A DNA stretch of 64,000 bases from an uncultured delta proteobacterium. GTDB taxonomy: Bacteria > Desulfobacterota > DSM-4660 > Desulfatiglandales > HGW-15. Position 1 is the first letter of the stretch. Every line of letters begins with the position of its first letter. The notes beneath the pieces are model-generated. The model saw nothing but the letters and a program-made list of their open reading frames with translations. It had not been told where the DNA came from and searched no databases. The DNA is taken from contig CAVPOU010000004.1 of the NCBI GenBank assembly GCA_963707125.1, positions 511,234 through 575,233 of the forward strand, read 5' to 3'. Below are positions 1 to 64,000 of this stretch, one piece after another. Made by a program: the position numbers and the translations under genes.

Positions 1-10
1 GATTCTATAC

Positions 11-102
11 AGAAGAATGGAATGATGGAAGAATGGAAAAAACAGGAGACAAAACAGAACAAGAAGCACCCACGAAAACACGAAAGTACGAAAGCACGAA
101 AG
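11..102. repeat. Short-word tandem arrays at window edge (8-nt period: ATGGAAnn x3 at 16-40; CACGAAAG-type x4 at 71-102)
   Basis: Read directly: 'acg' recurs at 72, 80, 88 and 96. cacgaaaa/cacgaaag/tacgaaag/cacgaaag are contiguous. Confidence 0.8.
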
Positions 103-169
103 AAGAGGGGGGGCAGAGAAACCTGGCCTGCATTTCTAGAGTTCGTATGGAAAGGATGAAATTAGATCT

Positions 170-2110
170 ATGGCGAAGAATTTGACACAAAAGATCCTTG
201 AAGCTCACCTTGTGGAGGGAAAGCTCGTTCCCGGTGAAGAAATCGGGATACGGATCGACCACACCCTTCTTCAAGATGCGACAGGCACAGTGGCCATGCT
301 GGAGTTCGAGTCTCTAGGGATTGACTCGGTGAAGATAGAAGTCGCCGCCCAGTACGTGGACCACAACCTTCTGCAAACAGACAACAAAAATGCGGACGAC
401 CACCGATACCTTCAAACCGCCTGCAGCCGCTACGGAATCCATTTCAGCCCGGCGGGGAACGGCATTTCCCACCAGGTTCACATGGAGCGTTTCGGGGTTC
501 CCGGCAAAAGCATCCTCGGGTCGGACAGCCACACGCCCGGCGCCGCAGGCGTGTCCATGCTGGGCATGGGAGCCGGAGGGCTTGATGTGGCGCTGGCCAT
601 GGCCGGCCGGCCTTACCATCTTCCATGCCCGAATGTCCTGGGAGTGAAGCTTGCCGGATCTCTGCCGGATTGGGTGAGCGCCAAGGACGTGATCCTGGAG
701 ATGCTCCGGCGCTATGATGTGAAGGGGTGCGTTGGGAAAATCGTCGAGTACCACGGGCCTGGGGTCAGGAGTCTTTCCGCCACAGACCGGGAAACCATTG
801 GGAACATGGGAACGGAGCTCGGAGCTACAAGCACCGTTTTTCCCTCTGATGAAAACACACGTGCCTACTTGGAAGCCCAGGGCAGAGGGGGTGTGTACCG
901 AGAACTTCATTCGGATGAGGGCGCTGCATATGATGAATATGCGGAGATCAATCTGTCCTCACTGGAGCCATTGATCGCCTGTCCTTCTTCTCCCGGGAAT
1001 GTGGTCCCTGTGCGGGAGGTGGCCGGCATCAAAGTGGATCAGGTGATCATCGGAAGCAGTGTCAACTCGTCTTTCCGGGACCTCATGGTGGTGGCCAAGA
1101 TTCTGGAAGGCAGGCATCGGCATCCGGATACCTCCCTGCACATCAATCCAGGAAGCAACCAGGTTCTTGAAAATATTTCACATCAGGGAGGTCTTGCCTT
1201 GCTTCTTCGTGCCGGCGCCCGCATCCACCAATCCGGTTGTCTGGGGTGTATCGGCATGGGCCAGGCGCCCGGCACAGGGCAGGTGAGCCTTCGTACGTTT
1301 CCGCGAAATTTTCCAGGCCGCTCCGGCACCAAGGATGACCGCGTGTATCTCTGCTCTCCGGAGACAGGAGCCGCGGCTGCGCTGAAGGGAGTGATCACGG
1401 ATCCCCGTGACCTGGGAAAGGAAATGAAATATCCGAGAATCACAGATCCCAAGGAATATCTCGTCGACAGCGAGTCCGTCGTTTCCCCTTCAGAGGAGCT
1501 TCGCAGGACGGAGGTCGTCAGGGGTCCCAACATCAAGCCTTTGCCGAAGATGGATCCTCTTCCTGAGACGCTGGAGGGGAAGGTCGTGATCAAGGTGGGA
1601 GACAACATCTCTACGGATACGATCATGCCTGCGGGGAGCAATGTGCTTCCTCTTCGATCCAACATCGAGGCGATCAGCGAGTTTGTTTTTTACCAGATTG
1701 ATCCGGAGTTTTTCAAGGAGAGCAAGGAAGCGGACAGTGTCGTCGTCGTGGGAGGAGAGAACTACGGCCAGGGTTCAAGCCGAGAGCATGCAGCCCTTGC
1801 ACCGCGTTATCTGGGAGTCCGTGTGAAGATCGCCAAGAGCTTTGCCAGGATTCACAAGGCCAACCTTTGCAACTTCGGCATCCTGCCCCTCATCCTCAAA
1901 GACGCGAAAGACTATGATCGTTTCAGCAAAGGGTCTCGCGTCGTCCTCACGGGGGTCCGAGAGCGCATTGCAAAGGGGGAAAAGGAAATCCCTGTGGAGG
2001 TCGACGGGTATCGTGTGATCACCCTCCTTGATGTGTCGGAAAGACAGCGCAAGCACCTGCTGGCAGGAGGAACGCTGAATTATGTGAAGCAGGAATTGAA
2101 AAGTGCCTAA
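170..2110 (+). CDS. Aconitate hydratase (646-aa short aconitase type)
   Basis: Aconitase-family motifs in translation: IDHTLLQDATG, GSDSHTPGAAG, the CLGCIGMG Fe-S ligand region, and the swivel-domain GENYGQGSSREHAA. The full-length ORF starts at ATG 170. Confidence 0.9.
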   Translation: MAKNLTQKILEAHLVEGKLVPGEEIGIRIDHTLLQDATGTVAMLEFESLGIDSVKIEVAAQYVDHNLLQTDNKNADDHRYLQTACSRYGIHFSPAGNGISHQVHMERFGVPGKSILGSDSHTPGAAGVSMLGMGAGGLDVALAMAGRPYHLPCPNVLGVKLAGSLPDWVSAKDVILEMLRRYDVKGCVGKIVEYHGPGVRSLSATDRETIGNMGTELGATSTVFPSDENTRAYLEAQGRGGVYRELHSDEGAAYDEYAEINLSSLEPLIACPSSPGNVVPVREVAGIKVDQVIIGSSVNSSFRDLMVVAKILEGRHRHPDTSLHINPGSNQVLENISHQGGLALLLRAGARIHQSGCLGCIGMGQAPGTGQVSLRTFPRNFPGRSGTKDDRVYLCSPETGAAAALKGVITDPRDLGKEMKYPRITDPKEYLVDSESVVSPSEELRRTEVVRGPNIKPLPKMDPLPETLEGKVVIKVGDNISTDTIMPAGSNVLPLRSNIEAISEFVFYQIDPEFFKESKEADSVVVVGGENYGQGSSREHAALAPRYLGVRVKIAKSFARIHKANLCNFGILPLILKDAKDYDRFSKGSRVVLTGVRERIAKGEKEIPVEVDGYRVITLLDVSERQRKHLLAGGTLNYVKQELKSA

Positions 2111-2124
2111 AGTTGAAAAAGGGG

Positions 2125-2331
2125 AAGACAGCAGAAAGCAGGTCCACGGCGCAGGGTGCACCGGAGGACAGAAAAAGTAATCAGTAATCAGTTGCCAGTG
2201 ATCAGTTAGGAGGACCGGTGGCACGGACAAACGCGAATTTCGTTTGTCCGTGGGCGTGCACGATGCAACGGACAGCGCGTCAACGCCCAATGTCCAATGA
2301 TAAATGCTCAATGCCAAATGTTCAATGCTCC
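2125..2331. repeat. Composite intergenic repeat block between acn and gltA: AATCAGT heptads (2176-2207), H1 hairpin (2217-2256), CAATGnn heptads x6 (2287-2331)
   Basis: Stem CACGGACAAAC (2222-2232) pairs with GTTTGTCCGTG (2242-2252). The run caatgtc/caatgat/aaatgct/caatgcc/aaatgtt/caatgct is contiguous. Confidence 0.85.
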
Positions 2332-2342
2332 AGGAGGTTCTC

Positions 2343-3524
2343 ATGGCACAGGCGGTTAGCGTAAAAAACACGGGATTGCGGGGAGTCGCGGTTGCCGACA
2401 CCAAGATCAGCTTTATTGATGCTGAAAAGGGCGTCCTGATCTATCGGGGCTATCGGATTGAAGAACTGGCCGAGCAATCGAGCTTCATGGAGGTCGCTTA
2501 CTTGCTTCTAAACGGGTTGTTGCCTGGCGCAGGGGAACTCGAAAAGTTCGAGAGACAGGTGGTGGAAGCAAGAGAGGTCCCTCCCTATGTGTACGCGTGC
2601 ATGAAGCACTGGCCGAAAGAGGCAAAGCCTATGGATGTCTTGCAGGCTTGCGTTCCTGTGCTCGCCATGGCGGACCCGGAACTTGCAGAGGAGAGCAGGG
2701 AGGCCAATGTCAGGATGGCGATCCGGCTGATCGCTCGAGTGCCGGTTGTGGTCGCGGCGTGGCATCGCATCCGGAACGGGCTGGAGCCCCTCGCTTCAGA
2801 CCCGAGTCTCTCTCACACGGCAAATTTCCTCTGGCTGCTCCACGGGAAAAGACCGGATGCGGAAACCGCCAGAGACCTGGACGTGTGTCTCATTCTTCAC
2901 GCGGACCACACGTTCAACGCTTCGACCTTTGCCTGTCGCGAGGTGGTATCCACCCGGGCCCACATGTATGCCGGGATTGCCGCGGGGATCGGGGCCCTGT
3001 CAGGGAGCCTGCACGGAGGCGCCAACGCCGAGGTGATGAAGATGCTCCTGGAACTGGAGTCCGAGAAGGACATCCCGGGATGGGTGAAGGCCAGGCTGGA
3101 CAAGGGAGACAGGATCATGGGCATGGGCCATGCGGTCTACAAGACCATGGATCCCAGGGCAAGGTTCCTCAAAGACATGGCGTTTCGGATAGGGAAAAAG
3201 ACCGGACAGAGCCGATGGCACGAGCTGTCCACGCAAATCGAAACAGCCGGGCTGGAAGAGTTCAAGAAGAGAGGGAAGACGGAGATCCAGCCCAATGTCG
3301 ATTTCTTCAGTGCGCCCGTCTACCACATGATGGGCATTCCCAGGGACCTGATGACCCCGATTTTTGCTATCTCCAGAGTGGCAGGGTGGTGCAGCCACAT
3401 CATTGAGGAGAAATTTGCTGAAGCCCAGGAAAAACCGGCGCTTTACAGACCGCAGGCGGAGTATGTGGGACAGTATTGCGGGCTCATGGGGTGTGAGTAT
3501 TCTCCTCCTGAGGAGAGGAAATAG
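2343..3524 (+). CDS. gltA: Citrate synthase (Si-type, ~390 aa)
   Basis: Start moved from 2304 to ATG 2343, which is preceded by AGGAGG (2332-2337). Motifs: LILHADH, GALSGSLHGGAN, MGMGHAVYK, DFFSAPVY. Confidence 0.9.
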   Translation: MAQAVSVKNTGLRGVAVADTKISFIDAEKGVLIYRGYRIEELAEQSSFMEVAYLLLNGLLPGAGELEKFERQVVEAREVPPYVYACMKHWPKEAKPMDVLQACVPVLAMADPELAEESREANVRMAIRLIARVPVVVAAWHRIRNGLEPLASDPSLSHTANFLWLLHGKRPDAETARDLDVCLILHADHTFNASTFACREVVSTRAHMYAGIAAGIGALSGSLHGGANAEVMKMLLELESEKDIPGWVKARLDKGDRIMGMGHAVYKTMDPRARFLKDMAFRIGKKTGQSRWHELSTQIETAGLEEFKKRGKTEIQPNVDFFSAPVYHMMGIPRDLMTPIFAISRVAGWCSHIIEEKFAEAQEKPALYRPQAEYVGQYCGLMGCEYSPPEERK

Positions 3525-3532
3525 GGGGCGAT

Positions 3533-4924
3533 ATGGCATACCGTGAAGAATCAGATTCCATGGGGAAAGTCCTGGTGCCGGAGGAAGCTTACTATGGCGC
3601 GCAGACCCAGCGTGCCAGGGTGAACTTCTCCATCAGCACCCTGAAGTTCCCCTCCTCCTTTATTAGGGCCATTGCTCTGATCAAGAAACATGCGGCGGAG
3701 GTGAATTCTAAACTAAGGCTTCTCGACGCCGGCCTTAGCCAAGCCATCGTGACCGCGGCGGAAGAAGTTCTGGAAGGCAAGTTCGATGATCAATTCGTTG
3801 TCGATGTGTTTCAGACCGGCTCGGGGACGTCCACCAACATGAATGTCAACGAGGTGATTGCGGGCAGGGCCAACGAACTCCTGACCGGAAAACGGGGAGG
3901 GAAATCGCCGGTACACCCCAACGATCACGTGAACCTGGGCCAGTCGAGCAATGACGTGATCCCCTCGGCGATTCATGTGGCCGCTCTGCTGGAAATCAGG
4001 GAGCAACTCCTTCCTGCTCTTGAGCTGCTACACAAGGAACTGGAAGAAAAGAGCGAGACCTTTCGCGACATCAGGAAGATTGCCAGAACCCATCTGCAGG
4101 ACGCGGTTCCCATGACCCTGGGTCAGGAATTCAGCGGATACGCCAGACAGGCGGAACTGGGGATCGACCGGCTGCGCGGCGTGGAGGAGAGGCTCTCGGA
4201 GCTGGCTCTGGGAGGGACCGCGGTGGGGAATGGGCTCAACACCCATCCTCAGTTCGCCTCAAAAGTGATCGCCGCTATTTCTCAAGAGGCGGGATTTGTC
4301 TTCAGGGAGGCAGAAAACCACTTTGAAGCACAGGCAGCTCAGGATGCGGTGGTGGAAACCAGCGGGGTGCTCAAGACTGTTGCAGTAAGTCTCATCAAGA
4401 TCGCAAACGACATCCGGTGGCTTGCGTCGGGGCCGCGCTGCGGCTTAGGTGAAATTACAATCCCTTCTCTGCAGCCTGGTTCGTCGATCATGCCGGGAAA
4501 GGTCAACCCCGTCATTCCGGAGATGGTGCTTCAGGTTGCAGCCCAAGTGATCGGCAATGATGCCGCAATCACCCAAGGGGGACAGGCAGGGAATTTCGAG
4601 CTGAATGCCATGCTCCCTCTGATGGCCTACAGCCTGATCCAGTCCATTCAGTTGCTTGCAGGAGCTGCGCGAGCGCTAGGTGAGAAATGTATCCGGGGGA
4701 TTGAAGCCAACGAGGAGAAGTGCGTTTCAAACCTTGAGCAAAGCCTTGCTCTGGCGACTGCTTTTGTCCCGGCCATCGGCTACGACAGAGCTGCTTCCCT
4801 GGCCAAAGAAGCTTTTGAAAAGAAAAAGACGATACGTGAAGTCGCTCTGGAGAAGCGGGTGTTGTCTGAAGAGGAGATTCAGAAGATACTGAATGAACTG
4901 GTGGGAAAAGATGAAACTCATTGA
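3533..4924 (+). CDS. fumC: Fumarate hydratase class II (fumarase/aspartase superfamily)
   Basis: Carries the GSSIMPGKVNP signature. GAQTQRA and QTGSGTSTNMNVNEV resemble FumC more than AspA. Confidence 0.8.
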   Translation: MAYREESDSMGKVLVPEEAYYGAQTQRARVNFSISTLKFPSSFIRAIALIKKHAAEVNSKLRLLDAGLSQAIVTAAEEVLEGKFDDQFVVDVFQTGSGTSTNMNVNEVIAGRANELLTGKRGGKSPVHPNDHVNLGQSSNDVIPSAIHVAALLEIREQLLPALELLHKELEEKSETFRDIRKIARTHLQDAVPMTLGQEFSGYARQAELGIDRLRGVEERLSELALGGTAVGNGLNTHPQFASKVIAAISQEAGFVFREAENHFEAQAAQDAVVETSGVLKTVAVSLIKIANDIRWLASGPRCGLGEITIPSLQPGSSIMPGKVNPVIPEMVLQVAAQVIGNDAAITQGGQAGNFELNAMLPLMAYSLIQSIQLLAGAARALGEKCIRGIEANEEKCVSNLEQSLALATAFVPAIGYDRAASLAKEAFEKKKTIREVALEKRVLSEEEIQKILNELVGKDETH

Positions 4925-5036
4925 TCGCACTTGTAATGCTGTCGCGGGAGCCTTTGACAGCCGCTTTCTTCTGGTATATCAATAGGCGAGTCTGCATGAG
5001 CCGAGCGGATGACACATTCTGATGGGAGGTGTCGAC

Positions 5037-5450
5037 ATGAACAGAAATTTCCGTATATGCCTTTTCATGAGTCTGGCTATTCTTTTCATCCTGCCCTTTC
5101 TGTTTTCTGATGCATTCAGTCAGAAGGAAGATCCGAACGCCAATGTGTTCAATCTTTACGGTAAAGCGATCGGAGCGGTCAAAGAGGACGGGAGGATCAC
5201 CAACCTCTACGGCACAGCGATCGGATCGGTGGATGCTAAGGGTACGGTGTTCAATGTGAGCAGGATGGCCATTGGACAAGTGGATTCGAGCGGCACAGTG
5301 ACCAACCAGTCAGGAACTGCCCTGGGCAGCGTGGATGGGCAGGGCAATGTGTACAACGTGAGCGGGACAAAGATTGGTTCGGTGAGCGCCGGCGGAAACA
5401 TCATGCTCACCGGAGGTGCGGCCAGGTTGCTATTCTACGGGGTCAAATAG
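5037..5450 (+). CDS. Secreted protein with five 17-aa repeats (N-x3-G-x2-IG-x-V-x3-G-x-V); resembles 'beta-flower' repeat proteins
   Basis: GGGAGG lies 7 nt upstream of ATG 5037. The N-terminus is a hydrophobic signal. Five contiguous 51-nt repeats span 5151-5405. Confidence 0.7.
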
Positions 5451-5460
5451 GCGCTTCTTC

Positions 5461-5940
5461 ATGGCAGGGCGATCAGGACCTTCTTCGAGACAACAGAGCG
5501 GGAGGATCGAGAGATTACCTCTGCTCCCAAGAATACTTCTGTTTATCGGGTCTCTCGGCCTTATATCTTTCCTTGGCTGCGCTCAGCAGCGACCGGTGCT
5601 TTACCCCAATCCGTACATGAAAACAGTCGGGCAGGAGCGGGCCCAGGCCGATATCAACGAGTGTGTTCGCCTGGCTACGGAGCATGGTGCCCAAGGCGAC
5701 GCGGGTGAGCAGGTGGCCAAAGACACGATAGAAGGAGGGGCGGTCGGTGGCGCTGTGGGCGCAGGTGTGGGTGCTGTGTTAGGCAGCGTCGGTCGAGGAG
5801 CGGCTGCCGGTGCTGCGGGTGGAGCTGCAGGAGCCCTTACCCGGGGCCTATTTCGCTCAAGGGAACCGGACCCCGTGTTCCGTGGTTTTGTTGACCGCTG
5901 CCTCCGTGAAAGAGGATACGAGCCTATCGGCTGGCGTTGA
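5461..5940 (+). CDS. Glycine-zipper lipoprotein
   Basis: Lipobox-like SFLGC, followed by the Gly/Ala zipper GGAVGGAVGAGVGAVLGSVGRGAAAGAAGGAAGA. The start codon is uncertain (no clear RBS). Confidence 0.6.
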   Translation: MAGRSGPSSRQQSGRIERLPLLPRILLFIGSLGLISFLGCAQQRPVLYPNPYMKTVGQERAQADINECVRLATEHGAQGDAGEQVAKDTIEGGAVGGAVGAGVGAVLGSVGRGAAAGAAGGAAGALTRGLFRSREPDPVFRGFVDRCLRERGYEPIGWR

Positions 5941-5993
5941 CCACTGAGCGCGTCCCTCCCCTCATTGCCGGCAGAGGGAGTCAGTGGGTGCCC

Positions 5994-6617
5994 CTACTTA
6001 AATATGAGTTCCGCCCTTTCCCTCCCAAGTCGTTCCGAGTGGATCTCCATGGCTTTCACGATAAAGTCAATATCGGCTGCCGCGTTGGCTGTTTGAGGCC
6101 TCAGGATGTCGGCGAGCGCCTTTTCAGTCTTGTTCAGCCGATTGAGAAAAAGCAGATAGTTCATGCGGCTCTTGTATGCGGACCGAATAAGAGAAGGCAT
6201 ATCATGGCCATAAGAGCGGAGAAGATCTCCGTAGTGTTGCACCAGGAGGAGAAACAATTCCTTGAAAGGACCTTTGGCTTTTTCGGGAATGTTCGAGTCT
6301 CTAAGGATCGTTTGGATGTCAGGGTTTCTGGCTTTCTCTACGAGTGAAAAGCTCTCCTCAAGAGCGTGTTTCCTGGTAACGAGGTAATTCTTGGCGAATC
6401 CTTTGCGGCCCTCCACGACCTTTCGGACTTGAAACACATGGTACACCATGATGATGGGAATGAATACCATCCAAAAGCTCATCTTCTGGGTTTGGAGCAC
6501 AGCGCCCGCCAGGTCAGAGGCAAATCGCTCTTCATATTCCAGATATGAGAGTCTTTTCTTTTCCTCGAGCTTCAGGTCAAAGTCATGGTCTACTCCGAGC
6601 ATGACCGTCAGTCCCAA
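5994..6617 (-). CDS. Hypothetical membrane protein (207 aa)
   Basis: One clear TM segment (FWMVFIPIIMVYHVF). The ORF is clean and convergent with 5461-5940. No family recognised. Confidence 0.55.
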   Translation of the reverse strand: MGLTVMLGVDHDFDLKLEEKKRLSYLEYEERFASDLAGAVLQTQKMSFWMVFIPIIMVYHVFQVRKVVEGRKGFAKNYLVTRKHALEESFSLVEKARNPDIQTILRDSNIPEKAKGPFKELFLLLVQHYGDLLRSYGHDMPSLIRSAYKSRMNYLLFLNRLNKTEKALADILRPQTANAAADIDFIVKAMEIHSERLGRERAELIFK

Positions 6618-6899
6618 GGAATTCTACCTGGATAACTTCGATGGATCCTCATGTCTCTTTGGGTGTGTATTCCCGGTTGTTTCTCATGGGTTACTGCGCT
6701 TCGCCGAATTCCTCAATGTCCGTGTAGTAAAAGCCTGTGGTTAAGCCCTAATCGGTCGATGAATTGACTGCTGTTGAAGCCCGGCGAGGCTTCCCAAACG
6801 GGGCTGACATACATAATGAGGAACCACAGCACCAAGCACGCCAAAAAGTTTGAACCATGAGTGAAAACGCCCTGGGATCCTAAGGCGCGGCCGAGGGCT

Positions 6900-7338
6900 T
6901 TATTGTGAGTGTTTTTGCTGCATGCACGCTTGGCTCCTGATCCCATATCTTTCCCCGTACGACAGGGAAGGGTGAGGAAAAATTTTCAGATGCCGGCAAT
7001 CAGAAAACATAGAACATGAGCCAAACAGGAAAGCCTGTCCGACCACGATACAGGGTGATCGGTTTGCCTCCCTTGAAGTAAGGCCCGAACTCACGGAAAT
7101 TGGTCTCCAGACCGATGGAGGTGAAGGCCAGGGCAAAGAACCATTCCCGTGCGAGTCTTGTAAACCCGCGCAAAATGCCCTGATCCATCATGACGGTGCT
7201 CACATCTTTCCCCTCCCGGCATCGATGATGGAGAAGATGATGGACGCGATCATGAAGCCCATCACAAACTTCGGGAAACGGTGCCAGATCTCCCACCAGC
7301 TCACCTGTTGGCCAGGGGCGCACTCGATCTTGGCACAC
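6900..7338 (-). pseudogene. Out-of-frame continuation of the YeiH-family transporter 3' end
   Basis: A second frame reads [51 protein letters not shown], matching the C-terminal YeiH/UPF0324 pattern (AlGL.t.l..l...G.KP). Further TM-like pieces appear in other frames down to ~6713. Confidence 0.5.
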
Positions 7339-8543
7339 CAGTAATAAGCCACACCGAAGGCCGTGACGCCGATCAGGACGTTCTGGATCATCTTAATCGT
7401 GGCCGCCACATACAGGGCCTTTTCACCGTAAAAGGCACCGGCTGCAGCCACGGCGCCCGTGGAGTCGATAGTCCCTCCCATCCAGGCGCCGGCCAGGATA
7501 TCAGGCATGCCCACAAGCCTTGCAAAGGCGGGCTGGGCCACCATGCAGACGGCCGTGAAGACCATGGAGAGACCGATGGCCAGGGTGAGCTCTTCCTTCT
7601 TGGCCCGGCAGGCCGCCGCGGTCGCGATGGCTGCCGATACGCCGCAGACCGACATGTCCGCCGAGATAACGATGTTCAGGGTCTTCGAAGGCATCTTGAT
7701 GATGTTCTGGCCGATCCAGTACGTGGAGATGAGTAGGATGGGGGTCACCACCCAGGCGACGAAGATCCCTGGCGTTCCGATGGCGATGATCTTATTCACA
7801 AGGATTTCGGCGCCGAGCAATACAAGGCCTGTTTTAATAAAGAACTCTGTTTGAACGGCAGGCCTGACCCAATTCGGAGTGCCCACGGTATTGCTCACAA
7901 GCATGCCGAAGATAATGGCCCAGAGGGGAAAGCCGAAGCCGTAATGGGACATCGTGGCCTGCTGCTCAGCCATGTAGGCGAAGACGGCGAAGAGAAAAAC
8001 AAAGAAGAACCCCACAAAAAAGCGGATAAAGGATTCGCCCATGATGGCTTTGCCGACGCCGAAAAAGACCCCCAAGATAACGGCTAGGCCGATAAGGTAT
8101 GGCACCTGGTTATAGGGTTTGTTGGAGACCTTGGCACTGGCCTTAGACGCCGCTTCCTTGGCCTTCAACCACGCGGCGATCTCGGCCTCCGTTTTCTTAT
8201 TTAGATCGCTATTCTTGAATGCAGCACCCGCTGCGGCTTTTTCTGCTTCTTTCGCCTTTGCAAGAGCCGCCTCCTGCGCAGCCTTCGCCTTCTTGGCGGC
8301 TTCTTCATGGGGGGCGTTCAAAGCATCGGCGGCCGCCTTGCTCCGATAAAGCGAATCCACGGGATTGCTTACCCATCGGCTGGGAGCAGCCAGATATTGC
8401 TGGAGGGTTTTGCCGAAACTTTGATCCCTCGCGCGGATCCTCTTCTTTGAGTCCGAGGCCTGGTGCCATGCGATGGTATGGAAGGGAGCCTTGGCCGACT
8501 CTTCTTTCATGATGGAGTTGTACTTATCGAGATTCTCCTGCAT
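7200..8543 (-). CDS. Putative sulfate-exporter/YeiH (UPF0324) family membrane transporter with an Ala/Lys-rich N-terminal region; 3' end interrupted
   Basis: The core reads [26 protein letters not shown] ... [18 protein letters not shown] ... [13 protein letters not shown], typical of this family. The ORF stops at 7200 inside a G-rich run. Confidence 0.75.
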
Positions 8544-8547
8544 TTTT

Positions 8548-8715
8548 TCAGGGGGCCTCGGGCAGGAATATGAGAATCCCTACGATCAGGATCAAAAACC
8601 CCATCCAAATCGCCATCCAGTCTTCTTTTTTCCACAAATCGGAAAGGGATGTTTTCGTCCTTTCCAATACCACGTATTCCTCACCTTGAGATGCCGCACT
8701 CTTTTGTTCAGCCAT
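8548..8715 (-). CDS. 55-aa single-TM ORF immediately upstream of the transporter (possibly its detached first TM)
   Basis: Translated by hand: MAEQKSAASQGEEYVVLERTKTSLSDLWKKEDWMAIWMGFLILIVGILIFLPEAP. GGAGGA lies upstream of ATG 8715. The stop TGA (8550-8548) is 4 nt before ATG 8543, next to a G5 run (8551-8555). Confidence 0.5.
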   Translation of the reverse strand: MAEQKSAASQGEEYVVLERTKTSLSDLWKKEDWMAIWMGFLILIVGILIFLPEAP

Positions 8716-9217
8716 ATAGCATCCTCCTTATGTTCCTCTGCAAGACGGACTTAGAAAAGCAAAGGTTAAGTGAAAGCCGCCTGTCACTCCGGCCAGCCGC
8801 CAGCTGATCCACGCTCTCGCCCTTTTGAAGTCACCTCCCTTCCAGATGATTTTGATCGATTCACAAAAGCAGAACAGAAAAGCCTTTGAACACGCGACGG
8901 GGTTCACGCTGTGGTTCACCGAAACGCATGGCCTCTTGCTCAATAGGGACTCGCAATTAGACATGCGATGAATGGAGCTTTAGAGCCTAAAGCAGCCGCG
9001 CGTTGACTTAGTGGAAAAGAAGAATACACGAAGGGAAAGCCGACTTTTGTCAAGATTTTAGAATGGTTGGGAGTGAAGCGTCATCATTTCGGTGGATCGC
9101 AAGGAAATGGCTGGATCACAGGTTTTTTTCAGCAACTTTCCGGGTTATGCTTTGGACCATACGACCCTCTTGGAGTTACCGTGGAAAAAGTGTATTATTG
9201 CGGGAGGTGCAAGCCTC

Positions 9218-10138
9218 ATGACCATGTCCATTGATAAATTCCTTTCATGGTTCGATCCTTCTTTCGACTGGATCCAGGTGGAAGTGACGTCAGCCTGTAA
9301 CGCCGCTTGCATCTATTGCCCCCGCACGGTCTACAGGAAAACATGGGAAGACCGGCACCTCCCCCTGGAAACGTTCAAGAAACTGAAACCGGCGTTTGCC
9401 GATACTCGCCATATCCATCTTCAGGGCTGGGGAGAACCTTTTCTTCACCCCGATTTTTTCGAGATGGTAGCCATCGCTAAAACTCAGGCGTTTCAAGTGG
9501 GCACCACCACGAATGCCATGCTGCTCAATGAAGAAACGGTGAGGAAAGTGATCGAAAGCGGTTTAGATATCCTCGCTTTTTCTCTTGCAGGCACCACAGA
9601 GCGGAATGACGTCATTCGCAAAGGGACAAGCCTGAAAAAGGTTTTGAAAGCCATAGAGACTCTAAGCCGGGAGAAGGAGAAGCGAGGAACGTCAGGACCG
9701 GAGATTCATGTGGCTTACATGCTCTTTCGATCGGGCATGACCGAACTGGAGACGTTGCCCGCTTTGCTGGAGGGCCTTGGCGTCAGTCAGGTAGTAGTCA
9801 GCACGCTGGACTTTGTGCCCACCGAAGAACTCCGGAAGGAGGCGGTGATTCCGGCCACGCAGGAAGAGTATGAGAAGTCTGATCCGTCCTTGAGCGTCTG
9901 GTCCGAGGCGGGCCGTGAGAAAGGTTTAGCTGTCCATTACCACCTCGTTTCCCCGGAAAAACGACGGGAAATCTGCACAGAGAATATACAGAGGGCTTTG
10001 TGCGTTTCCTCTGACGGGGCAGTCACTCCATGTGTTTACACGAGCCTCGGGGTTTCAGGCACCTATTACAATTTGCAAGGCAAGAAAGTGAGCTGTGAGA
10101 GGATGGTCTTCGGAAACATCCAGGGAGAAGGAAGATAA
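9218..10138 (+). CDS. Radical SAM enzyme with SPASM/twitch-type C-terminal Cys cluster; apparent frameshift near 3' end (tail continues to 10236 in another frame)
   Basis: CNAACIYCP gives the CxxxCxxC motif. GWGEPFLHP is present, and the C-terminus reads CTENIQRALCVSSDGAVTPCVY. Start chosen at ATG 9218 after GGGAGG (9202-9207); the ORF is open from 9092. Confidence 0.75.
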   Translation: MTMSIDKFLSWFDPSFDWIQVEVTSACNAACIYCPRTVYRKTWEDRHLPLETFKKLKPAFADTRHIHLQGWGEPFLHPDFFEMVAIAKTQAFQVGTTTNAMLLNEETVRKVIESGLDILAFSLAGTTERNDVIRKGTSLKKVLKAIETLSREKEKRGTSGPEIHVAYMLFRSGMTELETLPALLEGLGVSQVVVSTLDFVPTEELRKEAVIPATQEEYEKSDPSLSVWSEAGREKGLAVHYHLVSPEKRREICTENIQRALCVSSDGAVTPCVYTSLGVSGTYYNLQGKKVSCERMVFGNIQGEGR

Positions 10139-10262
10139 AGGATATCTGGAAGGAGGAATCCTACAGCGCTTTTCGTCGCTCCTTCCGCAAGGGAGAACTC
10201 GCTTCCACCTGTCAGAAGTGCCCAAAGATCTGGTAAAACACAAAGGCAGAGCGTGGGGATTC

Positions 10263-10478
10263 TCACTTAGGGGCTTTTTTCCCTCTTGACTTACCCTCGC
10301 TTTGCTCGCTCGCCCAATCGCCGGACATGGCCCCCGTTTTTCTCCTGTCCGTGACTGATCTTCGCTCTTTTCCGCTTCTTCGCTCCTCCCCTCCACTCAT
10401 GAAATAGCCGAGGTGATAAGCTTTTCGCCGATCGCTCCCCGAGCGTCTGTCTATGGACGACCGAGTTTTCTGGGCCAC
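10263..10478 (-). CDS. Small Arg-rich protein with (D/E)RR repeats
   Basis: GTG start with GGAG 8 nt upstream. Repeats IDRRSGSDRRK / EERRSGKERRS / VTDRRK. No family recognised. Confidence 0.4.
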   Translation of the reverse strand: MAQKTRSSIDRRSGSDRRKAYHLGYFMSGGEERRSGKERRSVTDRRKTGAMSGDWASEQSEGKSRGKKAPK

Positions 10479-10529
10479 AGCGGATCTCCTATGCCCCTTT
10501 CCTGAAATGGACTTCAGTGCTCATCTTAT

Positions 10530-10549
10530 TGGTGCGCCCAGGGTGATTC
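10530..10549 (-). repeat. 20-nt duplicate of the tRNA-Arg 3' end
   Basis: tggtgcgcccagggtgattc at 10530-10549 is identical to 10625-10644. Confidence 0.9.
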
Positions 10550-10624
10550 CCTTCGACAAGCTCAGGGCAAGCTCACCCATCACTCGTTGAAAGGTTTCGG
10601 AACTAGCCGCGACTACAAATTAAC

Positions 10625-10701
10625 TGGTGCGCCCAGGGTGATTCGAACACCCGACCTACGGATTCGTAGTCCGTTGCTCTATCCAACTGAGCTATGGGCG
10701 C
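10625..10701 (-). tRNA. tRNA-Arg (anticodon ACG)
   Basis: The reverse complement folds as a cloverleaf: acceptor GCGCCCA/TGGGCGC, D stem GCTC/GAGC, anticodon stem ACGGA/TCCGT with loop CTACGAA, T arm GGGTG-TTCGAAT-CACCC, and an encoded CCA. Confidence 0.95.
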
Positions 10702-10871
10702 AGCATAGCCGAAACCAAATCCAAAGCACTAAATCCGAAATCCGAAACAAATTCAAATGACCAAAACCAGTTGAAACCCAAGCGGGAGAAAACGCTTAAG
10801 AGGATTTCGAGGCATACACCATTTGGAGTACAAAGGCATTATAAACCTGGGATGCAGGATATCCAGCTTTT

Positions 10872-11672
10872 TTATGCCTTTCGGTATCCTCTGGGCGCGG
10901 GCTGACCGTCTACATAAACACGCATTTGCTCATCAAGAGCAAAACGCCCTCTTGCGATCATCTCAATAGTCAGGGGGAAGATCTTCCAGTCCCCGGCTTC
11001 TTTAAGCTGGTTCTGATGCTCTTCAGCAACTCTGAGCAGTTTTTCCCTGTCAGAAGCCAGGGATTCCAGGGGTTCAGGAAGTCGGACCTTAACAGGGTCG
11101 GAAACCATCAGGAGAGGGCCGGTGTCCACGCCCCTATCCGTCCAGATGGTCGAAGATCGCAAAAGGCTCTCTCCGGCGGCAATGGCATCGACCACCGCGT
11201 TGTCTCCCGCGTATTTCCGTTTCCCTTTTGCGTTCAGGACGGATAGATCAGCGGGATGGACATTGATGCACCGGTCCAGGGTCAGGTAACTCATATATCC
11301 TCCGAGAGCGATCACGTCCACCTCAAAGGCTTTGACAAGGGTACCAGCCATCCGATCAAACTCCCGCCTGGCTTCAAACCCTTCCGGTGTTGTCACCGTC
11401 CTCTTCAGTGCTTTGAGTCGGTGGAAGGTCCGTATGTCATAGCTCACGTAAGGGATGCCTGTATCACAGGCGATGCTTTCTCCATAACATGACCCATCGG
11501 ACCGATCACTGAAAATGAACACGACTTCAAAAGGAGAGACCCCGTCCCTTGATTTGAGAAGCTTTTCTCTCTCAATAAGTTTGAGGATATTTGTGCCGGA
11601 TCCGGACATGAACCCGGCGACTCTCATTGGACGCCCTGCTCCTTCAGGATCAAAAATGGGAGTTGTGGCCAT
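10872..11672 (-). CDS. Formyltransferase-family protein (PurN-like N-terminal domain)
   Basis: Motifs SGSGTNILKL, VIALGGYM and INVHPADLS. Start set to ATG 11672, which has GGAGG 8 nt upstream; the track start at 11693 is a TTG. Confidence 0.6.
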   Translation of the reverse strand: MATTPIFDPEGAGRPMRVAGFMSGSGTNILKLIEREKLLKSRDGVSPFEVVFIFSDRSDGSCYGESIACDTGIPYVSYDIRTFHRLKALKRTVTTPEGFEARREFDRMAGTLVKAFEVDVIALGGYMSYLTLDRCINVHPADLSVLNAKGKRKYAGDNAVVDAIAAGESLLRSSTIWTDRGVDTGPLLMVSDPVKVRLPEPLESLASDREKLLRVAEEHQNQLKEAGDWKIFPLTIEMIARGRFALDEQMRVYVDGQPAPRGYRKA

Positions 11673-11949
11673 AGCGGCTACCTCCGAAGTCAATTGGAAG
11701 AGAGACGAACATTTTCAAACAACATCAAGACAGAGGGTTCAAGGTCTTTACAGCCGGAGGTCCCTCTTTCCGTTTGACAATCCCCGGGCTTTTCTTGATA
11801 TTCGGCTTCAGGATTCAGGAAGATCAATCGTTTCAACATCCGATAGTTTTGGAATTTATATCGCAAAGTTCCAAGATGATCAACATAAAGCTTCAAGAGG
11901 TGAACAAGTTTTGTGGCAGCGTGCAAAATTCTCCAGGAGGTGAGTCATT

Positions 11950-12291
11950 ATGATCGTTAGAAATTTGAATGACAGAGAGGTTGTAGAGACCACATACCTT
12001 GCCCACGGCGGGGCCATAGCGCAGATGATCTTGGATCGCAGGATTCTCAAAGAAATAGGTTTTCTAGCGGTTGCAAAGCTGGAAAGGGGAAGGACCATAG
12101 AAAGTCATAGAGATCCTATGGAGGAAATATACTTCGTCTTGAGCGGGGAGGGGGAGATGTCCGTGGATGAGGAGACGAGGCATGTACGTCCCGGCGACGC
12201 CACCTGGATTCCCACAGGATCGGCTCACAGTCTTACGAACTCGTCAGAACAAGATCTCCTCATCCTGGTGGTTGCCTCTTCAAACTGGTGA
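11950..12291 (+). CDS. Cupin domain protein
   Basis: 113 aa with two cupin motifs (ESHRDPMEEIYFVLSGEG ... PGDATWIPTGSAHSL). GGAGG precedes the ATG. Confidence 0.75.
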   Translation: MIVRNLNDREVVETTYLAHGGAIAQMILDRRILKEIGFLAVAKLERGRTIESHRDPMEEIYFVLSGEGEMSVDEETRHVRPGDATWIPTGSAHSLTNSSEQDLLILVVASSNW

Positions 12292-12597
12292 GTAACGTTC
12301 AGAAGGGTTTGCATGGGACCGCCATACCTGGACAGGGCTGGGACCTTTTCTTGCGTTCCAAGTCTCCCGGGCTGGTCTTTTCTACGACTTACCTGCGAGG
12401 GAAACTTGCCCCCTCCACCGTTCCCCTCGCGTGCGCTCGGGGCCGGGGCTTCCCCCACAGATAAGTCGTGAAAAGACAGCGCCCTCCCGCCGGTCACTCC
12501 AGAAAAGGCCCCAGCCCTGTCCGACGTTTGGCTCGTTGCAAGAGATCCCTTTTGTTTAAGCCCATGTAAACACTTTTGAACGTTGCCAACTGGTGAG
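12283..12597. mobile_element. Fold-back MITE (~295 bp) with 23-25-bp imperfect terminal inverted repeats and 10-bp direct duplication AACTGGTGAG
   Basis: The direct repeats lie at 12283-12292 and 12588-12597. The left TIR TAACGTTCAGAAGGGTTTGCATG (12293-12315) matches the reverse complement of 12563-12587 (GGCAACGTTCAAAAGTGTTTACATG) at 19 of 22 aligned positions. Internal inverted blocks also pair: ggacagggctgggaccttttct / agaaaaggccccagccctgtcc. Confidence 0.8.
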
Positions 12598-12685
12598 ATG
12601 AAATCGACTCAGTTCTATTGGATCGATGAAAAAGAAGTTAGGATTATAAGTATGCTTAACTGTGAATAATTATTGACGAAATGTA

Positions 12686-12713
12686 TTGACAAATATTCTA
12701 TTTTATATATAAT
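12686..12713 (+). promoter_or_regulatory. Sigma-70-type promoter TTGACA-N16-TATAAT ahead of the EPS locus
   Basis: TTGACA at 12686-12691 and TATAAT at 12708-12713, in an AT-rich stretch ~30 nt upstream of ATG 12744. Confidence 0.6.
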
Positions 12714-12743
12714 TTGACTAAACCTCTTGTGTCAGGATTTCCT

Positions 12744-13544
12744 ATGTATCTAGAACATTGGGGGCTGAAGGAATTCCCCTTTGAAAACGTTCCGGATCCT
12801 CGATTCTTCTATCTCTCCCATCATCATGAAGAGGCTTTGTCCCGGCTCCTCTATGCCGTCAAGATGAAGAAGGGTGGGGCCATGCTGTCAGGGGACATCG
12901 GATGCGGGAAGACTACTCTGACCAAAGTCTGCATCCAGGAGCTCGCCGGTGGCCGGTATGATATAAGCCTCATCGTAAACCCTAAGCTTGAGCCTTTGGA
13001 GTTTCTTCAGGAAGTTGTCTATCAATTAGGAATCTCAGACGTTCCGGATACCAAAGTAAAGTGCCTCAGGGTCTTGAATGAAAGAATGACTCAGAACATG
13101 AGGTCGAACAAAGAGACTCTGTTGATGGTCGACGAGGCTCAACTCCTGAATCATTCCACCCTGGAAGAGATCCGATTGCTTTTGAATGCTCAGTTAAATG
13201 ATCGATTTCTGATTACGATCATCCTCTTCGGACAACCGGAATTAAGAGAAAGAATCAAGGCGATCCAGCAAATCGATCAAAGGATTCCCATTAAGTACCA
13301 CCTGGCTCCTTTCGACATGGAAGATACAGCCCGCTATATTCTGTTCAGACTGAACAGGGCTGGAAGGGAGAAAAACACCCTTACGCGGCCGGCGATCGAA
13401 AAAATCTACGAGATATCCAAAGGAGTGCCAAGAAAAATAAACAATCTTAGCGACCTGGCCCTCTTGATCGGCTACAGCAAGAACCAAGAGATGGTCGACG
13501 TCGACATCGTGGAGACGATTATTCGAGATGGTGCGCTTCTCTGA
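12744..13544 (+). CDS. ExeA-like AAA ATPase (PEP-CTERM/EPS-locus type secretion ATPase)
   Basis: The N-terminus MYLEHWGLKEFPFENVPDPRFFY is typical of the ExeA family. Walker A is GDIGCGKTTL and Walker B is LLMVDEAQ. The track's TTG start at 12714 abuts the -10 box and was rejected. Confidence 0.8.
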   Translation: MYLEHWGLKEFPFENVPDPRFFYLSHHHEEALSRLLYAVKMKKGGAMLSGDIGCGKTTLTKVCIQELAGGRYDISLIVNPKLEPLEFLQEVVYQLGISDVPDTKVKCLRVLNERMTQNMRSNKETLLMVDEAQLLNHSTLEEIRLLLNAQLNDRFLITIILFGQPELRERIKAIQQIDQRIPIKYHLAPFDMEDTARYILFRLNRAGREKNTLTRPAIEKIYEISKGVPRKINNLSDLALLIGYSKNQEMVDVDIVETIIRDGALL

Positions 13545-14583
13545 CATCAAGCAAATAAGGGATAGGACGTCCGCCCCAAGGGACAGTGCCCCGGCAAAGG
13601 ACGGAGAGGCCAGCCGGTTATGGCTGAGCGATACGCAGTTTTCAGAGCTCGGTAGGAAAGAGGACCGGACGCCTGAAGACATAAGCGCTGAGCGGGATTC
13701 CTCCGATGTGGCTGTGCTCTATGAGAAGTTCACGCGATCAGCGAAGGAGATCCAGGAAAAAGTGACAAGCGAACAGGGTGTCGCCTCCGCTCCCATTCTA
13801 GCGGATCTCCATACCGTCATTGACCGCGATCTTATCCAGCCTCTTTTCGAGCACGCGATGTCCAAGTCGGGAGACTGGAAAGACATGTCACTTCACAGTG
13901 TCGAGGTGACTCTGGCCGCTCTCATGGTGGGCAAAGGCATAGGCTATGACACAAAAAAGCTTCTGGAGATTGGGCTTGCTGCCTTACTAGAGAATGTGGG
14001 CATGTATCGGATCCCGGAAGGGATCCTTCAAAAGCCGACCAAGCTTGAGACAGAGGAAAGAGACCGCATCAGAGAACACCCTGAGATAAGTGCGAAGATC
14101 CTTTCTCGTCTCGGGGATCGGTATGAGTGGTTGGCTGAGGTCGCCTTGCAGGTGCATGAACGCGCGGACGGCTCAGGTTACCCAAGGGGGCTAAAAGGGT
14201 CTGAGATCTCTGAAATCGCTTCGATCATAGGCCTTGTCGATACCTATGTGGCCATGATCAGAAAAAGAGCGTATCGAGACGGAATCCTGCAACCGGATGC
14301 GATCCGATTCATCCTCAAGGAGGCAAAGGTCCAGTTTCAGCCCAAGATCCTCAAAGCCTTTCTGAATTCCATTTCTCTATTCCCTTACAATACCTATGTG
14401 AAACTGAACAACAAATCTGTTGGGAGAGTGATCTCTACGGACAGGAATCACCCATTGCGTCCGATAGTCGAAGTCCTTTTTGACGGCTTGGGAAACAAAC
14501 CGGAGAGAAAGGAAATCGTCCGTTTATCAGAGAACCCTCTTCTCTACATCGTTCAAACGGTCGATGAGAAAGATCTGACATAG
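13528..14583 (+). CDS. HD-GYP domain protein with degenerate metal-binding residues
   Basis: HERADGSGYPRGL is present. The canonical LLHDIGK reads LLENVGM (13985-14005), and HHE reads VHE. The start overlaps the upstream stop. Confidence 0.75.
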   Translation: MVRFSDIKQIRDRTSAPRDSAPAKDGEASRLWLSDTQFSELGRKEDRTPEDISAERDSSDVAVLYEKFTRSAKEIQEKVTSEQGVASAPILADLHTVIDRDLIQPLFEHAMSKSGDWKDMSLHSVEVTLAALMVGKGIGYDTKKLLEIGLAALLENVGMYRIPEGILQKPTKLETEERDRIREHPEISAKILSRLGDRYEWLAEVALQVHERADGSGYPRGLKGSEISEIASIIGLVDTYVAMIRKRAYRDGILQPDAIRFILKEAKVQFQPKILKAFLNSISLFPYNTYVKLNNKSVGRVISTDRNHPLRPIVEVLFDGLGNKPERKEIVRLSENPLLYIVQTVDEKDLT

Positions 14584-14675
14584 AGCGTGCGGGGGGAGGT
14601 TCCCTGACACCGGATGGAAGCTCTGAAAGCGTCACCGAGTAGCTCCAATGACCATGCATAAGAGGAACAAAGCAT

Positions 14676-15851
14676 ATGTTTCAAGGCTTAAGAGACCCTG
14701 TGTTGAAACCCTTTCATGGAACAAGGGGTAGAAGCTTTTTTTTGTGGGTCCCCCTTTTCTTCTTCTTCCTTTTCAGCCTCTCCTCCTGTTCTTCATCCAC
14801 TGCCATCCAGGGAACACCGGTCAATGAAGTGGCCACTCTTCAGGACCGTGTCGAAGTGACCAGGTTGCAGACCGAGCAAAACCTTGAGGCCTTGGCCAGG
14901 ATGAGCCAGGTGAAAGAGAACAGCGTCTTTAAGACGGTGGCCGGAATCCCTGAATATCGCATCGGCTCAGGCGATATTCTTGAGATCAGCTCCTACAACG
15001 GGGACAAAGTGACGGCGACGACCGTGACCGTGGACAGCAGGGGAAGAATCTCTTACTCCTTCCTGGATCACTTGAAAGTGGACGGACTGACGTCCAGCGA
15101 AGTGGACGAGCTCTTGACCGTCAAACTCTCCGCCTATGTGAGAGCCCCGCGCGTCAGCGTGCAGGTGAAGGAGTTTAACAGTAAGAGCGCAAATCTCATA
15201 GGAGAATTTTCTTCGCTTAGAAACGTGAGTTATGGAAAGGGAGGCAGCGGCCGGATCAATCTCAAGGGAAAGACCCCTCTTACGGATCTGATCGCTCTTG
15301 GAGGGGGATACACGCTGAACGCGGACATTAAGAACGTCAAGCTTGTGAGGAAGGGGAAATCCTACCTCATCAACCTCTACGACATTATTGAAAAAGGCGA
15401 TGAAAACCAGAATGTGATCATCGACGAGGCGGACGTGGTGAACATTCCCGAACTCCCAACCTATGGAGAAAGAGTCTACGTCTTGGGAGAGGTATTCGGC
15501 CAGGGCATCTATGCGCTCAAAGAGGCTCAGGATCTCTTGGCTGCCCTAGCCCTGGCGGGAAATACCACCAGGCTGGCGAAAGAGGAGAACACCCTCATTG
15601 TGAGGGGATATGAGCCGGGGAAACCGCCCCTTGTCATGATGGCGGATGTGAAGTCTCTTTTGAGAAAAGCCGATATATCCCAGAACGTTCGTCTCAAGGA
15701 TGGGGATCTTGTGTATGTTCCGAGGATGCTGATCGGAGACATCAACGACTGGATCATCAACATGACGCCTCTGCTTAACTTGATTCTCTATCCGGGCGAG
15801 TTTGAGGACTATTATGCCGGGACCAGGGTTCTGCAGTATAACAAAAAATAG
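14676..15851 (+). CDS. Polysaccharide export outer-membrane lipoprotein (Wza-like)
   Basis: Signal peptide with lipobox LSSC. Poly_export-like segment EYRIGSGDILEI...VDGLTSSEVDELL...APRVSVQV. Confidence 0.8.
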   Translation: MFQGLRDPVLKPFHGTRGRSFFLWVPLFFFFLFSLSSCSSSTAIQGTPVNEVATLQDRVEVTRLQTEQNLEALARMSQVKENSVFKTVAGIPEYRIGSGDILEISSYNGDKVTATTVTVDSRGRISYSFLDHLKVDGLTSSEVDELLTVKLSAYVRAPRVSVQVKEFNSKSANLIGEFSSLRNVSYGKGGSGRINLKGKTPLTDLIALGGGYTLNADIKNVKLVRKGKSYLINLYDIIEKGDENQNVIIDEADVVNIPELPTYGERVYVLGEVFGQGIYALKEAQDLLAALALAGNTTRLAKEENTLIVRGYEPGKPPLVMMADVKSLLRKADISQNVRLKDGDLVYVPRMLIGDINDWIINMTPLLNLILYPGEFEDYYAGTRVLQYNKK

Positions 15852-15882
15852 CGCCACGTGATCCTTTACCAGGAGAGGCTCC

Positions 15883-18800
15883 TTGCCCCAGTACGATATC
15901 AACCTCAGAGAATACTGGCGTATTCTTAAGAAAAGAAAATTCATCGTTTTCTTTGTAGGGATCGTTCTGGGCGTCTTCAGCACCGCCTTTGCTGTTCTTA
16001 AAACTCCCACTCCGATTTACACTTCTGTGTGCAGCATCAAATTTGAAAAAGAAACCACGGTCGAAGGGCTCTACGCAAAGACCATCACCTGGTCAGGGGG
16101 CGATGACATTGAGACCCAGATCTCCGTCATCAAGAGCTTCACGATTTTTGAAAAAGTGGCTCAACGACTGGGTCTCATTCCGAAGGCAAGCGTGCCCGCA
16201 GGCAGTCCTGCCAAAGGCAATCTCGCCAGAGTCGTTGATAATCTTCAATCCAAAGTTGAAGTCACCCGGCAAGGGATGACCAACATTCTCAACATCCAGG
16301 TAAAGGATGCGGAACCTGCTTTTGCCCAGAAACTTGCGAACACCGTTGCAGCGACCTACAAGGACCTCCATTCGGAGGTGCAGATGAAGCGGACCCTCGA
16401 TGCCATAAAATACATTGAAGATCAGCTGGTCCAGGTCAGGCAGAGACTCCGCGAGGCGGAAGAAGAGTTCAATCGATTTACCCAGAACAATCAACTTCTT
16501 TCAGTCGACATCCAAAGCGAGAAGCTTCTTTCAAGGTCACAGGATGTGCAGAATGAAATCCGGAGGCTGGTTGAAAACAAAGGGGAACTCCAGAGCATGG
16601 CGGCTCGCCTGGACAAATTCATTGCAAACCCTTCCGTCCAGGGCAACTTCTATTCCGCCAAAGCAAGCCCCCAGTATCAGTCGGCCAATGACACTCTTAC
16701 GGAGCTTCAGCTCCGCAGAGAAACCCTCTTGAAGGATTTTACTCCTCTTCATCCGGAAGTCGTGGATGTGGGACGGAAAATTCTTGAGGGTGCGCGGAAA
16801 ATGAGGCTTCTTCTCCTGTCTCAAATTGGAGACCTTGAAAAACAGGAAGGGGACGCAAGGAGCGAGCTTCAGGAGCTCGACAGAAAGTCCAGCGCCCTGA
16901 TGGAGAAAAAACTGGAATATGATCGTCTGAAAAGGAAGGTAGAGCTCTACAACGACATGACCACGCTCCTGGAGCGGAAAAACCAGGAGGCTTTGATCAA
17001 GAAAGCTGAGAAACCGGAAGAAGTGACGGTTGTCAAACAGGCTCTTTTCCCCACGGAGCCGATCAATCCTCCGAAAACTGCGACCACAGGAGCCATGGGG
17101 CTGATCATCGGTCTGGTTCTGGGGCTGATTGCCGCATTCGTTGTCGAAACTTTTGATACGTCCATTGGAGCCATTGAGGATGTGGAGGAGACTCTCAAGA
17201 CGCGGGTCCTGGGGGTCATCCCTCAAGCGGATGCCAAGGAGGTGCATGAAAGCTTCAAAGGAAAACTCCCTGAGGGTATGGAAGTGCTTTCTCCTGCCCA
17301 GATGGTGAATATGGTGGCCCACTATGCTCCCAAGAGCATGATGGCCGAGAGCTTCCGGGGATTGAGAACCAATATTCAGTTCAAAGACACTGAGAATGAA
17401 ATCAAAACGATCGCCGTGACGAGCGCTTCTCCTCAGGAAGGGAAGACGCTCGTTTCCGTCAACCTGGCGATCACCATGGCTCAGGCGGGGTTGAAGACGC
17501 TTCTGATCGGGTCGGATATGAGAAAGCCGATGATCGCCAGAGTGTTCGGCGTCGAGCAGACCCCAGGCCTTTCCGAGATCCTTTTGGGGAACTCCCCTTG
17601 GCGCGATGCCGTCCAGACGGTTACAGATATGATTGTCGGGAAAATGTCTCTGGATGAGGTGCTGCTGACCCCCGGGCTCGACAATCTGCACCTTATTGCG
17701 GCCGGATCCATTCCCCCGAATCCTGCGGAACTCGTGGAGTCGAAACGCCTCAAGGAATTCATCGAAGAAGCAGAGAGCGAGTACGATCTCATCCTGTTCG
17801 ATTCTCCTCCGATTCTGTCAACCGCCGATGCGGCGATTCTCGGCTCGAAGATGGACGGCGTCCTTTTCGTCTACCGCCTTGGAACGGTGTCCAGAGGCTT
17901 GCTGAAGAGATCGACGGCCCAGCTTGAGCAGGTGAATTGTCGTATCTTGGGTGTCATTCTCAATGGGATGAAGCCGGAGGTCAGTCCGGATTTTCACAAT
18001 TTCAAGTATTACAAGTATTACTCCTCTTATGGCGAGGAAGGGAAAAAGGGAGAAAAACCCAAGAAAGGCCTCCCCTTCTTCAGAGAGAACCCGATCTCTT
18101 CGTGGGGAAGGACAAAAAAGGCAAGGAAGAGCAAGAAGTCCATCATGACCTCCTCCCTTGCGGCTGTGGGTCTCATCCTTCTTGCGGGTGGCCTTCTCTG
18201 GCAGTTTGGGATCATTGATCCCCTGAAGATGCTGGATTCAGCAAGGCCGACCGCAGGCAAGAACGCACAATCGCTTAAGCAGAAAGTCCCCCCAAAAACG
18301 TCCCCTCAACTCCCGTCTTCCCCGCCCCCCTCCCAGGTGAAAGAAGAAAGCGCGAAAACCCTGGTGACGAAAGGCCCTGGGGCGGAAGCGAAACAGGAGC
18401 CTGCGCCGGAAGTTAAGGTCCAGGTCGTTGTGGAGAACTCGGTGCAGGAAGCCAGATCGCCTGCCCCAGCCACAAAGCTGGCGGTTGAGAAGAAGGTGAT
18501 CTCTGAGGAGAAAGCCAGGGAGAGCACTCCGGTCCTTCAGGGTGAGTACCCCTATTCGATTTATCTCAGCTCCTTGAAGACTCTGGACCAGGCAAAGAAA
18601 GCAGTTTCCGTCTATGCCAAGAAAGGAATCACGTCCTACTGGGTGAAAGTCAATTTCAAAGAAAAGGGCGAGTGGTACAGGATCTACGCGGGTCATTTCA
18701 AGGATCGAGAAGAGGCTGAGAGTTTCTCACGAGCCCACGAGATAACCGAAACAAAGCCCCTGAAAACCGAGTATGCCAACCTCGTTGGAGTTTATTCTCA

Positions 18801-18984
18801 ATTGAGGGACTTTGATGGCAAGGTCAAAGCCATTTCAGATCTCGGCTACTCTTCTTATGTGGTCAAAGGAAACGATGGGAAATTAAAACTGCTCGTGGGC
18901 ACCTATGTGACGGAAGAAGCCGCCGAGCAGCAGCGTCAGGATCTTATGGCCAGGGGAATTGAAAACCGGGTCATTAAACGTTAA
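15883..18984 (+). CDS. Polysaccharide co-polymerase / BY-tyrosine kinase (Wzc-like) fused to a third TM, Pro-rich linker and two SPOR domains
   Basis: TTG start after AGGAGAGG. The N-terminus is Wzz-like, with 2 TM segments and a coiled coil. Kinase motifs: P-loop SASPQEGKT, LLIGSDMRKP, LILFDSPP. Tyr cluster FKYYKYYSSY at 18001-18030 and a TM at ~18130-18215. SPOR-like repeats YSIYLSS...WYRIYAGHFKDREEAE and YANLVGVY...KLLVGTYVTEEAAE. Confidence 0.85.
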   Translation: MPQYDINLREYWRILKKRKFIVFFVGIVLGVFSTAFAVLKTPTPIYTSVCSIKFEKETTVEGLYAKTITWSGGDDIETQISVIKSFTIFEKVAQRLGLIPKASVPAGSPAKGNLARVVDNLQSKVEVTRQGMTNILNIQVKDAEPAFAQKLANTVAATYKDLHSEVQMKRTLDAIKYIEDQLVQVRQRLREAEEEFNRFTQNNQLLSVDIQSEKLLSRSQDVQNEIRRLVENKGELQSMAARLDKFIANPSVQGNFYSAKASPQYQSANDTLTELQLRRETLLKDFTPLHPEVVDVGRKILEGARKMRLLLLSQIGDLEKQEGDARSELQELDRKSSALMEKKLEYDRLKRKVELYNDMTTLLERKNQEALIKKAEKPEEVTVVKQALFPTEPINPPKTATTGAMGLIIGLVLGLIAAFVVETFDTSIGAIEDVEETLKTRVLGVIPQADAKEVHESFKGKLPEGMEVLSPAQMVNMVAHYAPKSMMAESFRGLRTNIQFKDTENEIKTIAVTSASPQEGKTLVSVNLAITMAQAGLKTLLIGSDMRKPMIARVFGVEQTPGLSEILLGNSPWRDAVQTVTDMIVGKMSLDEVLLTPGLDNLHLIAAGSIPPNPAELVESKRLKEFIEEAESEYDLILFDSPPILSTADAAILGSKMDGVLFVYRLGTVSRGLLKRSTAQLEQVNCRILGVILNGMKPEVSPDFHNFKYYKYYSSYGEEGKKGEKPKKGLPFFRENPISSWGRTKKARKSKKSIMTSSLAAVGLILLAGGLLWQFGIIDPLKMLDSARPTAGKNAQSLKQKVPPKTSPQLPSSPPPSQVKEESAKTLVTKGPGAEAKQEPAPEVKVQVVVENSVQEARSPAPATKLAVEKKVISEEKARESTPVLQGEYPYSIYLSSLKTLDQAKKAVSVYAKKGITSYWVKVNFKEKGEWYRIYAGHFKDREEAESFSRAHEITETKPLKTEYANLVGVYSQLRDFDGKVKAISDLGYSSYVVKGNDGKLKLLVGTYVTEEAAEQQRQDLMARGIENRVIKR

Positions 18985-19028
18985 CCATCATGTCTTGAGT
19001 CTCCTTCCTGAGGGATCATTATCCACCC

Positions 19029-20462
19029 ATGAAAGCGATCTTGAAAAAGCTTTTTTCCCAAGGAGAGCAGAGAGACAGAGGTCAGGCGACGCTTGAGTTC
19101 ATTCTGCCTCTCCTCCTTCTGCTCTTCGTCCTCATCGCGTTCGCCATGGTGATTCCTGCTCTCACTCCGACCAAGACTCTCGCCGTTGCAGGGGCCGTGA
19201 TCATTTTTGTTCTGAGTTTTGTCAGTACCCAGATCGCCCTCTACATCCTGATCTTTTCCATGCTCTTGAGCCCTGAATTCATTGTGGGAGCAACGGAAGG
19301 CGGCACCCTGGGCCGCGGCATCACTCTCCGGGCGGACGATTTTCTTGTGGCGATTATAGGGTTCAGCTGGCTCGCCAGGATGGCGATCAACAAGGAACTG
19401 GGGTTTTTTCTAAAGACCTCTCTGAACCGGCCCATCGCTTATTACATGATGGTGTGTGTGGCTTCCACGCTTCTGGGCGCCCTGTTCGGAAGGCTGGATC
19501 TGAAGATGGGCTTTCTCTTTGTCCTGAAGTACTTTGAATATGTCGTCATCTATTTCATGGTGGCCAACTACCTCAAGGACAGAAAGCAACTAAAGACTTT
19601 TGTGTGGGCTATGCTGCTCACCTGCCTGATTGTCTCGGTCATCTCCATGGCCAAAATCCCGGAAGGCGGAAGAATCTCTGCTCCCTTTGAAGGAAAAGTC
19701 GGTGAGCCGAACACGTTTGGCGGTTATCTTGTCTTTATGATGAGCATCGCAACGGGCCTCGCTCTCATGGAAGAATCCTTTCGCAATCGCCTTATCGCTT
19801 TTTTCTTGGTGATCCTTTTCAGCATCCCTCTTCTTTACACGCAGTCCAGAAGCTCTTATCTGGCAGCGATTCCGGCTGTATTGAGTTTTCTATGGTTATC
19901 CAAAAGAAAACAGTGGATTCCTCCGGTCCTGTTACTCGTGGGATTGCTTCTCCCTTTCGTGGCACCCAAGGTCACCAAGGACCGGGTGTCCTACACCTTT
20001 ACCCAAGGCATTGGTCGTCCGGATGCCGTCACCGTTGCCGGCGTGCAGCTGGACACGTCGACTTCCGCAAGAATCAAGAGCTGGGAAGAAGCGGTTCGAG
20101 ACCTGGTCCAACACCCCGTGCTCGGATTCGGTGTCACGGGATACCGGTTTGTGGATGCCCAGTATGTAAGGGTCGCCGCGGAGACCGGATTCCTTGGTCT
20201 GCTCATTTTTCTCCTTTTGCTGGGTACAATACTCAAGGAGTCCTACCGGGTTTTCAAGGCGAGTGAGGATCCCTTTGATAAGGGGCTGGCCATCGGTTTT
20301 CTTGCGGGCTTCACCGGGCTTCTGTTTCATGCCATAGGAGCGAACACCTTCATCATTGTGAGGATCATGGAACCCTTCTGGTTCATCGCCGCCATGGTGA
20401 TGATGATTCCATCCCTTGAAAAGGACCGGAAGGGCAAGGCAGAAGAAGGCAAAAGAAGCTAA
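19029..20462 (+). CDS. O-antigen ligase/polymerase-like (Wzy_C) membrane protein
   Basis: 477 aa and polytopic. The loop YTQSRSSYLAAI is followed by further TM segments. Confidence 0.7.
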   Translation: MKAILKKLFSQGEQRDRGQATLEFILPLLLLLFVLIAFAMVIPALTPTKTLAVAGAVIIFVLSFVSTQIALYILIFSMLLSPEFIVGATEGGTLGRGITLRADDFLVAIIGFSWLARMAINKELGFFLKTSLNRPIAYYMMVCVASTLLGALFGRLDLKMGFLFVLKYFEYVVIYFMVANYLKDRKQLKTFVWAMLLTCLIVSVISMAKIPEGGRISAPFEGKVGEPNTFGGYLVFMMSIATGLALMEESFRNRLIAFFLVILFSIPLLYTQSRSSYLAAIPAVLSFLWLSKRKQWIPPVLLLVGLLLPFVAPKVTKDRVSYTFTQGIGRPDAVTVAGVQLDTSTSARIKSWEEAVRDLVQHPVLGFGVTGYRFVDAQYVRVAAETGFLGLLIFLLLLGTILKESYRVFKASEDPFDKGLAIGFLAGFTGLLFHAIGANTFIIVRIMEPFWFIAAMVMMIPSLEKDRKGKAEEGKRS

Positions 20463-20465
20463 TGT

Positions 20466-20580
20466 GGTGTCTCACCCCCACCTGGCCTCCCCCATCGAGG
20501 GGGAGGAAACTATTAGTGGTCGCACAGAATTCCCCTCCCCTTGCGGGAGGGGCTAGGGGAGGGGGAAGCAAAAGGGGTAT
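20466..20580 (+). repeat. G/C-rich double-hairpin intergenic element (copy 1 of 2)
   Basis: GTGTCTCACC...CCTCCCCCATCGAGGGGGAGGAAACTATTAGTGGTCG...GAATTCCCCTCCCC-TTGC-GGGAGGGGCTAGGGGAGGGGGAAGCAAA. Nearly identical to 37741-37880. Confidence 0.85.
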
Positions 20581-20606
20581 TAGCAAGAAAATCCGGAGGC
20601 ACTACC

Positions 20607-21296
20607 CTAGCCAGCCGGTTTGAGAACAATCAGGGCATCGACCGCCACAGGCTTGGCCCCGGAGAGAATGAGAGGGTTAATGTCAATCTCCTGGATGAAT
20701 TCGTTTTCCATGCCGATCTCCCCCACTTTCACAAGGATATCAGAGAGGAGATCCATGTCGGCGGCAGGCATCCCGCGCACTGCTCCGAGGATTTTGTGAG
20801 CCTTGATTTCTTGGGTCATGTCCAGGGCATCCCGTTTCTCCAGAGGAGCCACTCTAAAAGCAATGTCTTTAAGAATCTCTGTGAAAATCCCCCCTAAACC
20901 GAACATCACACACGGCCCGAACTGAGGATCCCGGGTCATCCCGACGACCAATTCGCGGGTTCCCTTGATCATTTCCTGAACCAGGAGGTCCTTTTCATTC
21001 CCTTCCATGCGAGACGTGAGATCATCAAAGGCCAGGATTGCTTCCTGATCACTGCGAATGTCTACCCTCACCAGGCCTTTTTCTGTCTTGTGGGCGAGAT
21101 GAGGCGAGCACCCTTTGAGGACAAGAGGATAGCCTATGGCATGGGCCGCCTTCATGGTTTCCTCTCGGCTGTGAACAAGAATTTCACGGGTTACGGGAAT
21201 GCCGTAGGACTTGAGGAAATCCTTGGATTCATATTCGGACAGGGTCTTGCGGCCCTCTCGTACAGCTTTTTCCAGGATCATCGATTTGATTTTCAT
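20607..21296 (-). CDS. Acetyl-CoA synthetase (ADP-forming) beta / ATP-grasp subunit
   Basis: ATP-grasp pattern LSEYESKDFLKSYGIPV...GYPLVLKG. Start set to ATG 21296 (MKIKSMILEKA), which has a G-rich RBS. Confidence 0.8.
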   Translation of the reverse strand: MKIKSMILEKAVREGRKTLSEYESKDFLKSYGIPVTREILVHSREETMKAAHAIGYPLVLKGCSPHLAHKTEKGLVRVDIRSDQEAILAFDDLTSRMEGNEKDLLVQEMIKGTRELVVGMTRDPQFGPCVMFGLGGIFTEILKDIAFRVAPLEKRDALDMTQEIKAHKILGAVRGMPAADMDLLSDILVKVGEIGMENEFIQEIDINPLILSGAKPVAVDALIVLKPAG

Positions 21297-21323
21297 GATT
21301 ACCCCCCAGCTCAAGAAAAAGGA

Positions 21324-21399
21324 TTGGAGTATAGGAGTACTGCAGTATTGGAGCGATGGGGTTTACCATTACTCCATTACTCCGATACTCCATTACTCC
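21324..21399. repeat. Inverted octamer arrays: GGAGTAnn x3 (21324-21353) facing nnTACTCC x4 (21366-21399)
   Basis: 'agta' recurs every 8 nt on the left and 'tactcc' every 8 nt on the right. The right array overlaps the last codons and stop of the upstream subunit gene. Confidence 0.85.
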
Positions 21400-22795
21400 G
21401 TTTCTTCATTTTCTCGTATTCCCACAAAGCCGCCATGGTTTTTGCTGCTCTCTCAGGGGTGGGGACATTGATCAGAGCGCCTCCTTCTTCGAGACGGCGC
21501 ACCTCCTCATCCCAAATTCCAGGAGGAGCGATCAGACAGGCGACAACAGGCTTCTGCTGTTTCCATTTCAGCAAGAGCTCGGAGAAGCCCGATATCGCGT
21601 CCCTGTTTGCCGATGCGAACATCATGAGGATCAGGATGGCATCCACATCGCTGTCCTCCATCACCGCCCTGATGATACCCTCGATCGCCGAAGCGTTATA
21701 CCATGCCGGCCCCATGTCCACGGGGTTGGTACGCAGGGCGAGAGGGGGAAGGAGTTCATTGATCACTCGCTGAGTTTCAGGATGGAACGTGGCGATCTCC
21801 ATCCCATCGGCCTCACAGACGTCCGAGGCCGCCATCCCAGGGCCTGCTTGTCCGGAAAGGATCGCAACTTTCCTGCCCTTAGGAAGCGGACAAAGGGCCA
21901 GAGCCCGGGCTGCATCCAAAAGCCTTTCTGCACTGTCCACGTAGAGGACCCCTGACTGTTTGAGAGCCCCTTCATAGATTTCATGCCTTCCGGCTAAGGA
22001 GCCCGTGTGAGAAAGAGAGGCTTGATCTCCAGCGCGAGAACTCCCGGTTTTGTATGCAACAACAGGTTTCGCGAAACGGGTTTGCTTCGCCGCCTCCATG
22101 AGCCTCCTCGGTTCATCGATGCCTTCAAGATAAAGAGCAAGAACCCGTGTGTCCGGATCGCCCATCAAATAGGTGACCATTTCGGGGAAGTCGACATTGA
22201 GACGGTTCCCCAGGCCAACGATCTTGCTGACGCCTGCGTTCTGTCGCATGGCCATGAAGCCCATGAGATGAGAGATGCCTCCACTCTGGCTCACCAGGGC
22301 GATACCCCCTTTGGGCAGCCATGAGAACTCAGGCGTAAAGGAAGCGTTCAGGTGGATGTGAAGATTGACCATCCCGAAAGTGTTCGGGCCAATGACCGGG
22401 ATGCAGGCCTTGTTTGCCAGATCGGCCAGGGTGTTCTGGAGAAGGGTTCCCTGGGAATCGTCGATTTCCCTGAAGCCCGCGGAGATCAGCACAATGCCTT
22501 TCACCCCTTTCCGAGAACACTCCTGAAATATTCCTGGAACCAGCTTTGCAGGCAAGACGACAATGGCAAGATCAATGGCACCCGAGAAATCCGCAATCGA
22601 TGAAACCGCGGGAAGACCCATGACCGACTTGGCACCCGGGTTAACAGGAACGATCGTCCCTTTGAAGCGACCGGAGGTCAGGCTTTTCATCACGTGGAAC
22701 CCGAGCTTGTCGGGATTTTCTGAAGCCCCGATCACTGCAACCGTATGAGGGTTGAATAGGGTTTTCAGATTTTGGAGCAAAACAGGATTGCTCAT
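21377..22795 (-). CDS. Acetyl-CoA synthetase (ADP-forming) alpha / CoA-binding + ligase-CoA subunit
   Basis: NPHTVAVIGASENPDKLG...IVPVNP...LISAGFRE. Start at ATG 22795 is preferred; the ORF is open to 22831. Confidence 0.8.
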   Translation of the reverse strand: MSNPVLLQNLKTLFNPHTVAVIGASENPDKLGFHVMKSLTSGRFKGTIVPVNPGAKSVMGLPAVSSIADFSGAIDLAIVVLPAKLVPGIFQECSRKGVKGIVLISAGFREIDDSQGTLLQNTLADLANKACIPVIGPNTFGMVNLHIHLNASFTPEFSWLPKGGIALVSQSGGISHLMGFMAMRQNAGVSKIVGLGNRLNVDFPEMVTYLMGDPDTRVLALYLEGIDEPRRLMEAAKQTRFAKPVVAYKTGSSRAGDQASLSHTGSLAGRHEIYEGALKQSGVLYVDSAERLLDAARALALCPLPKGRKVAILSGQAGPGMAASDVCEADGMEIATFHPETQRVINELLPPLALRTNPVDMGPAWYNASAIEGIIRAVMEDSDVDAILILMMFASANRDAISGFSELLLKWKQQKPVVACLIAPPGIWDEEVRRLEEGGALINVPTPERAAKTMAALWEYEKMKKRSNGVSE

Positions 22796-22878
22796 AGAAG
22801 ATGTCCTTGAGGAGATCGCTCGCCCACTCATAGCAGGCTTTCACATTGATATCAATACCCAATGCAGGCCTTCAGCTA

Positions 22879-23643
22879 TTACGTTATTCCGTGCCCTGAA
22901 AGGCACAAATCTCCCCATTCATACTGAATGATCGTGACCAGGCTGATGGCCGCGGTTTCGGCCCTCAGGATTCGACTCCCCAGCGAAACCGATACAAAGC
23001 CCGCTTCGAGTGCTTTCATCACCTCCAGTTCGGTAAAGCCTCCTTCCGGTCCTACCAAGGCGAGGACCCTGGGTTCCGCGGAGTTGGAACGGAGATGGTC
23101 TTTAAGACTTCTGATTCCTTCCTGCTCCCACAAAATGATTTTCAGGGCCGACTCTTTTCCCAGGACGGCGAGCAGTTCATCGTAAAGGTAAAGCGGACCG
23201 ATCCCGGCGGGCATGGCTCGATCGGACTGCTTGGCAGCGCTCTGAGCAATCTCTTGCCAATGCCTGAGCTTGGTGTGAACTTTGTTGCCATCCACCTTGA
23301 CCACTGTTCTCTCTGAAATGTAAGGCAGTACGCGGTCCACACCCAGCTCAGAGGTTTTCTCTACCAGAAGATCCATGTGCTGGGACTTGAGCAAGGCTTG
23401 GCACAGGGTAATGTGGACAGGAGAGGGAGCAGGGCTGGGGAGAGGTTTCTCAAGGTTAACGAGGACGTGGTGGTGGCTCACCTCTTTGATCACCGCCTGA
23501 AAGCGCGCTCCTTTCCTGTCCAGGAAGACGACACGCTCGCCAGGTCCCAGTCTCAGGACCCTGGCCATGTGTTTGGCCTCGGCACCGGTTATCGAAAAAG
23601 AGCCTTGGGTGCTGGGGATCTCGTCAACGAAAAAACGACGCAT
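22879..23643 (-). CDS. rsmE: 16S rRNA (uracil1498-N3)-methyltransferase
   Basis: MRRFFVDE N-terminus and the LVGPEGGFTELEV motif. Confidence 0.8.
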   Translation of the reverse strand: MRRFFVDEIPSTQGSFSITGAEAKHMARVLRLGPGERVVFLDRKGARFQAVIKEVSHHHVLVNLEKPLPSPAPSPVHITLCQALLKSQHMDLLVEKTSELGVDRVLPYISERTVVKVDGNKVHTKLRHWQEIAQSAAKQSDRAMPAGIGPLYLYDELLAVLGKESALKIILWEQEGIRSLKDHLRSNSAEPRVLALVGPEGGFTELEVMKALEAGFVSVSLGSRILRAETAAISLVTIIQYEWGDLCLSGHGIT

Positions 23644-23653
23644 GAACAACCCC

Positions 23654-23897
23654 ATGGAGTATTGGAGTACTGGAAAAAATCCTCACAGTCGTCACTCCCG
23701 CGAAGGCGGGAGTCCAGAACTTCTTGATTCTCCTGGATTCCCGTTTTCACGGGAATGACGGAAAAGGGCGTTTTCCGACTTTTTGCGAAGCGTCAAGGGT
23801 GACTATCGAAAAAAATGGAGTGCTGGAGCAATGGGAAAGGAATCGTGCACAACACGCCTCCATCACTCCAGTACTCCAATACTCCAGTACTCCGCAG
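23654..23897. repeat. Composite element: GGAGTAnn octamers (23654-23673), conserved core (23690-23800, reverse copy of 26775-26920), nnTACTCC octamers (23858-23897)
   Basis: Read directly. Core contains tcactcccgcgaaggcgggagt, ggattcccgttttcacgggaatgacgg and gactttttgcgaagc. Confidence 0.8.
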
Positions 23898-23900
23898 TCT

Positions 23901-24335
23901 TTATGCTTTCTCGAACACGTAGTTCACTTGTCCGTTGGGAAGCTTGTTGACGACGGTCTTGACCTCCATTCCCACCTTGATCTCGTTTTCAGGGATGTTC
24001 TTGGAAAGCCTCCCGAAGACCTTGTAGGTCCCGTAATCCGCAAGAGCGATCGCATAGGGAAGGTCGGCTTCAAAGCCTACCGGCCCGTATTCGAGCTTGC
24101 TGTAAGTCACGAGTTTTCCCTTCCCGGTCACTTCAAACCATTCCACGTCGCTGGTCAGGCACTTGTAGCAGTCCGCTCTTGGGGGAAAGAACGTCAGGCC
24201 GCAGCCTTTGCATTTCGTTCCCATGACCTTGCCCTGTTCCAGATAACCGACAAAGTCATTGGTCTTCGTGATGGCGGTGAAGCTCACCGTTCCGAATTTC
24301 TTGAACCGAAGATCCGCTTCTTTTTTCGTAGCCAT
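23901..24335 (-). CDS. DUF35 OB-fold/Zn-ribbon protein (thiolase partner)
   Basis: Zn ribbon CKGCG...CYKC. ATG 24335 follows GGGAGGTG, and the gene starts 4 nt after the thiolase stop. Confidence 0.8.
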   Translation of the reverse strand: MATKKEADLRFKKFGTVSFTAITKTNDFVGYLEQGKVMGTKCKGCGLTFFPPRADCYKCLTSDVEWFEVTGKGKLVTYSKLEYGPVGFEADLPYAIALADYGTYKVFGRLSKNIPENEIKVGMEVKTVVNKLPNGQVNYVFEKA

Positions 24336-24339
24336 AGTA

Positions 24340-25506
24340 TCACCTCCCGAAAATAAGGACGTTCCCGTAAAGGCCGACGCCGCCGATGTTGTGGACCAGG
24401 CCGATCTGCGGATCCTTGACCTGCATATTGCCTGCTTCTCCTCTGAGTTGGAGAACAATCGTTCTCACCTGCGATCCGCCGGTCGCACCGATCGGGTGGC
24501 CTTTGGAGAGCAACCCGCCGTCCACATTCACAGGGATGCTTCCTTCTTTATAGGTGGCCTTGCTCCGGATGAGCTCTCGCCCTTCACCGGGTTTCGCAAA
24601 GCCCAGGTTTTCATAAGCCATCATTTCTGCAATCGTGAAGCAGTCATGAACCTCGGCGACATTGATGTTCTTGGGGGTGACCCCTGCCATCTTGTATGCC
24701 TGCTTGCCTGCAAGCTCACCCGCGCTCAGACCCGAGAAGAGATCCCGGCCCGCCATGTTCACAGGAGCTGAAGCCGCACCGATTCCAAGGATCCACACCG
24801 GTTTTTTTGACAAGGCTTTTGCTTTTTCTTCACTGGCAACAATGATGCAGGAGCTTCCGTCTGCGTTGGCGCAGCAGTCCCCGACGCGAAGCGGGCTTGC
24901 CACCGGTCCGGACATCGGGTTTTGCGGATCCGTGAACATGTCGGCACTGACCGCTTTCCGGTAAACCGCCTTCTCATTGATTTGTCCGTACGTGGAAGCC
25001 TTCACCCGGATCAGGGCCAGGTCTTCAGGCGTTGTGCCGTAGGTTGCCATGTGAGCCCTTGCGTGCATCGCGTAGTAAGCGGGCATCATGGTCCCAAAGG
25101 GGCTTTCCCACTGAATGTCAGCCCCACGGCCCATCCTCTCCTGTGACTCTGCCGAGGAGATTTCCGACATCTTCTGGAATCCGATCACCATGACCACGTC
25201 GTGAAGCCCGGATTTGATCATCGAGTAAGCCAGCTTCAGGCCCGTGGTGCTCGATGAGCAAAGGGTTTCCACGTAGAAGGTCGGTTGAGGAGTGAGCCCC
25301 AGGTATTCCGCAAAGACGCCTGCAGGCGACCTCTGCTTGTCATATTCAGGAGCGGAGCAAACAACCGTTGCATCAATGTCCTTGACGGATACCTGCGCAT
25401 CCTTCATACACTCCTTAAATCCTTCAAAGGCGAGTTCCCTGATGGAACCTGGAAACCCTCGCACAAAGGCACTCTGGCCTACGCCGATAATTCCTACTTT
25501 TCCCAT
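24340..25506 (-). CDS. SCP-x-type thiolase (acetyl-CoA C-acyltransferase family)
   Basis: Motifs VGIIGVGQS, ETLCSSSTTGL and HNIGGVG. Start at ATG 25506 follows GGGAGG. Confidence 0.85.
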   Translation of the reverse strand: MGKVGIIGVGQSAFVRGFPGSIRELAFEGFKECMKDAQVSVKDIDATVVCSAPEYDKQRSPAGVFAEYLGLTPQPTFYVETLCSSSTTGLKLAYSMIKSGLHDVVMVIGFQKMSEISSAESQERMGRGADIQWESPFGTMMPAYYAMHARAHMATYGTTPEDLALIRVKASTYGQINEKAVYRKAVSADMFTDPQNPMSGPVASPLRVGDCCANADGSSCIIVASEEKAKALSKKPVWILGIGAASAPVNMAGRDLFSGLSAGELAGKQAYKMAGVTPKNINVAEVHDCFTIAEMMAYENLGFAKPGEGRELIRSKATYKEGSIPVNVDGGLLSKGHPIGATGGSQVRTIVLQLRGEAGNMQVKDPQIGLVHNIGGVGLYGNVLIFGR

Positions 25507-25720
25507 AAGCAACCTCCCAATAATGATTTGCACCTTTCAAGATAAATCAGCGCTTAGATGAAAGGCGATCTCCTGTGAGACACTTTCAGTGACGAGTAAC
25601 GGATAAAGTAACAGATAACGATTAACACAAGCGTCGCCGCTTCAACCAGAGCCAACCCCGGAGAAAGCCCTCCTCGAAACATAAAATATCAATATAAGAG
25701 AAGAAGGAATGCCGGTCAAG

Positions 25721-25888
25721 TCAAAAGAAGGAAAATTCCTCGGACTCTTCGACAGGATAAAAAAGATTCAGGTCGCTCGCTTGAATGGTTTGAATGTTCT
25801 CCTGGAGGAGGTATTCCTCCGCTTTCTTTCTGAAGAGGTAGGATGCCTCTTCCATGGCCTGAAGAACTTGCTTTTCAAGAGGGCTCAT
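25721..25888 (-). CDS. 55-aa acidic small ORF, translationally coupled (ATGA) to the upstream Cys-rich gene
   Basis: Hand translation: MSPLEKQVLQAMEEASYLFRKKAEEYLLQENIQTIQASDLNLFYPVEESEEFSFF. ATG 25888-25886 overlaps TGA 25887-25885. Confidence 0.45.
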   Translation of the reverse strand: MSPLEKQVLQAMEEASYLFRKKAEEYLLQENIQTIQASDLNLFYPVEESEEFSFF

Positions 25889-26757
25889 AGAAATCCGTTC
25901 AGAAACTCAGCCAGTTCATGATCCACGAGCTCTTTCAGCGATGTCGCCTCTTCCTCGCCGGCTTTTAAGATGTGTCCGGACAGCCTCAAGAAATCCAGAA
26001 AATCAGCATCCATTGGGAGCAAATGCACGTGCGGAGCGGTTGAACTGCTAAGGACTTTCAGGGACAGTTGCTCTGAAAGGCGATGGGACAATTCTTCAAA
26101 TCTGCCCCTGAACTGTGGGTTTCTCAAGAGGTCAAGATTCCCGGAGTCCATGAGGGCTCTCAGGAGATACGCATTTGCCCGGGGCGAGAGGGAGGTTTCG
26201 AAAAAAGAGTAGGTTTTCAGAATCGAGTCTCCGTCGGGATCTTGCCCCTTTTCCGCCATGGCCACCAGGTTTAGAAGAGTGCCGCCCCAGCCCAGGATGC
26301 GGAAGAGAGGGTTCAGGGTGCTGCTGGAATAGGAGAAGGAGTCAAGCCCTTGAGAGAGGCGGAGCCAAAAACTCTTGGCCTCTGGAGATAGGTGCGTGAA
26401 AATTCCGGCTTCCACGCAGGATTCCCGAGCGCATTTGTCGCCGAAATTCACTCTGTAGCGCAGGTCTTCCCCGTCGTTTTGAGAGGGGTGGAGGAGACAC
26501 CCGATGCGCTTAAAGCCGCCATCCAGATACCCGAGCGCCCAGCAGCTGAAACCCGTGATCGGTGAAAGGGACTTCTCTTCTCTTCTTAAAGAGGCCGTGT
26601 TTTCTCTGAGGACCCGCTTGATCTCGTTTGTATATTGGAGGTGCTCGTAGCCCGGTGGCCGTATGGGGGGACAGCAGGCGAAACAGGATTTCTCTTCGTC
26701 CGGGGCACAGAGGGTAGAAGGCATTTCGGTCATTTGCTCAACCTTCTGCCTGGGCAT
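25885..26757 (-). CDS. Cys-rich hypothetical protein (CFACC...GCLLHP...CARESC; possibly distant CxxCxxCC/YkgJ-like)
   Basis: Clean 290-aa ORF. The cysteine motif spacing resembles PF03692-type proteins, but the assignment is tentative. Confidence 0.6.
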   Translation of the reverse strand: MPRQKVEQMTEMPSTLCAPDEEKSCFACCPPIRPPGYEHLQYTNEIKRVLRENTASLRREEKSLSPITGFSCWALGYLDGGFKRIGCLLHPSQNDGEDLRYRVNFGDKCARESCVEAGIFTHLSPEAKSFWLRLSQGLDSFSYSSSTLNPLFRILGWGGTLLNLVAMAEKGQDPDGDSILKTYSFFETSLSPRANAYLLRALMDSGNLDLLRNPQFRGRFEELSHRLSEQLSLKVLSSSTAPHVHLLPMDADFLDFLRLSGHILKAGEEEATSLKELVDHELAEFLNGFL

Positions 26758-26774
26758 TAAGCTTTAGTATGCTG

Positions 26775-26920
26775 ATGCTCTCGCAAAAAGCCGTAAAATG
26801 ACCTCTCCTGTCATTCCGGCGAATCCCGGATCGGGGTCCGGGACAGGCGCCGGAATCCAGGAATAACAAGCCCTCCTGGACCCCGGCTTACGCCGGGGTG
26901 ACGGCTTTGATGACTTTTTA
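26775..26920 (+). repeat. Conserved intergenic element (forward copy of the 23690-23800 core)
   Basis: cgcaaaaagccgtaaaatgacc...gtcattccggcgaatccc...ccggaatccaggaataacaag...ctggaccccggcttacgccggggtgacgg. Aligns to the reverse complement of 23690-23800. Confidence 0.8.
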
Positions 26921-26928
26921 CGAGGCTG

Positions 26929-27540
26929 TCAATCTTGCCGAGGCAAATCCTGGGGTTTGTTGATATTAAAAAGAGATCTCAAATCCTGATCCCATAACCG
27001 GATCTCTTCTTCGTCCATGTAACGAACACGCATCCTGGCAAAGCACTTCGCAATCTGATACTGGCGTTCTTCAATCGCTTCCCGAATGACCGGGATGCAT
27101 TTCTTTGAGTATAGCGCGTGGAGCGGCTCGAGCATCCAGTCCATGCGCGGCACGACCGTATCGAAATCGTCCCTCACCTCCACCATGTGGCGGATGAGCT
27201 TTCCGCTGAGAAAAGGCATATCGCAAGCGACCAAGAAACCGGTTTCATCCGACATGGTCATCAGGCCTGTGTAGATCCCTCCCATCGGCCCAAGGCCCTT
27301 GATAAGATCTTCGACCATAGGGAGCCGCAGATAAGCGTACTCCTCAGGGGTATTGGTCAGCAGGATGACCCGGTGAAAGATGGATTTCATGACCCCGACA
27401 ACTCGTTCGATGAGGCGCACGCCTTCGATTTCAACGAGGGCTTTGTTGCTCCCATAGCGGGAGCTTTTGCCGCCGAGAAGAATAAGGCCGGTCACATTCT
27501 TGAAATGGACGAGGCTGTCTTTGGTTAAATCAACTGCCAT
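26929..27540 (-). CDS. mobA: Molybdenum cofactor guanylyltransferase
   Basis: GLILLGGKSSRYGSNKAL and ACDMPF motifs. Start uncertain: ATG 27540 is preferred, and the ORF is open to 27660. Confidence 0.7.
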   Translation of the reverse strand: MAVDLTKDSLVHFKNVTGLILLGGKSSRYGSNKALVEIEGVRLIERVVGVMKSIFHRVILLTNTPEEYAYLRLPMVEDLIKGLGPMGGIYTGLMTMSDETGFLVACDMPFLSGKLIRHMVEVRDDFDTVVPRMDWMLEPLHALYSKKCIPVIREAIEERQYQIAKCFARMRVRYMDEEEIRLWDQDLRSLFNINKPQDLPRQD

Positions 27541-27714
27541 GAGGAGCTTGGTCTTTTTTCCAGAAGTACCTCTCTTATACAAAATGGTGGCGCGCCCGTC
27601 AGCAAAAAAGGGTTCAGGGAAGGGACACGCCGGAGGGTGCACCGATAAGTGCGATTGCATTGACAGAGGTTGGCATAAATGAAAGGATGGCTCATCGATT
27701 CATGAAAGGTCTAA

Positions 27715-29763
27715 GTGAAAAGGAAAGAAATCATCCTCGCTTTGATTCTTGTTGCCGCCACGTGGGCTGTTTACTGGCCGGTGAAGGATCACGAGTTTGT
27801 CAATTTTGATGATGATCTTTACATCACCGAGAACTGGGTTGTTCAGAAGGGTCTCACCAGAGAGAGCGTCGTCTGGGCTTTCACCACCACATTCCCCGCC
27901 TACTGGCACCCGTTGACATGGCTCTCGATCATGGCGGATGTGGAGCTCTTTGGATTGGACCCCGGCCGGCATCACTTGAGCAATGTTTTCCTTCACACGA
28001 TCAATGCGCTGCTCCTCTTTGCCTTACTTCTTCACATGAGCGGGGCGATGTGGCGGAGCTTTTTCGTCGCCCTTGTTTTCGCGTTACACCCTCTTCACGT
28101 GGAATCCGTTGCGTGGGCAACGTCGAGAAAGGACGTATTGAGCACTTTTTTTTTGTTCCTGACGATCTGGGCCTATCACGGCTACACAAAAAAGCAGACT
28201 GTCAAACGGTATCTCCTGGTCCTCATGCCATACGGCCTCAGTCTCATGTCAAAGCCTATGATGGTGACCCTTCCCTTTATTCTTCTCCTTATGGATTTCT
28301 GGCCTCTTAGGAGACTCCATCTTCCGGAGCCTGCATCCCGCAAGAAGAAAAAGGGCAAAAGACCCACTGCAGAAGAAAAACCCGGATCTTCGGCGGTCTC
28401 GCTGGTTCTTGAAAAACTGCCCTTCCTCGGCCTTGCCCTGATATGCACCCTGGCTGTTTCCTTTCTCAGAACGGCAGGGGAGCCATTTCTTGGCTTCGAA
28501 ATGCGACCGTTGACTCTTAGAATGGCCAACGCGCTCGTTTCCTATGTCAGTTATCTCGGGCAAACGATCTGGCCCATGAATCTGGGTGCCTTTTATCCTT
28601 TCCCGAGATCCCTGCCGTCGTGGCAGGTTGCAGGGTCCGCGCTGCTCTTGGCCGTTATTTCCCTGGGAGCAATCCGGTCTGCGTCAAGGCGGCCTTACTT
28701 TTTAGTGGGTTGGCTGTGGTATCTCGTGACGCTTCTCCCGGTCATTGGTTTGGTTCAGTGGGGCTTGTGGCCGGCCATGGCCGACCGTTTCACCTATGTG
28801 CCGCTCATTGGGATTTCCATCATAACCGCCTGGGGGATCCCTGAAATCATAGGGAGATGGAAGCACAAGGAAGTCATCCTAGCCGCGTCGGGCGGGGCGG
28901 CGGCTCTGTACTTTTCGGTCTTCACCTGGTTTCAGCTCTCTCAATGGCAAAACGGTATCACACTTTTCACTCGTACCTTGGAGGTTACGGACAACAACTA
29001 TGTTGCCCACAACAATCTCGGGGCGGCTTTAAAGGATAGAGGGGAGGTGGAGTCCGCCATCCCTCATTTCAGGGAGGCGCTTCGTATATCCCCCCTCAAT
29101 TCGTTCGCTCATGCGAACCTGGGAGATGCCTTGAGGAGTCAGGGCAAATTGAACGAAGCCATCGTTCACTACCAGGAGGCGTTGAAAGCGAGGCCCAATA
29201 ACGAAATTGCGCTCCACAACTTCGGCTTGGCCCTCGCCATGAAGGGAGACTTTGATGAGGCGATTATCCATTTTCAAAAATCGATAAAGGTGTATCCTTA
29301 TAATCCGGAAACCCACTTCAAACTTGGCCTTGCGCTGGCAAGACAGAACAGGATGGATGAAGCGATCGCCTGCTTCTCGGAAGCCATCCGGCTTAAGCCG
29401 GCTTATTATCCTGAAGCTATGTTAAATCTGGGCGTTGCCTTTGATTCTCAGGGTAAACTTGAGGACGCCATTTCTTATTATCAAAAGGGTCTGGAGGTTA
29501 AGGGAGAAGACGCACCTTTACATTACAGCTTGGGCATGGCTCTTGCGAGGAAGGGGGAAATCGATAAAGCTGCCCGCCATTTTTCAGAGGCCATAAGACA
29601 TAAACCTGAATTTGCAGAAGTTCACTACAATTTGGGAATCGCGAATGCAAGATTGGGAAAAACGAGAGAAGCGGCATCGAATTTCTCGGAGGCTCTCCGG
29701 ATTAATCCAGGTTTTGTAGAAGCCAGGAAAAGGCTGGAAACCCTTCAGAGCAACACGTGGTAG
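27715..29763 (+). CDS. GT-C-fold (PMT_2/TMTC-like, DUF1736-type) membrane glycosyltransferase-like protein with C-terminal TPR array
   Basis: GTG start. Acidic first-loop motif FDDDLYITEN, ~10 TM segments, then about 8 TPRs (AHNNLGAAL...AHANLGDAL...YNLGIANARLG). Confidence 0.75.
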   Translation: MKRKEIILALILVAATWAVYWPVKDHEFVNFDDDLYITENWVVQKGLTRESVVWAFTTTFPAYWHPLTWLSIMADVELFGLDPGRHHLSNVFLHTINALLLFALLLHMSGAMWRSFFVALVFALHPLHVESVAWATSRKDVLSTFFLFLTIWAYHGYTKKQTVKRYLLVLMPYGLSLMSKPMMVTLPFILLLMDFWPLRRLHLPEPASRKKKKGKRPTAEEKPGSSAVSLVLEKLPFLGLALICTLAVSFLRTAGEPFLGFEMRPLTLRMANALVSYVSYLGQTIWPMNLGAFYPFPRSLPSWQVAGSALLLAVISLGAIRSASRRPYFLVGWLWYLVTLLPVIGLVQWGLWPAMADRFTYVPLIGISIITAWGIPEIIGRWKHKEVILAASGGAAALYFSVFTWFQLSQWQNGITLFTRTLEVTDNNYVAHNNLGAALKDRGEVESAIPHFREALRISPLNSFAHANLGDALRSQGKLNEAIVHYQEALKARPNNEIALHNFGLALAMKGDFDEAIIHFQKSIKVYPYNPETHFKLGLALARQNRMDEAIACFSEAIRLKPAYYPEAMLNLGVAFDSQGKLEDAISYYQKGLEVKGEDAPLHYSLGMALARKGEIDKAARHFSEAIRHKPEFAEVHYNLGIANARLGKTREAASNFSEALRINPGFVEARKRLETLQSNTW

Positions 29764-29803
29764 GTCGTTGGCGGGGGAGGCAAAGGAGGAGTAGTCGGTC
29801 AAC

Positions 29804-31033
29804 ATGGATGAATTCATACCGTCGGCAAGAAGAGATCTCGAATTCTTTCCGGTCCAGCTTCAGGGCAAGCAGTACGTCCTGATCCGGGATCACCTCGGGC
29901 TGGTCCAGGAGGGGAAAGCCGTTGAGATTCCCCTCTATCAGTTCATGGTGCAGCTGGACGGCACGACCACCATCAGGGATCTCCAGATGGCGCTGATGAG
30001 GCAAAGAGGCGGGATGCTGGTGAGCAGCGACGAGGTGAAAAGCGTCATTGCTCATCTTGACGATTCTTTTTTTCTAGAATCAGAAAAGTTTGAAAAGGCC
30101 AGGAATCGCGTCGTAGAGGAGTTTGTATCCCAGAGCATAAGGCCAAGCTCCCACAGTGGCCGAGCCTACCCTGCTGATCCCAGTGAACTAAAAAGAAAGC
30201 TGAACGAGATCCTGTCCCTTCAGCCCGATTCTAAAAAGCCGGAAGGTGAACTCCTAGCCCTTGTGGCTCCTCACATTGACCTGTCTGTGGGAGGCAGGGT
30301 CTACTCAAGGGCCTATCAGATCCTGAGGGACAGGTCGCCAAAGACCGTGGTTATCCTTGGGACAGGGCACCAAATGGCTCAGGATCTCTTCGCTCTCTCG
30401 GACAAGGACTTCGAAACTCCTCTGGGAGTCGCTGTATGCGACCGGGCATCGGTTGGAAAGCTGAGAGCCGCAGGCAGGACTGCGGTAGCGAAGAATGATT
30501 TTGCTCATCGGGCGGAACATTCCATCGAGTTTCAAGTTTTATTCCTTCAGCACATTCTGCCGAAGGATTCTTTTACCATTGTTCCGGTCCTCTGCGGCAA
30601 TCTGCAAATGACCCTTTCAGAGTATAGCCGTCGAGCTTACAGAGAAAAGGCAGGCGTTTTCCTCGAAGCGCTGAAAGATATTCTTAAGCACCACGGGGAA
30701 GAGACCCTTCTGGTCGCCGGGGTTGATCTCTCACACATCGGCCCAAAATTTGGTCACGAGATGCCGGCACAATATCTCAAAAGACAAAGCGAGGCTCATG
30801 ACAGGGCCTTGCTTAAGGCCCTGACCGCGATGGATGCCGATTCATTCTGGGAGGATTCCGGGAAGGTTAAAGACCAGTACAATGTGTGCGGATTTGCAGC
30901 TCTCGCCTGTCTTCTGGAAGTCCTGCCACTCTGCAAAGGCCACCTCCTTGGATACGAGATGTGGCATGAGGAGGCAACAAGGTCAGCGGTCAGTTATGCC
31001 GCCGTTGCTTTTTCCGAGCAAAAGCAACAGTAA
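29804..31033 (+). CDS. Memo-family (AmmeMemoRadiSam system protein B-like) protein with ~105-aa N-terminal PqqD/RRE-like extension
   Basis: Memo core motifs: GRAYPADPSEL, VAPHIDLSVGG, VVILGTGH, GVDLSHIG. N-terminal pattern: YVLIRD...IPLYQFMVQLDGTTTIRDLQMAL...VKSVIAHLDDSFFL. Confidence 0.75.
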   Translation: MDEFIPSARRDLEFFPVQLQGKQYVLIRDHLGLVQEGKAVEIPLYQFMVQLDGTTTIRDLQMALMRQRGGMLVSSDEVKSVIAHLDDSFFLESEKFEKARNRVVEEFVSQSIRPSSHSGRAYPADPSELKRKLNEILSLQPDSKKPEGELLALVAPHIDLSVGGRVYSRAYQILRDRSPKTVVILGTGHQMAQDLFALSDKDFETPLGVAVCDRASVGKLRAAGRTAVAKNDFAHRAEHSIEFQVLFLQHILPKDSFTIVPVLCGNLQMTLSEYSRRAYREKAGVFLEALKDILKHHGEETLLVAGVDLSHIGPKFGHEMPAQYLKRQSEAHDRALLKALTAMDADSFWEDSGKVKDQYNVCGFAALACLLEVLPLCKGHLLGYEMWHEEATRSAVSYAAVAFSEQKQQ

Positions 31034-31160
31034 GCAGTCCGGAAAACCAGTAAGCAGTAGGCACTAAGCAGTAGGCAGTAAAGGTCAATAAACCCAGCAA
31101 CCCCTTTTCTTTTTTGTGTTTACTGCTTACTGCGTACTGCATACTGCCTACTTCTTGCTT
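31028..31160. repeat. Inverted heptamer arrays: CAGTARG units (31028-31082) facing nTACTGC x4-5 (31118-31160) around a T-rich loop
   Basis: cagtaag/cagtagg/cactaag/cagtagg/cagtaaa are contiguous, and 'tactgc' recurs every 7 nt on the right. The block lies between convergent genes. Confidence 0.85.
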
Positions 31161-31164
31161 CCTC

Positions 31165-31569
31165 CTAGTCTCTTTCACATATTTCGACCAGCACCCCATT
31201 GGTCTCTTTGGGATGAATGAAGGCGATCTTGGCGCCCCCTGCACCCTTTCTCGGCTTCTCGTCGATGAGCCTGACGCCTTTAGCCTTTAACTCAGCCAGC
31301 GCTTCTTCGATGTTTTCGACTCGAAAGGCGATGTGCTGGACTCCCTCTCCTTTAGCCTCGATGTACTTTGCAACAGGGCCGTCCGGATGGGTGGATTGAA
31401 GGAGTTCCACTTCGCTATCCGTGATGGGCAGAAAAGCCACATTCACTTTCTGGTCAGCCACATTTTCAATATCGTGGATCTTGAGGCCCAGAATGTCCGT
31501 ATAGAATTTGCCGGTCTGCTCAATGGACTTTACGGCAATACCGATGTGGTCGATGTGTTTTACTTTCAT
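31165..31569 (-). CDS. mce: Methylmalonyl-CoA epimerase (VOC/glyoxalase fold)
   Basis: MKVKHIDHIGIAVKSIE...GEGVQHIAFRV...GAKIAFIHPK. Confidence 0.8.
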   Translation of the reverse strand: MKVKHIDHIGIAVKSIEQTGKFYTDILGLKIHDIENVADQKVNVAFLPITDSEVELLQSTHPDGPVAKYIEAKGEGVQHIAFRVENIEEALAELKAKGVRLIDEKPRKGAGGAKIAFIHPKETNGVLVEICERD

Positions 31570-31636
31570 GCCAAAATCCTCCCGTGGAGATATTGCGTTA
31601 TTTGAAATCAGGTATTATTCTTTCAACAAGTCTTTA

Positions 31637-31730
31637 GAAGACAGAATACAGTAGATAGTAGACAGTATAAAGAAAAAAGGAAAGCAGGAAATCCATTTTG
31701 TATTCTGTCTCCTGTCTTCTGTATCTACTC
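31637..31730. repeat. Inverted heptamer arrays: ACAGnnn (31637-31668) facing nnnCTGT (31701-31730)
   Basis: acagaat/acagtag/atagtag/acagtat on the left; 'ctgt' every 7 nt on the right. Confidence 0.8.
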
Positions 31731-31747
31731 TTTCACGAGGTTAAGAA

Positions 31748-32052
<305 letters not shown>

Positions 32053-32090
32053 CAAAGAAAAACAACTAAGTATTCGAAATGATAGGCATT

Positions 32091-32471
32091 CTAGGGGGCG
32101 AACTTGTCCGCCTTTTCTATCATTCCATAGAGCATTTTGTTTACTTCATCGTACCTGCTGGACAGATCGCTATGCTTGGCATCATCGAGGTATCCAAAAT
32201 CTTTCGCAAAATCCAACCAAACTTCCGTTTCTCCAGCCTCACCAGCAGCATCAACGATTTTAGCGACGAACATCTTCTGGTATTTTCTTTTCTTCCACGC
32301 CTCGGCAATGTTGGCCGGGACACTCCTTGACGAGCGCCGGATCTGATCAGTGAGTGAATACTTTTCGTCCTTTGGGAAAGGCTTTGTTGTTTCATGGATC
32401 TCCAGAGCCAGCTTGTAAGACAGCTGATAGACTTTGAGATCCCGATAACCCCTGTATGGTTCCTTCGCCAT
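32091..32471 (-). CDS. Four-helix-bundle protein (23S rRNA intervening-sequence protein / TIGR02436-like family)
   Basis: YRDLKVYQLSYKLALEIH...LTDQIRRSSRSVPANIAEAW...AAGEAGETEVWLDFA. Confidence 0.8.
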   Translation of the reverse strand: MAKEPYRGYRDLKVYQLSYKLALEIHETTKPFPKDEKYSLTDQIRRSSRSVPANIAEAWKKRKYQKMFVAKIVDAAGEAGETEVWLDFAKDFGYLDDAKHSDLSSRYDEVNKMLYGMIEKADKFAP

Positions 32472-32480
32472 TTTCCTTGT

Positions 32481-32552
32481 TGCGTACTCCTTTATTTTTT
32501 TCTGCTTACTTTTTCCTCTTTCTGCTTACTCCTTACTGCTTACTGCCTACTG
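32481..32552. repeat. TACTGC/TTACT word array, reverse-complement partner of 31987-32052
   Basis: gcgtactcc...ctgcttact...ctgcttactccttactgcttactgcctactgg. Confidence 0.75.
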
Positions 32553-32555
32553 GTC

Positions 32556-33300
32556 TTATTCGTACCACATAATCCTTCCTGCACCCTCGCTCATGTTTGA
32601 GATTTGCCCTTCGTCGCCCGCCAGGTATAGAGTCTTCCCTTGAACCTGCATGTCGGTCAGGCAATACTTGATCTTCCCGCTTTTGTAAGCCTGGACCAGG
32701 GTCGCCCCCTCTGTCTTGAAGACGATGATACTTCCATCATAGAAAACAACAAAATCCAGCCGGCCTACCAAAGGGTTGTTTGCCACAACCAGAACTTCCT
32801 TTTTCCCGTCATCATCCACATCCATGACAACGACTCGGCTGTTCACAAGATTGGCCGGAGGTTGATCTCCGGGTCTTGTGAACCCCGATCGAATGTAGTT
32901 ATTGGAGCCCCCAAGTTTCTCATCCACCTTGGTCAAAGGGTTCCCCTGGAGGTCCCAGACCATGAGCGGAGCGCTATGCTCCAGATTCGGCTCTCCCAGA
33001 CCAAGGAATTCCAGCTTTCCATCGCGGTCGAAATCATAGAGGGTGAGGGTATAGAGTTGAGCGTTTTTGAGCCCGGGTAGGGCGTCTTTGCGAACCAGTT
33101 TCCCGGCATTATCATAAGTCATCTGCCAGATAGGGCCTTCGAAGAACCTGTCAGTGCCCGAGTCTTGGAATAACACCGAAGATTGGCCTCCGCTCTGGTT
33201 ACGGAGAACGCTGAAATGTCCATTCTGACGATCGAGTTTTCTGGTGAATTTTCCCGTCCACTCCAGGATCGAGCTTTGAGCCCGTGATCCATAGAAATAT
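32556..33300 (-). pseudogene. 5'-truncated FG-GAP/VCBS-repeat protein fragment
   Basis: DFDRDGKLEF and DVDDDGKKEVLVVANN motifs. The upstream part of the ORF (33300-33542) is antisense to the IS ORF and not protein-like. Confidence 0.55.
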
Positions 33301-33309
33301 TGGCATACT

Positions 33310-34200
33310 TGACAGGGAGCAGGTTTTCTCCTATAATCTGAATGCTTATTAAGCATGCAGATAAGGAGGAGCCCATGACAGAGACGCTTTTTAGCTTGGA
33401 ACACAGACGAGAGGCCCTGTACAGGAAGATTGAGGAAACAGGGGATTTCAGGCGAGGAACCATTTCGGTGACGTATCGCAAATGCGGGAAAAAGAACTGT
33501 GCCTGCGCACGAGAAGGGCACCCGGGCCACGGCCCCCAGCATTTATGGAGCACGACCATCAAGGGGAAAAGCTACGCGAAGAGCGTCAAGGTTGGTCCTG
33601 AGCTCAAAAAGTATTTGGACGAGATAAGTAACTATCGGAGCTTTCTGAAGCTCTGCGCTGAAATGGTCGAGGTAAACGAGCGTATATGCGATCTGCGGCC
33701 GGTGCCCGAGGTGAAAGATGACAGGGAGTTGGTCGAGCTCAAAAAAAAATTACACAAACAGTTTATGGAGAAATACAAAGGGAGATAGAGCGAATCGTCA
33801 GCCGCTACTGCAAAGAGAAGAGCGCCACTGGGAGAGTGGACCTAGAATCGTTTGAGATGAACATTCGGTCTGCCATGCACGATATTGGTAGCAAGATGCT
33901 TGAGGGGCTTATAAATGCTGATGGGGGCGATTACGGCGGCAGGACAATCCCCTGTGACAAGGGGCATCAGTACGAGTTCATCGGATATAGGGATAAGAAA
34001 GTGCTTACAGTTTTGGGGCCTGTTACGGTCAAGAGGGCCTATTACTACGATGGGCAATGCCAGCGGGGATGTTGCCCGAAGGATAGCGCTCTTGACATTG
34101 TGGGGACATCTTACAGTTCCGGCGCTCCCCTTCGCGTATTCAGCTAGATCCGTGAAGGAGACTGGGATTGAAACTGTCGTATTGCCATCCTCTCTCGCTT
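33310..34200 (+). mobile_element. Truncated ISKra4-like insertion sequence remnant
   Basis: ORF 33375-33788 follows AAGGAGG and has a Zn-ribbon CGKKNCACAREGHPGHGP. ORF 33836-34147 carries LTVLGPVTVKRAYYYDGQCQRGCCPKDSALD, typical of ISKra4-family transposase N-termini, but ends after 103 aa. Confidence 0.6.
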
Positions 34201-34302
34201 AGAGTCTGTAAGCCTCCATCCTTTCATGGTTGACGAAAAGCATAAAATCCCCTAAGGTTCAGGGTTGTTAAGTACATTCCCAAAGGAAAATTTTTTGCTC
34301 CT

Positions 34303-35520
34303 GTGAAAAAGCCTGCCCTATTTTACGGCTATATCGTTGCAGCCGCTTGCTTTGCCATCCAGGCGACGGGGATCGGCACCCATGTCACCTTCGGCATTTT
34401 TTTCAAGCCTCTCCTCGCCGACTTTGGATGGCCCAGGGCCTCCTTGGCCGGCGCTCATTCCCTGGCTTTTGTCCTTTCCGGCTTCATCGGCATTTTCGTG
34501 GGCAGACTCAATGACAGATTTGGTCCCCGTGTGTTGCTGACGGTTACTGCGCTCTTCTTCGGCGTGGGGCTGTTTCTCATGTCCACTGCAGACAGCCTCT
34601 GGCAGATCTACCTGTTCTACGGCGTAATGGTCGGCATAGGATTGAGTCCTGTGGATGTGATTGCGCTCAGCACTACGGCAAGATGGTTCGTGCGGCGCAG
34701 GGGCATGATGTCCGGCATTGTCAAGGTGGGCACAGGAGCCGGACAATTTATTATCCCCCTTGCATCGAGTATTCTTATCCTGAGCTATGGCTGGCGGACG
34801 TCCTACATCCTCCTGTCTGTCTTCGTCACGCTCATGATCTCTGGGATGGGACAACTGATGCGGCGTGACCCCTCCCAAATGGGACTTCTGCCTGATGGAG
34901 ACACACAGATCGGAACAACAGGGTCTGACTTCGTCGAAAAGGGCATTTCCCTCAGTGAGGCGCTCAGAACGAGCCAGTTCTGGACCATCTGCTTCACCAA
35001 TCTCACGATCGTGTTTTGTCTCATGATCATCATGCTTCATATCACGCCTCATGCCATGGACATCGGCGTCCCTGCAACCACGGCGGCCGGCGTCCTCTCC
35101 ACCATCGCCGGTGCGAGCGTTATCGGGCGATTGTTCATCGGCTTTACCGCTGACCGTGTCGGGTACAGAACCTGCATGATCTGCTGTTTCACGCTCCTGA
35201 TTTCGGCCTTCCTCTGGTTGCAACTGGCGGACAAGCTGTGGATGCTGTACCTTTTTGCTGTCTTCTACGGGATCGGACATGGCGGGCATTTCACCCTGAT
35301 CTCCCCCTTGGTGGCTGAGCACTTTGGAATCCGTTCCCACGGAGTCCTTTTCGGAATCGTCCTATTTGCAGGCACCGTTGGGGGTGCTGCCGGGCCGATT
35401 CTGGCCGGCCACCTTTTCGATATCACCGGAAGCTATGGCGGCGCCTTCTGGATCTGTGTGGCTTTCGGCACCACGGGCTTAGGACTCCTCTTGTCTCTAA
35501 GGCCTAGGAGATCGTTTTGA
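34303..35520 (+). CDS. MFS transporter (oxalate/formate antiporter-like)
   Basis: GTG start, 12 predicted TM segments, MFS signature GRLNDRFGPR. Confidence 0.8.
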   Translation: MKKPALFYGYIVAAACFAIQATGIGTHVTFGIFFKPLLADFGWPRASLAGAHSLAFVLSGFIGIFVGRLNDRFGPRVLLTVTALFFGVGLFLMSTADSLWQIYLFYGVMVGIGLSPVDVIALSTTARWFVRRRGMMSGIVKVGTGAGQFIIPLASSILILSYGWRTSYILLSVFVTLMISGMGQLMRRDPSQMGLLPDGDTQIGTTGSDFVEKGISLSEALRTSQFWTICFTNLTIVFCLMIIMLHITPHAMDIGVPATTAAGVLSTIAGASVIGRLFIGFTADRVGYRTCMICCFTLLISAFLWLQLADKLWMLYLFAVFYGIGHGGHFTLISPLVAEHFGIRSHGVLFGIVLFAGTVGGAAGPILAGHLFDITGSYGGAFWICVAFGTTGLGLLLSLRPRRSF

Positions 35521-35567
35521 ACAAGAACCTGTCTATCAACGATTCATTTAGTGAGAGGTGTGAGGCG

Positions 35568-37730
35568 ATGGCTACCAAGTCCCTCAAAGGCAAGAAGGAA
35601 ACCGTGCCCGGCATTTGCGGCATATGTCCCGGTGGCTGCGGTGTAAACATTGAGCTGGTCGACGGCAAGATCGAGAAAATATCTCCAATCAAAGACCATC
35701 CCATAGGCGTCGTCTGCGTACGAGGTCTCCACGCCAAGGAGATCGTCTATTCCAATGACCGTCTGAAGTTCCCCCTGCGCCGAATCGGCGAAAGGGGCGA
35801 AGGGAGGTTTGAGCGCACGACCTGGGACGATGCCCTGGACCGAATCGCTCATGGGTTTCAGAAGATCAAGAAGGAGTATGGCGCGGAAGCGGTGATGTCC
35901 TATTTCGGACGGGGGAGCTTCGACAACAATTTGCCCGACCTGTTTGGCGCTCGCGGCATGCCTTGTCAGGGGGTTTCCGGATTCCTTTTCCCCTTCGGTT
36001 CGCCCAACGGCACAGGGTGTTCCTCGGTGTGCTACGTTTCCTACGGCATCTTTGCTTCCCTGTCGACCATAGGCGCCGAAATGGAATCGACTTTTGCGGA
36101 TTTCGACAACGCGGACCTCATCGTCCTGTGGGGAGCGAATCCGCCTACCGACTCGCCTCCCAACAGGGTAAAAAAAATCCTCGATGCAAAGAAGCGCGGA
36201 GCCAGGGTGATCGCCATCGATCATATGCGATCGGATAGTGCCAAGATGGCTGATCAGTGGGTTGGCGTGCGTTCCGGAACAGACGGAGCCCTCGCCTTGA
36301 GCATGATGGATGTCATCATCAACGAACGACTGTACGACGAAGATTTCGTGCGGAACTGGACAAAGGGTTTTGAGGAGCTCAGGCAATACGTGCAGCAGTT
36401 CCCACCGGAGAAGGGCGAAACAATCACGCGCGTGCCCAAAGCAGCTATCTCCGCGATGGCTCGAGAGATAGCCGGAGCCAAGGGCGCCTCGCTCGTCATG
36501 TACACGGGACTTGAGTATACCAACAGCGGTGTTCAGAACATCCGATCCGTGCTGAGCCTCTGGACGATCACAGGGAATCTGGACGTTCCAGGAGGATTGG
36601 TGTTCAGGCCGCGCAGCCCGGTGCGGTTCCCACGGGTCGGCCTGGAACCGCCGAAAGGCGTGAAACCCATCGGTGCGGACAAGCATCCTCTCTTCTGCGA
36701 TGTGCTCAAGGCTGCGCAGTTTATGGAAGCGCCCAGAGCGATCCTGAAGGGAGATCCCTATCCTATCAAAGCCCTGCTGGTCCTCGGGGCCTCCATGCTG
36801 ACGAGCCTCCCCAACCCCGAGCTTTTGAAGGAGTGTTTCAGAAAGCTCGATTTTATGGTGGTCTTTGACCGGTTCATGACCGCAGACGCGATGTATGCCG
36901 ACATCATCCTTCCTGCAACGACCAACTTCGAAAACCTGGGGTACCAGAAGTATCCCGGCGGGTACTGCCAACTCCGGCCGAAGGTCATCGAGCCGATCGG
37001 CGAAGCCAGGTCCAGTTTCCAGTTTCTCAGCCAATTGGCCGAGAAACTAGGCTACGGACACCTGTTTCCTGCCACTGAAGAGGAACGGATCCGATTCGCT
37101 TTCAAAGACACTCCTGTATCCCTGGAAAATCTCAAGGCCCATCCGGAAGGCGTCCGATATGATGCAGGCTGCATGGAATACGGAAAGCATGAAAAGGGTC
37201 TTTTGCGCTCAGACGGCAAGGCTGGGTTCAACACGGCCTCCGGCAAAGTCGAGCTGGTATCGAGCATGCTGCAGAAATACGGGTATGATGGGTTGCCCGT
37301 GTACGTGGAGCCCACAGAGGGACCCCTCGGCAGCCCTGAGCTCTACAAGAAATACCCCCTTGTCCTCAACACGGGAGCCAGGCTGCAATCGGCGTTTCGC
37401 TCCCAGCATTTGAACATTCCGGGACTGCTCAAGCTTCAACCCAAGCCGCATGTCCTGATGCACCCTGTAGATGCGAAGGCCAGAGGTCTATCGGACGGGG
37501 ACAAGGTTTGGGTTGAGTCCCCGCGCGGGAAGGTCGGTGTATGGGCCAGGGTCACGGACGACGTCATGACAGGACAGGTGGAGTTGAACGTAGGCGGAGG
37601 GAGTCCGATCCAGGCTGAAGAGTGGCGAGAGGCGAACGCCAACTTCGTCACCGACTTCGAGAACCGCGACCCCATTTCGGGTTTTCCGGTTTACAAAGCC
37701 TTGCTTTGCGACGTGAAAAACCGAGAGTAA
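35568..37730 (+). CDS. Cytoplasmic molybdopterin (bis-MGD) oxidoreductase, DMSO-reductase superfamily
   Basis: ATG 35568 follows GAGAGGTG. N-terminal 4Fe-4S motif CGICPGGCG...C. No twin-arginine signal. Substrate unknown. Confidence 0.8.
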   Translation: MATKSLKGKKETVPGICGICPGGCGVNIELVDGKIEKISPIKDHPIGVVCVRGLHAKEIVYSNDRLKFPLRRIGERGEGRFERTTWDDALDRIAHGFQKIKKEYGAEAVMSYFGRGSFDNNLPDLFGARGMPCQGVSGFLFPFGSPNGTGCSSVCYVSYGIFASLSTIGAEMESTFADFDNADLIVLWGANPPTDSPPNRVKKILDAKKRGARVIAIDHMRSDSAKMADQWVGVRSGTDGALALSMMDVIINERLYDEDFVRNWTKGFEELRQYVQQFPPEKGETITRVPKAAISAMAREIAGAKGASLVMYTGLEYTNSGVQNIRSVLSLWTITGNLDVPGGLVFRPRSPVRFPRVGLEPPKGVKPIGADKHPLFCDVLKAAQFMEAPRAILKGDPYPIKALLVLGASMLTSLPNPELLKECFRKLDFMVVFDRFMTADAMYADIILPATTNFENLGYQKYPGGYCQLRPKVIEPIGEARSSFQFLSQLAEKLGYGHLFPATEEERIRFAFKDTPVSLENLKAHPEGVRYDAGCMEYGKHEKGLLRSDGKAGFNTASGKVELVSSMLQKYGYDGLPVYVEPTEGPLGSPELYKKYPLVLNTGARLQSAFRSQHLNIPGLLKLQPKPHVLMHPVDAKARGLSDGDKVWVESPRGKVGVWARVTDDVMTGQVELNVGGGSPIQAEEWREANANFVTDFENRDPISGFPVYKALLCDVKNRE

Positions 37731-37740
37731 CGACCGGTAG

Positions 37741-37880
37741 GTGTCTCACCGATAACTTACCCAGGCAACTTCCCATCACCCCCACCTCGCCTCCCCCATC
37801 AAGGGGGAGGAAACTATTAGTGGTCGATAAGAATTCCCCCTCCCCTGGTGGGAGGGGTTAGGGGAGGGGGAAGCAAACAG
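37741..37880 (+). repeat. G/C-rich double-hairpin intergenic element (copy 2 of 2, with ~30-bp insertion)
   Basis: Shares GTGTCTCACC, CCTCCCCCATCAAGGGGGAGGAAACTATTAGTGGTCG and GGGAGGGGTTAGGGGAGGGGGAAGCAAA with 20466-20580. Confidence 0.85.
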
Positions 37881-37894
37881 GGATTGGAGAAGTT

Positions 37895-39655
37895 TCAATC
37901 GATGATGAGGTCAACCCCCTTGCCTGTTTTTGAATCCACGAGACCCTCTTCGGAAAGACGCAAAAAAGGAATAGCCGCCGTGGTAAGCACGGCCAGCGTG
38001 AGGGCCGCGTCTGTAAAACGAAATCCCAGGGCCCTGGCTTTTGACTGGATGTCGTTCAGCCTTTCAGCGATTTCCTCAATCCTCTGGTTCGACAGGATGC
38101 CGGCCACGGGCAGCGCAAGCTCAGCCTGTATCTTGCCCTCGCTGCAGACCACGATGCCTCCCCCCATCCCGAATACCCGGTTCACGGCCATCGCCATGTC
38201 GGCTTCATCGGCTCCCACCACCACGGTGGCAAAGGTTTCCCACGCCCCGCTCGTGGCCATTGCCCCTGTTTGAAAGCCCTGTCCCCTGATCAAGCCGGTG
38301 AACCTGTTCCCCTCGCAGGAGATGACCGATACTTTCAGAATATCATGCCTCGGATCCGCTTTGAGTTCCCCATCATGGGCCGGAAGATCCAGGAGGGCTT
38401 CTTTGGTCACAAGTTCCGTGACCTGATCCATCACCCTGACCTTCAAAGAACCTTTCCTCTGCACCTCGATTGCAAAGTCATTCGGACTCACATGAATCTT
38501 CTTCAGCTCCCTGCCTTTGAAAATAGCCGGCCTTGGCTCAAGTGACAGTTTTCCCTCCTGCGCAATGATCACGCCGTTGCTGATGACAACTTCCGCCTTG
38601 ATGGTGCGAAGATCCGGGATGAGCACCATGTCTGCGCACTTGCCCGGAGCGATCCCTCCCAGCATTCCATCCAGCCTGAAATGTTCAGCCACGTTCAGCG
38701 TCGCCATCCGGATGGCAAGAACAGGATCGAAGCCTGCATCGATCGCGCGCTGGACCACATGCTCCAGATAGCCCTTTTCCATCAGATCCCTGGGATCAGC
38801 GCCGTCCGTGACCAGCGCGGCTCGTCTGAGGTCAAGGCCCATATCCTTTATCCTCACAATCGCCTCCAGCTCCCTTCGAATGCTGCCTTCCCGGATCATG
38901 GCGCAAAGGCCGAACCGGAGCTTTTCAACGACTTCCTCGGCGCTGACCGATTCATGGCACGAGGAAACTCCGTAGTCCAGATAAGCGGCGAGGCGCTGGC
39001 TGCGGCAGCCTGCTGCATGGCCTTCCGCTGTTTTTCTCAGTCTCAACGCGCCCGCCGACAGGGCAGGAAAGTTGGTTTCAGTTCGCAGAACCTCCTGCCA
39101 GAAGCCTTCACCGACGCCCACAACATCATCCCTCTTGAGAAGTTCCAGCAACTGCGTGAGCGTTGGAGCCCTTGCGGCTGCGTCCTTGCTGAGAGTGATG
39201 GAAGGAGGGACGGTGGAAAAAATTTTTATGGGCTGGTCTTTCAGAATTTCGAGACATTCCACAAGTCCGCTATAGCCCAGAGGGAAAGTGAGCTCCATGA
39301 TCTCGGTGATGATCGTGGTGGTGCCCCCTCTCATGGCGTAGCGCAGGAATTCCTGCGGAGAAGCATAATAGAGTATGTGGGTGTGACCGTCGACAAAGCC
39401 GGGAATGAGGACTTTGCCTGCTCCATCGATCACTTTTGTTCCTGATCCTATGGTGTGGTTTGCCTCAGGCCCCACGTAGGCGATCCATTTCCCTTTTGTC
39501 GCCACAGAGTACTCTTTAAGGATCTCCCCGGTGTAGACATTTACAAGGTCGGCTCCTTTGATGACCAGATCCGCTTCCTTTTCTCCAAGTGAGACAGCCG
39601 CAAGGTTCTTCATTCTTTCCGCACTGAGCATTTCGATCATGTTCCCCTCACCCAT
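37895..39655 (-). CDS. ade: Adenine deaminase (amidohydrolase family)
   Basis: 586 aa, with PGFVDGHTHI. Length and domain order are typical of Ade. Confidence 0.7.
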   Translation of the reverse strand: MGEGNMIEMLSAERMKNLAAVSLGEKEADLVIKGADLVNVYTGEILKEYSVATKGKWIAYVGPEANHTIGSGTKVIDGAGKVLIPGFVDGHTHILYYASPQEFLRYAMRGGTTTIITEIMELTFPLGYSGLVECLEILKDQPIKIFSTVPPSITLSKDAAARAPTLTQLLELLKRDDVVGVGEGFWQEVLRTETNFPALSAGALRLRKTAEGHAAGCRSQRLAAYLDYGVSSCHESVSAEEVVEKLRFGLCAMIREGSIRRELEAIVRIKDMGLDLRRAALVTDGADPRDLMEKGYLEHVVQRAIDAGFDPVLAIRMATLNVAEHFRLDGMLGGIAPGKCADMVLIPDLRTIKAEVVISNGVIIAQEGKLSLEPRPAIFKGRELKKIHVSPNDFAIEVQRKGSLKVRVMDQVTELVTKEALLDLPAHDGELKADPRHDILKVSVISCEGNRFTGLIRGQGFQTGAMATSGAWETFATVVVGADEADMAMAVNRVFGMGGGIVVCSEGKIQAELALPVAGILSNQRIEEIAERLNDIQSKARALGFRFTDAALTLAVLTTAAIPFLRLSEEGLVDSKTGKGVDLIID

Positions 39656-39851
39656 TTTTTGTTGCTCCCACTATACTTGAAATCGACTGGATCCTGTCAA
39701 GAGAATCGAGTTTTTGATCCCGGGCTGAAGTTTCTGGATTTCCTTTGGATGCTAGGGTATGATTGCGTGGAGGGCATCTTCCGTAACCTTGGCGACGGTC
39801 CGCAATCCCGCCGCCGGCGGGGCTGCGGAGGGTGGAGGAGCACGGAGAGCT

Positions 39852-40706
39852 TCACTTCGATCCGGTTTCGTCGCCCTCCGTCAACACACAAAGAGCCGCA
39901 TCGGATCGGTAGGGCAGAACCCCTTGCACGTTGACGACTCTTCTCGGCCCGCGCTGGCTTGCGCCTGGCACCCTGAATCTTGTCACATCCAGCCGCTCTA
40001 TGGGTTTCTCGTCGGGTTTCTCCACCTGCGGGACCCAATCATAGGGCACCCGGTACGCCCGGTAAATCATGTTGATCTTCATCATCTTTCCCCAGGAGGG
40101 ACTGATGGACTCCCAGACGATTTCGTGCTGGGGTGTGACCTCGATGATTCGGCCGCCCGAGCCCTCGGTGATCATGGTGTTGCCATTGAGCAGGCGTTGC
40201 GCTGAGCTGATGAAGGGGCTGTAAAACCGGTTTGCATCCACGGGAACCGTGAGCCCAGCCTCTGCCGGCGAGTATTGCCAGACCACCTTGAGCGTTATGG
40301 GATCCAATTCAAGGACCCGCGAGTAATCTCTCAAGGCATTCCGAAAGCCGGTGGGGGAGCCGGGGTTTGGAGAGCCATAGCCCGCCCATCCTCCGTTGTC
40401 AAAGACCATGATGTTCCCTTCGCCGGGAAGGCCTCTTGGAATCATGTGAGCGTGATGCTGTCTCGCCATCCACTGGGGCTCCTCGCCCGGGTCCTCGATG
40501 TACTCGTACTCGTTGAACCGCCAGACCACGTTGCCGTCCCAGTCCACCTGGACCAGGTCCACACCGTCCTGCACCCCGTACGCCGTGTTCCTCTCACCGG
40601 TGCTGCCGATCAAATAGCCTCCCGGGAGAATCCTGTTCGGCATGCCATGAAACTCTTTCCACAGCTGGACCTCCCCTCCGTTCATATCAATGAGGAGCGC
40701 TCCCAT
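39852..40706 (-). CDS. Arylsulfotransferase (ASST)-like beta-propeller protein, N-terminal anchor out of frame
   Basis: QHHAHMIP...IMVFDNGG...SSAQRLLNGNTMITEGSGGRIIEV. An upstream ORF (40854-40711) encodes a hydrophobic anchor in a frame offset by one nucleotide. Confidence 0.65.
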   Translation of the reverse strand: MGALLIDMNGGEVQLWKEFHGMPNRILPGGYLIGSTGERNTAYGVQDGVDLVQVDWDGNVVWRFNEYEYIEDPGEEPQWMARQHHAHMIPRGLPGEGNIMVFDNGGWAGYGSPNPGSPTGFRNALRDYSRVLELDPITLKVVWQYSPAEAGLTVPVDANRFYSPFISSAQRLLNGNTMITEGSGGRIIEVTPQHEIVWESISPSWGKMMKINMIYRAYRVPYDWVPQVEKPDEKPIERLDVTRFRVPGASQRGPRRVVNVQGVLPYRSDAALCVLTEGDETGSK

Positions 40707-41055
40707 CTCGTTATTCTTCTTTGAACGCTTTCTCGCGCCCGCGGCCGATGGCCGGCAGGGCCAGCATGACCAGCATGGCGGCCGCTATCAACAGAAATGC
40801 CAGCGACAGGGGGCGGGTGAAAAACACCGAGGGGTCTCCGCGCGAGAGCAGCATGCCCCGCCGCGATGAAGCGACATCTGGAAAGTCTGGGAAAAGAGCT
40901 TGTGAACCTGGAGGGGGTGTACAGGAAAAGGAAAGGGTTGGTTTGGTGAGCGGAGAAGTTATCGAGGCCACCCCCCGGCGGGCGAGCAGAGTCTTTGGTT
41001 GTGGGCAAGGGCTGCATCAAGTTATTGTTCTGTAAAGCGAGCACGGAGGGTTGCG

Positions 41056-41244
41056 ATGATCAGGAGTTTAAAGCAGCGCCTGACCCTTTTTTTCCTTCTT
41101 CCTGTAGCCATCATGCTATTTGTCACGGGCTATCGGGTTTTTGTGTTGGCAAAGAAGACCATGATGGGAGAGTGGAAGGAGTCTTCTCTTTCGTGTTTTC
41201 CAAATTTCGCCTGTCCTGAGCAGTGTCGAAGGGTGCTTTCGTGA
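41056..41244 (+). pseudogene. Possible remnant of a membrane sensor N-terminus
   Basis: MIRSLKQRLTLFFLLPVAIMLFVTGYRVFVLAKK resembles the start of sensor kinases/cyclases, but the ORF ends after ~60 aa. Confidence 0.3.
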
Positions 41245-41416
41245 TTGATTGGTTTCTGGTTCTCATCTCTTGTGTCTGTGGGTAAGGATCGCAAGGCGTA
41301 TGTTTGATACTGGATGCTCGCTATGAGCGGGAAAGGGAGACGATAGGCAAGGGTACCGGGACAGCTCGGGCAATCTCAGTTCGTTTGTTCATGATACAAA
41401 TATGGGAAAACTCTGC

Positions 41417-41460
41417 TTGACAGGATATTATATATAACGCATTATATATGCGCATTATTA
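41417..41460 (+). promoter_or_regulatory. Putative mazEF promoter/operator: TTGACA plus tandem ATTATATAT(A)RCGC repeats
   Basis: TTGACA at 41417-41422. Direct repeats at 41427-41440 and 41441-41453, plus a partial third copy. Confidence 0.45.
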
Positions 41461-41481
41461 AAACATCCTAATAGGTGCCAT

Positions 41482-41724
41482 ATGAGTACGGTAAGGATGA
41501 ACATCACGATCCCTGAGCAGTTGGCCCGCAAGCTGGACCAGATGGTAAGCCCAAGAAAAAAAAGCACCTTCATTGTTAAGAGTTTGGAGGAGTGCATTCA
41601 CAGGATGGAACGCGAAGAGCTCAAAGCCAATCTTAAGGAAGGATACAAAGTAAGAAGGGACGAAGGGCTAAGGATTGCCGGGGAGTTTCGAAAAGTGGAT
41701 CTGGAGGGATGGGATGAGTATTAG
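41482..41724 (+). CDS. mazE: RHH/CopG-type antitoxin
   Basis: 80 aa. MNITIPEQLARKLD is a ribbon-helix-helix start. The gene overlaps the toxin start. Confidence 0.75.
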   Translation: MSTVRMNITIPEQLARKLDQMVSPRKKSTFIVKSLEECIHRMEREELKANLKEGYKVRRDEGLRIAGEFRKVDLEGWDEY

Positions 41725-42058
41725 AAGAGGGGAGATCTATATTGCAGCCCTTGATCCTGTGGTCGGCAGAGAAATCTCCAAGACGCGTCCTGTGGTGGTG
41801 GTTTCTAACGACTTGAATAATCAATTCGCGGCCACGGTGACTGTACTCCCGATCACCTCTATGAATCTTGACAAGATTTATCCTTTTGAGGTTTTTCTGC
41901 CAAAAGGCTCCGGCGCCCTACCCAAGGATTCGAAAGTCAAAGCAGATCAGATACGCACCCTCGATAAAGCTCGGATAGCCAAACTGTTGGGGAAAGTGGA
42001 TCAGAAAAAAATCACGGCGATCGATAAGGCGGTGAAAATACATTTGGGGCTGGAGTGA
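41714..42058 (+). CDS. mazF: MazF/PemK-family endoribonuclease toxin
   Basis: IRRGEIYIAALDPVVGREISKTRPVVVVSND...VLPITS. ATG 41714 overlaps the antitoxin stop. Confidence 0.85.
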   Translation: MSIRRGEIYIAALDPVVGREISKTRPVVVVSNDLNNQFAATVTVLPITSMNLDKIYPFEVFLPKGSGALPKDSKVKADQIRTLDKARIAKLLGKVDQKKITAIDKAVKIHLGLE

Positions 42059-42504
42059 TGAAAACAAGAATACAGGAGACTGAATACAGTATGAAAGCAG
42101 ACCACAGAGGACCCCAGTTGAATAGTCCTTCGCCCCAGTGAAATAGGCCTTCAGGATTTCACCCCGATGGAATAGAACTGCAACATCATTCCATAGGGCA
42201 GGCGGGGCAAAATTCAACGGGGCAAGCCGGATTATCAGGATTATTGTGTTTCGAAACATAAAGAGCAAACATCTTTGATCCTGTTAATCCTGTCTAAAGA
42301 AGCTCGCATCTTACCTCAGTTCGCTCGACCCCTCATCGATCGGAAATTGCGCATGCAATGGGGGCGTGGACTCGTGAAATTCTGGAACAAGCTTGATGGG
42401 TTCAGAAGTTTCAGGGTACTAATGCGAGAGGCACAAGCAGGCACGGACAAACCTAAATCGTTTGTCCGTGCCACCCAGTCTTGTCACTCGTTACTCGTCA
42501 CTGA
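42059..42504. repeat. Composite repeat block: ACAG heptads, expanded H2 hairpin (42112-42228), GGATTAT/ATCCTGT inverted words (42229-42298), H1 hairpin (42439-42476), CACTCGT heptads (42484-42504)
   Basis: Read directly. H1 reads gcacggacaaacctaaatcgtttgtccgtgccaccc. Confidence 0.8.
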
Positions 42505-43905
42505 CTACGGTTTGAGGCCCAATTCGTCGATGCGGCCGAGCAGGGTTTTGTAGCTCACGCCAAGCACTTCAGCTGCCTTTTTCCTGTTCCACTGAGTTTT
42601 GGCGAGCACATCCACGATGGCCTGGCGCTCCGCTTCAGAGACATAGGTCTTGGTAATTTTCTTGATAGAAAAACGGTTTTCCCTAATCAGCCTCTCGATT
42701 TTCTCATCGGACCAACCGACGACCGTCCCCAAGTCTTCCATTGAGGCGTGTTCCCCCTTCTTCTGGAGACTCTCCAGGCTGAGCTCCCTGAACACAAACT
42801 CCCAGTCTTTAAGCGCGACCGCGCGGCGCACCACATTTTCGAGCTCTCTCACATTTCCCGGCCACTGGTAGGATTGAAGATGCTTCAGTATCTTCCCAGG
42901 GATCTCCAGGATGTCTTTCTTCAGCTCAAGACAGTACTTGTTGACAAAATAGTAAATCAGTATGGGGATGTCCGGTTTCCTTTCCCTCAAGGGCGCAGCC
43001 TGGATATGAATCACATTAAGGCGGTAGAAAAGATCTTTTCTGAAGAGACCGTCCCGCACCTTTCTCTGAAGATCCGAATTGGTCGCAGCCACAACCCGGG
43101 TATCCACGAACTTGTCGTAGATCCCTCCAAGCCTAGCGAAAGCTTTATCTTCAAGGACCTGGAGGAACTTTGCCTGGAGAGAGAGCGAGAGGTCTCCGAT
43201 TTCATCTATGAAGAGCGTCCCGTTGTGGGCCAGCTCCAGTCGCCCAGGCTTGTTCTTGTGGGCGCCTGTAAACGCCCCCTTCTGAAAACCAAAGACCTCG
43301 CTTTCAAGAAGTTCATCCGGCAAGGCACCGCAGCTGATTTTTACCAGAGGCCCCTGGTTTCGCTGCGAATGGTAATGGACGGAGCGCGCGATCAGCTCTT
43401 TTCCGGTGCCCGTCTCCCCGGTGATCAGCACAGTAATGTCTTTGGCCGCTACCTTTTGAATCTTCAGTTTGATGTTTCTGATCGCCTCACTGTGCCCGAT
43501 AATGACCGGATAGTCCGGTCGCATTTTGTATTCATCCCTGAACTTCAAAGCGCTCTGTACTGTCTCGGCAAATTCTGCGCCCTCCAGATCCGTTCCAATG
43601 GGGTAGATCCCTTCAAAAGGCACGATCTCCGGACCCTCGGCCAGCGGCACTCCGCCACAGGAGGTAAGAACAGGCATGAAAGGGGTGATGATTTTCAATT
43701 TGTGAATGCACTGGATGCATGTCTCCGCATCGAGCGAAGGGCCGAGGACAGCCAGGTCAGGCTTCAAGGCTGCCAGCTCATCAATGGCCACATTCGGCCT
43801 TGCCGTAAAGCAGTGGACGAATCCGAACTGCTTGACTCTTTCAGCCCAGGCCTCGGCTAATGAAGGATCTGAATCAATGACAAGGACGTTAATTCCATCG
43901 GCCAT
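42505..43905 (-). CDS. Sigma-54-dependent transcriptional activator (NtrC family) with degenerate receiver domain
   Basis: GETGTGKE, GAFTGA, C-terminal HTH AAEVLGVSYKTL. The receiver region reads KPDLAVLGPSLD where DLVLLD is expected. Confidence 0.85.
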   Translation of the reverse strand: MADGINVLVIDSDPSLAEAWAERVKQFGFVHCFTARPNVAIDELAALKPDLAVLGPSLDAETCIQCIHKLKIITPFMPVLTSCGGVPLAEGPEIVPFEGIYPIGTDLEGAEFAETVQSALKFRDEYKMRPDYPVIIGHSEAIRNIKLKIQKVAAKDITVLITGETGTGKELIARSVHYHSQRNQGPLVKISCGALPDELLESEVFGFQKGAFTGAHKNKPGRLELAHNGTLFIDEIGDLSLSLQAKFLQVLEDKAFARLGGIYDKFVDTRVVAATNSDLQRKVRDGLFRKDLFYRLNVIHIQAAPLRERKPDIPILIYYFVNKYCLELKKDILEIPGKILKHLQSYQWPGNVRELENVVRRAVALKDWEFVFRELSLESLQKKGEHASMEDLGTVVGWSDEKIERLIRENRFSIKKITKTYVSEAERQAIVDVLAKTQWNRKKAAEVLGVSYKTLLGRIDELGLKP

Positions 43906-44254
43906 GGCGCAAAACCCTCGGCTTTCAGCGGTCAGCTGTCAGCTTCAAAGAAAGAATACAGAAGACAGAATTCAGAATCAGAACCCCAATCACGAAAACA
44001 CCCCAGTTGAATCGTCCCCCTGACGGGGGAATTCAACGGGACAGGCGAAAACTGGAAAACACGAAAGAACATTGCACCACGGACAAGCAAAATCAGCTTG
44101 TCCGTGCCACCCAGTCTTTTCAAGCTTGTCCGCTCTTAGCAAGCATCCCCATTGTTACCACGGACAACCATCCTCCCGAGGCAGATAAGAATCAGTTTGT
44201 CCGTGCCACCGCATCGCAATCTCTATGCTCTCTGCTCCACGCCCTACGCTGTCT
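43906..44254. repeat. Composite repeat block: CAGCGGT words, ACAGAAG heptads (43950-43985), H2 hairpin (44000-44050), GAAAACnn octamers, two H1 hairpins (44077-44111, 44158-44210)
   Basis: Read directly. Confidence 0.8.
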
Positions 44255-46675
44255 TCATGCCGCCAGGGCGCGCGAAATAGCCTGGCTCAGCTCCCCGATG
44301 CCGCAGGGCTTCGTGATGTAGCCCTTGATCAAGCGCTTGGTGCTTTCGTCAATCCCGTTGGGCCCGCTTTCCTCGTAACCGGACACCATGATGATCCTGG
44401 CATCAGGATCTATTTCCACAATTTTTCTGGCACACGTCACCCCGTCCATCTTAGGCATGCCCCTGTCCATGAGCACCACATCCGGGTCCCACTCACTGTA
44501 GTTCTGCAAAGCGTCCAAAGGCCTCTCCACCGGGATGGCTTCGTACCCGAGTTTCTTGCAGACGGCGGTCAAGGCATCAAGGGCCGGCTTTTCATCGTCA
44601 ACAATCAAAACCTTCTCGCCCCTCCCGGGAATGATCTCTCTTGCAGGTTCCCCCATTTCGGTGGTCTCGGGCGCTGCATAGGAGAAGGAGATTCTGAAAT
44701 TAGCCCCTTTGCCAGGTTTCGACGACACAGAGATATCCCCTTTGTGTTCCTGCACAATCCCGTGCACCGTTGAAAGGCCCAGTCCCGTCCCTTTCCCCAC
44801 TTCCTTCAGAGTGAAGAAGGGGTCGAAGATTCTCTCAACCGTCTTCTCATCCATGCCGATCCCTGTGTCACTCACGACGGCTGTCACCTTGTTTCCCTTT
44901 CTCTTGGCCTCAACAGTCAACTTGCCACCGTTCGGCATGGCATCGTTCGCATTGCTGTAAAGATTCATGAAGACCTGACTCAGCAGAGACCTGTTGCCCT
45001 TCACGAAGAGGTCCTTGTCCAGGCTGAGCACGATTTCGATGTTCCTGTTCAAAACCCTCGCGATGATTTCATGGGTTTGCTTGATCACATCGGCAAGGTC
45101 GAGGTGAACCATCTGGTATCCGCCACCCCTCCTGGAGAAATGCAGGAGGTTGTTGATGAGATCCACGCCTTTTTCCACTGAGTCGAAGATGTTGGTCGTG
45201 AGATCCGCAATGTCCGGTTTCTCGCCGCAGACCAGTTCCATATACTCGGTATTGCCTGAAATCGCCTGCAAGATGTTTCGAAAATTATGGGCTATCCCTC
45301 CAGCAAAAGCCCCGATGGATTCCATCTTCTGGGCCACGAGAAGCTGCTCCTGCAGAGCCTTCTGCTCCCTTTCCGCCTTTTTCTTTTCCGTCACATTATC
45401 AAAGATCGCCACGATCTCTCCGGAAGGCAGCCGGTAAATGTAGTATTCTCTCCAACCAGTGATTTCTTCGCCTTCGTGAAACGTGATGGATCCGCTCTCC
45501 GGGTTTGCGGTTCGCCAGACTCGCCTGAAACTCTCCAGGATGTCAGATCCTTTGTAGAAGGGCAATATTTGAAAGAGCGTCTTGTTACCGATGATCTCTT
45601 TGTCGTCAATGTTCTCAATTTTCCGAAAAGCCCGGTTCAGATTGAGAATGGTGAAATCTTCGCCGTCATTCACCGTTCTGAACACCATAACGCCGCTGCT
45701 CATGTGATCGAAAATGGCCTTAAAGCGCACCTCGCTCTCGCGAAGCTTTTCCTGGGTCTCCATGAGAACCTTGGTCCGATCCTCCACAAGGCTCTCGAGA
45801 TTGGAATACAGGGTCGCGTTCTCTATGGCGATGGCTGCAGGGCTGCTCAGTGCCGACAGCAGGGAGAGGTCCTCTTTTCGGAAACCATACGGTTTGCTCA
45901 CAGAGTCCACGTAGATGGCCCCTCGAATTTTGGACTTACTCATCAGAGGCACGCACATCACGGACTTGATCTTCATGAGCTCCATACTTACGGAACGATC
46001 GTCCTTGTCCTCCCTCATCGTGTTGGACATCATCACGGCTTTGCCTTCTTTGAGGACCTTGTTGACTACCGTCCGGCTGTAGGGCCGGGCTCCGTGCTTG
46101 GAGTCGTCTTTCGACCTTGAAATCACCCGGGTGATCTTGCCTGATCGGGGATCGACCAGCAGGATAGCTCCCCGATCGATTCTTTTTAGAAGTTCAAAAA
46201 TCTGATCCAGGATCTTCTCGAAGAGATCGCTCAAATCAAGGGACTGCATCAGCATCTTGGAGACGCTGTAAATCAGTTCGAGATTTCTCAGAGAGGTCTT
46301 GGGCCGATCCGTTTCCACCGTGTCATTGAGAGGATTGGACGGATCAACAAATTTCTGAAGCGAAGCGATATCCCTTTTGTACTCCTTGCCCAGGGAGAAG
46401 AAAACATTGCCGATGCCGATCGGCACCCCTTCCCTCACCTCGAAGACCTTGCCGGCGTTTATCTGTTTGTCCCGGATATAGGTCCCGTTGGTGCTCCGCA
46501 AGTCTTCAATGAAGTATTTCTCGCCTTTTTGGACAATTTTGAGATGCCTGCGGGAGACATGCCTTTCCTTGATCTGGATATGGTTGTCCGGCGCCCGCCC
46601 CACAAAGATGACCTCTTCCTTGAGATCATGGGTCTCGCCCTTCTCGGGTCCACTCAAAAAAAAGAGTTTGCTCAT
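44255..46675 (-). CDS. Soluble hybrid sensor kinase: FHA-GAF-PAS-HisKA-HATPase-REC
   Basis: FHA N-terminus (VIFVGRAPDNHIQI...STNGTYI). H-box FAGGIAHNFRNIL. N/G boxes YSNANDAMP, DTGIGM, GTGLGLS. REC domain VLIVDDE...LMDRGMPKMDG...TKP. No TM segments seen. Confidence 0.85.
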   Translation of the reverse strand: MSKLFFLSGPEKGETHDLKEEVIFVGRAPDNHIQIKERHVSRRHLKIVQKGEKYFIEDLRSTNGTYIRDKQINAGKVFEVREGVPIGIGNVFFSLGKEYKRDIASLQKFVDPSNPLNDTVETDRPKTSLRNLELIYSVSKMLMQSLDLSDLFEKILDQIFELLKRIDRGAILLVDPRSGKITRVISRSKDDSKHGARPYSRTVVNKVLKEGKAVMMSNTMREDKDDRSVSMELMKIKSVMCVPLMSKSKIRGAIYVDSVSKPYGFRKEDLSLLSALSSPAAIAIENATLYSNLESLVEDRTKVLMETQEKLRESEVRFKAIFDHMSSGVMVFRTVNDGEDFTILNLNRAFRKIENIDDKEIIGNKTLFQILPFYKGSDILESFRRVWRTANPESGSITFHEGEEITGWREYYIYRLPSGEIVAIFDNVTEKKKAEREQKALQEQLLVAQKMESIGAFAGGIAHNFRNILQAISGNTEYMELVCGEKPDIADLTTNIFDSVEKGVDLINNLLHFSRRGGGYQMVHLDLADVIKQTHEIIARVLNRNIEIVLSLDKDLFVKGNRSLLSQVFMNLYSNANDAMPNGGKLTVEAKRKGNKVTAVVSDTGIGMDEKTVERIFDPFFTLKEVGKGTGLGLSTVHGIVQEHKGDISVSSKPGKGANFRISFSYAAPETTEMGEPAREIIPGRGEKVLIVDDEKPALDALTAVCKKLGYEAIPVERPLDALQNYSEWDPDVVLMDRGMPKMDGVTCARKIVEIDPDARIIMVSGYEESGPNGIDESTKRLIKGYITKPCGIGELSQAISRALAA

Positions 46676-47058
46676 GAGTTCTTCTCCCCTTTGGAGCGAC
46701 TCAGCAATGTTTCAATATGGTCCTTGAGCAACGACATCCTGACGGGTTTGGCTAAAACAAGATCCGCCTTTTTCTCCAGCGCTGCGGCCTCAGGTTCCTT
46801 GCCGAAGCCTGTGATGGCAATGACCGGGACGCGTGGCTTCTTCTCCTTGATGGCACTCACGACCCCGACACCGCTCACATAGGGCATCACGATGTCCGTG
46901 ATCACGAGATCGTAGGTTTCGGTTTCGAGTTTTTTCAACCCCTCCATCCCGTCCACAGCAGTGATCACCTCGTACCCCACTTTCATGAGGTGCTTCACCA
47001 TGATAGACAGGACATCCGCGTCGTCCTCGATGATAAGAATCGTCTTTGATTCAGCCAT
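46672..47058 (-). CDS. Single-domain response regulator (CheY-like)
   Basis: ILIIEDD...LVITDIVMP...AITG...AKP, with canonical residues. ATGA overlap with the kinase gene. Confidence 0.85.
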   Translation of the reverse strand: MAESKTILIIEDDADVLSIMVKHLMKVGYEVITAVDGMEGLKKLETETYDLVITDIVMPYVSGVGVVSAIKEKKPRVPVIAITGFGKEPEAAALEKKADLVLAKPVRMSLLKDHIETLLSRSKGEKNS

Positions 47059-47290
47059 GGCTTGCCCGTTATGCGTTGTTCGCTATCCGTTGTTCGCTAT
47101 CTGTTATCCGTTATCTGTTTATATGACAATAAGCGTTCGCCCTCACGTTCTGTCTTCTTGTTTCTTGTTTTGAACATTTTAGGCACTTTAGTCACTTCCC
47201 TATGCTGACCTCCGACTTCTGACCTCTGGTGTTCTGTCATCTGATTATTACTGACTGTTCACTGGTTTCATGCTGTCTTTTGTATTCTTT
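47059..47290. repeat. Composite word arrays: CGTTRTY heptads (47067-47122), TTCTKGT words, GGCACTTTAGTCACTTC (47182-47198), CTGACYT heptads
   Basis: cgttgttcgctatc is repeated twice, then tgttatc/cgttatc/tgtttat follow. A 17-nt block is identical to 56692-56708. Confidence 0.8.
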
Positions 47291-47291
47291 C

Positions 47292-47540
47292 CTATTTCAT
47301 ACTTCCCAAATATGCAAGGTCCTTTTCCTGCGTGTTCTTGGTTCCTATGGCCACGATCAGTTTCCTGGCCTGAGAATCCTTCTGATAATAGAGCCTGCCC
47401 GAGTAGGCGAAGGGGATCTCGATGAAATCCGTCTTTCCGCCTTTGCCCAGATATCTTTCCAAGCCGTTCAGTGTCAAAATATAGCAAACCGGCGGCAAGA
47501 AGATGCACAGAAAGAGTATTTTGAAAGGGAAATTCTTCAT
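47292..47540 (-). CDS. Hypothetical small secreted/membrane protein
   Basis: MKNFPFKILFLCIFLPPVCYIL is a hydrophobic N-terminus. No clear RBS, and overlapping alternative frames exist. Confidence 0.35.
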   Translation of the reverse strand: MKNFPFKILFLCIFLPPVCYILTLNGLERYLGKGGKTDFIEIPFAYSGRLYYQKDSQARKLIVAIGTKNTQEKDLAYLGSMK

Positions 47541-47548
47541 TAAGCATA

Positions 47549-47872
47549 CAGTAGCGATCAGCAACAGCCAGTAATCAGTGATCAGTAATCAGTGATCAGT
47601 GATCAGTGATCAGTAATCAGTAATCAGAAGAAGCTATCAGCCCTTCGACCATGCTCAGGGTCTGCGACAGGGCAGGCGAAAACTGGAAGACACGAAAGAA
47701 GGTCCTCTCACAGACAAAAAAATTCGTTTGTCCGTGCCACCAAGTCTTTTCTCGCCTCACTGCTTTGCCCGCTCTTGATGAGCATCCGTCACTCGATCGT
47801 TCTATGCGTTTATCTATACTGGCCTGGCCTTTGGAAAATATTCCTCTGTGCTCTCTGTGAGAGACAAGGTTT
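47549..47872. repeat. ATCAGTR heptamer array (8 contiguous units, 47574-47629) followed by CCTTCGA-CTCAGGG motif (47641-47665), GAAAACTGG/CACGAAAG words and H1 hairpin (47707-47743)
   Basis: 'atcag' starts at 47574 and recurs every 7 nt eight times. Confidence 0.9.
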
Positions 47873-50188
47873 TCAGCCGCTGATTTCTTTCAAAATCCTG
47901 CGGGCGTCGTCGGCTCCCTTGAAATTCGGGTCCAGCTGCAGGGCCTTTTCAAAATAGTCCTTGGCTTTTGCTTTGTCATTGTTTTTGTACTGGGCGAGTC
48001 CCATGTGATGGTTGGTCACCGGGTTCCCCGGATCCCTGGCAAGGCTGTCCTGGAACTCCGCAATCGCATTCAGCAAGCTGCCCTTCATGTAGTAGATATA
48101 ACCCAGGGTGTCCATCACCGCTGAACTGCTAGGGAGTTGTTCCTTTGCGATTTGTGCAAAGGTCAGGGCTTCGTCGATATTCCCGCCTCTCTCTGCAAGG
48201 TTCCATGCCAGGTTGTTGGCGGCCGGGCCAAAATCCTTCTTGATGTCCAGGGCTTTTCGATAGTAGGTTTCCGCTTTCTGGCCGTCCCCCTTCTGGTCGT
48301 AAATCGTTCCTACGGCCATGTACCCTGCGAGATACTTGGGATTCTTGGCAATCACACCCTCGTACTCCTTGATCGCTTCGTCGAATCGCTTTTCCCTGGC
48401 ATAAATCTCAGCCAACGCCACATAGGGAGCAGGATTGTTGGGTTCAGTTTCAATCGCTTTCTTGAACCGATCCTGTGCGGCCTTCGGATCCTTCTTCGCC
48501 AGGAAGATGTTCCCCTCCAGATACTCAATGAGGGCAAGACTCGCCGGTGAATCTGTGACCTTCTTCTTGTGGTCCTCACAGGCCTTCATGGCTTCATCGA
48601 ATTTCTTGTCCCGAACATTGAGCCCCACGATCAGAGCCAGGGCATCCGTCTGCTGAGGATTGAGTTCAAGGGCCGTGTTGAAGGATTTGAGGGCTTCGGC
48701 CAGACGGTTAGTAAGGTTGTAGATGAGCCCCAGCTGAATATAGGCGGGCGCATAATCCGCATCCGCCTGGATGACCTTGCTGTAAATCTCCTCTGCCCCT
48801 TTCATGTCTTTTTCAAGAACTTTCAAGCTCCCCAGATGCATCAGGACGCGGGTGTTTCGAGGGGCGATTTTCATCGCTGCATCGATCTGCTGCCGGGCAA
48901 GATCCGCATTCCGTTCATTGAGATAGAACTCTGCAAGAATGAGCCTTGCCTCCAGAAGTCCCGGATAAAATTCCACCGCCTTCAGAAGATCCTGCTGGCC
49001 CATTTTGGGATCGCCTTTCCCAATGTGAGACAATCCCCTGAAGTAGTGGGCCATGGAATTGCGAGGGCTCTCTCTCACCACCACGTCAAACCTTTCAAGG
49101 GCGTTCCCAAAATCCCTTCTCACGAGAAAGATCCGGCCCTTGAGAAAGTTGGCATCCACATGCCCCTTTTCTTTTTCGAGCACCTTATCGACGGTGGCTT
49201 CCGCGTCCTTGACTTTGTTGAAGTCAAACTGGAGTTCTGCCATGTTGACCAGCACGTTCGGGTCATCCTTCTTGATTTCCGCTGCCTTGTGCATAGCCTC
49301 CAGGGCGCGGTCATAGGATTTCATCCGCGCATAGTAAGCCGCCAGGTTCATCAGGGGCGTCACATCTCCCTGGGGCGCCGCCTCCACGGCCTGTAGATAA
49401 GTCTTCTCAGCCTGCTCGAAATTCTTTCTGCTCTCGTAGAAAAGGGCAAGCACGTGAAGGGTTTCATAAGTGGAGCCTGAGGCCTGGATCATCCTCTTCA
49501 GCTCCGCTTCGGCCTTGTCCCAGTCCCCTTTGCCGGCATAGATGCGCGAAAGCTCAATGTAAGGGACGCCTGAGGCAGGATCCAGCGCTATGGCCCTGAG
49601 GTAGGCCTCCTCTGCTTTGTCGGCTTCTCCTTTCAGGAGAAGCAGCCGGCCAAGGGAGAGCTGCGTGTTGAAATGGTTCGGGTTCAAAGAAGCCCCCTTT
49701 TCAAGGGTCTTGATCGCGCCGTCCAGATCTCTCTCCTGAACCTGAACACCGGAAAGGAGGCTCAGGGCTTCCACGCTGTCAGGCGACTTGGTGAGAATGA
49801 GCTCAGCCTTCTTTTTCGCTTCTTCGGTCTGTCTCCCCAGCAGGAGCATCTGACCTAGCTTGAGTTGGGCCTTGAGGTTGTCCGGGTTTGCTGAAACCGC
49901 CCTGGTGTAAGCTTGAAAAGCCTCCCTGGGCTCTTTCAGCTTCAGATAGGTCTCTCCTAATTCCAGATAGGCAGCGTCATGTTGGGGATCCAGCTGAACC
50001 ACGTTCTTGAGCTCGATGACCGCTTTCTTGAGCTCATTCTTTGAGATGTATTCCTTTGCCTTTTCGAAATGCTTCGCCTTCTTTTCCTCTTTGCTGGCGC
50101 ATCCGCTCCCAAAAAACAGAGTGAAAGAAACCAGCATCACCCAAACAAAGCCAAGAAAGAATCGTTGATGTTTCATGTCCCGCCTCAT
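47873..50188 (-). CDS. TPR-repeat lipoprotein, PrsT-like (PEP-CTERM-system type)
   Basis: Start at ATG 50188 follows GGGGGA. Signal peptide with lipobox FGSGC. About 20 TPR units across ~770 aa. Confidence 0.75.
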   Translation of the reverse strand: MRRDMKHQRFFLGFVWVMLVSFTLFFGSGCASKEEKKAKHFEKAKEYISKNELKKAVIELKNVVQLDPQHDAAYLELGETYLKLKEPREAFQAYTRAVSANPDNLKAQLKLGQMLLLGRQTEEAKKKAELILTKSPDSVEALSLLSGVQVQERDLDGAIKTLEKGASLNPNHFNTQLSLGRLLLLKGEADKAEEAYLRAIALDPASGVPYIELSRIYAGKGDWDKAEAELKRMIQASGSTYETLHVLALFYESRKNFEQAEKTYLQAVEAAPQGDVTPLMNLAAYYARMKSYDRALEAMHKAAEIKKDDPNVLVNMAELQFDFNKVKDAEATVDKVLEKEKGHVDANFLKGRIFLVRRDFGNALERFDVVVRESPRNSMAHYFRGLSHIGKGDPKMGQQDLLKAVEFYPGLLEARLILAEFYLNERNADLARQQIDAAMKIAPRNTRVLMHLGSLKVLEKDMKGAEEIYSKVIQADADYAPAYIQLGLIYNLTNRLAEALKSFNTALELNPQQTDALALIVGLNVRDKKFDEAMKACEDHKKKVTDSPASLALIEYLEGNIFLAKKDPKAAQDRFKKAIETEPNNPAPYVALAEIYAREKRFDEAIKEYEGVIAKNPKYLAGYMAVGTIYDQKGDGQKAETYYRKALDIKKDFGPAANNLAWNLAERGGNIDEALTFAQIAKEQLPSSSAVMDTLGYIYYMKGSLLNAIAEFQDSLARDPGNPVTNHHMGLAQYKNNDKAKAKDYFEKALQLDPNFKGADDARRILKEISG

Positions 50189-50301
50189 TAATCCCCCTTT
50201 TCTGTATCTACCATGGCTAAGTTCCACGGATTCCCGTGCACCCTTCACCCCGACAAAGTCAGCGCGGCCTGACAGTCCAACTTGATGAACCAAAGGGACT
50301 A

Positions 50302-50316
50302 GCAAGCTTCGGGCCA
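50302..50316 (-). promoter_or_regulatory. Sigma-54 (-24/-12) promoter TGGCCC-N5-TTGCT
   Basis: The reverse complement of 50301-50316 reads TGGCCCGAAGCTTGCT, ~110 nt upstream of ATG 50188. Confidence 0.6.
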
Positions 50317-50639
50317 CAGAACCGGAGAGGAACCCGCATCGAAGCATCCGCCTGCGCGTAGCCGCTTCGGCTAAGGCGAGCGAAATTCGAAAACCAGAAC
50401 TAAGGCTAATGCATAGATATTTAACTTGGTATTGTAGCGACTAAGCAAATTAAAGTCAAATTCTTTGTTTTAACCACACGCTTTAGCTGCTTTCTGCCTC
50501 TCTGATATCTCAATGACAAGACGCAAGCATGCTTTATCATATTTACAAATCAATGGACAATGCAGCCCAAGTGTTATAGGCTTCTTGTATGAAAAGGCTC
50601 AGGCCCACGCTAGGTTTTTGTTGAGAAAGGAATTAAGCT

Positions 50640-50870
50640 ATGTCCGAGGAGTACAGTTCCAGCACGGTTACAGATACGGAGTTTGACATCATTGATGAAT
50701 TGAAGGCAACGGTGAGTGACCTTGAGAAAGGACTGCCACCATCCGGCAACAAAAAGATTGCTGAGAAATTCTCGTATCTTAAGTTTCTGATTCATGAACT
50801 GGACGATACCCTCTCTGGAGAATTCGAAGCCCTTAGGCACAAGAGGTTTATCACGAAGAAGAGCGGCTAG
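50640..50870 (+). CDS. Hypothetical acidic 76-aa protein
   Basis: AAGGA lies 7 nt upstream. No family recognised. Sits in an AT-rich region. Confidence 0.4.
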   Translation: MSEEYSSSTVTDTEFDIIDELKATVSDLEKGLPPSGNKKIAEKFSYLKFLIHELDDTLSGEFEALRHKRFITKKSG

Positions 50871-50889
50871 GTTGCCTGGGAGTAACGGC

Positions 50890-51035
50890 CTGCCCTTCGA
50901 CCCCTGGATTCAGGTCGACACGGTGCCCGACCCTACTCAGCTTCATCCTTCGATACCTCAGGGCGAACGGAAACAGTGTTTTGTAAGTGTTTGATTTTCC
51001 GTTCGTGGTGAGGCACCGAACCATAAACGGAAAGA
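50890..51035. repeat. CCTTCGA-CTCAGGG hairpin element (arms 50947-50970 / 50999-51022) plus a partial copy at 50893-50920
   Basis: ccttcgatacctcagggcgaacgg faces ccgttcgtggtgaggcaccgaacc. Confidence 0.75.
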
Positions 51036-51362
51036 CTGTTTAGCTTATTGCCACGGTATCCATCCCAGTTGTCGGACAGCCTCCTAGGTCGTCCTCGGCT
51101 GCTCGTTGGGTACCACGAATTTTTCTTCCCATTAGTCCTGAAAATTTCTTTGTAGCCGGCCAAAATGTGTAATCTCTTGCCAAAAAATGGCAGTTTCTTT
51201 CCTATGAAAGTAGTAATTCTTTTCCTACCCCGAGATGTTTTTCCATACCTAACTGTCTAATAATTCATTTAAAATCAGCAAGAGACTTTTCTAGCACGCT
51301 TTTTGCTATAGAATTAGCGGGTGCATGGAAAGACCTATTTTGTGCTCGGCAGGAGGTTCGAA

Positions 51363-51521
51363 ATGAGAGATCAAGCTCTGGCTTTAAAGGAAAAAACCCG
51401 TTCGGAAAAATTAAACCTGGAGATGGACCTCGATAAGGTGATTCGATCGCTTGAGGAAGCAGCTCAGGAAATCGAGAAAGTCGACTGGGAGCACGGCGGA
51501 TTGGCGAGTAACGACAGGTAA
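51363..51521 (+). CDS. Hypothetical 52-aa coiled-coil protein
   Basis: AGGAGG (51350-51355) lies 7 nt before ATG 51363. Confidence 0.5.
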   Translation: MRDQALALKEKTRSEKLNLEMDLDKVIRSLEEAAQEIEKVDWEHGGLASNDR

Positions 51522-51582
51522 GGCCATGTCGCCGATTGGGCAATTTGCCCACAGTCGGCTCATGCTCTCCGGGAGCGTTCTT

Positions 51583-51780
51583 TCAGCACCTGCTTTCGCC
51601 GGTCCCCACCATGTCCTGCTGCAGCATTTGCAGAGGTGCTATGGAGTCAACGAATCCCCGAATTGTCCTGAGCTCCATCATGGTGCTGCAGCTGAAATAT
51701 TTCACCGGGCCTTCATAGTCCTCGAACACATTGTGGTCGAGGTTCACATCCCTTCCGCAAGAAACGCATTTGATTTTCAT
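51583..51780 (-). CDS. Hypothetical 65-aa protein with N-terminal CxxC knuckle
   Basis: AAGGGGGG RBS. MKIKCVSCGRDVNLDH...; the second knuckle is degenerate (CSTM). Confidence 0.5.
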   Translation of the reverse strand: MKIKCVSCGRDVNLDHNVFEDYEGPVKYFSCSTMMELRTIRGFVDSIAPLQMLQQDMVGTGESRC

Positions 51781-51874
51781 CTTTGCCCCCCTTGGTGAGC
51801 CTGAAGATTAGCATAGCAATCCTAGTGCTATGCTGTTCTTCGCCCTCAATGCAGGCGTGTGGCCGCAACGCCAT

Positions 51875-51930
51875 GAGTAAGCAGTATGCAGTAGGGAGTA
51901 TGCAGAATGGATTACTGCCTACTGCTTACT
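51875..51930. repeat. Heptamer-array hairpin: AGTAnnn x4 facing nnnTACT x3
   Basis: The left 21 nt match the reverse complement of 51910-51930 at 18 of 21 positions. Confidence 0.8.
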
Positions 51931-52020
51931 TAAATTAAGATGGCTCTAACGAGACCACGCTCCCCGGCTTGGGAAGTTTAGGCCACGACGATTGAGCGGA
52001 GAGGCACGGCGGGCGGAAAG

Positions 52021-52050
52021 AAAAAAGGTCAGCCTTTAAAGGCTGACCTT
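52021..52050 (-). terminator. Rho-independent terminator after tRNA-Cys
   Basis: On the minus strand, AAGGTCAGCC-TTTAAA-GGCTGACCTT is followed by TTTTTT. Confidence 0.8.
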
Positions 52051-52060
52051 CGTGATCTGC

Positions 52061-52136
52061 TGGAGGCGGCAATCGGATTCGAACCGATGAATAACGGTTT
52101 TGCAGACCGCTGCCTTAGCCACTTGGCTATGCCGCC
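52061..52136 (-). tRNA. tRNA-Cys (anticodon GCA)
   Basis: Acceptor GGCGGCA/TGCCGCC, discriminator U, encoded CCA. Anticodon loop CTGCAAA. T arm ATCGG-TTCGAAT-CCGAT. Confidence 0.9.
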
Positions 52137-52145
52137 CAAAATCTA

Positions 52146-52220
52146 GTAAGCAGTACGGAGTAAGCAGTAGGCAGAAACCAATACTCCCCTACTCCGGTAC
52201 TCCAATACTCCTGTACTCCA
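52146..52220. repeat. Word arrays in the tRNA-Gly/tRNA-Cys spacer: AGTAnnn heptads x4 (52146-52174) then TACTCCnn octads x5 (52181-52220)
   Basis: 'agta' recurs every 7 nt, then 'tactcc' every 8 nt. Confidence 0.85.
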
Positions 52221-52226
52221 AAATTT

Positions 52227-52302
52227 TGGAGCGGGAAACGGGGCTCGAACCCGCGACAACCACGTTGGCAACGTGGAGCTCTACCAACTGAGCTATTCCC
52301 GC
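52227..52302 (-). tRNA. tRNA-Gly (anticodon GCC)
   Basis: Acceptor GCGGGAA/TTCCCGC, D arm GCTC-AGTTGGTA-GAGC, anticodon stem CCACG/CGTGG with loop TTGCCAA, encoded CCA. Confidence 0.95.
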
Positions 52303-52349
52303 TCACTGCCGGTTATTCTATAGCTTCAAGGTGCTTTGTCAACAAAAAA

Positions 52350-52919
52350 TCAGGAAGAGAAAAACTCGTGATAGAAGTCGCGGAAATAGGCCCATCCGGA
52401 CCACAGAGTGAACAAGAGGGCGATCCACAAGAGAGTCACACCCACCACATGGAGGTCAACCCCCAGGTACTCGTAGTGAAGGCACAGCGCTATGGTCGCC
52501 GAGCATTGAAACACGGTCTTGTACTTGCCGAGAGAGCTTGCCTGAATGACAACCCCTTCTGTCAGAGCGATGCTCCGCAACCCTGTGACTGCCAGCTCTC
52601 TGACCACGATCAGCATGACGATCCAGGCCGGGATACGACCAATCGGGATCATCATAATCATGGTCACAATCACAAGGATCTTGTCCGCCAGGGGATCAAG
52701 AATCTTTCCTGCCACGGTCACGGCGCCGTATCTTCTTGCAAAGTACCCGTCGAGGAAATCCGTCACAAAGGCCATGCCGAAAAAGAGAGCGGCCAAGAAA
52801 CTGCCGAGTCTTCCCTCAAAACTCAAACAGAACACGATGACCGGAAGACAGGCCAGCCTTAGGAGGCTCAGAGAATTGGGTAAGTTGAGTATGACCCGAT
52901 GACGTGAATTTGTGTCCAT
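52350..52919 (-). CDS. pgsA: CDP-diacylglycerol--glycerol-3-phosphate 3-phosphatidyltransferase
   Basis: CDP-alcohol phosphatidyltransferase motif DFLDGYFARRYGAVTVAGKILDPLADK. ATG 52919 is preferred; the ORF is open to 52949. Confidence 0.85.
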   Translation of the reverse strand: MDTNSRHRVILNLPNSLSLLRLACLPVIVFCLSFEGRLGSFLAALFFGMAFVTDFLDGYFARRYGAVTVAGKILDPLADKILVIVTMIMMIPIGRIPAWIVMLIVVRELAVTGLRSIALTEGVVIQASSLGKYKTVFQCSATIALCLHYEYLGVDLHVVGVTLLWIALLFTLWSGWAYFRDFYHEFFSS

Positions 52920-53076
52920 TGGCTTAGTCAATGCGGCGCAGTTCATCACTGGGCCGGGTCGTTAAACCGCTCCATGCATTTTCAGCCACCATATAACAGA
53001 ATAAAAGAAAAAGAAAGAAGTTATGAGAAAGGATTAGCAAGCAGAAAAAAGACGACCTGCCGGGGCGACCCGAATT

Positions 53077-53667
53077 CTATTTGGAGCTGGAATTGAACTG
53101 CCTGTAGTAATTCAACACCCGATCAATGAAGGTCTTCGTCTCCTGATAAGGAGGAACCCCGCGATATTCAGCCACCCTTTCCGGGCCTGCATTGTACGCT
53201 GCCAGGGCCAGGCGCGTGTCATTCTTGAATCTTTCCAGCATGAGGCTCAGGTAACGGGTCCCCCCGTGGATGTTGTCCTTCGCATCAAAGGGGTCGTCCA
53301 CATCCATTGCATCCGCTGTGCCGGGCATGAGCTGCATGAGTCCCTGGGCCCCCTTGCTGGACACGGCGTGCTGGTTGAAATCCGATTCCGCCTTGATGAC
53401 CGCCTTGATCAGAGAGACATCGACCCCGTACCTCTTGGATGCCTTGTGAATGATGTCGTCATAATCTTTGATGTACTGAGTCACCGGCTTGGAGCCGTCA
53501 TAAGTGCGAATGTAGATATTGTACCTGGGATCACTCTTGATGTTGCTGAAATGCCAGACCCCTCTCTCGTCCCTGAAACGGTAAATGTCCGCCAGGGCCG
53601 GGTTACAGAGGCAAAGAAGGAAACCGGCAATCAGTCCGACAAAAATTGTGCGCGCCCCTGGATTCAC
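53077..53667 (-). CDS. Lytic transglycosylase (SLT domain, DUF4124-like N-terminus)
   Basis: [25 protein letters not shown]...AYNAG. Confidence 0.85.
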
Positions 53668-54311
53668 GGTTTTTCCATCTTCCTCCAGTCAGCCAGAAAT
53701 TTCTCCAGACCGATGTCGGTTAACGGGTGACTGATCAGCTGTTCCATCACCTTGTAAGGCATGGTGGCGATGTCCGCGCCCATGAGAGCGGCATCCAGAA
53801 CGTGGACCGGGTTCCTGATGCTCGCCACGATAATTTCCGTCTCATATCCGTAGTTACCGTAGATCGTTCCGATCTGTTCTACGAGTTCCATTCCGCGGCT
53901 GCTGATGTCATCCAGCCTGCCGACAAAGGGGCTGATGTAGGCGGCGCCGGCTTTGGCGGCCATCAACGCCTGAACAGGGGAAAAACAGAGGGTGACATTG
54001 GTCTTGATCCCATCGGCCGAGAGCAGCTTGACGGCCTTCAAGCCCTCTTTGATCAAGGGTATTTTGACCACTATGTTGCCTGCGATCTTTATCAGGTCCT
54101 TGGCTTCTGCGATCATTCCTTTGGCATCCGTGCTGACGACCTCCGCATTCACCGGGCCGTCCACGATATCGCAGATCTCTTTGATGAGCCCTTTGAATTC
54201 CCTTTTCTCCTTGGCGGCCAAGGTGGGATTGGTCGTAACGCCGTCAAGAAGGCCAAGTTCCTTTGCCTTTTTGATCTCTTCAATGTTTGCGGTATCTATG
54301 AAGAATTTCAC
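53664..54311 (-). CDS. tal: Transaldolase / fructose-6-phosphate aldolase (short type)
   Basis: [13 protein letters not shown]...DGVTTNP...ISPFVGR. 215 aa. Confidence 0.9.
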
Positions 54312-54394
54312 GAAACCTCCACCCGGCCCGCATGTTCAGGGGGCTGTGATCAAAGATGTTTTGTTCGGTATTATACCTATAAGACTCGAATAGT

Positions 54395-54649
54395 TCAAGC
54401 TTCCTTTCTTTTCCCCTCTTGCAAGAACTTGGTAGCACACGCTTCGCTGCAGAAATGGTAAGTTCTTCCGTCTATCGCTCTGTCAATGGCTTCCCGCCGC
54501 GGGATATACATCTTGCACTGAGGGTCCTGAACCATCTCGTCGATGACGCCGCCGTTCTCCCCGCGAGAAATCTTCTCTTTCGGCCTGATGACTGCCTTCA
54601 AGACCCTGTAAGCCACATAAGCCAGCACGAGATAAATGATAAACCGCAT
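54395..54649 (-). CDS. Membrane-anchored TRASH/YHS-type metal-binding domain protein
   Basis: N-terminal TM segment, then DPQCKMYIP...YHFCSEAC. Confidence 0.65.
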   Translation of the reverse strand: MRFIIYLVLAYVAYRVLKAVIRPKEKISRGENGGVIDEMVQDPQCKMYIPRREAIDRAIDGRTYHFCSEACATKFLQEGKRKEA

Positions 54650-54660
54650 GAGTACGACCT

Positions 54661-55155
54661 TTATTCTAAGAGAGTGACCTGCTGGTCCTCTCCTTTGAGT
54701 TCCCGCAGTATTTGGGAAGCCGTCCTGGCTAAGACCGGATGAATCACAGCAGGGTCGACCTCGGCCAACGGCACCAAGACAAATCTGCGCAGGTGCATGT
54801 AGGGATGAGGGACCTTCAGGTCTGATTCGTCCAGGATGTCCATTCCGTGCACCAACAAATCCAGATCAATGACTCTTGGCCCCCACTTCTCCGTCCTGAC
54901 TCTCCCCATCCCGGCTTCAATGGAGAGAAGCCGGCCCAGAAGCTCCCGGGCCGAGATTTCCGAATCGAGGCATGCCACGCCGTTCACGAACCAGTTCTGG
55001 TCTTGCGTGCCCACAGGGCTTGTCAGATACCAGCGGGAGCATCGGATGAATTCACATCCCCGAATCTGCTTCAGCCTTTCGACCGCTTCAGCGCAGTGTT
55101 TCCGCCTTTCTCCGAGGTTCGAACCAATTCCGATAAGTGCTTGTTTCATAATCAA
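54661..55155 (-). CDS. folK: 2-amino-4-hydroxy-6-hydroxymethyldihydropteridine diphosphokinase
   Basis: IGIGSNLG...GPRVIDLDLL...PHPYMHLRRFVLVPL. Confidence 0.85.
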   Translation of the reverse strand: MIMKQALIGIGSNLGERRKHCAEAVERLKQIRGCEFIRCSRWYLTSPVGTQDQNWFVNGVACLDSEISARELLGRLLSIEAGMGRVRTEKWGPRVIDLDLLVHGMDILDESDLKVPHPYMHLRRFVLVPLAEVDPAVIHPVLARTASQILRELKGEDQQVTLLE

Positions 55156-55159
55156 ACAA

Positions 55160-55195
55160 AAGAATACAGAAGACAGGAGACAGAAGACAGAATGA
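55160..55195. repeat. ACAGRAG heptamer array
   Basis: 'acag' recurs four times at 7-nt spacing. Confidence 0.8.
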
Positions 55196-55222
55196 CTGCA
55201 AAATCACTCCACGGGGCGGGCC

Positions 55223-56383
55223 CTATAAGGTGACGGCTCTGATTCGTTGCATGGCTTCTTCGAGGCGTTCCTTTTTCTGTGTCAGCGCGATGCGAAAATA
55301 CCCCTCTCCCGGCTCGCCGAAACCATTGCCCGGCGTGACGACCACACCCTTTTCAAGCAGGCGTGTAGCAAGCCCTGCTGAACTGTAGCCCCTTGGCACT
55401 TTGATCCAAAGATAGAAGCTCGCCTTGGGGGTATCCAACTCAAAGCCTGCCTTTTTCATTTCAGAGACCATGAGGTCCCGCCTTTCCGTGTAAACGTCGA
55501 TCATCTTCTGCACGCAGGACTGGTCACTCCGGAGTGCCGTGATCCCTGCAAACTGGATGGCCTGAAAAACTCCTGAGTCCACGTTGCTCTTGATGGCGCT
55601 GAGGCCGTCTATCGCTTCCCTGTTCCCCGCTGCAAAGCCGACCCTCCAGCCTGTCATGTTGTAAGTCTTGGACAGAGAATGGAACTCGATACCCACTTCT
55701 TTTGCACCCTTCGCCTGCAAAAAACTCGGTGGCCGATAGCCGTCATAGGCGACCTCAGAGTATGCCGCATCATGGCAGACAAGGATGTGATTCTTGGCCG
55801 CAAACTCCACAACCCTCTCGAAGAACGCCAGGTCTGCAACGGCAGCCGTGGGGTTGTTCGGATAGTTAATGAACATCACCTTGGCGCGGCGCACCACGTC
55901 AACGGGTATGGCCTCAAGATCAGGCAAAAAGCCTTTCTCCCTGAAGAGAGGCATGGTGTGAGTCTCGCCGCCGGAGAAAAGAGTCGCGATATGGTACACA
56001 GGGTAACCCGGGCTCGGGACCAAAGACACGTCGCCCGGATTTATGAAGGCAAGGGGCAAGTGGGCAATCCCCTCCTTGCTCCCGATGAGGGTTAGAACTT
56101 CTTTTTCGGGATCGAGGTCAACGCTGAAACGTTTCCTGTACCACTCCGCCACTGCAGCTCTGAACTCAAGCATGCCCGAATAGGACGGGTACCGATGGTT
56201 GGCCGAATCTCCCACTGCTTTTTTCATCGCCTCGATGATATGAGCCGGGGTGGGAAGATCCGGATCACCAATGCCCAGGTCGATGATGTCCACCCCTCTT
56301 GCTCTCAGTTCCGTCTTTTTCCTGTCGATCTCTTTGAAGAGATAAGGGGGGAGTTTGCGCAAGCGATCTGCTTTTTCAAACAT
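55223..56383 (-). CDS. dapL: LL-diaminopimelate aminotransferase (class I aminotransferase)
   Basis: [16 protein letters not shown]...[13 protein letters not shown]...[14 protein letters not shown]. Confidence 0.8.
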
Positions 56384-56701
56384 GGTCTCTCAATCTCCTT
56401 CGATAAGTGCCTAAAATTGAAAGGCAAAGAACTCAAGGCCTGAATGAGCATGAGTGCCTGGAGTGTATAAATTTGAAAGGTCAGGTCAATAAAATACACG
56501 AAAGAACCTACACTCACGGACAAACAAAGTTCGTTTGTCCGTGCCACCCGTCTTGCTCACTGATCACTGGTGACTGATTACTGGTTTCTTGCTGTCTTCT
56601 TTTCTTGCCGTGCACCCTGCGCCGTGCGCCGTGCACCCCTCCTATTAAACCCTTTAGCGCACTTTAGACATTTTAGCCTACGGCCCGGAGGGGCACTTTA
56701 G
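56384..56701. repeat. Composite block: H1 hairpin (56514-56550), CACTGRT heptads (56558-56584), GTGCRCC heptads (56608-56638), CACTTTAG words (56650-56708)
   Basis: Read directly. Confidence 0.8.
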
Positions 56702-57505
56702 TCACTTCAATCCCAACACATCCTGCATATCATAGAGCCCAGAGGGTTGATGGACAACCCATGCAGCGGCTCTAACAGCGCCCCTGGCAAAATTGTCCCG
56801 GTTGTGGGCCCTGTGGATGAGTTCCAGTCGCTCTCCGATGCCGCCGAACAGGATGGTGTGTTCTCCTGTAATGTCGCCTGCTCTCCAGGTTTGGATTCCG
56901 ATCTCCTTGGACGTTCTCTCCCCGATAATGCCTTTTCTGTGGTAGACCGCAACCTCATCAAGATCACGGTTCGTAGATGCCGCCAGGATCTGAGCGAGAC
57001 GCATGGCAGTGCCGCTCGGAGCATCTTTCTTGAACCGGTGATGAACCTCGAGGATCTCCATGTCATAATCTTTTCCCAGGATCCTGGCCATCTCCCCGGC
57101 AATCTTGAACATCACGTTCACGCCGACGCTCATGTTGGGGGACATGACGCAGCGGGTGCTCTTCGCAAGGGCCTTTACCTGGTCGAGCAAGTTCCCGCTC
57201 ATGCCTGTCGTTCCGATGACCACGGCCAGGTTAGCGGTGGACGCAAGTTTGAGGTTTTCCACCGTTGCCTCAGGCGCTGTGAAATCGATGATCACCTCTC
57301 CGAGGCCGATGACCTCCCTGAGGGATCCGGCCACCTTGATGCCGAAGTTCCCAAGGCCTGCCACCTGCCCCACGTCGGATCCCACACTTGGATGATCCGG
57401 CCGCTCGAAAGCGGCGGCCAACTCAACGTCGGTGCTCTGACGAATCATGTGGATGATTCGCCCGCCCATTCGGCCCGCAGCACCAGCAACAATGGCTCGG
57501 ATCAT
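56702..57505 (-). CDS. dapB: 4-hydroxy-tetrahydrodipicolinate reductase
   Basis: GAAGRMG and EVHHRFKKDAPSGTA. Confidence 0.9.
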   Translation of the reverse strand: MIRAIVAGAAGRMGGRIIHMIRQSTDVELAAAFERPDHPSVGSDVGQVAGLGNFGIKVAGSLREVIGLGEVIIDFTAPEATVENLKLASTANLAVVIGTTGMSGNLLDQVKALAKSTRCVMSPNMSVGVNVMFKIAGEMARILGKDYDMEILEVHHRFKKDAPSGTAMRLAQILAASTNRDLDEVAVYHRKGIIGERTSKEIGIQTWRAGDITGEHTILFGGIGERLELIHRAHNRDNFARGAVRAAAWVVHQPSGLYDMQDVLGLK

Positions 57506-57750
57506 GACACAACCCCCTACGAAACCCTATCTCCCGTTTGGTGGCACGGACAAGCGAACTGAGCTTGTCCGTGCCGCCAGAGATCTTGTGCTTCTTCGTG
57601 CTCACTTCCCATTGTCCAACTTCCTGTATCCTTTCACGGACAAACAGAATTCGTTTGTCCGTGCCACCCTCATTTCTTTGCATTAACCAGCATGCAGAAT
57701 CCACCCACGGACAAGCAAAGTTCGCTTGTCCGTGCCACCGTATGCCTGCT
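57506..57750. repeat. Three H1 hairpins in 245 bp (57540-57578, 57635-57668, 57705-57740)
   Basis: Each reads CACGGACAARC-loop-GYTTGTCCGTGCC. Confidence 0.9.
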
Positions 57751-58626
57751 CTACTTGATCAGTCCGAAGTCTTTCAGGGCCGATTTCAGCTTTTCCTGGT
57801 TTGCCTGGGCCATGGGATACAGAGGCAATCTCATCTCCCCGTCAATCTTGCCCAGCAGAGCCAGGGCCGTCTTGACCGGGATGGGGTTGGTCTCGATGAA
57901 CATCGCCTGACACAAAGGAAGAAGCTTGTAGAAGAGCTGTCGTGCCCGTTCGACCTTGCCCTCTTCCCAGGCTTTGACCATATCCGCATTGTCCTTCGGC
58001 ACAATGTTGGCCACAACGGATATCACTCCCTTTCCTCCAATCGCTAGGATCGGAAGGGTCAGGTTGTCGTCACCGGAGAGAAGCGTAATCTTATCCCCTG
58101 CAAGCTGAACCACTTCCGCCATCTGACCGAGACTGCCGGAGGCTTCCTTGATGGCCACGATCTCCGGCATCTCTGCGAGGCGCGCCACGGTCTGGGGGAG
58201 CATGTTGACGCCCGTCCTTCCCGGGATGTTGTAGAGCACCTGGGGCAGGGGAACCGCTTTCGCAATGGCCTTGAAGTGCTGGTACAGCCCTTCTTGAGTC
58301 GGCTTGTTGTAATAGGGCGTCACCTGGAGGGTCGCATCCGCCCCTATTTTCTTGGCGTGCTCGGTCAGCTCGATCGCTTCCGTCGTGCTGTTCCCGCCTG
58401 TTCCTGCAATCACCGGCACCCTTTTTCTCACCGCCTCGACGGCAATCTCCAGGGTTCGCTTGTGTTCTTCCATGTCGAGCGTTGGAGACTCGCCGGTCGT
58501 CCCTACGGGAACGATGGCGCTGGTGCCGTTCTCAATCTGAAATTCGATGAGCCGCCGGAAGCCTTCCTCGTCCACTTTCCCCTTCATGAAAGGCGTGACG
58601 ATCGCCACAATGGATCCTTTGAACAT
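57751..58626 (-). CDS. dapA: 4-hydroxy-tetrahydrodipicolinate synthase
   Basis: ATG 58626 follows GGAGGAGG. Motifs GTTGESPTL and AIKEASG. Confidence 0.9.
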   Translation of the reverse strand: MFKGSIVAIVTPFMKGKVDEEGFRRLIEFQIENGTSAIVPVGTTGESPTLDMEEHKRTLEIAVEAVRKRVPVIAGTGGNSTTEAIELTEHAKKIGADATLQVTPYYNKPTQEGLYQHFKAIAKAVPLPQVLYNIPGRTGVNMLPQTVARLAEMPEIVAIKEASGSLGQMAEVVQLAGDKITLLSGDDNLTLPILAIGGKGVISVVANIVPKDNADMVKAWEEGKVERARQLFYKLLPLCQAMFIETNPIPVKTALALLGKIDGEMRLPLYPMAQANQEKLKSALKDFGLIK

Positions 58627-58668
58627 AACCAATCCTCCTCCCCTCTTGATTGAAAGAACAAAAAACAA

Positions 58669-59030
58669 AGAATACAGGAGACAGTAGCCAGAAGACAGTA
58701 GTCAAAATCAAAGGCTCGACCACGAAAGCACGAAAACTGGAAAACACCCCAGTTGAATAGTCCCGCTCCCGCGGGAATTCAACGGGGCAGGCGAAAAAGA
58801 GCATATCCGACAGGATTTACAGGATCGACACGATGTTTAATCTTTGGCTTTGAAATACAAGAATCCTGATCATCCTGTTAATCCTGTCTAACTCTTTCTT
58901 TTGCCTCAAGCGGAGCGCTCCTCGAATTCCCGCAGCGCGGGGATGCTCCTCAAGCGAAGCGCTCATCCTTCAGCGGTCAGCCGTCGGCGGTCGGTCGTCG
59001 CTCATTGTCAGCGGTCTGCCGTCGGCGTTC
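58669..59030. repeat. Composite block: ACAG heptads (58668-58705), CACGAAAG words (58721-58748), H2 hairpin (58746-58797), ACAGGAT/ATCCTGT inverted words, CTCAAGCGRAGCGCTC x2, CAGCGGT heptads (58971-59030)
   Basis: Read directly. The last array lies inside the lysA ORF tail. Confidence 0.8.
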
Positions 59031-60289
59031 TCTTTAAGCATAAACTCCGGGATCGTTTCACCCCGGACCAAGTCCTCGTAGCTCTCTCTTGTCCTGATGA
59101 CGTGATAGGCGTCCCCTTTTCCCAGTACCTCTGCGATTCGGGGTCTCGAGTTGTAATTGGAAGACATGCTGAAGCCATAGGCGCCTGCACTCATAACCGC
59201 CAGGAGGTCTCCTGTTTCGAACGAATCCATCTCTCGATCTTTCGCCAGAAAATCCGAGGATTCACAAATGGGACCCACGACATCCGCCTTGATCTTCCTG
59301 CGGCAGGTGACTCTCACAGGCTCAATGCCATGGAAAGAACCGTAGAGACTGGGCCTGATGAGATCGTTCATCCCCGCATCCACGATGATGAAGCTTTTCT
59401 CGGGAGTTGTCTTCGTGTAGAGCACCCTGGTCACCAGAATCCCGGCGTTGCCCACGATCACCCGGCCCGGCTCCAGGATCACCGTGACGTCCTTCATGTC
59501 CAGTTCGTCTTGGATAGCTTTGGCATACTCCCTGGGATGAGGGGGTTCTTCCTGGTCGTAGGTGATTCCCAACCCGCCGCCCAGATCCAGATAGGACACG
59601 CCAATCCCGATTCCCTTCAACTTACCGATCAATTCCTTGAGCTTTTTGAGCGCATCCACGAACGGGCTCAACCGTGTCAGCTGGGAACCGATGTGACAGG
59701 AGACGCCTGAGACCGTCAGGTTCCTCATACCCGACACCCGCGTGTATTCTTCAAGCGCGTTCCGTATGTCGATCCCGAATTTGTTCTCTCTCAGCCCTGT
59801 GGAGATGTAGGGATGGGTCTGAGGGTCGATGTCCGGATTGACGCGGATTGAAATACCCGCCTTCTTGCCCATCCTCCCGGCCATTTCATTAAGGAGCAGG
59901 ATCTCCTGAGAGGACTCGACATTGAACATGAGAACCCGGGATTGGAGAGCATACTCCATGTCTTCGCTTGTCTTGCCGACTCCGGAATAGACAATCTTTT
60001 TCGGATCGATGCCGGCCTTCAGAGCCCGGTAGAGTTCTCCGCCTGAAACAATGTCCACTCCTCCGCCTTCGAGCGCGAAGAGCTTCAGGATCGCCAGATT
60101 GGAATTTGATTTCATGGCAAAGCACGTCAGATGGGGAACATCGTTGAACGCGCCATCGAAGGCCCTAAAATGCTGTCTCAGAGTCGCATAAGAATAGAGG
60201 TAAAGGGGCGTGCCCAGATCCTTTGCGATCCGGGACACGGGCACGTCCTCGCAGTGAAGTTCATTGTTTCTGTACTGGAAGTGATGCAT
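58970..60289 (-). CDS. lysA: Diaminopimelate decarboxylase
   Basis: ATG 60289 (MHHFQYRNNELHCEDV). PLP-Lys region CFAMKSN and GGGLGI. The C-terminal ~20 aa are encoded by a heptamer array. Confidence 0.9.
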   Translation of the reverse strand: MHHFQYRNNELHCEDVPVSRIAKDLGTPLYLYSYATLRQHFRAFDGAFNDVPHLTCFAMKSNSNLAILKLFALEGGGVDIVSGGELYRALKAGIDPKKIVYSGVGKTSEDMEYALQSRVLMFNVESSQEILLLNEMAGRMGKKAGISIRVNPDIDPQTHPYISTGLRENKFGIDIRNALEEYTRVSGMRNLTVSGVSCHIGSQLTRLSPFVDALKKLKELIGKLKGIGIGVSYLDLGGGLGITYDQEEPPHPREYAKAIQDELDMKDVTVILEPGRVIVGNAGILVTRVLYTKTTPEKSFIIVDAGMNDLIRPSLYGSFHGIEPVRVTCRRKIKADVVGPICESSDFLAKDREMDSFETGDLLAVMSAGAYGFSMSSNYNSRPRIAEVLGKGDAYHVIRTRESYEDLVRGETIPEFMLKENADGRPLTMSDDRPPTADR

Positions 60290-60392
60290 AAAATAAGAAT
60301 AACAGAATACAGAATTCAGAAAAAAAACGGTGCACGGTACACGGTCCAAGGTGCACGGCCAAAACAAACGACAAATGATGGATGAAAAATGG
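60290..60392. repeat. ACAGAAT words and ACGGTNC heptads (60327-60358)
   Basis: acggtgc/acggtac/acggtcc/aaggtgc/acgg are contiguous. Confidence 0.75.
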
Positions 60393-60827
60393 TTACTCGA
60401 CTACTACTCTTGCTCGGTTCGAGGGCGGACCCAGGCCGCCCTTCGCTCCAGCAAGCTGCACTTCAAAATAATAAATGTTGCCCTTCACCGCACCCGGGAT
60501 TTTGCAGAAGAACTGGCCCTCCCGGACCACTTCAGGCCCGTACGTGTGAAACCCCTGGAACTCAATGGGGCAGCCGTCGCAGGGAGGCTCGGCCACAGGA
60601 TAAATCGCGTAGTGAACCCGCGATCCTGTAACCGTCGAGTCAGGACCTGAAGAGTCTGGAATGCCTCCCTTCAGCTCGATATATCCTTCCTGCCACGCTC
60701 CCTTTAAGTCAACGACTCTGACGTTGGTGATTTCTTGCGGTAAGAAGGGATCCCCTTTTACTCCGCACGATGCAGGGATCAGGAGCATCAAAACAAGAAC
60801 AAGACACGCCTGTGCCCTCCCTCTCAT
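60393..60827 (-). CDS. Lipoprotein (LptM/YifL-like N-terminus)
   Basis: LLIPASCGVKGDPFLPQ is a lipobox plus a KG-P-LP motif. ATG 60827-60825 overlaps the argH stop TGA 60826-60824. Confidence 0.6.
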   Translation of the reverse strand: MRGRAQACLVLVLMLLIPASCGVKGDPFLPQEITNVRVVDLKGAWQEGYIELKGGIPDSSGPDSTVTGSRVHYAIYPVAEPPCDGCPIEFQGFHTYGPEVVREGQFFCKIPGAVKGNIYYFEVQLAGAKGGLGPPSNRARVVVE

Positions 60828-62200
60828 TTGGACCCGATCTCTTTCCGAGCTTTCACAAGAGCTCTTTTTACGGCACCACTCCCGGTCCCGCCGGGAAGGT
60901 TTCTTCTGTTGATGCAGGAGAGGGGATCGAGCCACTCATAGACATCTTTCCCAATATCTCCGAAAAAACCCTTCATCTCCTTGAGGGTCAGATGTCTCAG
61001 CTCTTTGCCGTGGTCCATGGCATAAAGGACCATCTTGCCCACGATTTCGTGGGCCCGGCGAAATGTCACGCCCTTTCGCACGAGATAATCCGCCAGATCC
61101 GTGGCCACCAGATAGCCTTCGTCTACGGCTTGTCTCATCCTCTCTTTGTTGAAAGAGATCTCCTTGAGCAGGCGCGTCATCACAACCAGGCTTTTCTCCG
61201 CAGTGTCCACAGCGTCAAACAGCGGCTCCTTGTCTTCCTGCATGTCTTTGTTGTAGGTGAGCGGGAGCCCTTTCATCGTGGTCAGGAGAGCCGTGAGATG
61301 CCCGTACACTCTCCCGGTCTTGGCTCTCACAAGCTCCATCAAATCCGGATTTTTCTTCTGGGGCATGATGCTGCTTCCGGTGCAGAAGGCATCGGGAAGA
61401 AAAACAAAATCAAACTCCTTGGTGGACCAGATCACCAGTTCCTCGCTCAGGCGGCTCAGGTGCATCATGAGGACCGACGAAGCAAAAAGAAACTCCAGCA
61501 CAAAATCGCGGTCGCTCACGGCATCCATGCTGTTTTCTGAAATGGTGTCAAAGCCCAGTTCCTTAGCCACCATGTCGCGGTCGAGGTCAAAGGTCGATCC
61601 TGCAAGCGCCGCACTGCCGAGAGGAAGAACATTCACCCGCTTGAGGTTCTCGCCGAACCGCTGGCGATCCCGTTTGAGCATCTCGTAATAGGCAAGAAGA
61701 TGATGGGCCAGAAGGACCGGCTGGGCACGCTGGAGATGAGTGTACCCCGGCATGATGATCTCTGAGTTCTTTTCCGCCAGAAAGACCAAAGCCCTCTGCA
61801 TCTCCCGGATGAGCCCATCCGCTCGCTCAATCGCATCCCTCACATAGAGCCGCACGTCAAGCGCAACCTGGTCGTTCCGACTTCTCCCTGTGTGGAGCTT
61901 TTCTCCGATGGGCCCCACCTTGTCCACCAGGGCTTTCTCGACCAGGGTGTGGATGTCTTCATAGGCTTCATCGAAGAGGCCTCTCTCCATCTCTTTCTTG
62001 ATCTCGGCCAGAGCTTCAAGCATCTTCGAGGCCTCTGCCTTGGGGATGATTCCCTGCTTGGCGAGCATCCGGCAGTGGGCTTTGCTGCCCTCGATGTCCT
62101 GCGCATAGAGCCGCTGGTCAAAAGTGATGGACGCGTTGAAACGCTCAAGAGCTTCGTCTGTCTGTTCCTTGAAACGGCCACCCCAGATTTTCTTGGCCAT
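60824..62200 (-). CDS. argH: Argininosuccinate lyase
   Basis: GSSIMPQKKNPD signature. 458 aa. Confidence 0.95.
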   Translation of the reverse strand: MAKKIWGGRFKEQTDEALERFNASITFDQRLYAQDIEGSKAHCRMLAKQGIIPKAEASKMLEALAEIKKEMERGLFDEAYEDIHTLVEKALVDKVGPIGEKLHTGRSRNDQVALDVRLYVRDAIERADGLIREMQRALVFLAEKNSEIIMPGYTHLQRAQPVLLAHHLLAYYEMLKRDRQRFGENLKRVNVLPLGSAALAGSTFDLDRDMVAKELGFDTISENSMDAVSDRDFVLEFLFASSVLMMHLSRLSEELVIWSTKEFDFVFLPDAFCTGSSIMPQKKNPDLMELVRAKTGRVYGHLTALLTTMKGLPLTYNKDMQEDKEPLFDAVDTAEKSLVVMTRLLKEISFNKERMRQAVDEGYLVATDLADYLVRKGVTFRRAHEIVGKMVLYAMDHGKELRHLTLKEMKGFFGDIGKDVYEWLDPLSCINRRNLPGGTGSGAVKRALVKARKEIGSK

Positions 62201-62429
62201 ATTTATTCCTTAGCAGAAGGTGATTTCTAGCGTTGCGAGGAGTATGTGTTGCCGCGATCAGCTTCAGTAAATTCGAAGCACGAAATTCGAAATCCGAAAC
62301 AAAATTACAAATTCAAATGTTCCAATGTCCAAAAGAGGAGTCTGTTGGAAGAGGACTCTTGTTTGTGACATTAGAATTTTTGTCATTAGATATTGTTTCG
62401 AGTTTCGATATTCGAATTTCGAATTTGCA
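62201..62429. repeat. Inverted heptamer arrays: AAATYCG/ATTCAAA/ATGTCCA units (62269-62331) facing TTTCGAn units (62395-62428)
   Basis: Nine contiguous 7-nt units on the left and four on the right. Lies between argG and argH. Confidence 0.85.
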
Positions 62430-63635
62430 TTACTTTCTTCCCAAGAGTGTTGCTATTTTTAGCCTGAGAGCACTGAGCCGGATGAAGCCTTCCGCGTCTT
62501 TCTGGTTGTAAACCTGGTCTTCCTCAAAGGTTGCGAATCCCGAGTGGTAAAGGGATTTCTCGGACTTCCGTCCCACCACCATGCAGTTCCCCTTGTAGAG
62601 CTTGAGCCTCACCACGCCTGTGACGTTTCCCTGGGCTTCATCCATCAACGTCTGCAGCATTTTTCGCTCAGGCGCGAACCAGTAACCGTAGTAAACCATC
62701 TCGGCATAACGCGGCACAAGACTGTCCCTGAGGTGCATCACTTCGCGGTCCATGGTAATCGACTCCATGGCCTGATGCGCCGCCCTGAGGATCGTTCCTC
62801 CGGGCGTCTCGTAAACTCCCCTGGACTTCATCCCCACATAACGGTTCTCCACGATGTCCACCCTTCCCACGGCATTCCTGCCGCCCAGGGTGTTCAGGCG
62901 GCCAAGAAGACTTGCCGGCGACAGTCGCTCCCCGTTCACGGACACAGGGTTTCCTTCCTTGAATTCCACCTCGATGTAGGTGGAACGATCAGGCGCATCT
63001 TCGGGAGCCACGGACATGACAAACATGTCCTTTGAAGGTTCGTTCCACGTGTCCTCGAGGATCCCTCCTTCGAAACTGATGTGAAGGAGGTTCCTGTCCG
63101 TGGAATAAGGCTTCGCTTTGGTCACAGGAATTTTGATCTTCCTGGATTTGGCGTACTTGACGAGATCTTCCCTGCCCTTGAAATCCCAGATCTTCCAGGG
63201 GGCGATGATCTTCAGGTGAGGGGCCAGAGCCATGTAGGTCATCTCAAAGCGAACCTGGTCATTGCCCTTACCTGTTGCGCCATGGCTCACGGCATTGGCC
63301 TTAAACTTTCTTGCCACCTCCACCTGCTTCTTGGCGATGATCGGCCTTGCCAGAGATGTTCCCAAAAGATAACCCGATTCGTAAACTGCGTTGGCCCTCA
63401 GAGCAGGGAACACGAAGTCCCGGACAAATTCCTCTTTGAGGTCTTCAATGACGATATCCGAAGCCCCTGTTTTGAGCGCCTTTTCCCTCACCTCTCCCAG
63501 CTCATCGCCCTGGCCCACATCTGCGGCAAAGCAAACGACAGGGCACTGGTAGGTTTCAATGAGCCAAGCCAAAATAACCGACGTGTCCAGCCCTCCTGAA
63601 TAGGCCAGAACGATTTTATTGATGTCGCGTTTCAA
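62430..63635 (-). CDS. argG: Argininosuccinate synthase
   Basis: AYSGGLDTS. 401 aa. Confidence 0.95.
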
Positions 63636-63700
63636 GTCGAATTTCTCCTAATCAAATATTTGATGATCTATCTGGATTCCCGCCGTAACCCTCCCGTTTG

Positions 63701-63790
63701 CCCTTCGATACCTCAGGGCGAACGCAAAATCAAACGGTCGCAGAAAATGGCACCCCGTTCGTGCTGAGGTATCGAAGCACGAACAGTTTG
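63701..63790. repeat. CCTTCGA-CTCAGGG hairpin element
   Basis: cttcgatacctcagggcgaacg (63703-63724) faces cgttcgtgctgaggtatcgaag (63756-63777). Confidence 0.85.
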
Positions 63791-63813
63791 TGTGACGCCT
63801 CCCGAACGGATCG

Positions 63814-64000
63814 TTACCTCCGCAGAATCAACTTCTCCAGCACCGCCATGTGGAGGTGCATCTTGTTCTCCGCCTGGTCAAAGACCACCGAGTTCGGCCC
63901 GTCCATAACGTCGGAAGTAATTTCCTCGCCACGGTGAGCGGGCAGGCAGTGCATCACGAGGACATCGGGCCTTGCAGCTTTCAAGAGAGCCTGGTTCACC
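63814..64000 (-). CDS. argF: Ornithine carbamoyltransferase, C-terminal part (gene continues beyond window)
   Basis: [10 protein letters not shown] motif. The ORF is open to the window edge. Confidence 0.85.

Follow-up and report, generated by a model that had tools for sequence, protein, structure and literature searches.

Composite foldback elements built from period-7 and period-8 arrays between the genes of an uncultured deltaproteobacterium

The DNA analyzed here, a 64-kb stretch from a bacterium of the sulfate-reducer type that we call the window, carries arrays of tandem 7- and 8-nt words between its genes, and these arrays are the arms of dispersed composite foldback elements in which word families follow a fixed tier order. 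The elements exceed chance expectation, place the purine-rich arm first and turn over between close relatives. One family brackets a gene for an intervening-sequence-type protein (IVP) in Desulfobacterota and cyanobacteria, and an upstream array is found at the Xanthomonas homologue.

Arrays in the gaps between genes

Period-7 arrays, defined as at least three copies with at least 78% identity, number 25 in the 12.3 kb of gaps versus 0.38 +/- 0.6 in dinucleotide shuffles. Period 8 gave 4 arrays against 0.08 expected, and the same count showed no excess at periods 4–6 and 9–12. The base match at lag 7 is 0.299 in gaps, over a baseline of ~0.262. Called coding sequence (51.7 kb of the window) contains 4 period-7 arrays and is autocorrelated at period 3 only. 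The lag-7 and tandem-repeat signal that a preliminary description of this DNA had led us to expect in gaps as compared with coding sequence is evident. The window carries 4.5 period-7 arrays per 10 kb versus 0.1 across 923 kb of other genomes. Arrays cover ~11% of gap bases and are present in 21 of the 42 gaps of at least 60 nt, so the earlier statement that almost every gap above ~60 bp contains one was right about the arrays but overstated their frequency.

Tandem Repeats Finder (TRF) reported arrays of period 7, 8, 14 or 16 at essentially all of the coordinates first described. Two are weaker than claimed: 25589–25627 yielded only a period-12 repeat (25595–25618), and the clean stretch within 10709–10765 is limited to 10731–10747. 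At least ten different words occur within the window. Their reported structure of a fixed core with variable positions holds for pooled units of a family but not within single arrays, where the position effect did not reach significance. In pooled ACAGNAK units the variation falls on positions 5 and 7, with positions 3, 4 and 6 nearly invariant (chi-square p = 8e-15); the corresponding effect has p = 6e-14 for GGAGTAnT and p = 2e-9 for CACGAAAR.

We rejected the possibility of an assembly artefact because an independent assembly, L083, carries the same arrays at 99% identity and finished genomes of cultured cyanobacteria share the array architecture. The arrays are a real, non-coding and non-CRISPR phenomenon of period 7 or 8. 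Their description as intergenic does not hold for all of them: a CAGCGGT array at 58970–59030 (+ strand; 58971–59030 as first described) falls within the lysA reading frame, at its 3' end, and codes for a C-terminal extension absent from L164 and L166. A CAATGnn array with periods of 7, 14 and 21 (2287–2331, + strand, TRF) overlies the annotated start of citrate synthase, an ORF whose Pfam domain begins only at residue 24.

Foldback anatomy, polarity and turnover

The four inverted pairs named in the preliminary description all fold, as had been proposed, into long imperfect hairpins with a mismatch every 7–8 nt. These are the GGAGTAnn/nnTACTCC foldback at 21318–21415, between two subunit genes of ADP-forming acetyl-CoA synthetase (MFE -44.6 kcal/mol; z -9.6, folded as 21315–21415); the AAATTCG/CGAATTT foldback at 62262–62432, which makes up most of the argG-argH spacer (MFE -60.3 kcal/mol; z -7.6, folded as 62260–62432); a GCAGTAR/YTACTGC foldback without gene cargo between convergent genes at 31034–31164 (z -5.2 for the + strand, -3.9 for the - strand); and an ACAGNAK/MTNCTGT foldback in a divergent gap at 31630–31735 (z -3.8). 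Single-pair hairpins overall range from z -3 to -10. A further GGAGTAnn foldback (23650–23900, z -10.2) occupies the whole of its gap, which a stop codon bounds on one side and the annotated start of the next gene (23901–24335) on the other, and nested in its loop at 23674–23790 is a second palindromic repeat that matches 26781–26919. A short GCAGTAR foldback lies at 51868–51935 (z -5.1), and in the tRNA-Cys/tRNA-Gly gap AGTAAGC 7-mers face TACTCCnn 8-mers (52140–52224; z -2.7 on the + strand, -3.0 on the - strand). The AAATYCG element adjoining tRNA-Arg at 10709–10811 is a degenerate copy of the 62262–62432 foldback, with 89% identity over 35 nt to 62269–62303 and a non-array part, AAATTCAAATGWCCAA, common to both.

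Reverse-complement pairs are numerous, but the assertion that arrays are usually paired went too far: about 40% have a partner, and 8 clear inverted pairs exist among 44 arrays. Gaps with unpaired arrays only (43906–44000, 47059–47291, 55156–55222, 56384–56701) have folding z values near 0. The unpaired arrays, all given on the + strand, include GCTGTCA x3.4 with ACAGAAK x4.6 (43917–43985; TRF; z ~0), pyrimidine-rich when read in the direction of the gene that they lead into; a stack of CGTTRTY x7.7, TTCTTGT, GACCTCT, YACTGAT and CTGTCTT (47059–47291; TRF; z -0.2), whose tier order agrees with that at 56560–56598; and ATCAGTR x9 (47566–47631; TRF score 90–104, 92–93% matches), the longest and cleanest array of the window. 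ACAGRAG x5 upstream of folK (55156–55195) is pyrimidine-rich in the folK sense, and L081 and L164 carry this array at the corresponding position.

Across the window and six syntenic relatives (L081, L083, L164, L165 and L166 among them), neighboring pairs of the same word are inverted in 24 cases and direct in 6, and the purine arm comes first in every primary pair. In the 60 nt that follow a stop codon purine-rich arrays outnumber pyrimidine-rich ones 35 to 10 (p = 2.5e-4); in the 60 nt that lead up to a start codon pyrimidine-rich arrays prevail, 30 to 11 (p = 0.004).

Two tier orders recur at unrelated loci. The order ACAGNAK, TGGAATnn, CACGAAAG, centre is represented by a left half at 12–115 (+ strand), in which TGGAATGA-type 8-mers (12–42) precede CACGAAAG x4–5 (68–106) and the centre motif GAAGAGGGG (TRF). 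This element has the tier order of L164, L165 and L166, and it is 95% identical to the relatives' ~100-nt CACGAAAG module over the module's first 40 nt. At 58652–58748 (+ strand) ACAGNAG x4–6 and CACGAAAG x3.5 form, in gene sense, pyrimidine tiers leading to dapA. The other order, GCACGGY, ACAGAAR, ATCAGTR, REP-like hairpin, is found at 2145–2257 (+ strand) as a left half made up of GTGCRCC, ACAGAAA, ATCAGTR x4 (2171–2207) and a hairpin running from GGTGGCACGGACAAAC to GTTTGTCCGTG. It is 78% identical over 119 nt, with equal tier order, to the reverse complement of 56510–56626, part of the half foldback at 56510–56639 (+ strand; REP-like hairpin, TCACTGA x4, CTGTCTT, GCCGTGC x4), in which purine tiers follow the dapB stop codon in gene sense. 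A REP-like hairpin followed by a GTCACTC array also abuts a stop codon at 42440–42504 (+ strand). In two relatives the foldback takes in the whole spacer, starting exactly at the stop codon and ending just short of the ribosome-binding site (L166 14756–15055, -108.5 kcal/mol, z -6.5; L081 15524–15805, -104.6 kcal/mol, z -8.6).

Comparison of orthologous spacers, which the preliminary description had put forward as a measure of word turnover, revealed that families multiply, disappear or give way to others from one close relative to the next. L166 has 7 copies of the CACGAAAG module (two identical) in 21 kb, other relatives have 4, 3, 2 and 1, and the window has just a half copy; the REP-like hairpin occurs at least nine times in the window but is absent from the relatives. 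In the window and L083 the argG-argH spacer measures 229–268 nt and contains a foldback, whereas in L081, L165 and L166 it is 8–29 nt long with no array. Three unrelated versions of the dapB-aminotransferase spacer exist in this set; those of L081 and L164 are wholly different (282 vs 75 nt) between flanking genes that are 98% identical at third codon positions. L083 also carries a 39-nt palindromic insertion within a hairpin, immediately beside one arm. The window and relatives showed neither a target-site duplication nor a clean insertion boundary, and the 64-kb window contains no transposase or RAYT gene. Array-bearing spacers are 99.0–99.1% identical between the window and L083, versus 92.6–95.8% for third codon positions, which hints at constraint rather than junk; in the L081/L164 pair array spacers change at roughly neutral rates.

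The gene-carrying family and competing explanations

The cassette at 31983–32554 (- strand) consists, in + strand order, of a GCAGTAR arm (31983–32057), a gene on the - strand (32091–32471) and a YTACTGC arm (32502–32554). The gene encodes a four-helix-bundle protein of the 23S-rRNA-IVS type, the IVP (Pfam PF05635, E = 1.8e-35). A long-range stem surrounds this ORF in MFE and centroid folds alike, and in the window the flank-to-flank duplex has a z of -5.6. GCAGTAR-type brackets enclose IVP genes in four independent Desulfobacterota contexts. Among 13 IVP loci on cyanobacterial plasmids, 8 have a flank duplex with z <= -4 and 2 more are bracketed by eye; in 50 kb of a Nostoc plasmid the IVP gene is the only one of 40 annotated genes to be bracketed. 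Xanthomonas XCC0516 (PDB 2GSC) is an IVP homologue whose start codon is overlapped by GGGAATC repeat #15. The window has one IVP gene only, and most of its word families are without gene cargo. The IVP bracket in other phyla is a testable lead to the elements' origin.

We give about an even chance to the explanation that the arrays are arms, or surviving half-arms, of IVS-like foldback intergenic repeat elements of the STRR/long-SSR kind. An element comprises a purine-rich array of 7–8-nt words, a centre and a reverse-complement pyrimidine-rich array. Several word families are stacked concentrically in fixed order, so that a whole spacer can fold as one hairpin, mismatched every 7–8 nt, that begins at the stop codon and ends just ahead of the next ribosome-binding site. 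The dispersed families expand and are lost or replaced faster than ~5% synonymous divergence, and unit numbers drift through slippage, as the conserved lysA leader suggests. The GCAGTAR family forms the stem around the IVP gene, its cargo-less hairpins looking like non-autonomous derivatives. Such elements are probably co-transcribed with their neighbors and may work as RNA stem-loops much as rRNA intervening sequences do; the purine arm of the cassette may supply a Shine-Dalgarno-like sequence over which the downstream arm folds back, and RNase III probably cleaves the long stems. The elements would persist mainly as tolerated selfish DNA. Counting against this explanation are the lack of target-site duplications and of a transposase or RAYT gene, the high spacer identity between the window and L083, the absence of compensatory changes in the CACGAAAG alignment and the lack of cargo in most word families.

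The arrays could instead be intercistronic RNA devices selected for the benefit of the host, possibly as RNase III processing sites, 3'-end stabilizers, Rho insulators or Shine-Dalgarno-independent translation leaders. We regard this as unlikely, even though the stop-to-ribosome-binding-site span of the foldbacks, their start- and stop-linked polarity, and the spacer conservation above synonymous sites in one genome pair all speak for it. The lysA leader is also in its favor: AATACAG x4.3 and ACGGTGC x4.6 (60292–60358, + strand; (CCGTGCA)n(CTGTATT)n in sense) stop 3 nt short of the ATG at 60289, the true lysA start, which has no Shine-Dalgarno sequence, and are kept in 5 of 6 relatives with differing unit numbers. 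However, close relatives with unchanged gene order have no element or an unrelated one in the same spacer, the hairpins are not canonical intrinsic terminators and Rfam gave no match. The sense strand folds better in 21 of 27 hairpins, but a single family carries this result and the others split evenly, so that selection at the RNA level is not demonstrated. Compensatory changes are likewise absent from the 15-copy CACGAAAG alignment, whose nearly invariant arms and variable loop fit sequence-specific recognition as well as pairing. Recognition of this kind leads to the idea of binding-site arrays for an abundant sequence-specific protein, which we consider slightly less probable again. Omega of pSM19035 and ParG of TP228 bind contiguous 7- or 8-bp repeats, direct and inverted, and so offer a precedent. 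The protein could be nucleoid-associated or a global regulator (IHF/HU, as proposed for the Geobacter metallireducens sites by Aklujkar et al., PMC2700814), a ribbon-helix-helix-type heptad binder on double-stranded DNA, or the IVP itself. Conserved cores with consistent variable positions, and word families that cross genera, are in keeping with such binding, but ten or more words per 64 kb would require many proteins or very loose specificity, and the words differ wholly in lineages of the same architecture. Binding to double-stranded DNA also leaves the polarity relative to transcription and translation signals unexplained, and common ancestral elements could produce the pooled core conservation.

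Mrazek and colleagues are said to have proposed in 2007 that polymerase slippage favors 7-nt units. The arrays might then be a mutational by-product, with 7-nt slippage and template switching at small hairpins copying expansions to the other arm, and with no element identity, mobility or function. Heptamers dominate long SSRs in many prokaryotes (review, PMC4679880), unit numbers vary among relatives and mismatch positions per array are not significantly clustered. We nevertheless judge this very unlikely: words, tier order and non-array centres are shared by unrelated loci and different genomes, modules are duplicated, present or absent as wholes, arrays are stable between genomes 4–7% apart at synonymous sites, and the link to one gene family across phyla goes unexplained. 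Least probable by far is that the arrays influence DNA topology or genome stability as non-B DNA, whether G-quadruplex, triplex or cruciform, a role put forward for the GGGAATC repeats. Rehm et al. (2015, PMC4692102) showed that GGGAATC forms a G-quadruplex and that four units are preferred, and cruciform extrusion from inverted arrays is conceivable, but this rival is already weakened by word composition, as the words here lack G3 tracts while matching Xanthomonas in architecture and position rule, and a mismatch every 7–8 nt disfavors extrusion.

Relation to known repeat systems

The organization is of a little-studied kind already known from cyanobacteria, Xanthomonas and Geobacter. The preliminary likening to cyanobacterial STRR repeats was fair, but the many words and consistent inverted pairing do not set the window apart: on plasmid pNPUN02 of Nostoc punctiforme, 50 kb of sequence contain ~14 period-7/8 arrays, some ten words and three purine-first inverted pairs. 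Nor is this a system without earlier description, since paired arrays are listed by Rehm et al. 2015 (PMC4692102), with 70–75 convergent inverted GGGAATC pairs per Xanthomonas genome, and by Aklujkar et al. 2009 (PMC2700814), with 24 + 21 + 8 pairs of 3–5 tandem 7–9-nt words on opposite strands in G. metallireducens. The Xanthomonas pairs equal ours in convergent pairing and position rule; the same stop- and start-linked polarity has been reported there and most repeats are transcribed. In G. metallireducens, class 3 MTYCTGA (reverse complement of TCAGRAK) falls into the word family of our ACAGAAK and shares its layout, downstream of one gene and upstream of the following one. Purine-first pairs with words of their own also occur in one Blastocatellia MAG and one other deltaproteobacterial MAG, and the words are wholly different between lineages of common architecture. 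What our analysis adds to the preliminary description is that the arrays are composite foldback arms with fixed tiers, that they obey a purine-first rule and that one family carries a gene.

Tandem arrays in the gaps between genes

A preliminary description of the window, based on its sequence alone, had placed arrays of 7- and 8-nt words in the gaps between genes, and TRF recovered a period of 7, 8, 14 or 16 at nearly all of them. Base matching at lag 7 was 0.299 in gaps compared with ∼0.262, a signal repeated at lags 14 and 21, and genes exhibited period 3 only. Using a threshold of at least 3 copies with at least 78% identity, and taking as gaps the DNA between our own gene calls, we detected 25 period-7 arrays in 12.3 kb of gaps, whereas dinucleotide shuffles gave 0.38 ± 0.6 and the 51.7 kb of genes held 4. 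The array density is 2.04 per kb in gaps versus 0.08 per kb in coding sequence. Period-8 arrays numbered 4 against 0.08 expected, and no other period was in excess. Arrays are dispersed over the 64-kb window and the loci of six relatives at a density about 40-fold above that in 923 kb of other genomes.

The statement that almost every gap holds an array went too far, as one is present in only 21 of the 42 gaps of 60 nt or more. Nor are arrays usually paired: there are merely 8 clear inverted pairs among the 44 arrays of the window, and several gaps have unpaired arrays. The four pairs that had been named do all fold into long, imperfect hairpins with a mismatch every 7–8 nt (z −3.8 to −9.6). 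The intergenic location held with two exceptions, one array in a C-terminal extension of LysA (58971–59030) and one in the lysA leader (60292–60358). The proposed division of words into a fixed core and variable positions was seen when units were pooled by family (ACAGNAK, p = 8e-15; GGAGTAnT, p = 6e-14; CACGAAAR, p = 2e-9), where orthologous arrays and copies of one element make the units non-independent, but it was not seen array by array, where the two top columns held a mismatch share of 0.65 versus 0.63 under the null (p = 0.12, not significant). An assembly artefact is excluded by L083, a relative's locus from an independent assembly, which has the same spacers at 99% identity; the same architecture in finished genomes of cultured cyanobacteria also argues against it. 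As had been noted, the arrays do not resemble CRISPR, since their units are contiguous and 7–8 nt long whereas CRISPR arrays have 23–50-nt repeats with unique spacers of similar length. The original observation is thus real but overstated, and its interpretation is partly right.

Scans for conventional signals across the window gave little. Intrinsic terminators were predicted 25 times against 22.4 expected and did not coincide with arrays, the sole strong site (52051–52024) not being an array; predicted promoters showed no excess and no overlap with arrays; and Rfam at its gathering threshold returned three tRNAs only and no rRNA.

The window has a G+C content of 53% and carries chromosomal genes for aconitase, citrate synthase and fumarase, a Wza/Wzc/Wzy polysaccharide-export set, genes for an ADP-forming acetyl-CoA synthetase, a thiolase, a sensor kinase and three tRNAs, and the string argG-argH-lysA-dapA-dapB-aminotransferase-folK. 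The closest ArgH proteins are metagenome sequences with 86–99% identity, and the few named ones are Desulfatiglandales or “Deltaproteobacteria” MAGs. A cyanobacterial source was considered and rejected, as HIP1 (GCGATCGC) is not enriched in the window (2 occurrences versus 1.2 expected). Exact-protein look-ups yielded six syntenic loci from relatives (L081, L082, L083, L164, L165 and L166; ArgH identity 86–96%), whose spacers were set side by side with those of the window. Cumulative GC skew of the window peaks near 36–42 kb, with genes to the left mostly on the plus strand and genes to the right mostly on the minus strand; this could mark a replication terminus or merely local operon orientation. 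At 41484–42058 a PemK/MazF toxin gene comes after a small ribbon-helix-helix-like ORF, and an AT-rich inverted repeat lies upstream of the two (41427–41458). They look like a type II toxin-antitoxin pair that is unrelated to the arrays.

The lysA gene begins at 60289 rather than at an upstream TTG. It has no Shine-Dalgarno sequence in any of the seven genomes (window and six relatives); a U-rich tract (TTCTCTTTTT-ATG) directly follows the arrays in all of them, and the other genes of the argG-folK string have clear AGGAG-type sites. At the other end of the gene, translation of the CAGCGGT array (58970–59030) produces a 20-residue LysA extension (..KENADGRPLTMSDDRPPTADR), which has a similar counterpart in L082 and is absent in L164 and L166. 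The 814 nt between the TPR-protein and response-regulator genes (47059–47872) hold no credible gene and consist almost wholly of arrays and repeat elements. A 90-aa ORF within it (47292–47564, with arrays on both sides) has no family match and was treated as spurious.

Foldback elements, their polarity and their turnover

The arrays are parts of dispersed, layered, purine-first foldback elements that undergo gain, loss and replacement. Type 1 composites run from the outside inward through ACAGNAK (7 nt), TGGAATnn (8 nt) and CACGAAAG (8 nt) to a centre of GAAGAGGGG-loop-CCTTTTT, followed by the mirrored complements. Examples are L166 14756–15055, L164 4324–4603, L165 15201–15452 and L081 15524–15805, the last with an extra outer GCCTAAAAT tier, and positions 1–115 of the window are the left half of such a composite. 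Such spacers are predicted to fold whole, as a single hairpin that begins at the stop codon and ends shortly ahead of the Shine-Dalgarno sequence (−108.5 kcal/mol, z −6.5, in L166; −104.6 kcal/mol, z −8.6, in L081). Type 2 composites have the order GCACGGY, ACAGAAR, ATCAGTR and then a REP-like hairpin, and are represented by half-elements at 2145–2257 and 56510–56639 that share 78% identity over 119 nt. Because composites survive as halves in the window, many “unpaired” arrays are half-elements. Hairpins of the GCAGTAR word without cargo, that is, without a gene between the arms, lie at 31034–31164, 51868–51935 and 52140–52224.

Several palindromic families accompany the arrays. The REP-like hairpin, GGTGGCACGGACAAAC-loop-GTTTGTCCGTG(CCACC), has at least nine copies in the window with 85–94% identity (2221–2257, 42440–42478, 44078–44112, 44185–44210, 47703–47741, 56510–56549, 57540–57578, 57634–57669 and 57702–57740), three of them in one dapA-dapB spacer, and none in the loci of the six relatives. 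Wherever the flanking genes are co-directional, its GGTGG side is the 5′ one in their sense. A G/C-rich palindrome of ∼107 nt (CCCCCACCTSGCCTCCCCCATCRAGGGGGAGGAAACTATTAGTGGTCG..) is found twice between convergent genes (20472–20577 and 37776–37882, 90% identical) and at other spacers in the relatives (L081 11378–11531, L164 7933–8006). Another hairpin family, CCCCAGTTGAATAGTCC..GGAATTCAACGGGGCAGGCGAAAACTGGAAAACACGAAAG joined to a CACGAAAG-type tail, occurs at 42112–42200, 43994–44070, 47658–47700 and 58740–58797, with identity reaching 90% over 58 nt.

Where adjacent arrays in the window and its relatives share a word, they are inverted in 24 cases and direct in 6, and the hairpins that inverted pairs form have z values of −3 to −10. 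The purine-rich arm comes first in every primary pair, and three seeming exceptions are junctions of two adjacent hairpins. This rule is true on both strands because a purine-first palindrome that is reverse-complemented is still purine-first. Read in the sense of the adjacent gene, purine-rich arrays outnumber pyrimidine-rich ones by 35 to 10 in the 60 nt downstream of stop codons (p = 2.5e-4), and pyrimidine-rich arrays outnumber purine-rich ones by 30 to 11 in the 60 nt upstream of start codons (p = 0.004), both counts being partly non-independent as orthologous loci are included. The same order was observed in a Blastocatellia MAG and in another deltaproteobacterial MAG, each with words of its own.

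Comparison among the relatives reveals both expansion and replacement. The CACGAAAG module (∼100 nt) is present in 7 copies, two of them identical, within 21 kb of L166. Other relatives have 4, 3, 2 and 1, and the window has just a half copy; 17 of 18 modules are oriented as the genes are. In one L166 spacer two copies (13563–13666 and 13721–13824) are 100% identical and 158 nt apart, the product of a recent tandem duplication that took in the linker as well as the module, and a second L166 spacer (11920–12179) holds two diverged copies. The argG-argH spacer measures 229–268 nt with an AAATTCG foldback in the window and L083, versus 8–29 nt without arrays in L081, L165 and L166. Three unrelated versions of the dapB-aminotransferase spacer exist among the window and its relatives; between L081 and L164 this spacer is wholly different (282 versus 75 nt) while the flanking genes show 98% identity at third codon positions. 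Just inside the AAATTCG hairpin, L083 carries a 39-nt copy (323–361) of a palindromic element, CCCTTCGA-N-CTCAGGG, that is absent there in the window, a direct insertion polymorphism. The same element occurs in the window at 10550–10590, 47640–47665, 50942–51030 and 63694–63783. A further palindromic family (..CTCCCGCGAAGGCGGGAGTCCAG.. type) is found at 26781–26919 and at 23674–23790, where it is nested in the loop of a GGAGTAnn hairpin (23650–23900). Insertions of this kind within hairpins suggest that new elements tend to sit inside older ones, which would produce the layering of the tiers.

A reading of the arrays as hypermutable contingency loci was rejected because the window and L083 show zero unit-number change despite 4–7% third-position divergence. 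Slippage does occur, though slowly, as unit numbers differ among relatives at the conserved lysA leader. Spacers are 99.0–99.1% identical between the window and L083 versus 92.6–95.8% for third codon positions, and between L081 and L164 they change at about the synonymous rate. Turnover is fast and proceeds by whole segments, and point substitution is not fast. As in MITEs, there are terminal inverted repeats and multi-copy dispersal, with presence/absence polymorphism. Against a simple mobile-element reading, no flanking direct repeat indicative of a target-site duplication was seen by eye, and filled versus empty spacers give no clean boundary; no transposase or RAYT gene is found in the window; and the arms are more conserved than the loops and, in one genome pair, the spacers more than synonymous sites.

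Sense folding is favoured over antisense in 21 of 27 cases, which would be expected of RNA-level selection, but this result is driven by one family with fixed orientation and was discarded as a sign of it. The CACGAAAG module arms are far more conserved than its loops, with 0 compensatory changes among 13 predicted pairs, a count that is uninformative because the arms hardly vary. Conserved arms of this kind, together with the spacer conservation in one genome pair, would fit recognition of the sequence by a protein, which may be the IVP protein. The G-quadruplex explanation is argued against by the polarity being shared by words that are unable to form such structures; no word family of the window contains a G3 tract.

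The IVP gene cassette

One family of arrays forms the stem of a gene cassette whose architecture is conserved across phyla while its words are not. The gene at 32091–32471 encodes a “four helix bundle protein” of the 23S-rRNA-intervening-sequence type (IVP; PF05635, E = 1.8e-35) with PDB homologues 2GSC and 2RLD. IVP proteins, which are relatives of Avd, the accessory protein of diversity-generating retroelements, have no known catalytic activity; no other kind of cargo was found in the elements. The gene lies between a GCAGTAR array (31983–32057) and a YTACTGC array (32502–32554), so that, read in its own direction, it is preceded by the purine arm and followed by the pyrimidine arm. In both the MFE and centroid predictions the two arms pair around the entire ORF (flank duplex z −5.6). 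Its neighbours are a small zinc-ribbon-like ORF and an FG-GAP gene, not helix 25 or 45 of 23S rRNA.

The same bracket is observed at orthologous loci (L167–L174) and in three unrelated Desulfobacterota contexts, namely between FAD/Fe-S oxidoreductase and FlpD genes (L175–L179), between acyl-CoA synthetase and ABC permease genes (L194–L198) and beside a PIN/MazE pair (L199–L204). By tblastn, the loci analysed contain no further IVP genes beyond those in the loci chosen for carrying one. In L170–L174 the IVP gene points opposite to that of the window with the same neighbours (Memo, glyoxalase, a 78-aa ORF, FG-GAP), which could reflect inversion of the loop between the arms or an independent insertion. 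A second IVP paralogue in L194 and L195 has another upstream word, AnTTAGCA; in these loci (1201–2781) a single operon is interspersed with two IVP genes, in the order acyl-CoA synthetase, IVP, ABC permease, IVP. Close IVP homologues are mostly on contigs of 0.5–1.5 kb, as would be expected if flanking repeats break assemblies.

In a tblastn search of a plasmid collection, IVP genes were found almost only in cyanobacteria. Among 13 cyanobacterial plasmid IVP loci, complementary purine-upstream and pyrimidine-downstream arrays form a duplex with z ≤ −4 in 8 and are visible by eye in 2 more, leaving 3 without. The words are specific to lineages: GCAGGGG/GCAGAGG in Nostocales, GGAGATAA in Picosynechococcus and GGGAAAA in Geminocystis. 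Within 50 kb of the Nostoc punctiforme plasmid pNPUN02, the IVP gene is the only one of 40 annotated genes to be bracketed, and the same DNA carries ∼14 arrays of some ten words, including two cargo-less purine-first pairs. At the Nostoc IVP locus the GGAG of the array runs directly into the ATG. In Xanthomonas campestris, GGGAATC repeat #15 overlaps the start codon of the IVP homologue XCC0516, 6 nt from the preceding gene.

Two plasmid IVP genes lie within CRISPR-Cas loci, one between cas10/cmr2 and cmr3 (L190, Picosynechococcus PCC 7003) and one next to cas2 (L185, Pseudanabaena); the former is nonetheless bracketed by GGAGATAA and TATCTCC arrays. A figure legend in Altae-Tran et al. 2023 includes “23S rRNA IVP” among domains linked to CRISPR arrays. 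This link could stem from repeat finders picking up heptamer arrays, which may be mistaken for CRISPR arrays.

Interpretation and comparison with known systems

To our knowledge, tandem heptamer arrays have been catalogued since 1990 with no accepted origin or function, whether as STRR, long SSRs, GGGAATC repeats or Geobacter “global regulator sites”. With the comparative data, this long-standing descriptive problem becomes a set of specific experiments on organisms in culture. Any explanation must meet three rules: fixed stacking with whole-spacer hairpins, purine-first polarity, and bracketing of IVP genes by one word family in Desulfobacterota and cyanobacteria (in Xanthomonas, an array at the start of the homologue). 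The last is directly testable in Nostoc punctiforme, Anabaena PCC 7120, X. campestris and G. metallireducens. On the practical side, the arrays break metagenome assemblies and extend or obscure start and stop codons (here lysA, gltA and folK).

We propose that the elements are co-transcribed with flanking genes, because they fill intercistronic spacers of obvious operons and most in Xanthomonas are transcribed. By analogy with rRNA intervening sequences, they may act, or be tolerated, as RNA stem-loops. The purine arm of the cassette would supply a ribosome-binding site over which the downstream arm could fold back. Only with the purine arm first does such a site precede the cargo whichever way the element is oriented; should cargo-less hairpins derive from cassettes, this would account for the polarity. 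It might also help that this order keeps Rho from loading onto a C-rich first arm and keeps false ribosome-binding sites away from true starts. A more speculative proposal, to which we give only a small chance of being correct, is that IVP proteins are the missing partner of heptamer foldback arrays: an ancestral unit of purine arm (with ribosome-binding site), IVP gene and pyrimidine arm would encode a protein that binds stems built from its own word, maintains them or promotes their spread, and the cargo-less intergenic arrays in Desulfobacterota, heterocystous cyanobacteria (STRR), Xanthomonas and others would be non-autonomous derivatives. If this were true, the purine-first order would be explained and the 35-year-old STRR puzzle would have a testable cause.

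In Leptospira and Coxiella, 23S rRNA is interrupted by intervening sequences that carry an S23p/IVP ORF. The cassette shares with these a PF05635 gene in the loop of a long stem made by flanking inverted repeats; it differs in lying between protein-coding genes instead of at helix 25 or 45, and in having a stem of tandem heptamers. Eukaryotic Foldback transposons have long inverted arms of short tandem repeats. Like these, REP/BIME/REPIN elements and MITEs, the families described here are short, palindromic, intergenic, dispersed and lineage-specific, with presence/absence polymorphism and nested insertions. Unlike REP, which are GC-rich imperfect palindromes of 20–40 nt tagged with GTAG or CGTC at one end, the array arms are periodic and 30–70 nt long, and no GTAG/CGTC tag is present, the REP-like hairpin (GGTGGCACGGACAAAC..) included.

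The GGGAATC arrays of X. campestris and X. axonopodis form 70–75 inverted pairs per genome, with the type preserved between species, unit number variable and most repeats transcribed; the purine (G)-rich array either follows a stop codon by no more than 50 bp on the sense strand or precedes an ORF by no more than 50 bp on the antisense strand (Rehm et al. 2015, PMC4692102). The arrays described here are likewise heptamers of ∼4 units concentrated in non-coding DNA between co-oriented genes and obey the same polarity rule. They differ in comprising at least 10 words, none G-quadruplex-capable, as opposed to one quadruplex-forming word, and in having nested multi-tier foldbacks and gene cargo, which are not described for GGGAATC. 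In G. metallireducens, words of 7–9 nt in 3–5 tandem copies form opposite-strand pairs at variable distance in 53 intergenic places; classes 1–3 were named ‘putative global regulator binding sites’ and assigned, untested, to IHF/HU (Aklujkar et al. 2009, PMC2700814). As here, site A is 3′ of one gene and site B 5′ of the next, and class 3 (MTYCTGA) is the reverse complement of our ACAGAAK/TCAGRAK family, both organisms being Desulfobacterota in the broad sense. The polarity rule is visible in class 3, where site A is 3′ of moaA and site B runs into the AAGGAGAGG-ATG of the next gene. The Geobacter classes were handled separately, and nesting, the polarity rule and a gene link were not reported there.

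As relayed in PMC4679880 and PMC4692102, accounts of STRR and long SSRs (Mazel et al. 1990; Mrazek et al. 2007) emphasise three words (STRR1–3) and direct repeats, and heptamers dominate the long SSRs (Mrazek 2007, via PMC4679880). Our arrays, which fall within the 5–11-nt unit range of long SSRs and exceed chance, are similarly tandem heptamers, dispersed, non-coding and lineage-restricted, and the N. punctiforme plasmid likewise combines numerous words with purine-first inverted pairs, one of which encloses an IVP gene. The TAACTGA repeats of marine Beggiatoaceae, cyanobacteria and Bacteroidetes, a single word in 169 direct sets and one indirect set, lie a few nt upstream of starts, often without a canonical ribosome-binding site, and were proposed as a post-transcriptional regulator site (MacGregor 2015, PMC4679880). 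The lysA leader arrays are similar, and the reverse complement TCAGTTA resembles our ATCAGTR/TCAGTAA family. In the literature searched we found no description of a fixed tier order or whole-spacer foldbacks, of a general polarity rule for words unable to form G-quadruplexes, of IVP cargo or IVP genes flanked by repeats, or of a bacterial foldback/MITE of this sort. Taken together, the arrays are of a known kind, and the window is a new, very dense member of it in an uncultured Desulfobacterota lineage.

Follow-up and report, generated by a model that had tools for sequence, protein, structure and literature searches.

A polymorphic fold-back MITE with the ends of ISH6-family insertion sequences, located on a cupin stop codon in an uncultured Desulfobacterota bacterium

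The window analysed here, a stretch of 64 kb of DNA, contains a cupin gene which is followed directly by a G+C-rich segment bounded by two 100% identical copies of AACTGGTGAG (positions 12283-12292 and 12588-12597). This raises the question of whether the segment is a mobile element which was inserted after the gene or a structure which belongs to the gene itself. An earlier note, made from the sequence of the window, had described it as a fold-back MITE. We consider it very likely (a probability of roughly 0.93) that the insertion is a real, polymorphic MITE of a large family, with an insertion sequence (IS) of the ISH6 family as its partner. The features discussed below are collected in Table 1.

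The repeat cannot be extended in either direction, the bases before its two copies being A and C and the bases after them T and A. The inverted ends do lie directly inside the repeats as had been noted, at that time as 23-25 bp with 19 of 22 positions matching; as defined by the family they are 27 bp long and match at 22 of 27 positions (12291-12317 compared to the reverse complement of 12561-12587). The interior, which had been described as palindromic with inverted blocks, is a nested imperfect palindrome with arms I1 to I3, of which I2 comprises 27 nt at 89% and I3 25 nt at 80%. On both strands, the 331 nt around the MITE form a single long hairpin (−160.2 kcal/mol for the plus strand and −164.7 kcal/mol for the minus strand), with z-scores of −8.7 and −8.5 respectively, and none of 100 shuffled sequences folded as well. 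The G+C content of the region is 0.59-0.63, versus 0.34-0.39 in the right flank. The element encodes no transposase, in agreement with its description as non-autonomous, and neither a homologue of the ISH6-family transposase nor a second copy of the MITE was found within the 64-kb window. It should also be noted that the left repeat of this copy carries 2 substitutions relative to the family consensus and that its right terminus, GCC, is unique among 69 copies; judging by these changes at its ends, the further mobility of this copy may be impaired.

Table 1 Positions of the MITE, its parts and the neighbouring features in the window.
Feature	Positions	Strand	Remarks
Cupin gene, 113 aa	11950-12291	+	Stop TGA at 12289-12291; Pfam Cupin_2 found on the empty-site product
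90-aa ORF	12225-12497	-	Artefact of a stop-poor, G+C-rich palindrome
Left target-site duplication, 8 bp, AACTGGTG	12283-12290		Single copy in the empty-site alleles; length and register from 69 copies
MITE	12291-12587	+ (reference orientation of family alignment A3)	297 bp, non-coding; absent from L001-L010; siblings 75-96% identical
Left 27-bp terminal inverted repeat, AGTAACGTTCAGAAGGGTTTGCATGGG	12291-12317	+	Same sequence class as the ends of ISH6-family IS (L132, L139, L158, L159, L161)
Fold-back interior	12318-12560		Variable subterminal stems flank a conserved, covarying core hairpin, C-rich on the + strand
Right 27-bp terminal inverted repeat, GGCAACGTTCAAAAGTGTTTACATGGG on the - strand	12561-12587	-	Terminal GCC on the + strand; ACC is usual
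Right target-site duplication, 8 bp, AACTGGTG	12588-12595		Direct repeat; empty-site alignment; 69-copy register analysis
Perfect sigma-70 consensus (TTGACA-16-TATAAT)	12686-12713	+	For the downstream AAA_22 ATPase gene (ATG at 12744)

That the duplication is more than a chance repeat is settled by alleles which lack the insertion, and not by statistics. We compared the window to contigs from ENA, Logan and JGI metagenomes which encode an exactly identical cupin protein, using 10 (L001-L010) of the 22 read; the metagenomes with empty alleles include ERZ27247852, ERZ25039461, ERR4334736, SRR11848694 and JGI 3300048652. All 10 possess a single AACTGGTGAG and lack the MITE together with one copy of the duplication (305 nt), with position 12290 directly abutting position 12596 in each of them; the empty site which the earlier note had suggested looking for in related strains therefore exists. 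The alignment reads ...CTCTTCAAACTGGTGAGATGAAATC... across a clean 305-nt gap, and this excludes the possibility, which had been raised in the earlier note, that the repeats are part of a larger duplicated segment. The spacing between the cupin gene and the next gene is 148 nt in all 10 contigs versus 453 nt in the window, and the gene order in all of them is formyltransferase, cupin, AAA_22 ATPase, HD-GYP protein and polysaccharide exporter. The flanks of the empty alleles are 99.0-99.5% identical to the window, the empty-site alignment containing only 2 substitutions in approximately 255 aligned flanking bases. Very close relatives are polymorphic for the insertion. It is recent, because the duplication is perfect and the flanks of the empty alleles are approximately 99.5% identical.

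We searched genome, viral and metagenome contigs for sibling copies using the degenerate end pattern AACGTTCARAAGKGTTTRCATGGG. The pattern occurs in 27 stretches of eight Deltaproteobacteria/Desulfobacteraceae MAGs, one of which has it on as many as ten contigs. The metagenome contigs contributed at least 120 stretches, and the viral contigs contained none. Allowing for mismatches, the matches listed included 72 inward-facing pairs of ends at core-to-core distances of 63-391 nt (mode 288-291), as well as two further long pairs at 1,478 and 1,823 nt core to core. Among the same matches we counted 69 non-redundant two-ended copies of 69-397 bp, mostly approximately 295 bp in length. Their terminal consensus is the 27-bp sequence (G/A)GTAACGTTCAAAAGTGTTT(G/A)CATGGG, and their flanks are mutually unrelated, indicating dispersed loci. 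The subfamily of the window MITE accounts for approximately 45 full-length copies among the matches listed, which are 75-96% identical; the nearest of these siblings are found in L048 (95.6%), L042 (94.3%) and L050 (93.3%). Other subfamilies have the ends in common and unrelated interiors, the smallest being represented by a 69-bp copy in L019 which consists of two ends and a 15-nt loop. Many single ends were situated at contig ends among the matches listed, as is expected because the repeat breaks short-read assemblies. Insertions of the family are mostly intergenic and often only a few bases away from the ends of genes, and both orientations relative to the neighbouring genes were found without bias (21 vs 18 on the left side and 16 vs 15 on the right side). 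With its short and non-coding sequence, terminal inverted repeats, duplication of fixed length, dispersed copies, empty site and ends shared with transposase-bearing IS, the element is a MITE, and the interpretation in the earlier note is borne out by the empty sites, the siblings and the autonomous partner described below.

Some of the matches in this search did not turn out to be what they resembled. The long ORFs beside genome matches with apparently only one end (L019, L026, L035 and L037) were considered as transposases and rejected, as they are housekeeping genes, encoding acyl-CoA ligase, AspRS, HisRS, an IclR regulator, a beta-CASP nuclease and TctA; an all-against-all comparison of ORFs identified no recurrent neighbour. 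These matches are short or degenerate members of the family, such as the 69-bp copy in L019. A variant in the MAG CAYTUL (L011, L015, L023 and L024) was likewise rejected: it resembled an autonomous element truncated at contig ends, but is a fold-back in its interior as well. A second pair of filled and empty sites was looked for in other species, upstream of a recA-like gene (L015 vs L020); presence and absence of the element were seen there, but the intergenic sequences differ too much for an exact empty site to be placed.

The length of the duplication was determined by comparing the left and right flanks of the 69 non-redundant two-ended copies in every possible register. A duplication signal was found in one register only (register 14) and covers exactly 8 positions, with identities of 0.90, 0.80, 0.71, 0.70, 0.70, 0.74, 0.87 and 0.91; outside these, including the three positions nearer the core, identity was 0.23-0.33. 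The 8-bp duplication is perfect in 25 of the 69 copies and matches at 7 of 8 positions in 17. At each end, three nucleotides lie outside the 24-nt search core, these being GGT or AGT on the left (30 and 24 of the 69 copies respectively) and ACC, ACT or TCT on the right. The 10-bp repeat of the window is thus an 8-bp duplication plus a 2-nt coincidence (AG), which arises because the window copy starts with AGT and the flank continues with AGATG. It follows from the 8-bp duplication that the element in the window is 12291-12587. Of the 10-bp target-site duplication which had been proposed, the direct repeat is real and identical at 10 of 10 positions, whereas the length does not agree with that of the family. 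The reconstructed target shows a palindromic preference, T|AAnnnnTT|A, with AA at positions 1-2 in 57-61 of the 69 copies, TT at positions 7-8 in 58-60 and a weak lean towards A/T in the middle; the target in the window deviates from this motif at position 8. As the motif carries TAA on both strands, the frequent location of copies near the ends of genes fits with it.

The register of the duplication also determines what happened to the cupin gene. The stop codon in the filled allele is composed of the TG of the left duplication and the first A of the MITE; given an 8-bp duplication, it has therefore been rebuilt from TG and the first base of the element, and because the window copy begins with A, TGA is restored and the protein is unchanged between the filled and empty alleles. 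The claim that the insertion had preserved the stop codon consequently holds for the protein, but the TGA does not simply lie within the duplication. A GGT-type copy at the same site would give TGG and an extended ORF. Filled and empty alleles alike have the sigma-70 consensus of the ATPase gene, which in the filled allele lies approximately 100 bp past the MITE. We think that the insertion is probably neutral, because it lies upstream of the promoter of the next gene, the protein is the same, the stop codon is rebuilt and the promoter is untouched, while an effect on read-through transcripts may exist. The stem of the MITE is followed by GCCAACTGGTGAGATGAAATC and not by the run of T of an intrinsic terminator, and a terminator scan gave only two small sites within the MITE, at the level of shuffled sequences. 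The interior showed neither promoter nor terminator signals.

The autonomous parent which the earlier note had suggested searching for was found on metagenome contigs. The same ends surround a 451-457-aa ISH6-family transposase gene in L132, L139, L158, L159, L160 and L161. The IS in L132 is approximately 1,484 bp from end to end and has a 451-aa ORF, while that in L139 is 1,829 bp, containing approximately 350 bp of extra sequence, and its 455-aa ORF is 69% identical to the ORF in L132. These two ORFs scored 451 bits (L132) and 478 bits (L139) against the NCBIfam equivalog model NF041731 (transpos_ISH6; cutoff 240), the alignment spanning the whole model (positions 1-414 of 414). IS256 came next at 24 bits, matches to IS256, ISLre2 and ISKra4 all being faint, and no Pfam domain was found in the ORF of either L132 or L139. 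The flanking sequences of three further transposase homologues (L158, L159/L160 and L161) fit AAnnnnTT. The IS in L158, L159 and L161 are 1,483-1,488 bp long with the ends GGT A(A/T)CGTTCAAAAGTGT(T/G)TACATGG, and the IS in L159 is surrounded by a perfect 8-bp duplication, AATCTTTT. Several full-length IS on metagenome contigs have non-identical flanks which both fit AAnnnnTT, likely as a result of assembly chimeras between copies. In L149 a single end precedes a transposase gene of which only the final 71 codons are left, and it is therefore a truncated intermediate. Typical IS of the ISH6 family are approximately 1.45-1.5 kb in length with a single ORF, and the partner IS resemble them in their transposase model, their AT-rich 8-bp duplication and their size of approximately 1.48 kb with a single ORF.

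The ISH6 family constitutes p-MULT 2 of the prokaryotic Mutator-like transposases (Guerillot et al. 2014, PMC3942029). It duplicates an AT-rich 8-bp target with the consensus AANATNTT, and the only bacterial member which has been reported is ISDesp5 from an uncultured Desulfobacterium (PMC3942029); large surveys describe the family as essentially haloarchaeal (PMC9208149). At E ≤ 1e−10 we found at least 993 homologues of the partner transposase, most of which are on contigs of approximately 1.5 kb, are unnamed or labelled "hypothetical protein" and have no precomputed Pfam domain; the two with an organism name come from Desulfobacterales MAGs. As these homologues are so numerous and mostly unannotated, bacteria must contain ISH6-type elements far more often than published work implies.

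On the basis of its ends, the element can be assigned to ISH6-family, ISDesp5-like IS of Desulfobacterota as its putative partner. The shared ends and target motif suggest that the partner transposase moves the MITE, and its source copy would presumably be located elsewhere in the same genome. We propose that an ISH6-family DDE transposase (Mutator-like superfamily, p-MULT 2; relatives of ISDesp5) would mobilise the MITE in trans by binding both 27-bp terminal inverted repeats, making an 8-bp staggered cut at a target resembling T|AAnnnnTT|A and joining the element to it, and that repair of the gaps would then duplicate the 8 bp at the insertion site. Here the target was AACTGGTG, overlapping the cupin stop codon. 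No likeness between the MITE and the IS was found beyond the terminal repeats, and the MITE is therefore not a simple internal-deletion derivative of the IS.

Two other readings of the locus were weighed against that of a MITE with an ISH6-family partner. The segment could be a structured non-coding RNA or regulatory hairpin which is resident at this site, such as a stabiliser of the 3'-UTR or a terminator of the cupin gene, with the repeat being incidental. A very stable fold directly after a stop codon is what such a hairpin would look like, but alleles with near-identical flanks lack exactly the element and one repeat, dozens of copies are found at unrelated loci in both orientations with their own 8-bp duplications, the ends are identical to those of transposase-bearing IS, and there is neither a T run after the stem nor an Rfam match. 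The empty site and the family rule this out as the sole explanation, and we consider it extremely improbable overall. The other reading concerns the enzyme. Transposases of the IS4-like and ISAs1-like types produce 10-bp duplications, and IS66 elements have ends which start with GTAA and duplicate 8 bp. The window repeat, identical at all 10 positions, could thus be taken as a true 10-bp duplication, and the ends, which read (G)GTAACG, recall the GTAA start of IS66. Against this, only 8 positions are duplicated across the 69 copies, with the next positions at background, AGT is a common variant of the left terminus and explains the two extra matches, and the IS which possess these ends encode an ISH6-family transposase. 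IS66 had been a candidate parent because of its GTAA-like start and 8-bp duplication, and was dropped as the parent transposase belongs to the ISH6 family; there is very little chance that either type of enzyme is responsible.

The MITE reading places the element among several known kinds of repeat. Bacterial MITEs include the Correia elements of Neisseria and RUP of Streptococcus pneumoniae, while the Foldback elements of eukaryotes and the Rickettsia palindromic elements are examples of fold-back or palindromic repeat elements. Like the latter two, almost the whole of the window MITE forms one long imperfect hairpin with few stops in some frames on both strands; it differs from them in having discrete 27-bp ends which are shared with a DDE IS, in its 8-bp duplication and in its insertions, which are intergenic and not in-frame within genes. 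The MITEHsal elements of Halobacterium are also MITEs, and the only ISH6 entry in the Halobacterium table is a transposase-bearing one (PMC7002104). The family described here resembles Correia, RUP and MITEHsal elements in being short and non-coding with terminal inverted repeats and duplications of fixed length, in having many copies which are mostly intergenic and near the ends of genes, in its presence/absence polymorphism and in its use of a transposase which would act in trans. In contrast to these, the window MITE is tied to the ISH6 family, and the whole element is a long fold-back with an interior which is conserved like its ends. With ISH6-family IS and ISDesp5 it has in common the same 27-bp ends as the 1.48-kb ISH6-family IS, an 8-bp duplication at AAnnnnTT (vs the published AANATNTT) and a host group, Desulfobacterales/Deltaproteobacteria, which is also that of ISDesp5, ISDesp5 being compared by its description and not by its sequence. 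It differs from ISH6-family IS in that it has no transposase, is 297 bp rather than approximately 1,480 bp long and has an unrelated interior. The literature which could be searched contained no account of MITEs associated with ISH6. The family is therefore new, although the kind of element is well known; a MITE family is now linked to the ISH6 family of insertion sequences.

The conservation and pairing of the interior were also examined, for which 39 full-length copies were aligned (A3) and this alignment was reverse-complemented (A4). Mean pairwise identity in A3 was 0.89-0.90 in the terminal repeats, 0.88 in the interior (approximately 170 columns) and 0.65-0.66 in the two subterminal segments. 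In A4, 97.3% of cells were in standard pairs, compared to 42-56% when the partners were slid. Changes on both sides were found in 23 of 63 pairs, versus 8.8 ± 1.9 in shuffles (0/500), and further pair types numbered 67, versus 47.8 in the control (0/500). Small extra hairpins are present in some copies, inserted at fixed points. The window-minus strand folded better in 38 of the 39 copies (mean −163 vs −150 kcal/mol), and in a strand-neutral arm-to-arm alignment 219 G.U-compatible mismatches were found for this strand versus 125 for the other. This strand asymmetry is weak evidence, because all copies descend from common masters. Substitutions private to single copies are spread almost evenly over the element (0.38-0.73 per column), whereas differences shared by lineages amount to approximately 8 per column subterminally versus 1.7-2.9 elsewhere. 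We infer from this that inserted copies decay neutrally while propagating lineages keep their ends, the sequence of the interior and a stem which is paired throughout, which would place the constraint on the interior at the level of element propagation. This could come from a structural need for efficient mobilisation, but also from arm-to-arm conversion or simply from the success of one master. The interior was not seen without the ends except as rearranged fragments in L022 and contig-cut copies, in a set of loci which is biased as it was chosen by the end pattern. A search of Rfam 15 with the element gave no match at the gathering threshold, the best hits at E ≤ 10 reaching 14-15 bits versus cutoffs of 50-62.

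These results bear on a further possibility, namely that the MITE also carries a functional structured module, either a structured RNA, most likely from the window minus strand, or a DNA cruciform or hairpin which makes transposition efficient. Such a module would account for an interior as conserved as the terminal repeats next to less conserved subterminal segments, for the strong covariation of the arms, for the extra hairpins at fixed places, for the better folding and more numerous G.U-compatible mismatches of the minus strand, and for the concentration of shared differences at subterminal positions beside nearly uniform private substitutions, which points to constraint on propagating lineages. 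However, no Rfam family is recognised even at E ≤ 10, the copies are oriented at random with respect to the genes beside them, and neither a promoter nor a terminator was detected. As all copies are related by descent, the strand asymmetry may come from one master copy, and arm-to-arm gene conversion or symmetric protein-binding sites would also give covariation. Subfamilies have unrelated interiors and extend down to 69 bp, and a specific interior is therefore not essential for mobility. We regard a real functional role of the interior as doubtful on balance. In its specific form, a selected structural module which propagating lineages must keep, as a DNA hairpin or cruciform which juxtaposes the ends for an ISH6-type transposase or as a structured RNA from the G-rich strand, the idea is speculative and rather unlikely. 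If it were true, this would be a family of MITEs, occurring across the Desulfobacterota, whose functional cargo is conserved. Only the interior, with its conservation and covariation, could lead somewhere new; in other respects the MITE is an ordinary kind of mobile element.

For annotation, the family matters as an abundant repeat of uncultured Desulfobacterota which breaks short-read assemblies, most of the matches listed being situated at contig ends, and as a source of spurious ORFs of up to approximately 100 aa. The 90-aa minus-strand ORF of the window, which had already been suspected of being an artefact, is such a case. It starts inside the MITE and ends in antisense to the cupin gene; as it runs out of the element, it is absent from the empty allele. 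In many of 38 siblings the similarity to this ORF is split across reading frames. Identity to the siblings is often lower in amino acids than in nucleotides (60% vs 84% in L025, for example), with no excess conservation at the amino-acid level. Long stop-free stretches are found on both strands of all copies because of their base composition.

The nearest sibling of the window MITE, a non-coding fold-back element, was found in the metagenome contig L048, where it was 95.6% identical to the window copy and flanked by a perfect duplication, AAGGGGTT. This contig matched window 30132-31005 at ~93% identity, and its MITE sat in an intergenic region which corresponds to about 31005-31171 of the window, where no MITE was present. 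This is a second MITE presence/absence difference between related genomes, in a spacer which is too diverged for an exact empty site to be defined. An intergenic inverted repeat occurs in the window at 31 kb, with 85% complementarity between its arms (31049-31082 and 31119-31152).

Several full-length ISH6-type insertion sequences, which share the ends of the MITE family, were found to have left and right flanks that were not identical (metagenome or MAG contigs L158, L160, L161 and L132), with the AAnnnnTT target motif fitting on both sides. The copies in L159 and L160 had a common left flank and different right flanks. These unequal flanks suggest either assembly chimeras or recombination between copies. 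The insertion sequence in another locus, L139, was ~350 bp longer than the other copies, and the extra sequence holds an inverted repeat of its own (about 241-294). The ISH6-type transposase of L132 had at least 993 homologues at E ≤ 1e−10; among the matches listed, none carried a precomputed Pfam domain and the majority were unnamed or labelled hypothetical, indicating that this transposase is widespread in bacteria yet missed by Pfam coverage and by annotation.

Features located in the window and in the compared loci
Feature	Locus	Position	Strand	Detail
tRNA gene	window	10628-10701	-	Rfam RF00005
Sigma-70 consensus promoter	window	12686-12713		TTGACA, 16-nt spacer, TATAAT; perfect, 12/12
Two-hairpin repeat, copy 1	window	20473-20580		~110 nt
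Inverted repeat, intergenic	window	31028-31166		short CAGTAAG/CAGTAGG-like units
Two-hairpin repeat, copy 2	window	37777-37885		~110 nt
tRNA gene	window	52064-52136	-	Rfam RF00005
tRNA gene	window	52230-52302	-	Rfam RF00005
Nearest sibling MITE	L048	410-706
Extra sequence of insertion sequence	L139	97-445		between left end and transposase-gene 3' end

The promoter sits upstream of the AAA_22/ExeA-like ATPase gene. Apart from the three tRNA genes (68-72 bits), the Rfam search of the window returned no match. We also observed a second repeat family besides the MITE, small and intergenic, which comprises two G/C-rich hairpins (...TCACCCCCACCTnGCCTCCCCCATCnAGGGGGAGG...CCCCTCCCCTGGTGGGAGGGGnTAGGGGAGGGGG...); its second half was found again in L048 (about 334-379), beside the MITE of that contig.

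What the first reader, a model, noticed from the sequence alone, without database searches (positions are those of the whole stretch)
12686..14583. EPS locus opens with an ExeA-like ATPase coupled to an HD-GYP domain that has lost key catalytic residues
The HD-GYP protein keeps HERADGSGYP, but the HD dyad of LLHDIGK reads EN (LLENVGM, 13985-14005) and the HHE motif reads VHE. Its start overlaps the ATPase stop, so the two genes appear translationally coupled. They sit behind a near-consensus TTGACA-N16-TATAAT promoter.

A catalytically dead HD-GYP is a plausible c-di-GMP (or other nucleotide) sensor gating polysaccharide export.
Basis: partly seen in the sequence, partly recalled or inferred. 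Interest (0 to 1): 0.55.

Follow-up and report, generated by a model that had tools for sequence, protein, structure and literature searches.

The report
Dead HD-GYP sensor with ATPase partner
A polysaccharide-export operon begins with an intact ATPase gene and an enzyme-dead relative of a c-di-GMP-degrading enzyme; this pair recurs, sometimes fused, beside the same export genes in several bacterial phyla, which points to an undescribed switch controlling slime or capsule export.

Summary
ORF 13528-14583 encodes a 351-aa HD-GYP protein. Aligned to PmGH, three of eight metal ligands are replaced (H221→E155, D222→N156, H276→V209), as are K225→M159, D183→W117 and D308→V241. [quoted passage not shown] These replacements are conserved in 121 homologues, so this is a selected state, not decay.

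The gene overlaps by 17 nt a 266-aa AAA_22 ATPase gene (12744-13544) with intact Walker A/B motifs. A perfect TTGACA-N16-TATAAT promoter (12686-12713) is conserved in orthologous loci.

ATPase / dead HD-GYP / Wza / Wzc / Wzy_C recurs in Thermodesulfobacteriota, Acidobacteriota and NC10 (the ATPase–dead-HD-GYP pair also in Latescibacterota). Each lineage has a different set of lost catalytic residues. Natural fusions exist: ATPase+HD-GYP, and HD-GYP+TM+SPOR. Where HD-GYP carries the SPOR tail, Wzc lacks it; in this window Wzc carries it.

Best reading: a non-catalytic cyclic-dinucleotide receptor, like DvhD (PDB 9RBZ, the top structural match). It likely acts with the ATPase and a peptidoglycan-binding SPOR module on the Wza-Wzc exporter. 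Ligand binding and mechanism are inferred, not shown. I found no paper describing this module.

The parts
12686..12713 (+). Sigma-70-type promoter, TTGACA (12686-12691), 16-nt spacer, TATAAT (12708-12713)
   Evidence: 12/12 consensus match. Two such sites in 64 kb against 0 expected. Hexamers and much of the spacer are conserved in orthologous loci L084, L086 and L088 at about -58 from the ATG.
12744..13544 (+). AAA_22 P-loop ATPase, 266 aa, TIGR03015-like (XrtA/PEP-CTERM-associated ATPase family; distantly GspA/ExeA-type). Mechanical ORF starts at TTG 12714.
   Evidence: Pfam AAA_22 at 1.8e-18. TIGR03015 at 227 bits, below the 324.5 cutoff. Gene callers give 266 aa. Walker A GxxGxGKT and Walker B DEA(Q/H) are invariant in 13 orthologues from several phyla.
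13528..13544 (+). 17-nt overlap between the ATPase stop and the HD-GYP start codon
   Evidence: Sequence. The identical overlap is found in L001, L084 and L086. More distant loci have gaps of 2 to 18 nt or a 1-nt overlap, apart from an apparent 154 nt in L008 and 45-166 nt where the gene order is swapped.
13528..14583 (+). Degenerate HD-GYP protein, 351 aa: disordered N-terminus with the MVRFSDI motif, helical stalk (res 50-112), HD-GYP domain (res 120-281), small C-terminal beta domain (res 286-345)
   Evidence: Pfam HD_5 at 3.2e-28. AF2 model with pLDDT 73.5. Foldseek top hit is DvhD 9RBZ at 1.3e-7, followed by PmGH, PA4781 and Bd1817. 739 homologues, many full length.
13990..13995 (+). E155-N156 in place of the HD dyad (PmGH H221-D222); M159 (nt 14002-14004) replaces catalytic K225
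   Evidence: Alignment to 4MCW. Family counts are E108/Q12 at 155, N 121/121 at 156, and M 116/121 at 159.
14152..14184 (+). V209-H210-E211 (for HHE) through G217-Y218-P219 (GYP retained)
   Evidence: V209 aligns to PmGH H276; H210, E211, R212 and GSGYP are invariant.
14383..14562 (+). C-terminal five-stranded beta domain with no Pfam family
   Evidence: AF2 on the domain alone gives pLDDT 90. No Pfam hit at E≤10. Only weak Sm/SH3-like Foldseek matches, E≥0.13. The PilZ DxSxxG motif is not matched exactly on reading the sequence; RxxxR was not checked systematically.
14676..15851 (+). Wza-like outer-membrane polysaccharide export (OPX) protein, 391 aa
   Evidence: Pfam Poly_export plus SLBB. 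Follows the HD-GYP gene in L001, L004, L008, L084, L086 and L093, and follows the ATPase-HD-GYP pair in L096 and L097.
15883..18984 (+). Wzc-like PCP/BY-kinase, 1033 aa, with an extra third TM helix (res 754-778, nt 18142-18216) and a periplasmic tail with a SPOR domain (Pfam 889-947; second copy read from sequence) (nt ~18547-18981)
   Evidence: Wzz, GNVR, AAA_31 and SPOR. TIGR01007 at 189 bits, above the 108 cutoff. Hydropathy scan and a Tyr cluster YYKYYSSY read in the printed sequence at about residues 709-716.
19029..20462 (+). Wzy_C / O-antigen-ligase-like membrane protein, last gene of the module
   Evidence: Weak PEP_O_lig_1 and IctB hits in NCBIfam. Wzy_C in precomputed Pfam. This position is conserved in all full cassettes.
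10872..12291 (.). Conserved upstream neighbours: a divergent formyltransferase-like gene (10872-11693, minus strand) and a cupin gene (11950-12291, plus strand)
   Evidence: The same neighbours occur in orthologous loci L081-L088; the cupin is absent in L086-L088.

Best explanation
The two genes encode a cytoplasmic control unit for the downstream Wza-Wzc-Wzy_C polysaccharide export machine.

The HD-GYP protein is no longer a phosphodiesterase. It keeps the nucleotide-binding cleft and acts as a receptor for c-di-GMP, or a related cyclic dinucleotide, in the manner of DvhD. It works in a complex with the catalytically competent AAA_22 ATPase, which is co-transcribed from a strong constitutive-type promoter and probably translationally coupled to it. 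It also works with a membrane-anchored, peptidoglycan-binding TM-SPOR module, which in this organism is appended to the C-terminus of Wzc.

Nucleotide binding is proposed to change the receptor's dimer or stalk conformation. That would switch the ATPase, which in turn promotes assembly or activity of the trans-envelope Wza-Wzc channel through the peptidoglycan. This is analogous to GspA/ExeA (AAA_22 ATPase plus a PG-binding domain) helping secretin assembly.

Shown:
- Loss of catalytic residues.
- Retention of the residues that contact the ligand in solved structures.
- Conservation of the gene pair.
- Fusions among the three parts.

Inferred:
- Ligand identity.
- Physical complex.
- Direction and target of regulation.
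For: (1) Catalytic loss. Three of eight PmGH metal ligands are replaced, plus K225→M, D183→W and D308→V. H221A, D222A and H276A abolish PmGH activity (PMC4159591). The replacements are fixed across 121 homologues.

(2) Ligand-site retention. K169 (PmGH K235), L173 (DvhD L577), Y218 (GYP), I227 (I294), M243 (DvhD M646), R247 (R314/R650), Y249 (DvhD Y652) and R250 (K317) are conserved.

(3) Precedent. DvhD has HD→SQ and HH→MN, binds c-di-GMP at sub-micromolar affinity without metal, and does not hydrolyse it (PMC13090378). It is the top Foldseek match to the model.

(4) Specific association. Among 80 HD-GYP loci from genomes, only the five with the ATPase immediately upstream share the K225, H276 and D308 losses. 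In most of the other loci these positions read K, H and D; some show single changes.

(5) Synteny. The AAA_22 gene is adjacent to the HD-GYP gene in 11 of 14 lineages examined, most with Wza, Wzc and Wzy_C alongside. These include Thermodesulfobacteriota, Acidobacteriota, NC10 and Latescibacterota.

(6) Different lineages have lost different ligand sets: EN/VH, HD/EQ, HD..R-V-Y, GD/IH. This is the pattern expected after an ancestral loss of catalysis.

(7) Fusions. AAA_22+HD_5 occurs in three 50%-identity cluster representatives (P0241, P0356, P0336). HD_5+TM+SPOR occurs in about 25 representatives. Where HD-GYP carries the SPOR tail, Wzc is 747-762 aa and lacks it. Here Wzc is 1033 aa and carries it.

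(8) The ATPase Walker A and B motifs are invariant, so one partner is under catalytic constraint while the other is not.
Against: - No binding, hydrolysis or interaction data exist for any member of this family.
- Five of eight ligand positions are still metal-competent (D/E119, H123, H184, H210, D238), and E155 could ligate a metal. A reduced metal site and some chemistry cannot be excluded.
- The 'retained' contact residues are also conserved in active HD-GYPs, so they argue for nucleotide binding in general, not for receptor function.
- The guanine-specifying Glu of DvhD (E668) aligns to A266, with E265 adjacent, so base specificity is unclear.
- Three related lineages lack the AAA_22 neighbour. 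Two instead sit next to a PF00004 AAA ATPase.
- P0241-type fusions could in principle arise from a frameshift in overlapping genes.
- The analogy to GspA rests on domain composition. Direct similarity to E. coli GspA is not significant.
Confidence: 0.5

Rival explanations
1. Nucleotide-independent adaptor. The dead HD-GYP domain is only a protein-protein scaffold linking the ATPase to Wzc/SPOR. This would resemble inactive RpfG-family proteins or HnoD, which act through protein contacts.
For: Inactive HD-GYPs that act through interactions are documented: HnoD, RpfG and ECA3548 (Galperin & Chou preprint). Conserved N-terminal linear motifs (MV[RK]FSD[IL] and RLxLSD) sit in a predicted disordered region. 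Fusions show physical association.
Against: Invariance of GYP, R247, Y249, R250, K169 and L173, which contact c-di-GMP in PmGH and DvhD, is hard to explain if the cleft is unused.
Confidence: 0.2
2. The receptor is real but the ligand is not c-di-GMP. It could be 3'3'-cGAMP, which Hypr-GGDEF enzymes of the former Deltaproteobacteria produce, or pGpG.
For: The second-best PDB sequence match is the cGAMP-specific V-cGAP3 (5Z7C, 2.5e-16). The DvhD authors note cGAMP synthesis in deltaproteobacteria. The residue aligning to DvhD's guanine-specifying E668 is Ala (my mapping).
Against: DvhD, the closest structural match, prefers c-di-GMP. The cassette also occurs in Acidobacteriota, NC10 and Latescibacterota; whether those phyla make cGAMP was not examined.
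Confidence: 0.15
3. It is still an enzyme with a remodelled metal centre (E155/N156 as ligands) that hydrolyses c-di-GMP or another phosphoester locally at the export machine.
For: Five of eight ligand positions are retained, H221→E is a metal-competent change, and E/N are strictly conserved rather than drifting. Bimetallic HD-GYPs exist, such as PA4781 and Bd1817.
Against: Single Ala substitutions at H221, D222 and H276 each abolish PmGH activity. The putative catalytic K225 and D183 are also lost. Sister lineages have lost different ligands, including H250 and H277, which is incompatible with one conserved alternative active site.
Confidence: 0.1
4. The pair has nothing to do with export. 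It is a general signalling or housekeeping pair that happens to lie upstream.
For: Two related lineages (L090, L094) sit among housekeeping genes, and one (L092) stands alone.
Against: The pair is linked to Wza and/or Wzc in most of the lineages examined, though not in L002 or L003. A SPOR tail is exchanged between HD-GYP and Wzc.
Confidence: 0.05

Closest known systems
DvhD of Desulfovibrio vulgaris (PDB 9RBZ/9RC0; Nat Commun 2026, PMC13090378)
   Same: An HD-GYP domain with lost metal ligands that binds c-di-GMP without hydrolysis. It is the best structural match to the model. It shares the contact residues L577/L173, M646/M243, R650/R247, Y652/Y249 and the GYP tyrosine. It also comes from the former Deltaproteobacteria.
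   Different: DvhD is a transmembrane dCache-PAS-HD-GYP receptor that controls a LapG-like protease and adhesins. The protein here is soluble, has a different N-terminus and an extra C-terminal beta domain, and carries EN/VH rather than SQ/MN. It is paired with an AAA_22 ATPase in an OPX/PCP export operon. Identity over the domain is only about 26%.
PmGH (Persephonella marina GAF-HD-GYP phosphodiesterase, PDB 4MCW)
   Same: The best sequence match in the PDB (2.8e-18). Same fold, same GYP loop and same substrate-contact residues.
   Different: PmGH has the full tri-iron ligand set and is active. Here H221, D222 and H276 are replaced, as are K225, D183 and D308.
Other catalytically inactive HD-GYPs: HnoD (SE/QLE) and ECA3548 (HT/ANE); PA2572 (YN-GYP) is recalled from memory and was not seen in a tool result
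   Same: Degenerate HD and HHE motifs with a regulatory rather than catalytic role.
   Different: These are REC- or PilZ-linked proteins. None is reported with an AAA_22 partner, a SPOR module or Wza/Wzc genes.
TIGR03015 XrtA/PEP-CTERM system-associated ATPase; GspA/ExeA/MshM-type AAA_22 ATPases
   Same: The ATPase's best family match. Same AAA_22 core with GxxGxGKT and DEAQ. Like GspA, the system combines this ATPase with a peptidoglycan-binding domain and an outer-membrane channel.
   Different: The score is below the family cutoff, and no exosortase or PEP-CTERM genes were seen in the window. The PG-binding domain is SPOR rather than PG_binding_1, and it sits on Wzc or on HD-GYP, not on the ATPase. 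The channel is an OPX protein, not a secretin. Similarity to E. coli GspA is not significant pairwise.
c-di-GMP control of polysaccharide machines by degenerate enzyme domains (PelD, and cellulose synthase BcsA-PilZ / BcsE); from general knowledge
   Same: The concept of a post-translational second-messenger switch built into an exopolysaccharide secretion apparatus.
   Different: Those systems are synthase-dependent and use GGDEF-like, PilZ or GIL receptors. To my knowledge no built-in receptor has been described for a Wzx/Wzy-type Wza-Wzc export module, and no HD-GYP-type receptor.

Membership tests
HD-GYP c-di-GMP phosphodiesterase (catalytic class II PDE) | HD-GYP fold and sequence family | tested here: met
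   Pfam HD_5 at 99 bits and HD at 37 bits. Foldseek hits to 9RBZ, 4MCW, 4R8Z and 3TM8.
HD-GYP c-di-GMP phosphodiesterase (catalytic class II PDE) | Complete metal-ligand set (E/D, H, HD, H, HH, D) | tested here: not met
   H221→E155, D222→N156 and H276→V209, fixed in the family.
HD-GYP c-di-GMP phosphodiesterase (catalytic class II PDE) | Putative catalytic residues K225 and D183, and conserved D308 | tested here: not met
   M159, W117 and V241 at the aligned positions.
HD-GYP c-di-GMP phosphodiesterase (catalytic class II PDE) | HHExxDGxGYP signature | tested here: not met
   The motif reads VHERADGSGYP. The GYP part is intact and the first His is lost.
HD-GYP c-di-GMP phosphodiesterase (catalytic class II PDE) | Hydrolysis of c-di-GMP | not testable with these tools
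   Needs an enzyme assay.
Non-catalytic HD-GYP c-di-GMP receptors (DvhD-like in function) | HD-GYP fold with non-conservative loss of metal ligands | tested here: met
Non-catalytic HD-GYP c-di-GMP receptors (DvhD-like in function) | Conservation of residues that contact c-di-GMP in solved complexes | tested here: met
   K169, L173, Y218, I227, M243, R247, Y249 and R250. The E668 equivalent is uncertain.
Non-catalytic HD-GYP c-di-GMP receptors (DvhD-like in function) | Measured c-di-GMP binding without turnover | not testable with these tools
   Needs ITC or DRaCALA and HPLC assays.
Non-catalytic HD-GYP c-di-GMP receptors (DvhD-like in function) | DvhD architecture (dCache-TM-PAS-HD-GYP) and a Lap-like operon | tested here: not met
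   No TM segment and no PAS or dCache domain. The operon encodes Wza/Wzc. It is therefore not a DvhD orthologue.
TIGR03015 XrtA/PEP-CTERM system-associated ATPase | Score at or above the curated cutoff (324.5 bits) | tested here: not met
   227.2 bits over the full length.
TIGR03015 XrtA/PEP-CTERM system-associated ATPase | P-loop GxxGxGKT and DEAQ box | tested here: met
   GDIGCGKTT and VDEAQ, invariant in 13 orthologues.
TIGR03015 XrtA/PEP-CTERM system-associated ATPase | Genomic association with exosortase XrtA and PEP-CTERM proteins | tested here: not met
   No exosortase hit among the large ORFs of the 64-kb window. Small ORFs and the rest of the genome were not examined.
GspA/ExeA type II secretion assembly ATPase | AAA_22 ATPase domain | tested here: met
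   Both proteins hit PF13401.
GspA/ExeA type II secretion assembly ATPase | Detectable sequence similarity to a GspA | tested here: inconclusive
   BLASTP against E. coli K-12 GspA gives E=1.2. E. coli GspA is itself divergent, and Aeromonas ExeA and Vibrio MshM were not available to test.
GspA/ExeA type II secretion assembly ATPase | TM segment and PG-binding domain on the same polypeptide; T2SS secretin context | tested here: not met
   The ATPase is soluble and 266 aa. PG binding (SPOR) is on Wzc, and the neighbours are OPX/PCP genes.
Wza-Wzc (OPX / PCP-2a BY-kinase) export system | OPX with Poly_export+SLBB; PCP with Wzz/GNVR, a BY-kinase domain and a C-terminal Tyr cluster | tested here: met
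   TIGR01007 at 189 bits, above the 108 cutoff. YYKYYSSY read at about residues 709-716.

The most novel reading that the evidence does not exclude
AAA_22 ATPase + dead HD-GYP + TM-SPOR form a previously unrecognised, widespread accessory complex of Wzx/Wzy-type exporters. It would be a cyclic-dinucleotide-gated, ATP-driven, peptidoglycan-anchored assembly or activation factor for the Wza-Wzc channel. This would be the OPX counterpart of GspA/GspB for secretins, and the first built-in c-di-GMP switch for this class of polysaccharide machine.
Probability: 0.35. Interest if true: 0.8.

Novelty: new variant of a known kind. Interest (0 to 1): 0.62.

Why it matters
c-di-GMP is known to switch on synthase-dependent polysaccharides (cellulose, Pel, alginate, PNAG) through receptors built into the machinery. 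For Wzx/Wzy-dependent Wza-Wzc systems, the known control is tyrosine phosphorylation and transcription (general knowledge).

A conserved receptor-ATPase pair at the head of such export operons, sometimes fused to a peptidoglycan-binding tail that otherwise sits on Wzc, would give a direct second-messenger input to this pathway. It would also suggest how a large OPX/PCP channel is fitted through the cell wall.

The module is common in environmentally important, poorly studied phyla: sulfate reducers and syntrophs, Acidobacteriota, NC10 and Latescibacterota. It would also extend the very short list of HD-GYP domains that act as receptors. DvhD is the only structurally proven case I found.

All predictions are testable with standard biochemistry.

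Tried and rejected
- **Shifted ligands.** The alignment to PmGH is gap-free across the HD and HP motifs and has a single 1-residue gap before HHE. No alternative His or Asp lies nearby.
- **Pseudogene or decay.** Rejected. The ORF is intact and there are 739 homologues. The substituted residues are themselves conserved.
- **N-terminal region as DUF3391.** No Pfam hit. AF2 predicts disorder for residues 1-57.
- **Genome-contig scan.** The generic GSGYPxGLKG pattern dominated. Only 5 of 80 loci were relevant, though the other 75 served as a useful background set.
- **Literature searches.** TIGR03015, 'HD-GYP + SPOR domain' and 'HD-GYP + Wza/Wzc' returned nothing relevant. 'HD-GYP + PEP-CTERM' returned only incidental mentions.
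- **Similarity to E. coli GspA.** Not significant.
- **PDB relatives of the ATPase.** Only remote MuB/TnsC-type AAA+ proteins.
- **Rfam.** Only three tRNAs in the window and no known RNA in the leader.
- **Full EPS or PEP-CTERM locus in this window.** Not found. No glycosyltransferase, flippase or exosortase.
Full report
**What is there**

The finding's coordinates cover two overlapping genes on the + strand.

The first gene is listed mechanically from TTG 12714. It most likely starts at ATG 12744, giving 266 aa and a stop at 13542-13544. Gene callers on identical contigs give that length, and the TIGR03015 alignment begins at that Met. The protein is a soluble P-loop ATPase:
- Pfam AAA_22 at 1.8e-18.
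- Best NCBIfam match TIGR03015, 'XrtA/PEP-CTERM system-associated ATPase', at 227 bits over the full length, below the curated cutoff of 324.5.

The second gene (13528-14583, 351 aa) matches Pfam HD_5 and HD. Its ATG lies 17 nt inside the ATPase gene. A perfect TTGACA-16-TATAAT promoter lies at 12686-12713. The window contains two such perfect sites where dinucleotide shuffles give none.

**Check of the catalytic residues**

phmmer against the PDB aligns residues 119-283 to the active phosphodiesterase PmGH (4MCW, E=2.8e-18). The alignment has no gap across the first motifs and a single one-residue gap before HHE. The 4MCW chain numbering is the paper's numbering plus 6.

The eight PmGH metal ligands (PMC4159591) map as follows:

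| PmGH ligand | This protein | Status |
|---|---|---|
| E185 | D119 | conservative change |
| H189 | H123 | retained |
| H221 | E155 | replaced |
| D222 | N156 | replaced |
| H250 | H184 | retained |
| H276 | V209 | replaced |
| H277 | H210 | retained |
| D305 | D238 | retained |

The same paper reports that H221A, D222A and H276A each essentially abolish activity. Other conserved or putatively catalytic residues are also replaced: K225→M159, D183→W117, D308→V241.

By contrast, the residues that contact c-di-GMP in PmGH or in the DvhD complex are retained:
- K169 (PmGH K235)
- L173 (DvhD L577)
- Y218 of the GYP motif
- I227 (PmGH I294)
- M243 (DvhD M646)
- R247 (PmGH R314, DvhD R650)
- Y249 (DvhD Y652)
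- R250 (PmGH K317)

**This is a selected state, not decay**

A database search found 739 homologues. Many are full length at 50-94% identity, and the named ones come from Thermodesulfobacteriota, Syntrophales and Desulfobacterales MAGs. In an alignment of 121 sequences:
- N156 is invariant.
- Position 155 is E (108) or Q (12).
- Position 209 is V, T or I.
- M159 is present in 116 of 121.
- H210, E211, R212, GSGYP, D238, R247 and R250 are invariant or nearly so.

**Structure**

An AlphaFold2 model (pLDDT 73.5) shows four regions:
- a disordered N-terminus (residues 1-57);
- a helical stalk (50-112);
- the HD-GYP domain (120-281);
- a five-stranded beta domain (290-345).

[quoted passage not shown] PmGH, PA4781 and Bd1817 follow.

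DvhD is a 2026 precedent. Its HD reads SQ and its HH reads MN. It binds c-di-GMP at sub-micromolar affinity without metal, does not hydrolyse it, and changes its stalk and dimer geometry on binding (PMC13090378).

The C-terminal beta domain folds confidently on its own (pLDDT 90). It has no Pfam family and only weak Sm/SH3-like structural matches. It is not recognisably PilZ.

**Context in the window**

Three genes follow the pair:
- A Wza-like OPX protein (14676-15851).
- A 1033-aa Wzc-like PCP/BY-kinase (15883-18984).
- A Wzy_C / O-antigen-ligase-like protein (19029-20462).

Wzc has the usual two TM helices, a kinase domain and a Tyr cluster (YYKYYSSY). It then has an unusual third TM helix (residues 754-778), a Pro/Lys-rich linker and a SPOR region: Pfam places one domain at 889-947, and I read a second copy in the sequence. 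SPOR is a peptidoglycan-binding domain (general knowledge).

Beyond 20.5 kb the genes are convergent housekeeping genes. I found no glycosyltransferase, flippase or exosortase among the large ORFs of the window. In this genome the 'EPS locus' is therefore a compact export module.

**The pair is conserved across phyla**

Orthologous contigs at 53-60% protein identity keep the same gene order:
- a divergent formyltransferase-like gene;
- a cupin gene (sometimes absent);
- the ATPase;
- HD-GYP, with the identical 17-nt overlap;
- Wza;
- Wzc-SPOR;
- Wzy_C.

They also keep the promoter.

A genome scan returned 80 HD-GYP loci, most of them generic. tblastn with the window proteins found the ATPase immediately upstream of HD-GYP in five loci:
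- L001, Thermodesulfobacteriota.
- L002, an uncultured bacterium.
- L003, Latescibacterota.
- L004, Acidobacteriota.
- L008, NC10, where two HD-GYP domains are fused in tandem.

L001, L004 and L008 also carry Wza and Wzc downstream; Wzy_C is seen in L004 and L008, while L001 ends within Wzc.

Scoring the catalytic positions in all 80 loci gave a clean split. All HD-GYP domains in those five loci have lost K225, H276 and D308. In most of the others these positions read K, H and D, and some show single changes.

The exact pattern differs by lineage:

| Lineage | Pattern at the catalytic positions |
|---|---|
| This family | EN...VH |
| L002 and NC10 (L008) | HD...EQ or EH |
| Acidobacteriota | HD, then S/T for K225, R for H250, V/A for H276, Y/H for H277 |
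| Latescibacterota (L003) | GD...IH |

Different residues eroding in different branches, while the GYP motif, R247 and R250 stay, is what is expected after an ancestral loss of catalysis.

Further look-ups found the AAA_22 neighbour in L089, L091, L093, L095, L096 and L097. It was absent in L090 and L094, where a PF00004 AAA ATPase sits upstream, and in L092. That is roughly 11 of 14 lineages examined.

**Fusions tie three parts together**

The exhaustive representative search found 1023 cluster representatives at E≤1e-30. Two kinds of fusion appear among the nearest 150.

*AAA_22+HD_5 fusions.* There are three:
- P0241: its N-terminal half is 53% identical to the window ATPase, and its HD-GYP half has the same EN/VH pattern.
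- P0356.
- P0336.

*HD_5+TM+SPOR fusions.* About 25 proteins of 650-760 aa have a dead HD-GYP followed by one TM helix. Their C-terminal tail is homologous to residues ~745-1033 of the window's Wzc; Pfam finds SPOR there in the five I scanned. This fusion family is large in Desulfobacterales and other Thermodesulfobacteriota.

In two such loci the order is HD-GYP-SPOR, AAA_22 ATPase, Wza, Wzc, Wzy_C. Wzc there is only 747-762 aa and has no SPOR. The SPOR tail is therefore on either HD-GYP or Wzc. This indicates that the ATPase, the dead HD-GYP, the SPOR anchor and Wzc work together at the inner membrane.

The ATPase keeps invariant Walker A and B motifs in 13 orthologues. One partner is under catalytic constraint and the other is not.

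**Most likely mechanism (inferred)**

The HD-GYP protein is a non-catalytic receptor for c-di-GMP or a related dinucleotide. When bound, it modulates the AAA_22 ATPase. Together with the SPOR peptidoglycan anchor, the ATPase promotes assembly or activity of the Wza-Wzc channel.

The domain logic resembles GspA/ExeA. E. coli GspA is AAA_22 + C39-like + PG_binding_1, and its relatives help secretins assemble through the wall (PMC4098917 abstract). This is an analogy only: BLASTP of the window ATPase against E. coli GspA is not significant (E=1.2).

Confidence by step, as my judgement:

| Step | Confidence |
|---|---|
| Loss of phosphodiesterase activity | ~0.8 |
| Functional coupling to the ATPase and exporter | ~0.85 |
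| c-di-GMP as the ligand | ~0.55 |
| The whole model | ~0.5 |

**Rivals**

- A nucleotide-independent scaffold (0.2).
- A different ligand, such as 3'3'-cGAMP or pGpG (0.15). The cGAMP-specific V-cGAP3 is the second-best PDB sequence hit.
- A remodelled but active metal site (0.1). Five ligand positions remain and E155 could bind metal. The lineage-specific loss of other ligands argues against one conserved alternative site.
- Coincidental neighbourhood (0.05).

**Comparison with what is known, and novelty**

Degenerate HD-GYP domains are known: HnoD and ECA3548, PA2572 (from memory), and DvhD as a proven c-di-GMP receptor. The protein here fails the membership test for catalytic HD-GYP phosphodiesterases. 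It is not a DvhD orthologue, because its architecture and operon are different. It plausibly works like DvhD.

The ATPase is TIGR03015-like but scores below the cutoff and has no exosortase context.

Full-text searches found no paper linking HD-GYP with SPOR, or with Wza/Wzc plus an AAA_22 ATPase. That library is limited. I therefore rate this a new variant of a known kind: a conserved, multi-phylum accessory module of Wza-Wzc exporters built around a dead HD-GYP.

**Verdict**

Ligand binding and the mechanism remain to be tested. Interest is 0.62.

Noticed in passing
window 12277-12601: A ~330-nt set of three nested inverted repeats (arms of 41, 27 and 25 nt) between the cupin gene's 3' end and the promoter. 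It folds into one long hairpin of -163 kcal/mol, z = -9.75 against shuffles. It is single-copy in the window, has no Rfam match, and is absent from the orthologous locus L084, whose intergenic region is only 135 nt. It could be an inserted palindromic (MITE-like) element or a large terminator or insulator.
   Followed up: partly
window 18142-18981 (Wzc residues 754-1033): Wzc carries an extra third TM helix, a Pro/Lys-rich linker and a SPOR domain (a second read from the sequence) after its Tyr cluster. The same TM-SPOR tail is instead fused to the dead HD-GYP in many Desulfobacterales and Thermodesulfobacteriota proteins, and Wzc there lacks it (L096, L097).
   Followed up: yes
window 13528-13650; proteins P0001-P0120, P0309, P0393 and others: Two short motifs, MV[RK]FSD[IL] at the very N-terminus and [RK]LxLSD about 30 residues later, are conserved in a region AF2 predicts as disordered. 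They are kept even where the genes do not overlap, for example MVRMKDV in L002. They may be docking motifs.
   Followed up: partly
L008 4792-5163 (minus strand) and 7866-9590: The NC10 locus has a tandem duplication that fuses two dead HD-GYP domains into one 574-aa protein. It also has a truncated second copy of the ATPase N-terminus on the opposite strand about 2 kb upstream.
   Followed up: no
L090 and L094 (proteins P0177, P0175): A sister subclade of dead HD-GYPs (pattern HHD-T-R-V-H) is not next to an AAA_22 ATPase. It sits directly downstream of a ~500-aa PF00004 AAA ATPase and upstream of ACT-domain and SAICAR-synthase genes, so it pairs with a different ATPase outside an export locus.
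   Followed up: no
L091 (protein P0200): Here the ATPase-dead-HD-GYP pair precedes an unknown 554-aa protein, a TPR-Poly_export/SLBB protein, and a TpsB/TpsA two-partner secretion pair with a giant RCC1-repeat exoprotein. This suggests the pair can serve other outer-membrane export systems.
   Followed up: no
window 10872-11693 (minus strand) and 11950-12291 (plus strand): A formyltransferase-like gene, divergently oriented, and a small cupin gene are conserved upstream neighbours of the cassette in orthologous loci (L081-L088). The cupin is missing in L086-L088. They may have a role in sugar modification.
   Followed up: no
window 33309-33337 (plus strand): A second perfect TTGACA-N17-TATAAT promoter-like site, the only other one in the window. 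Its downstream gene was not examined.
   Followed up: no
window 10628-10701, 52064-52136, 52230-52302 (all minus strand): Three tRNA genes, the only Rfam matches at gathering threshold in the window.
   Followed up: no
window 44255-46675 (minus strand) and 42505-43905 (minus strand): An FHA-GAF-HisKA-HATPase-REC hybrid kinase and a sigma-54 activator (307 bits to the PEP-CTERM-box response-regulator model, below its cutoff) lie about 25-30 kb from the cassette. An FHA-REC protein and a GAF sigma-54 activator also flank the cassette in L086.
   Followed up: no
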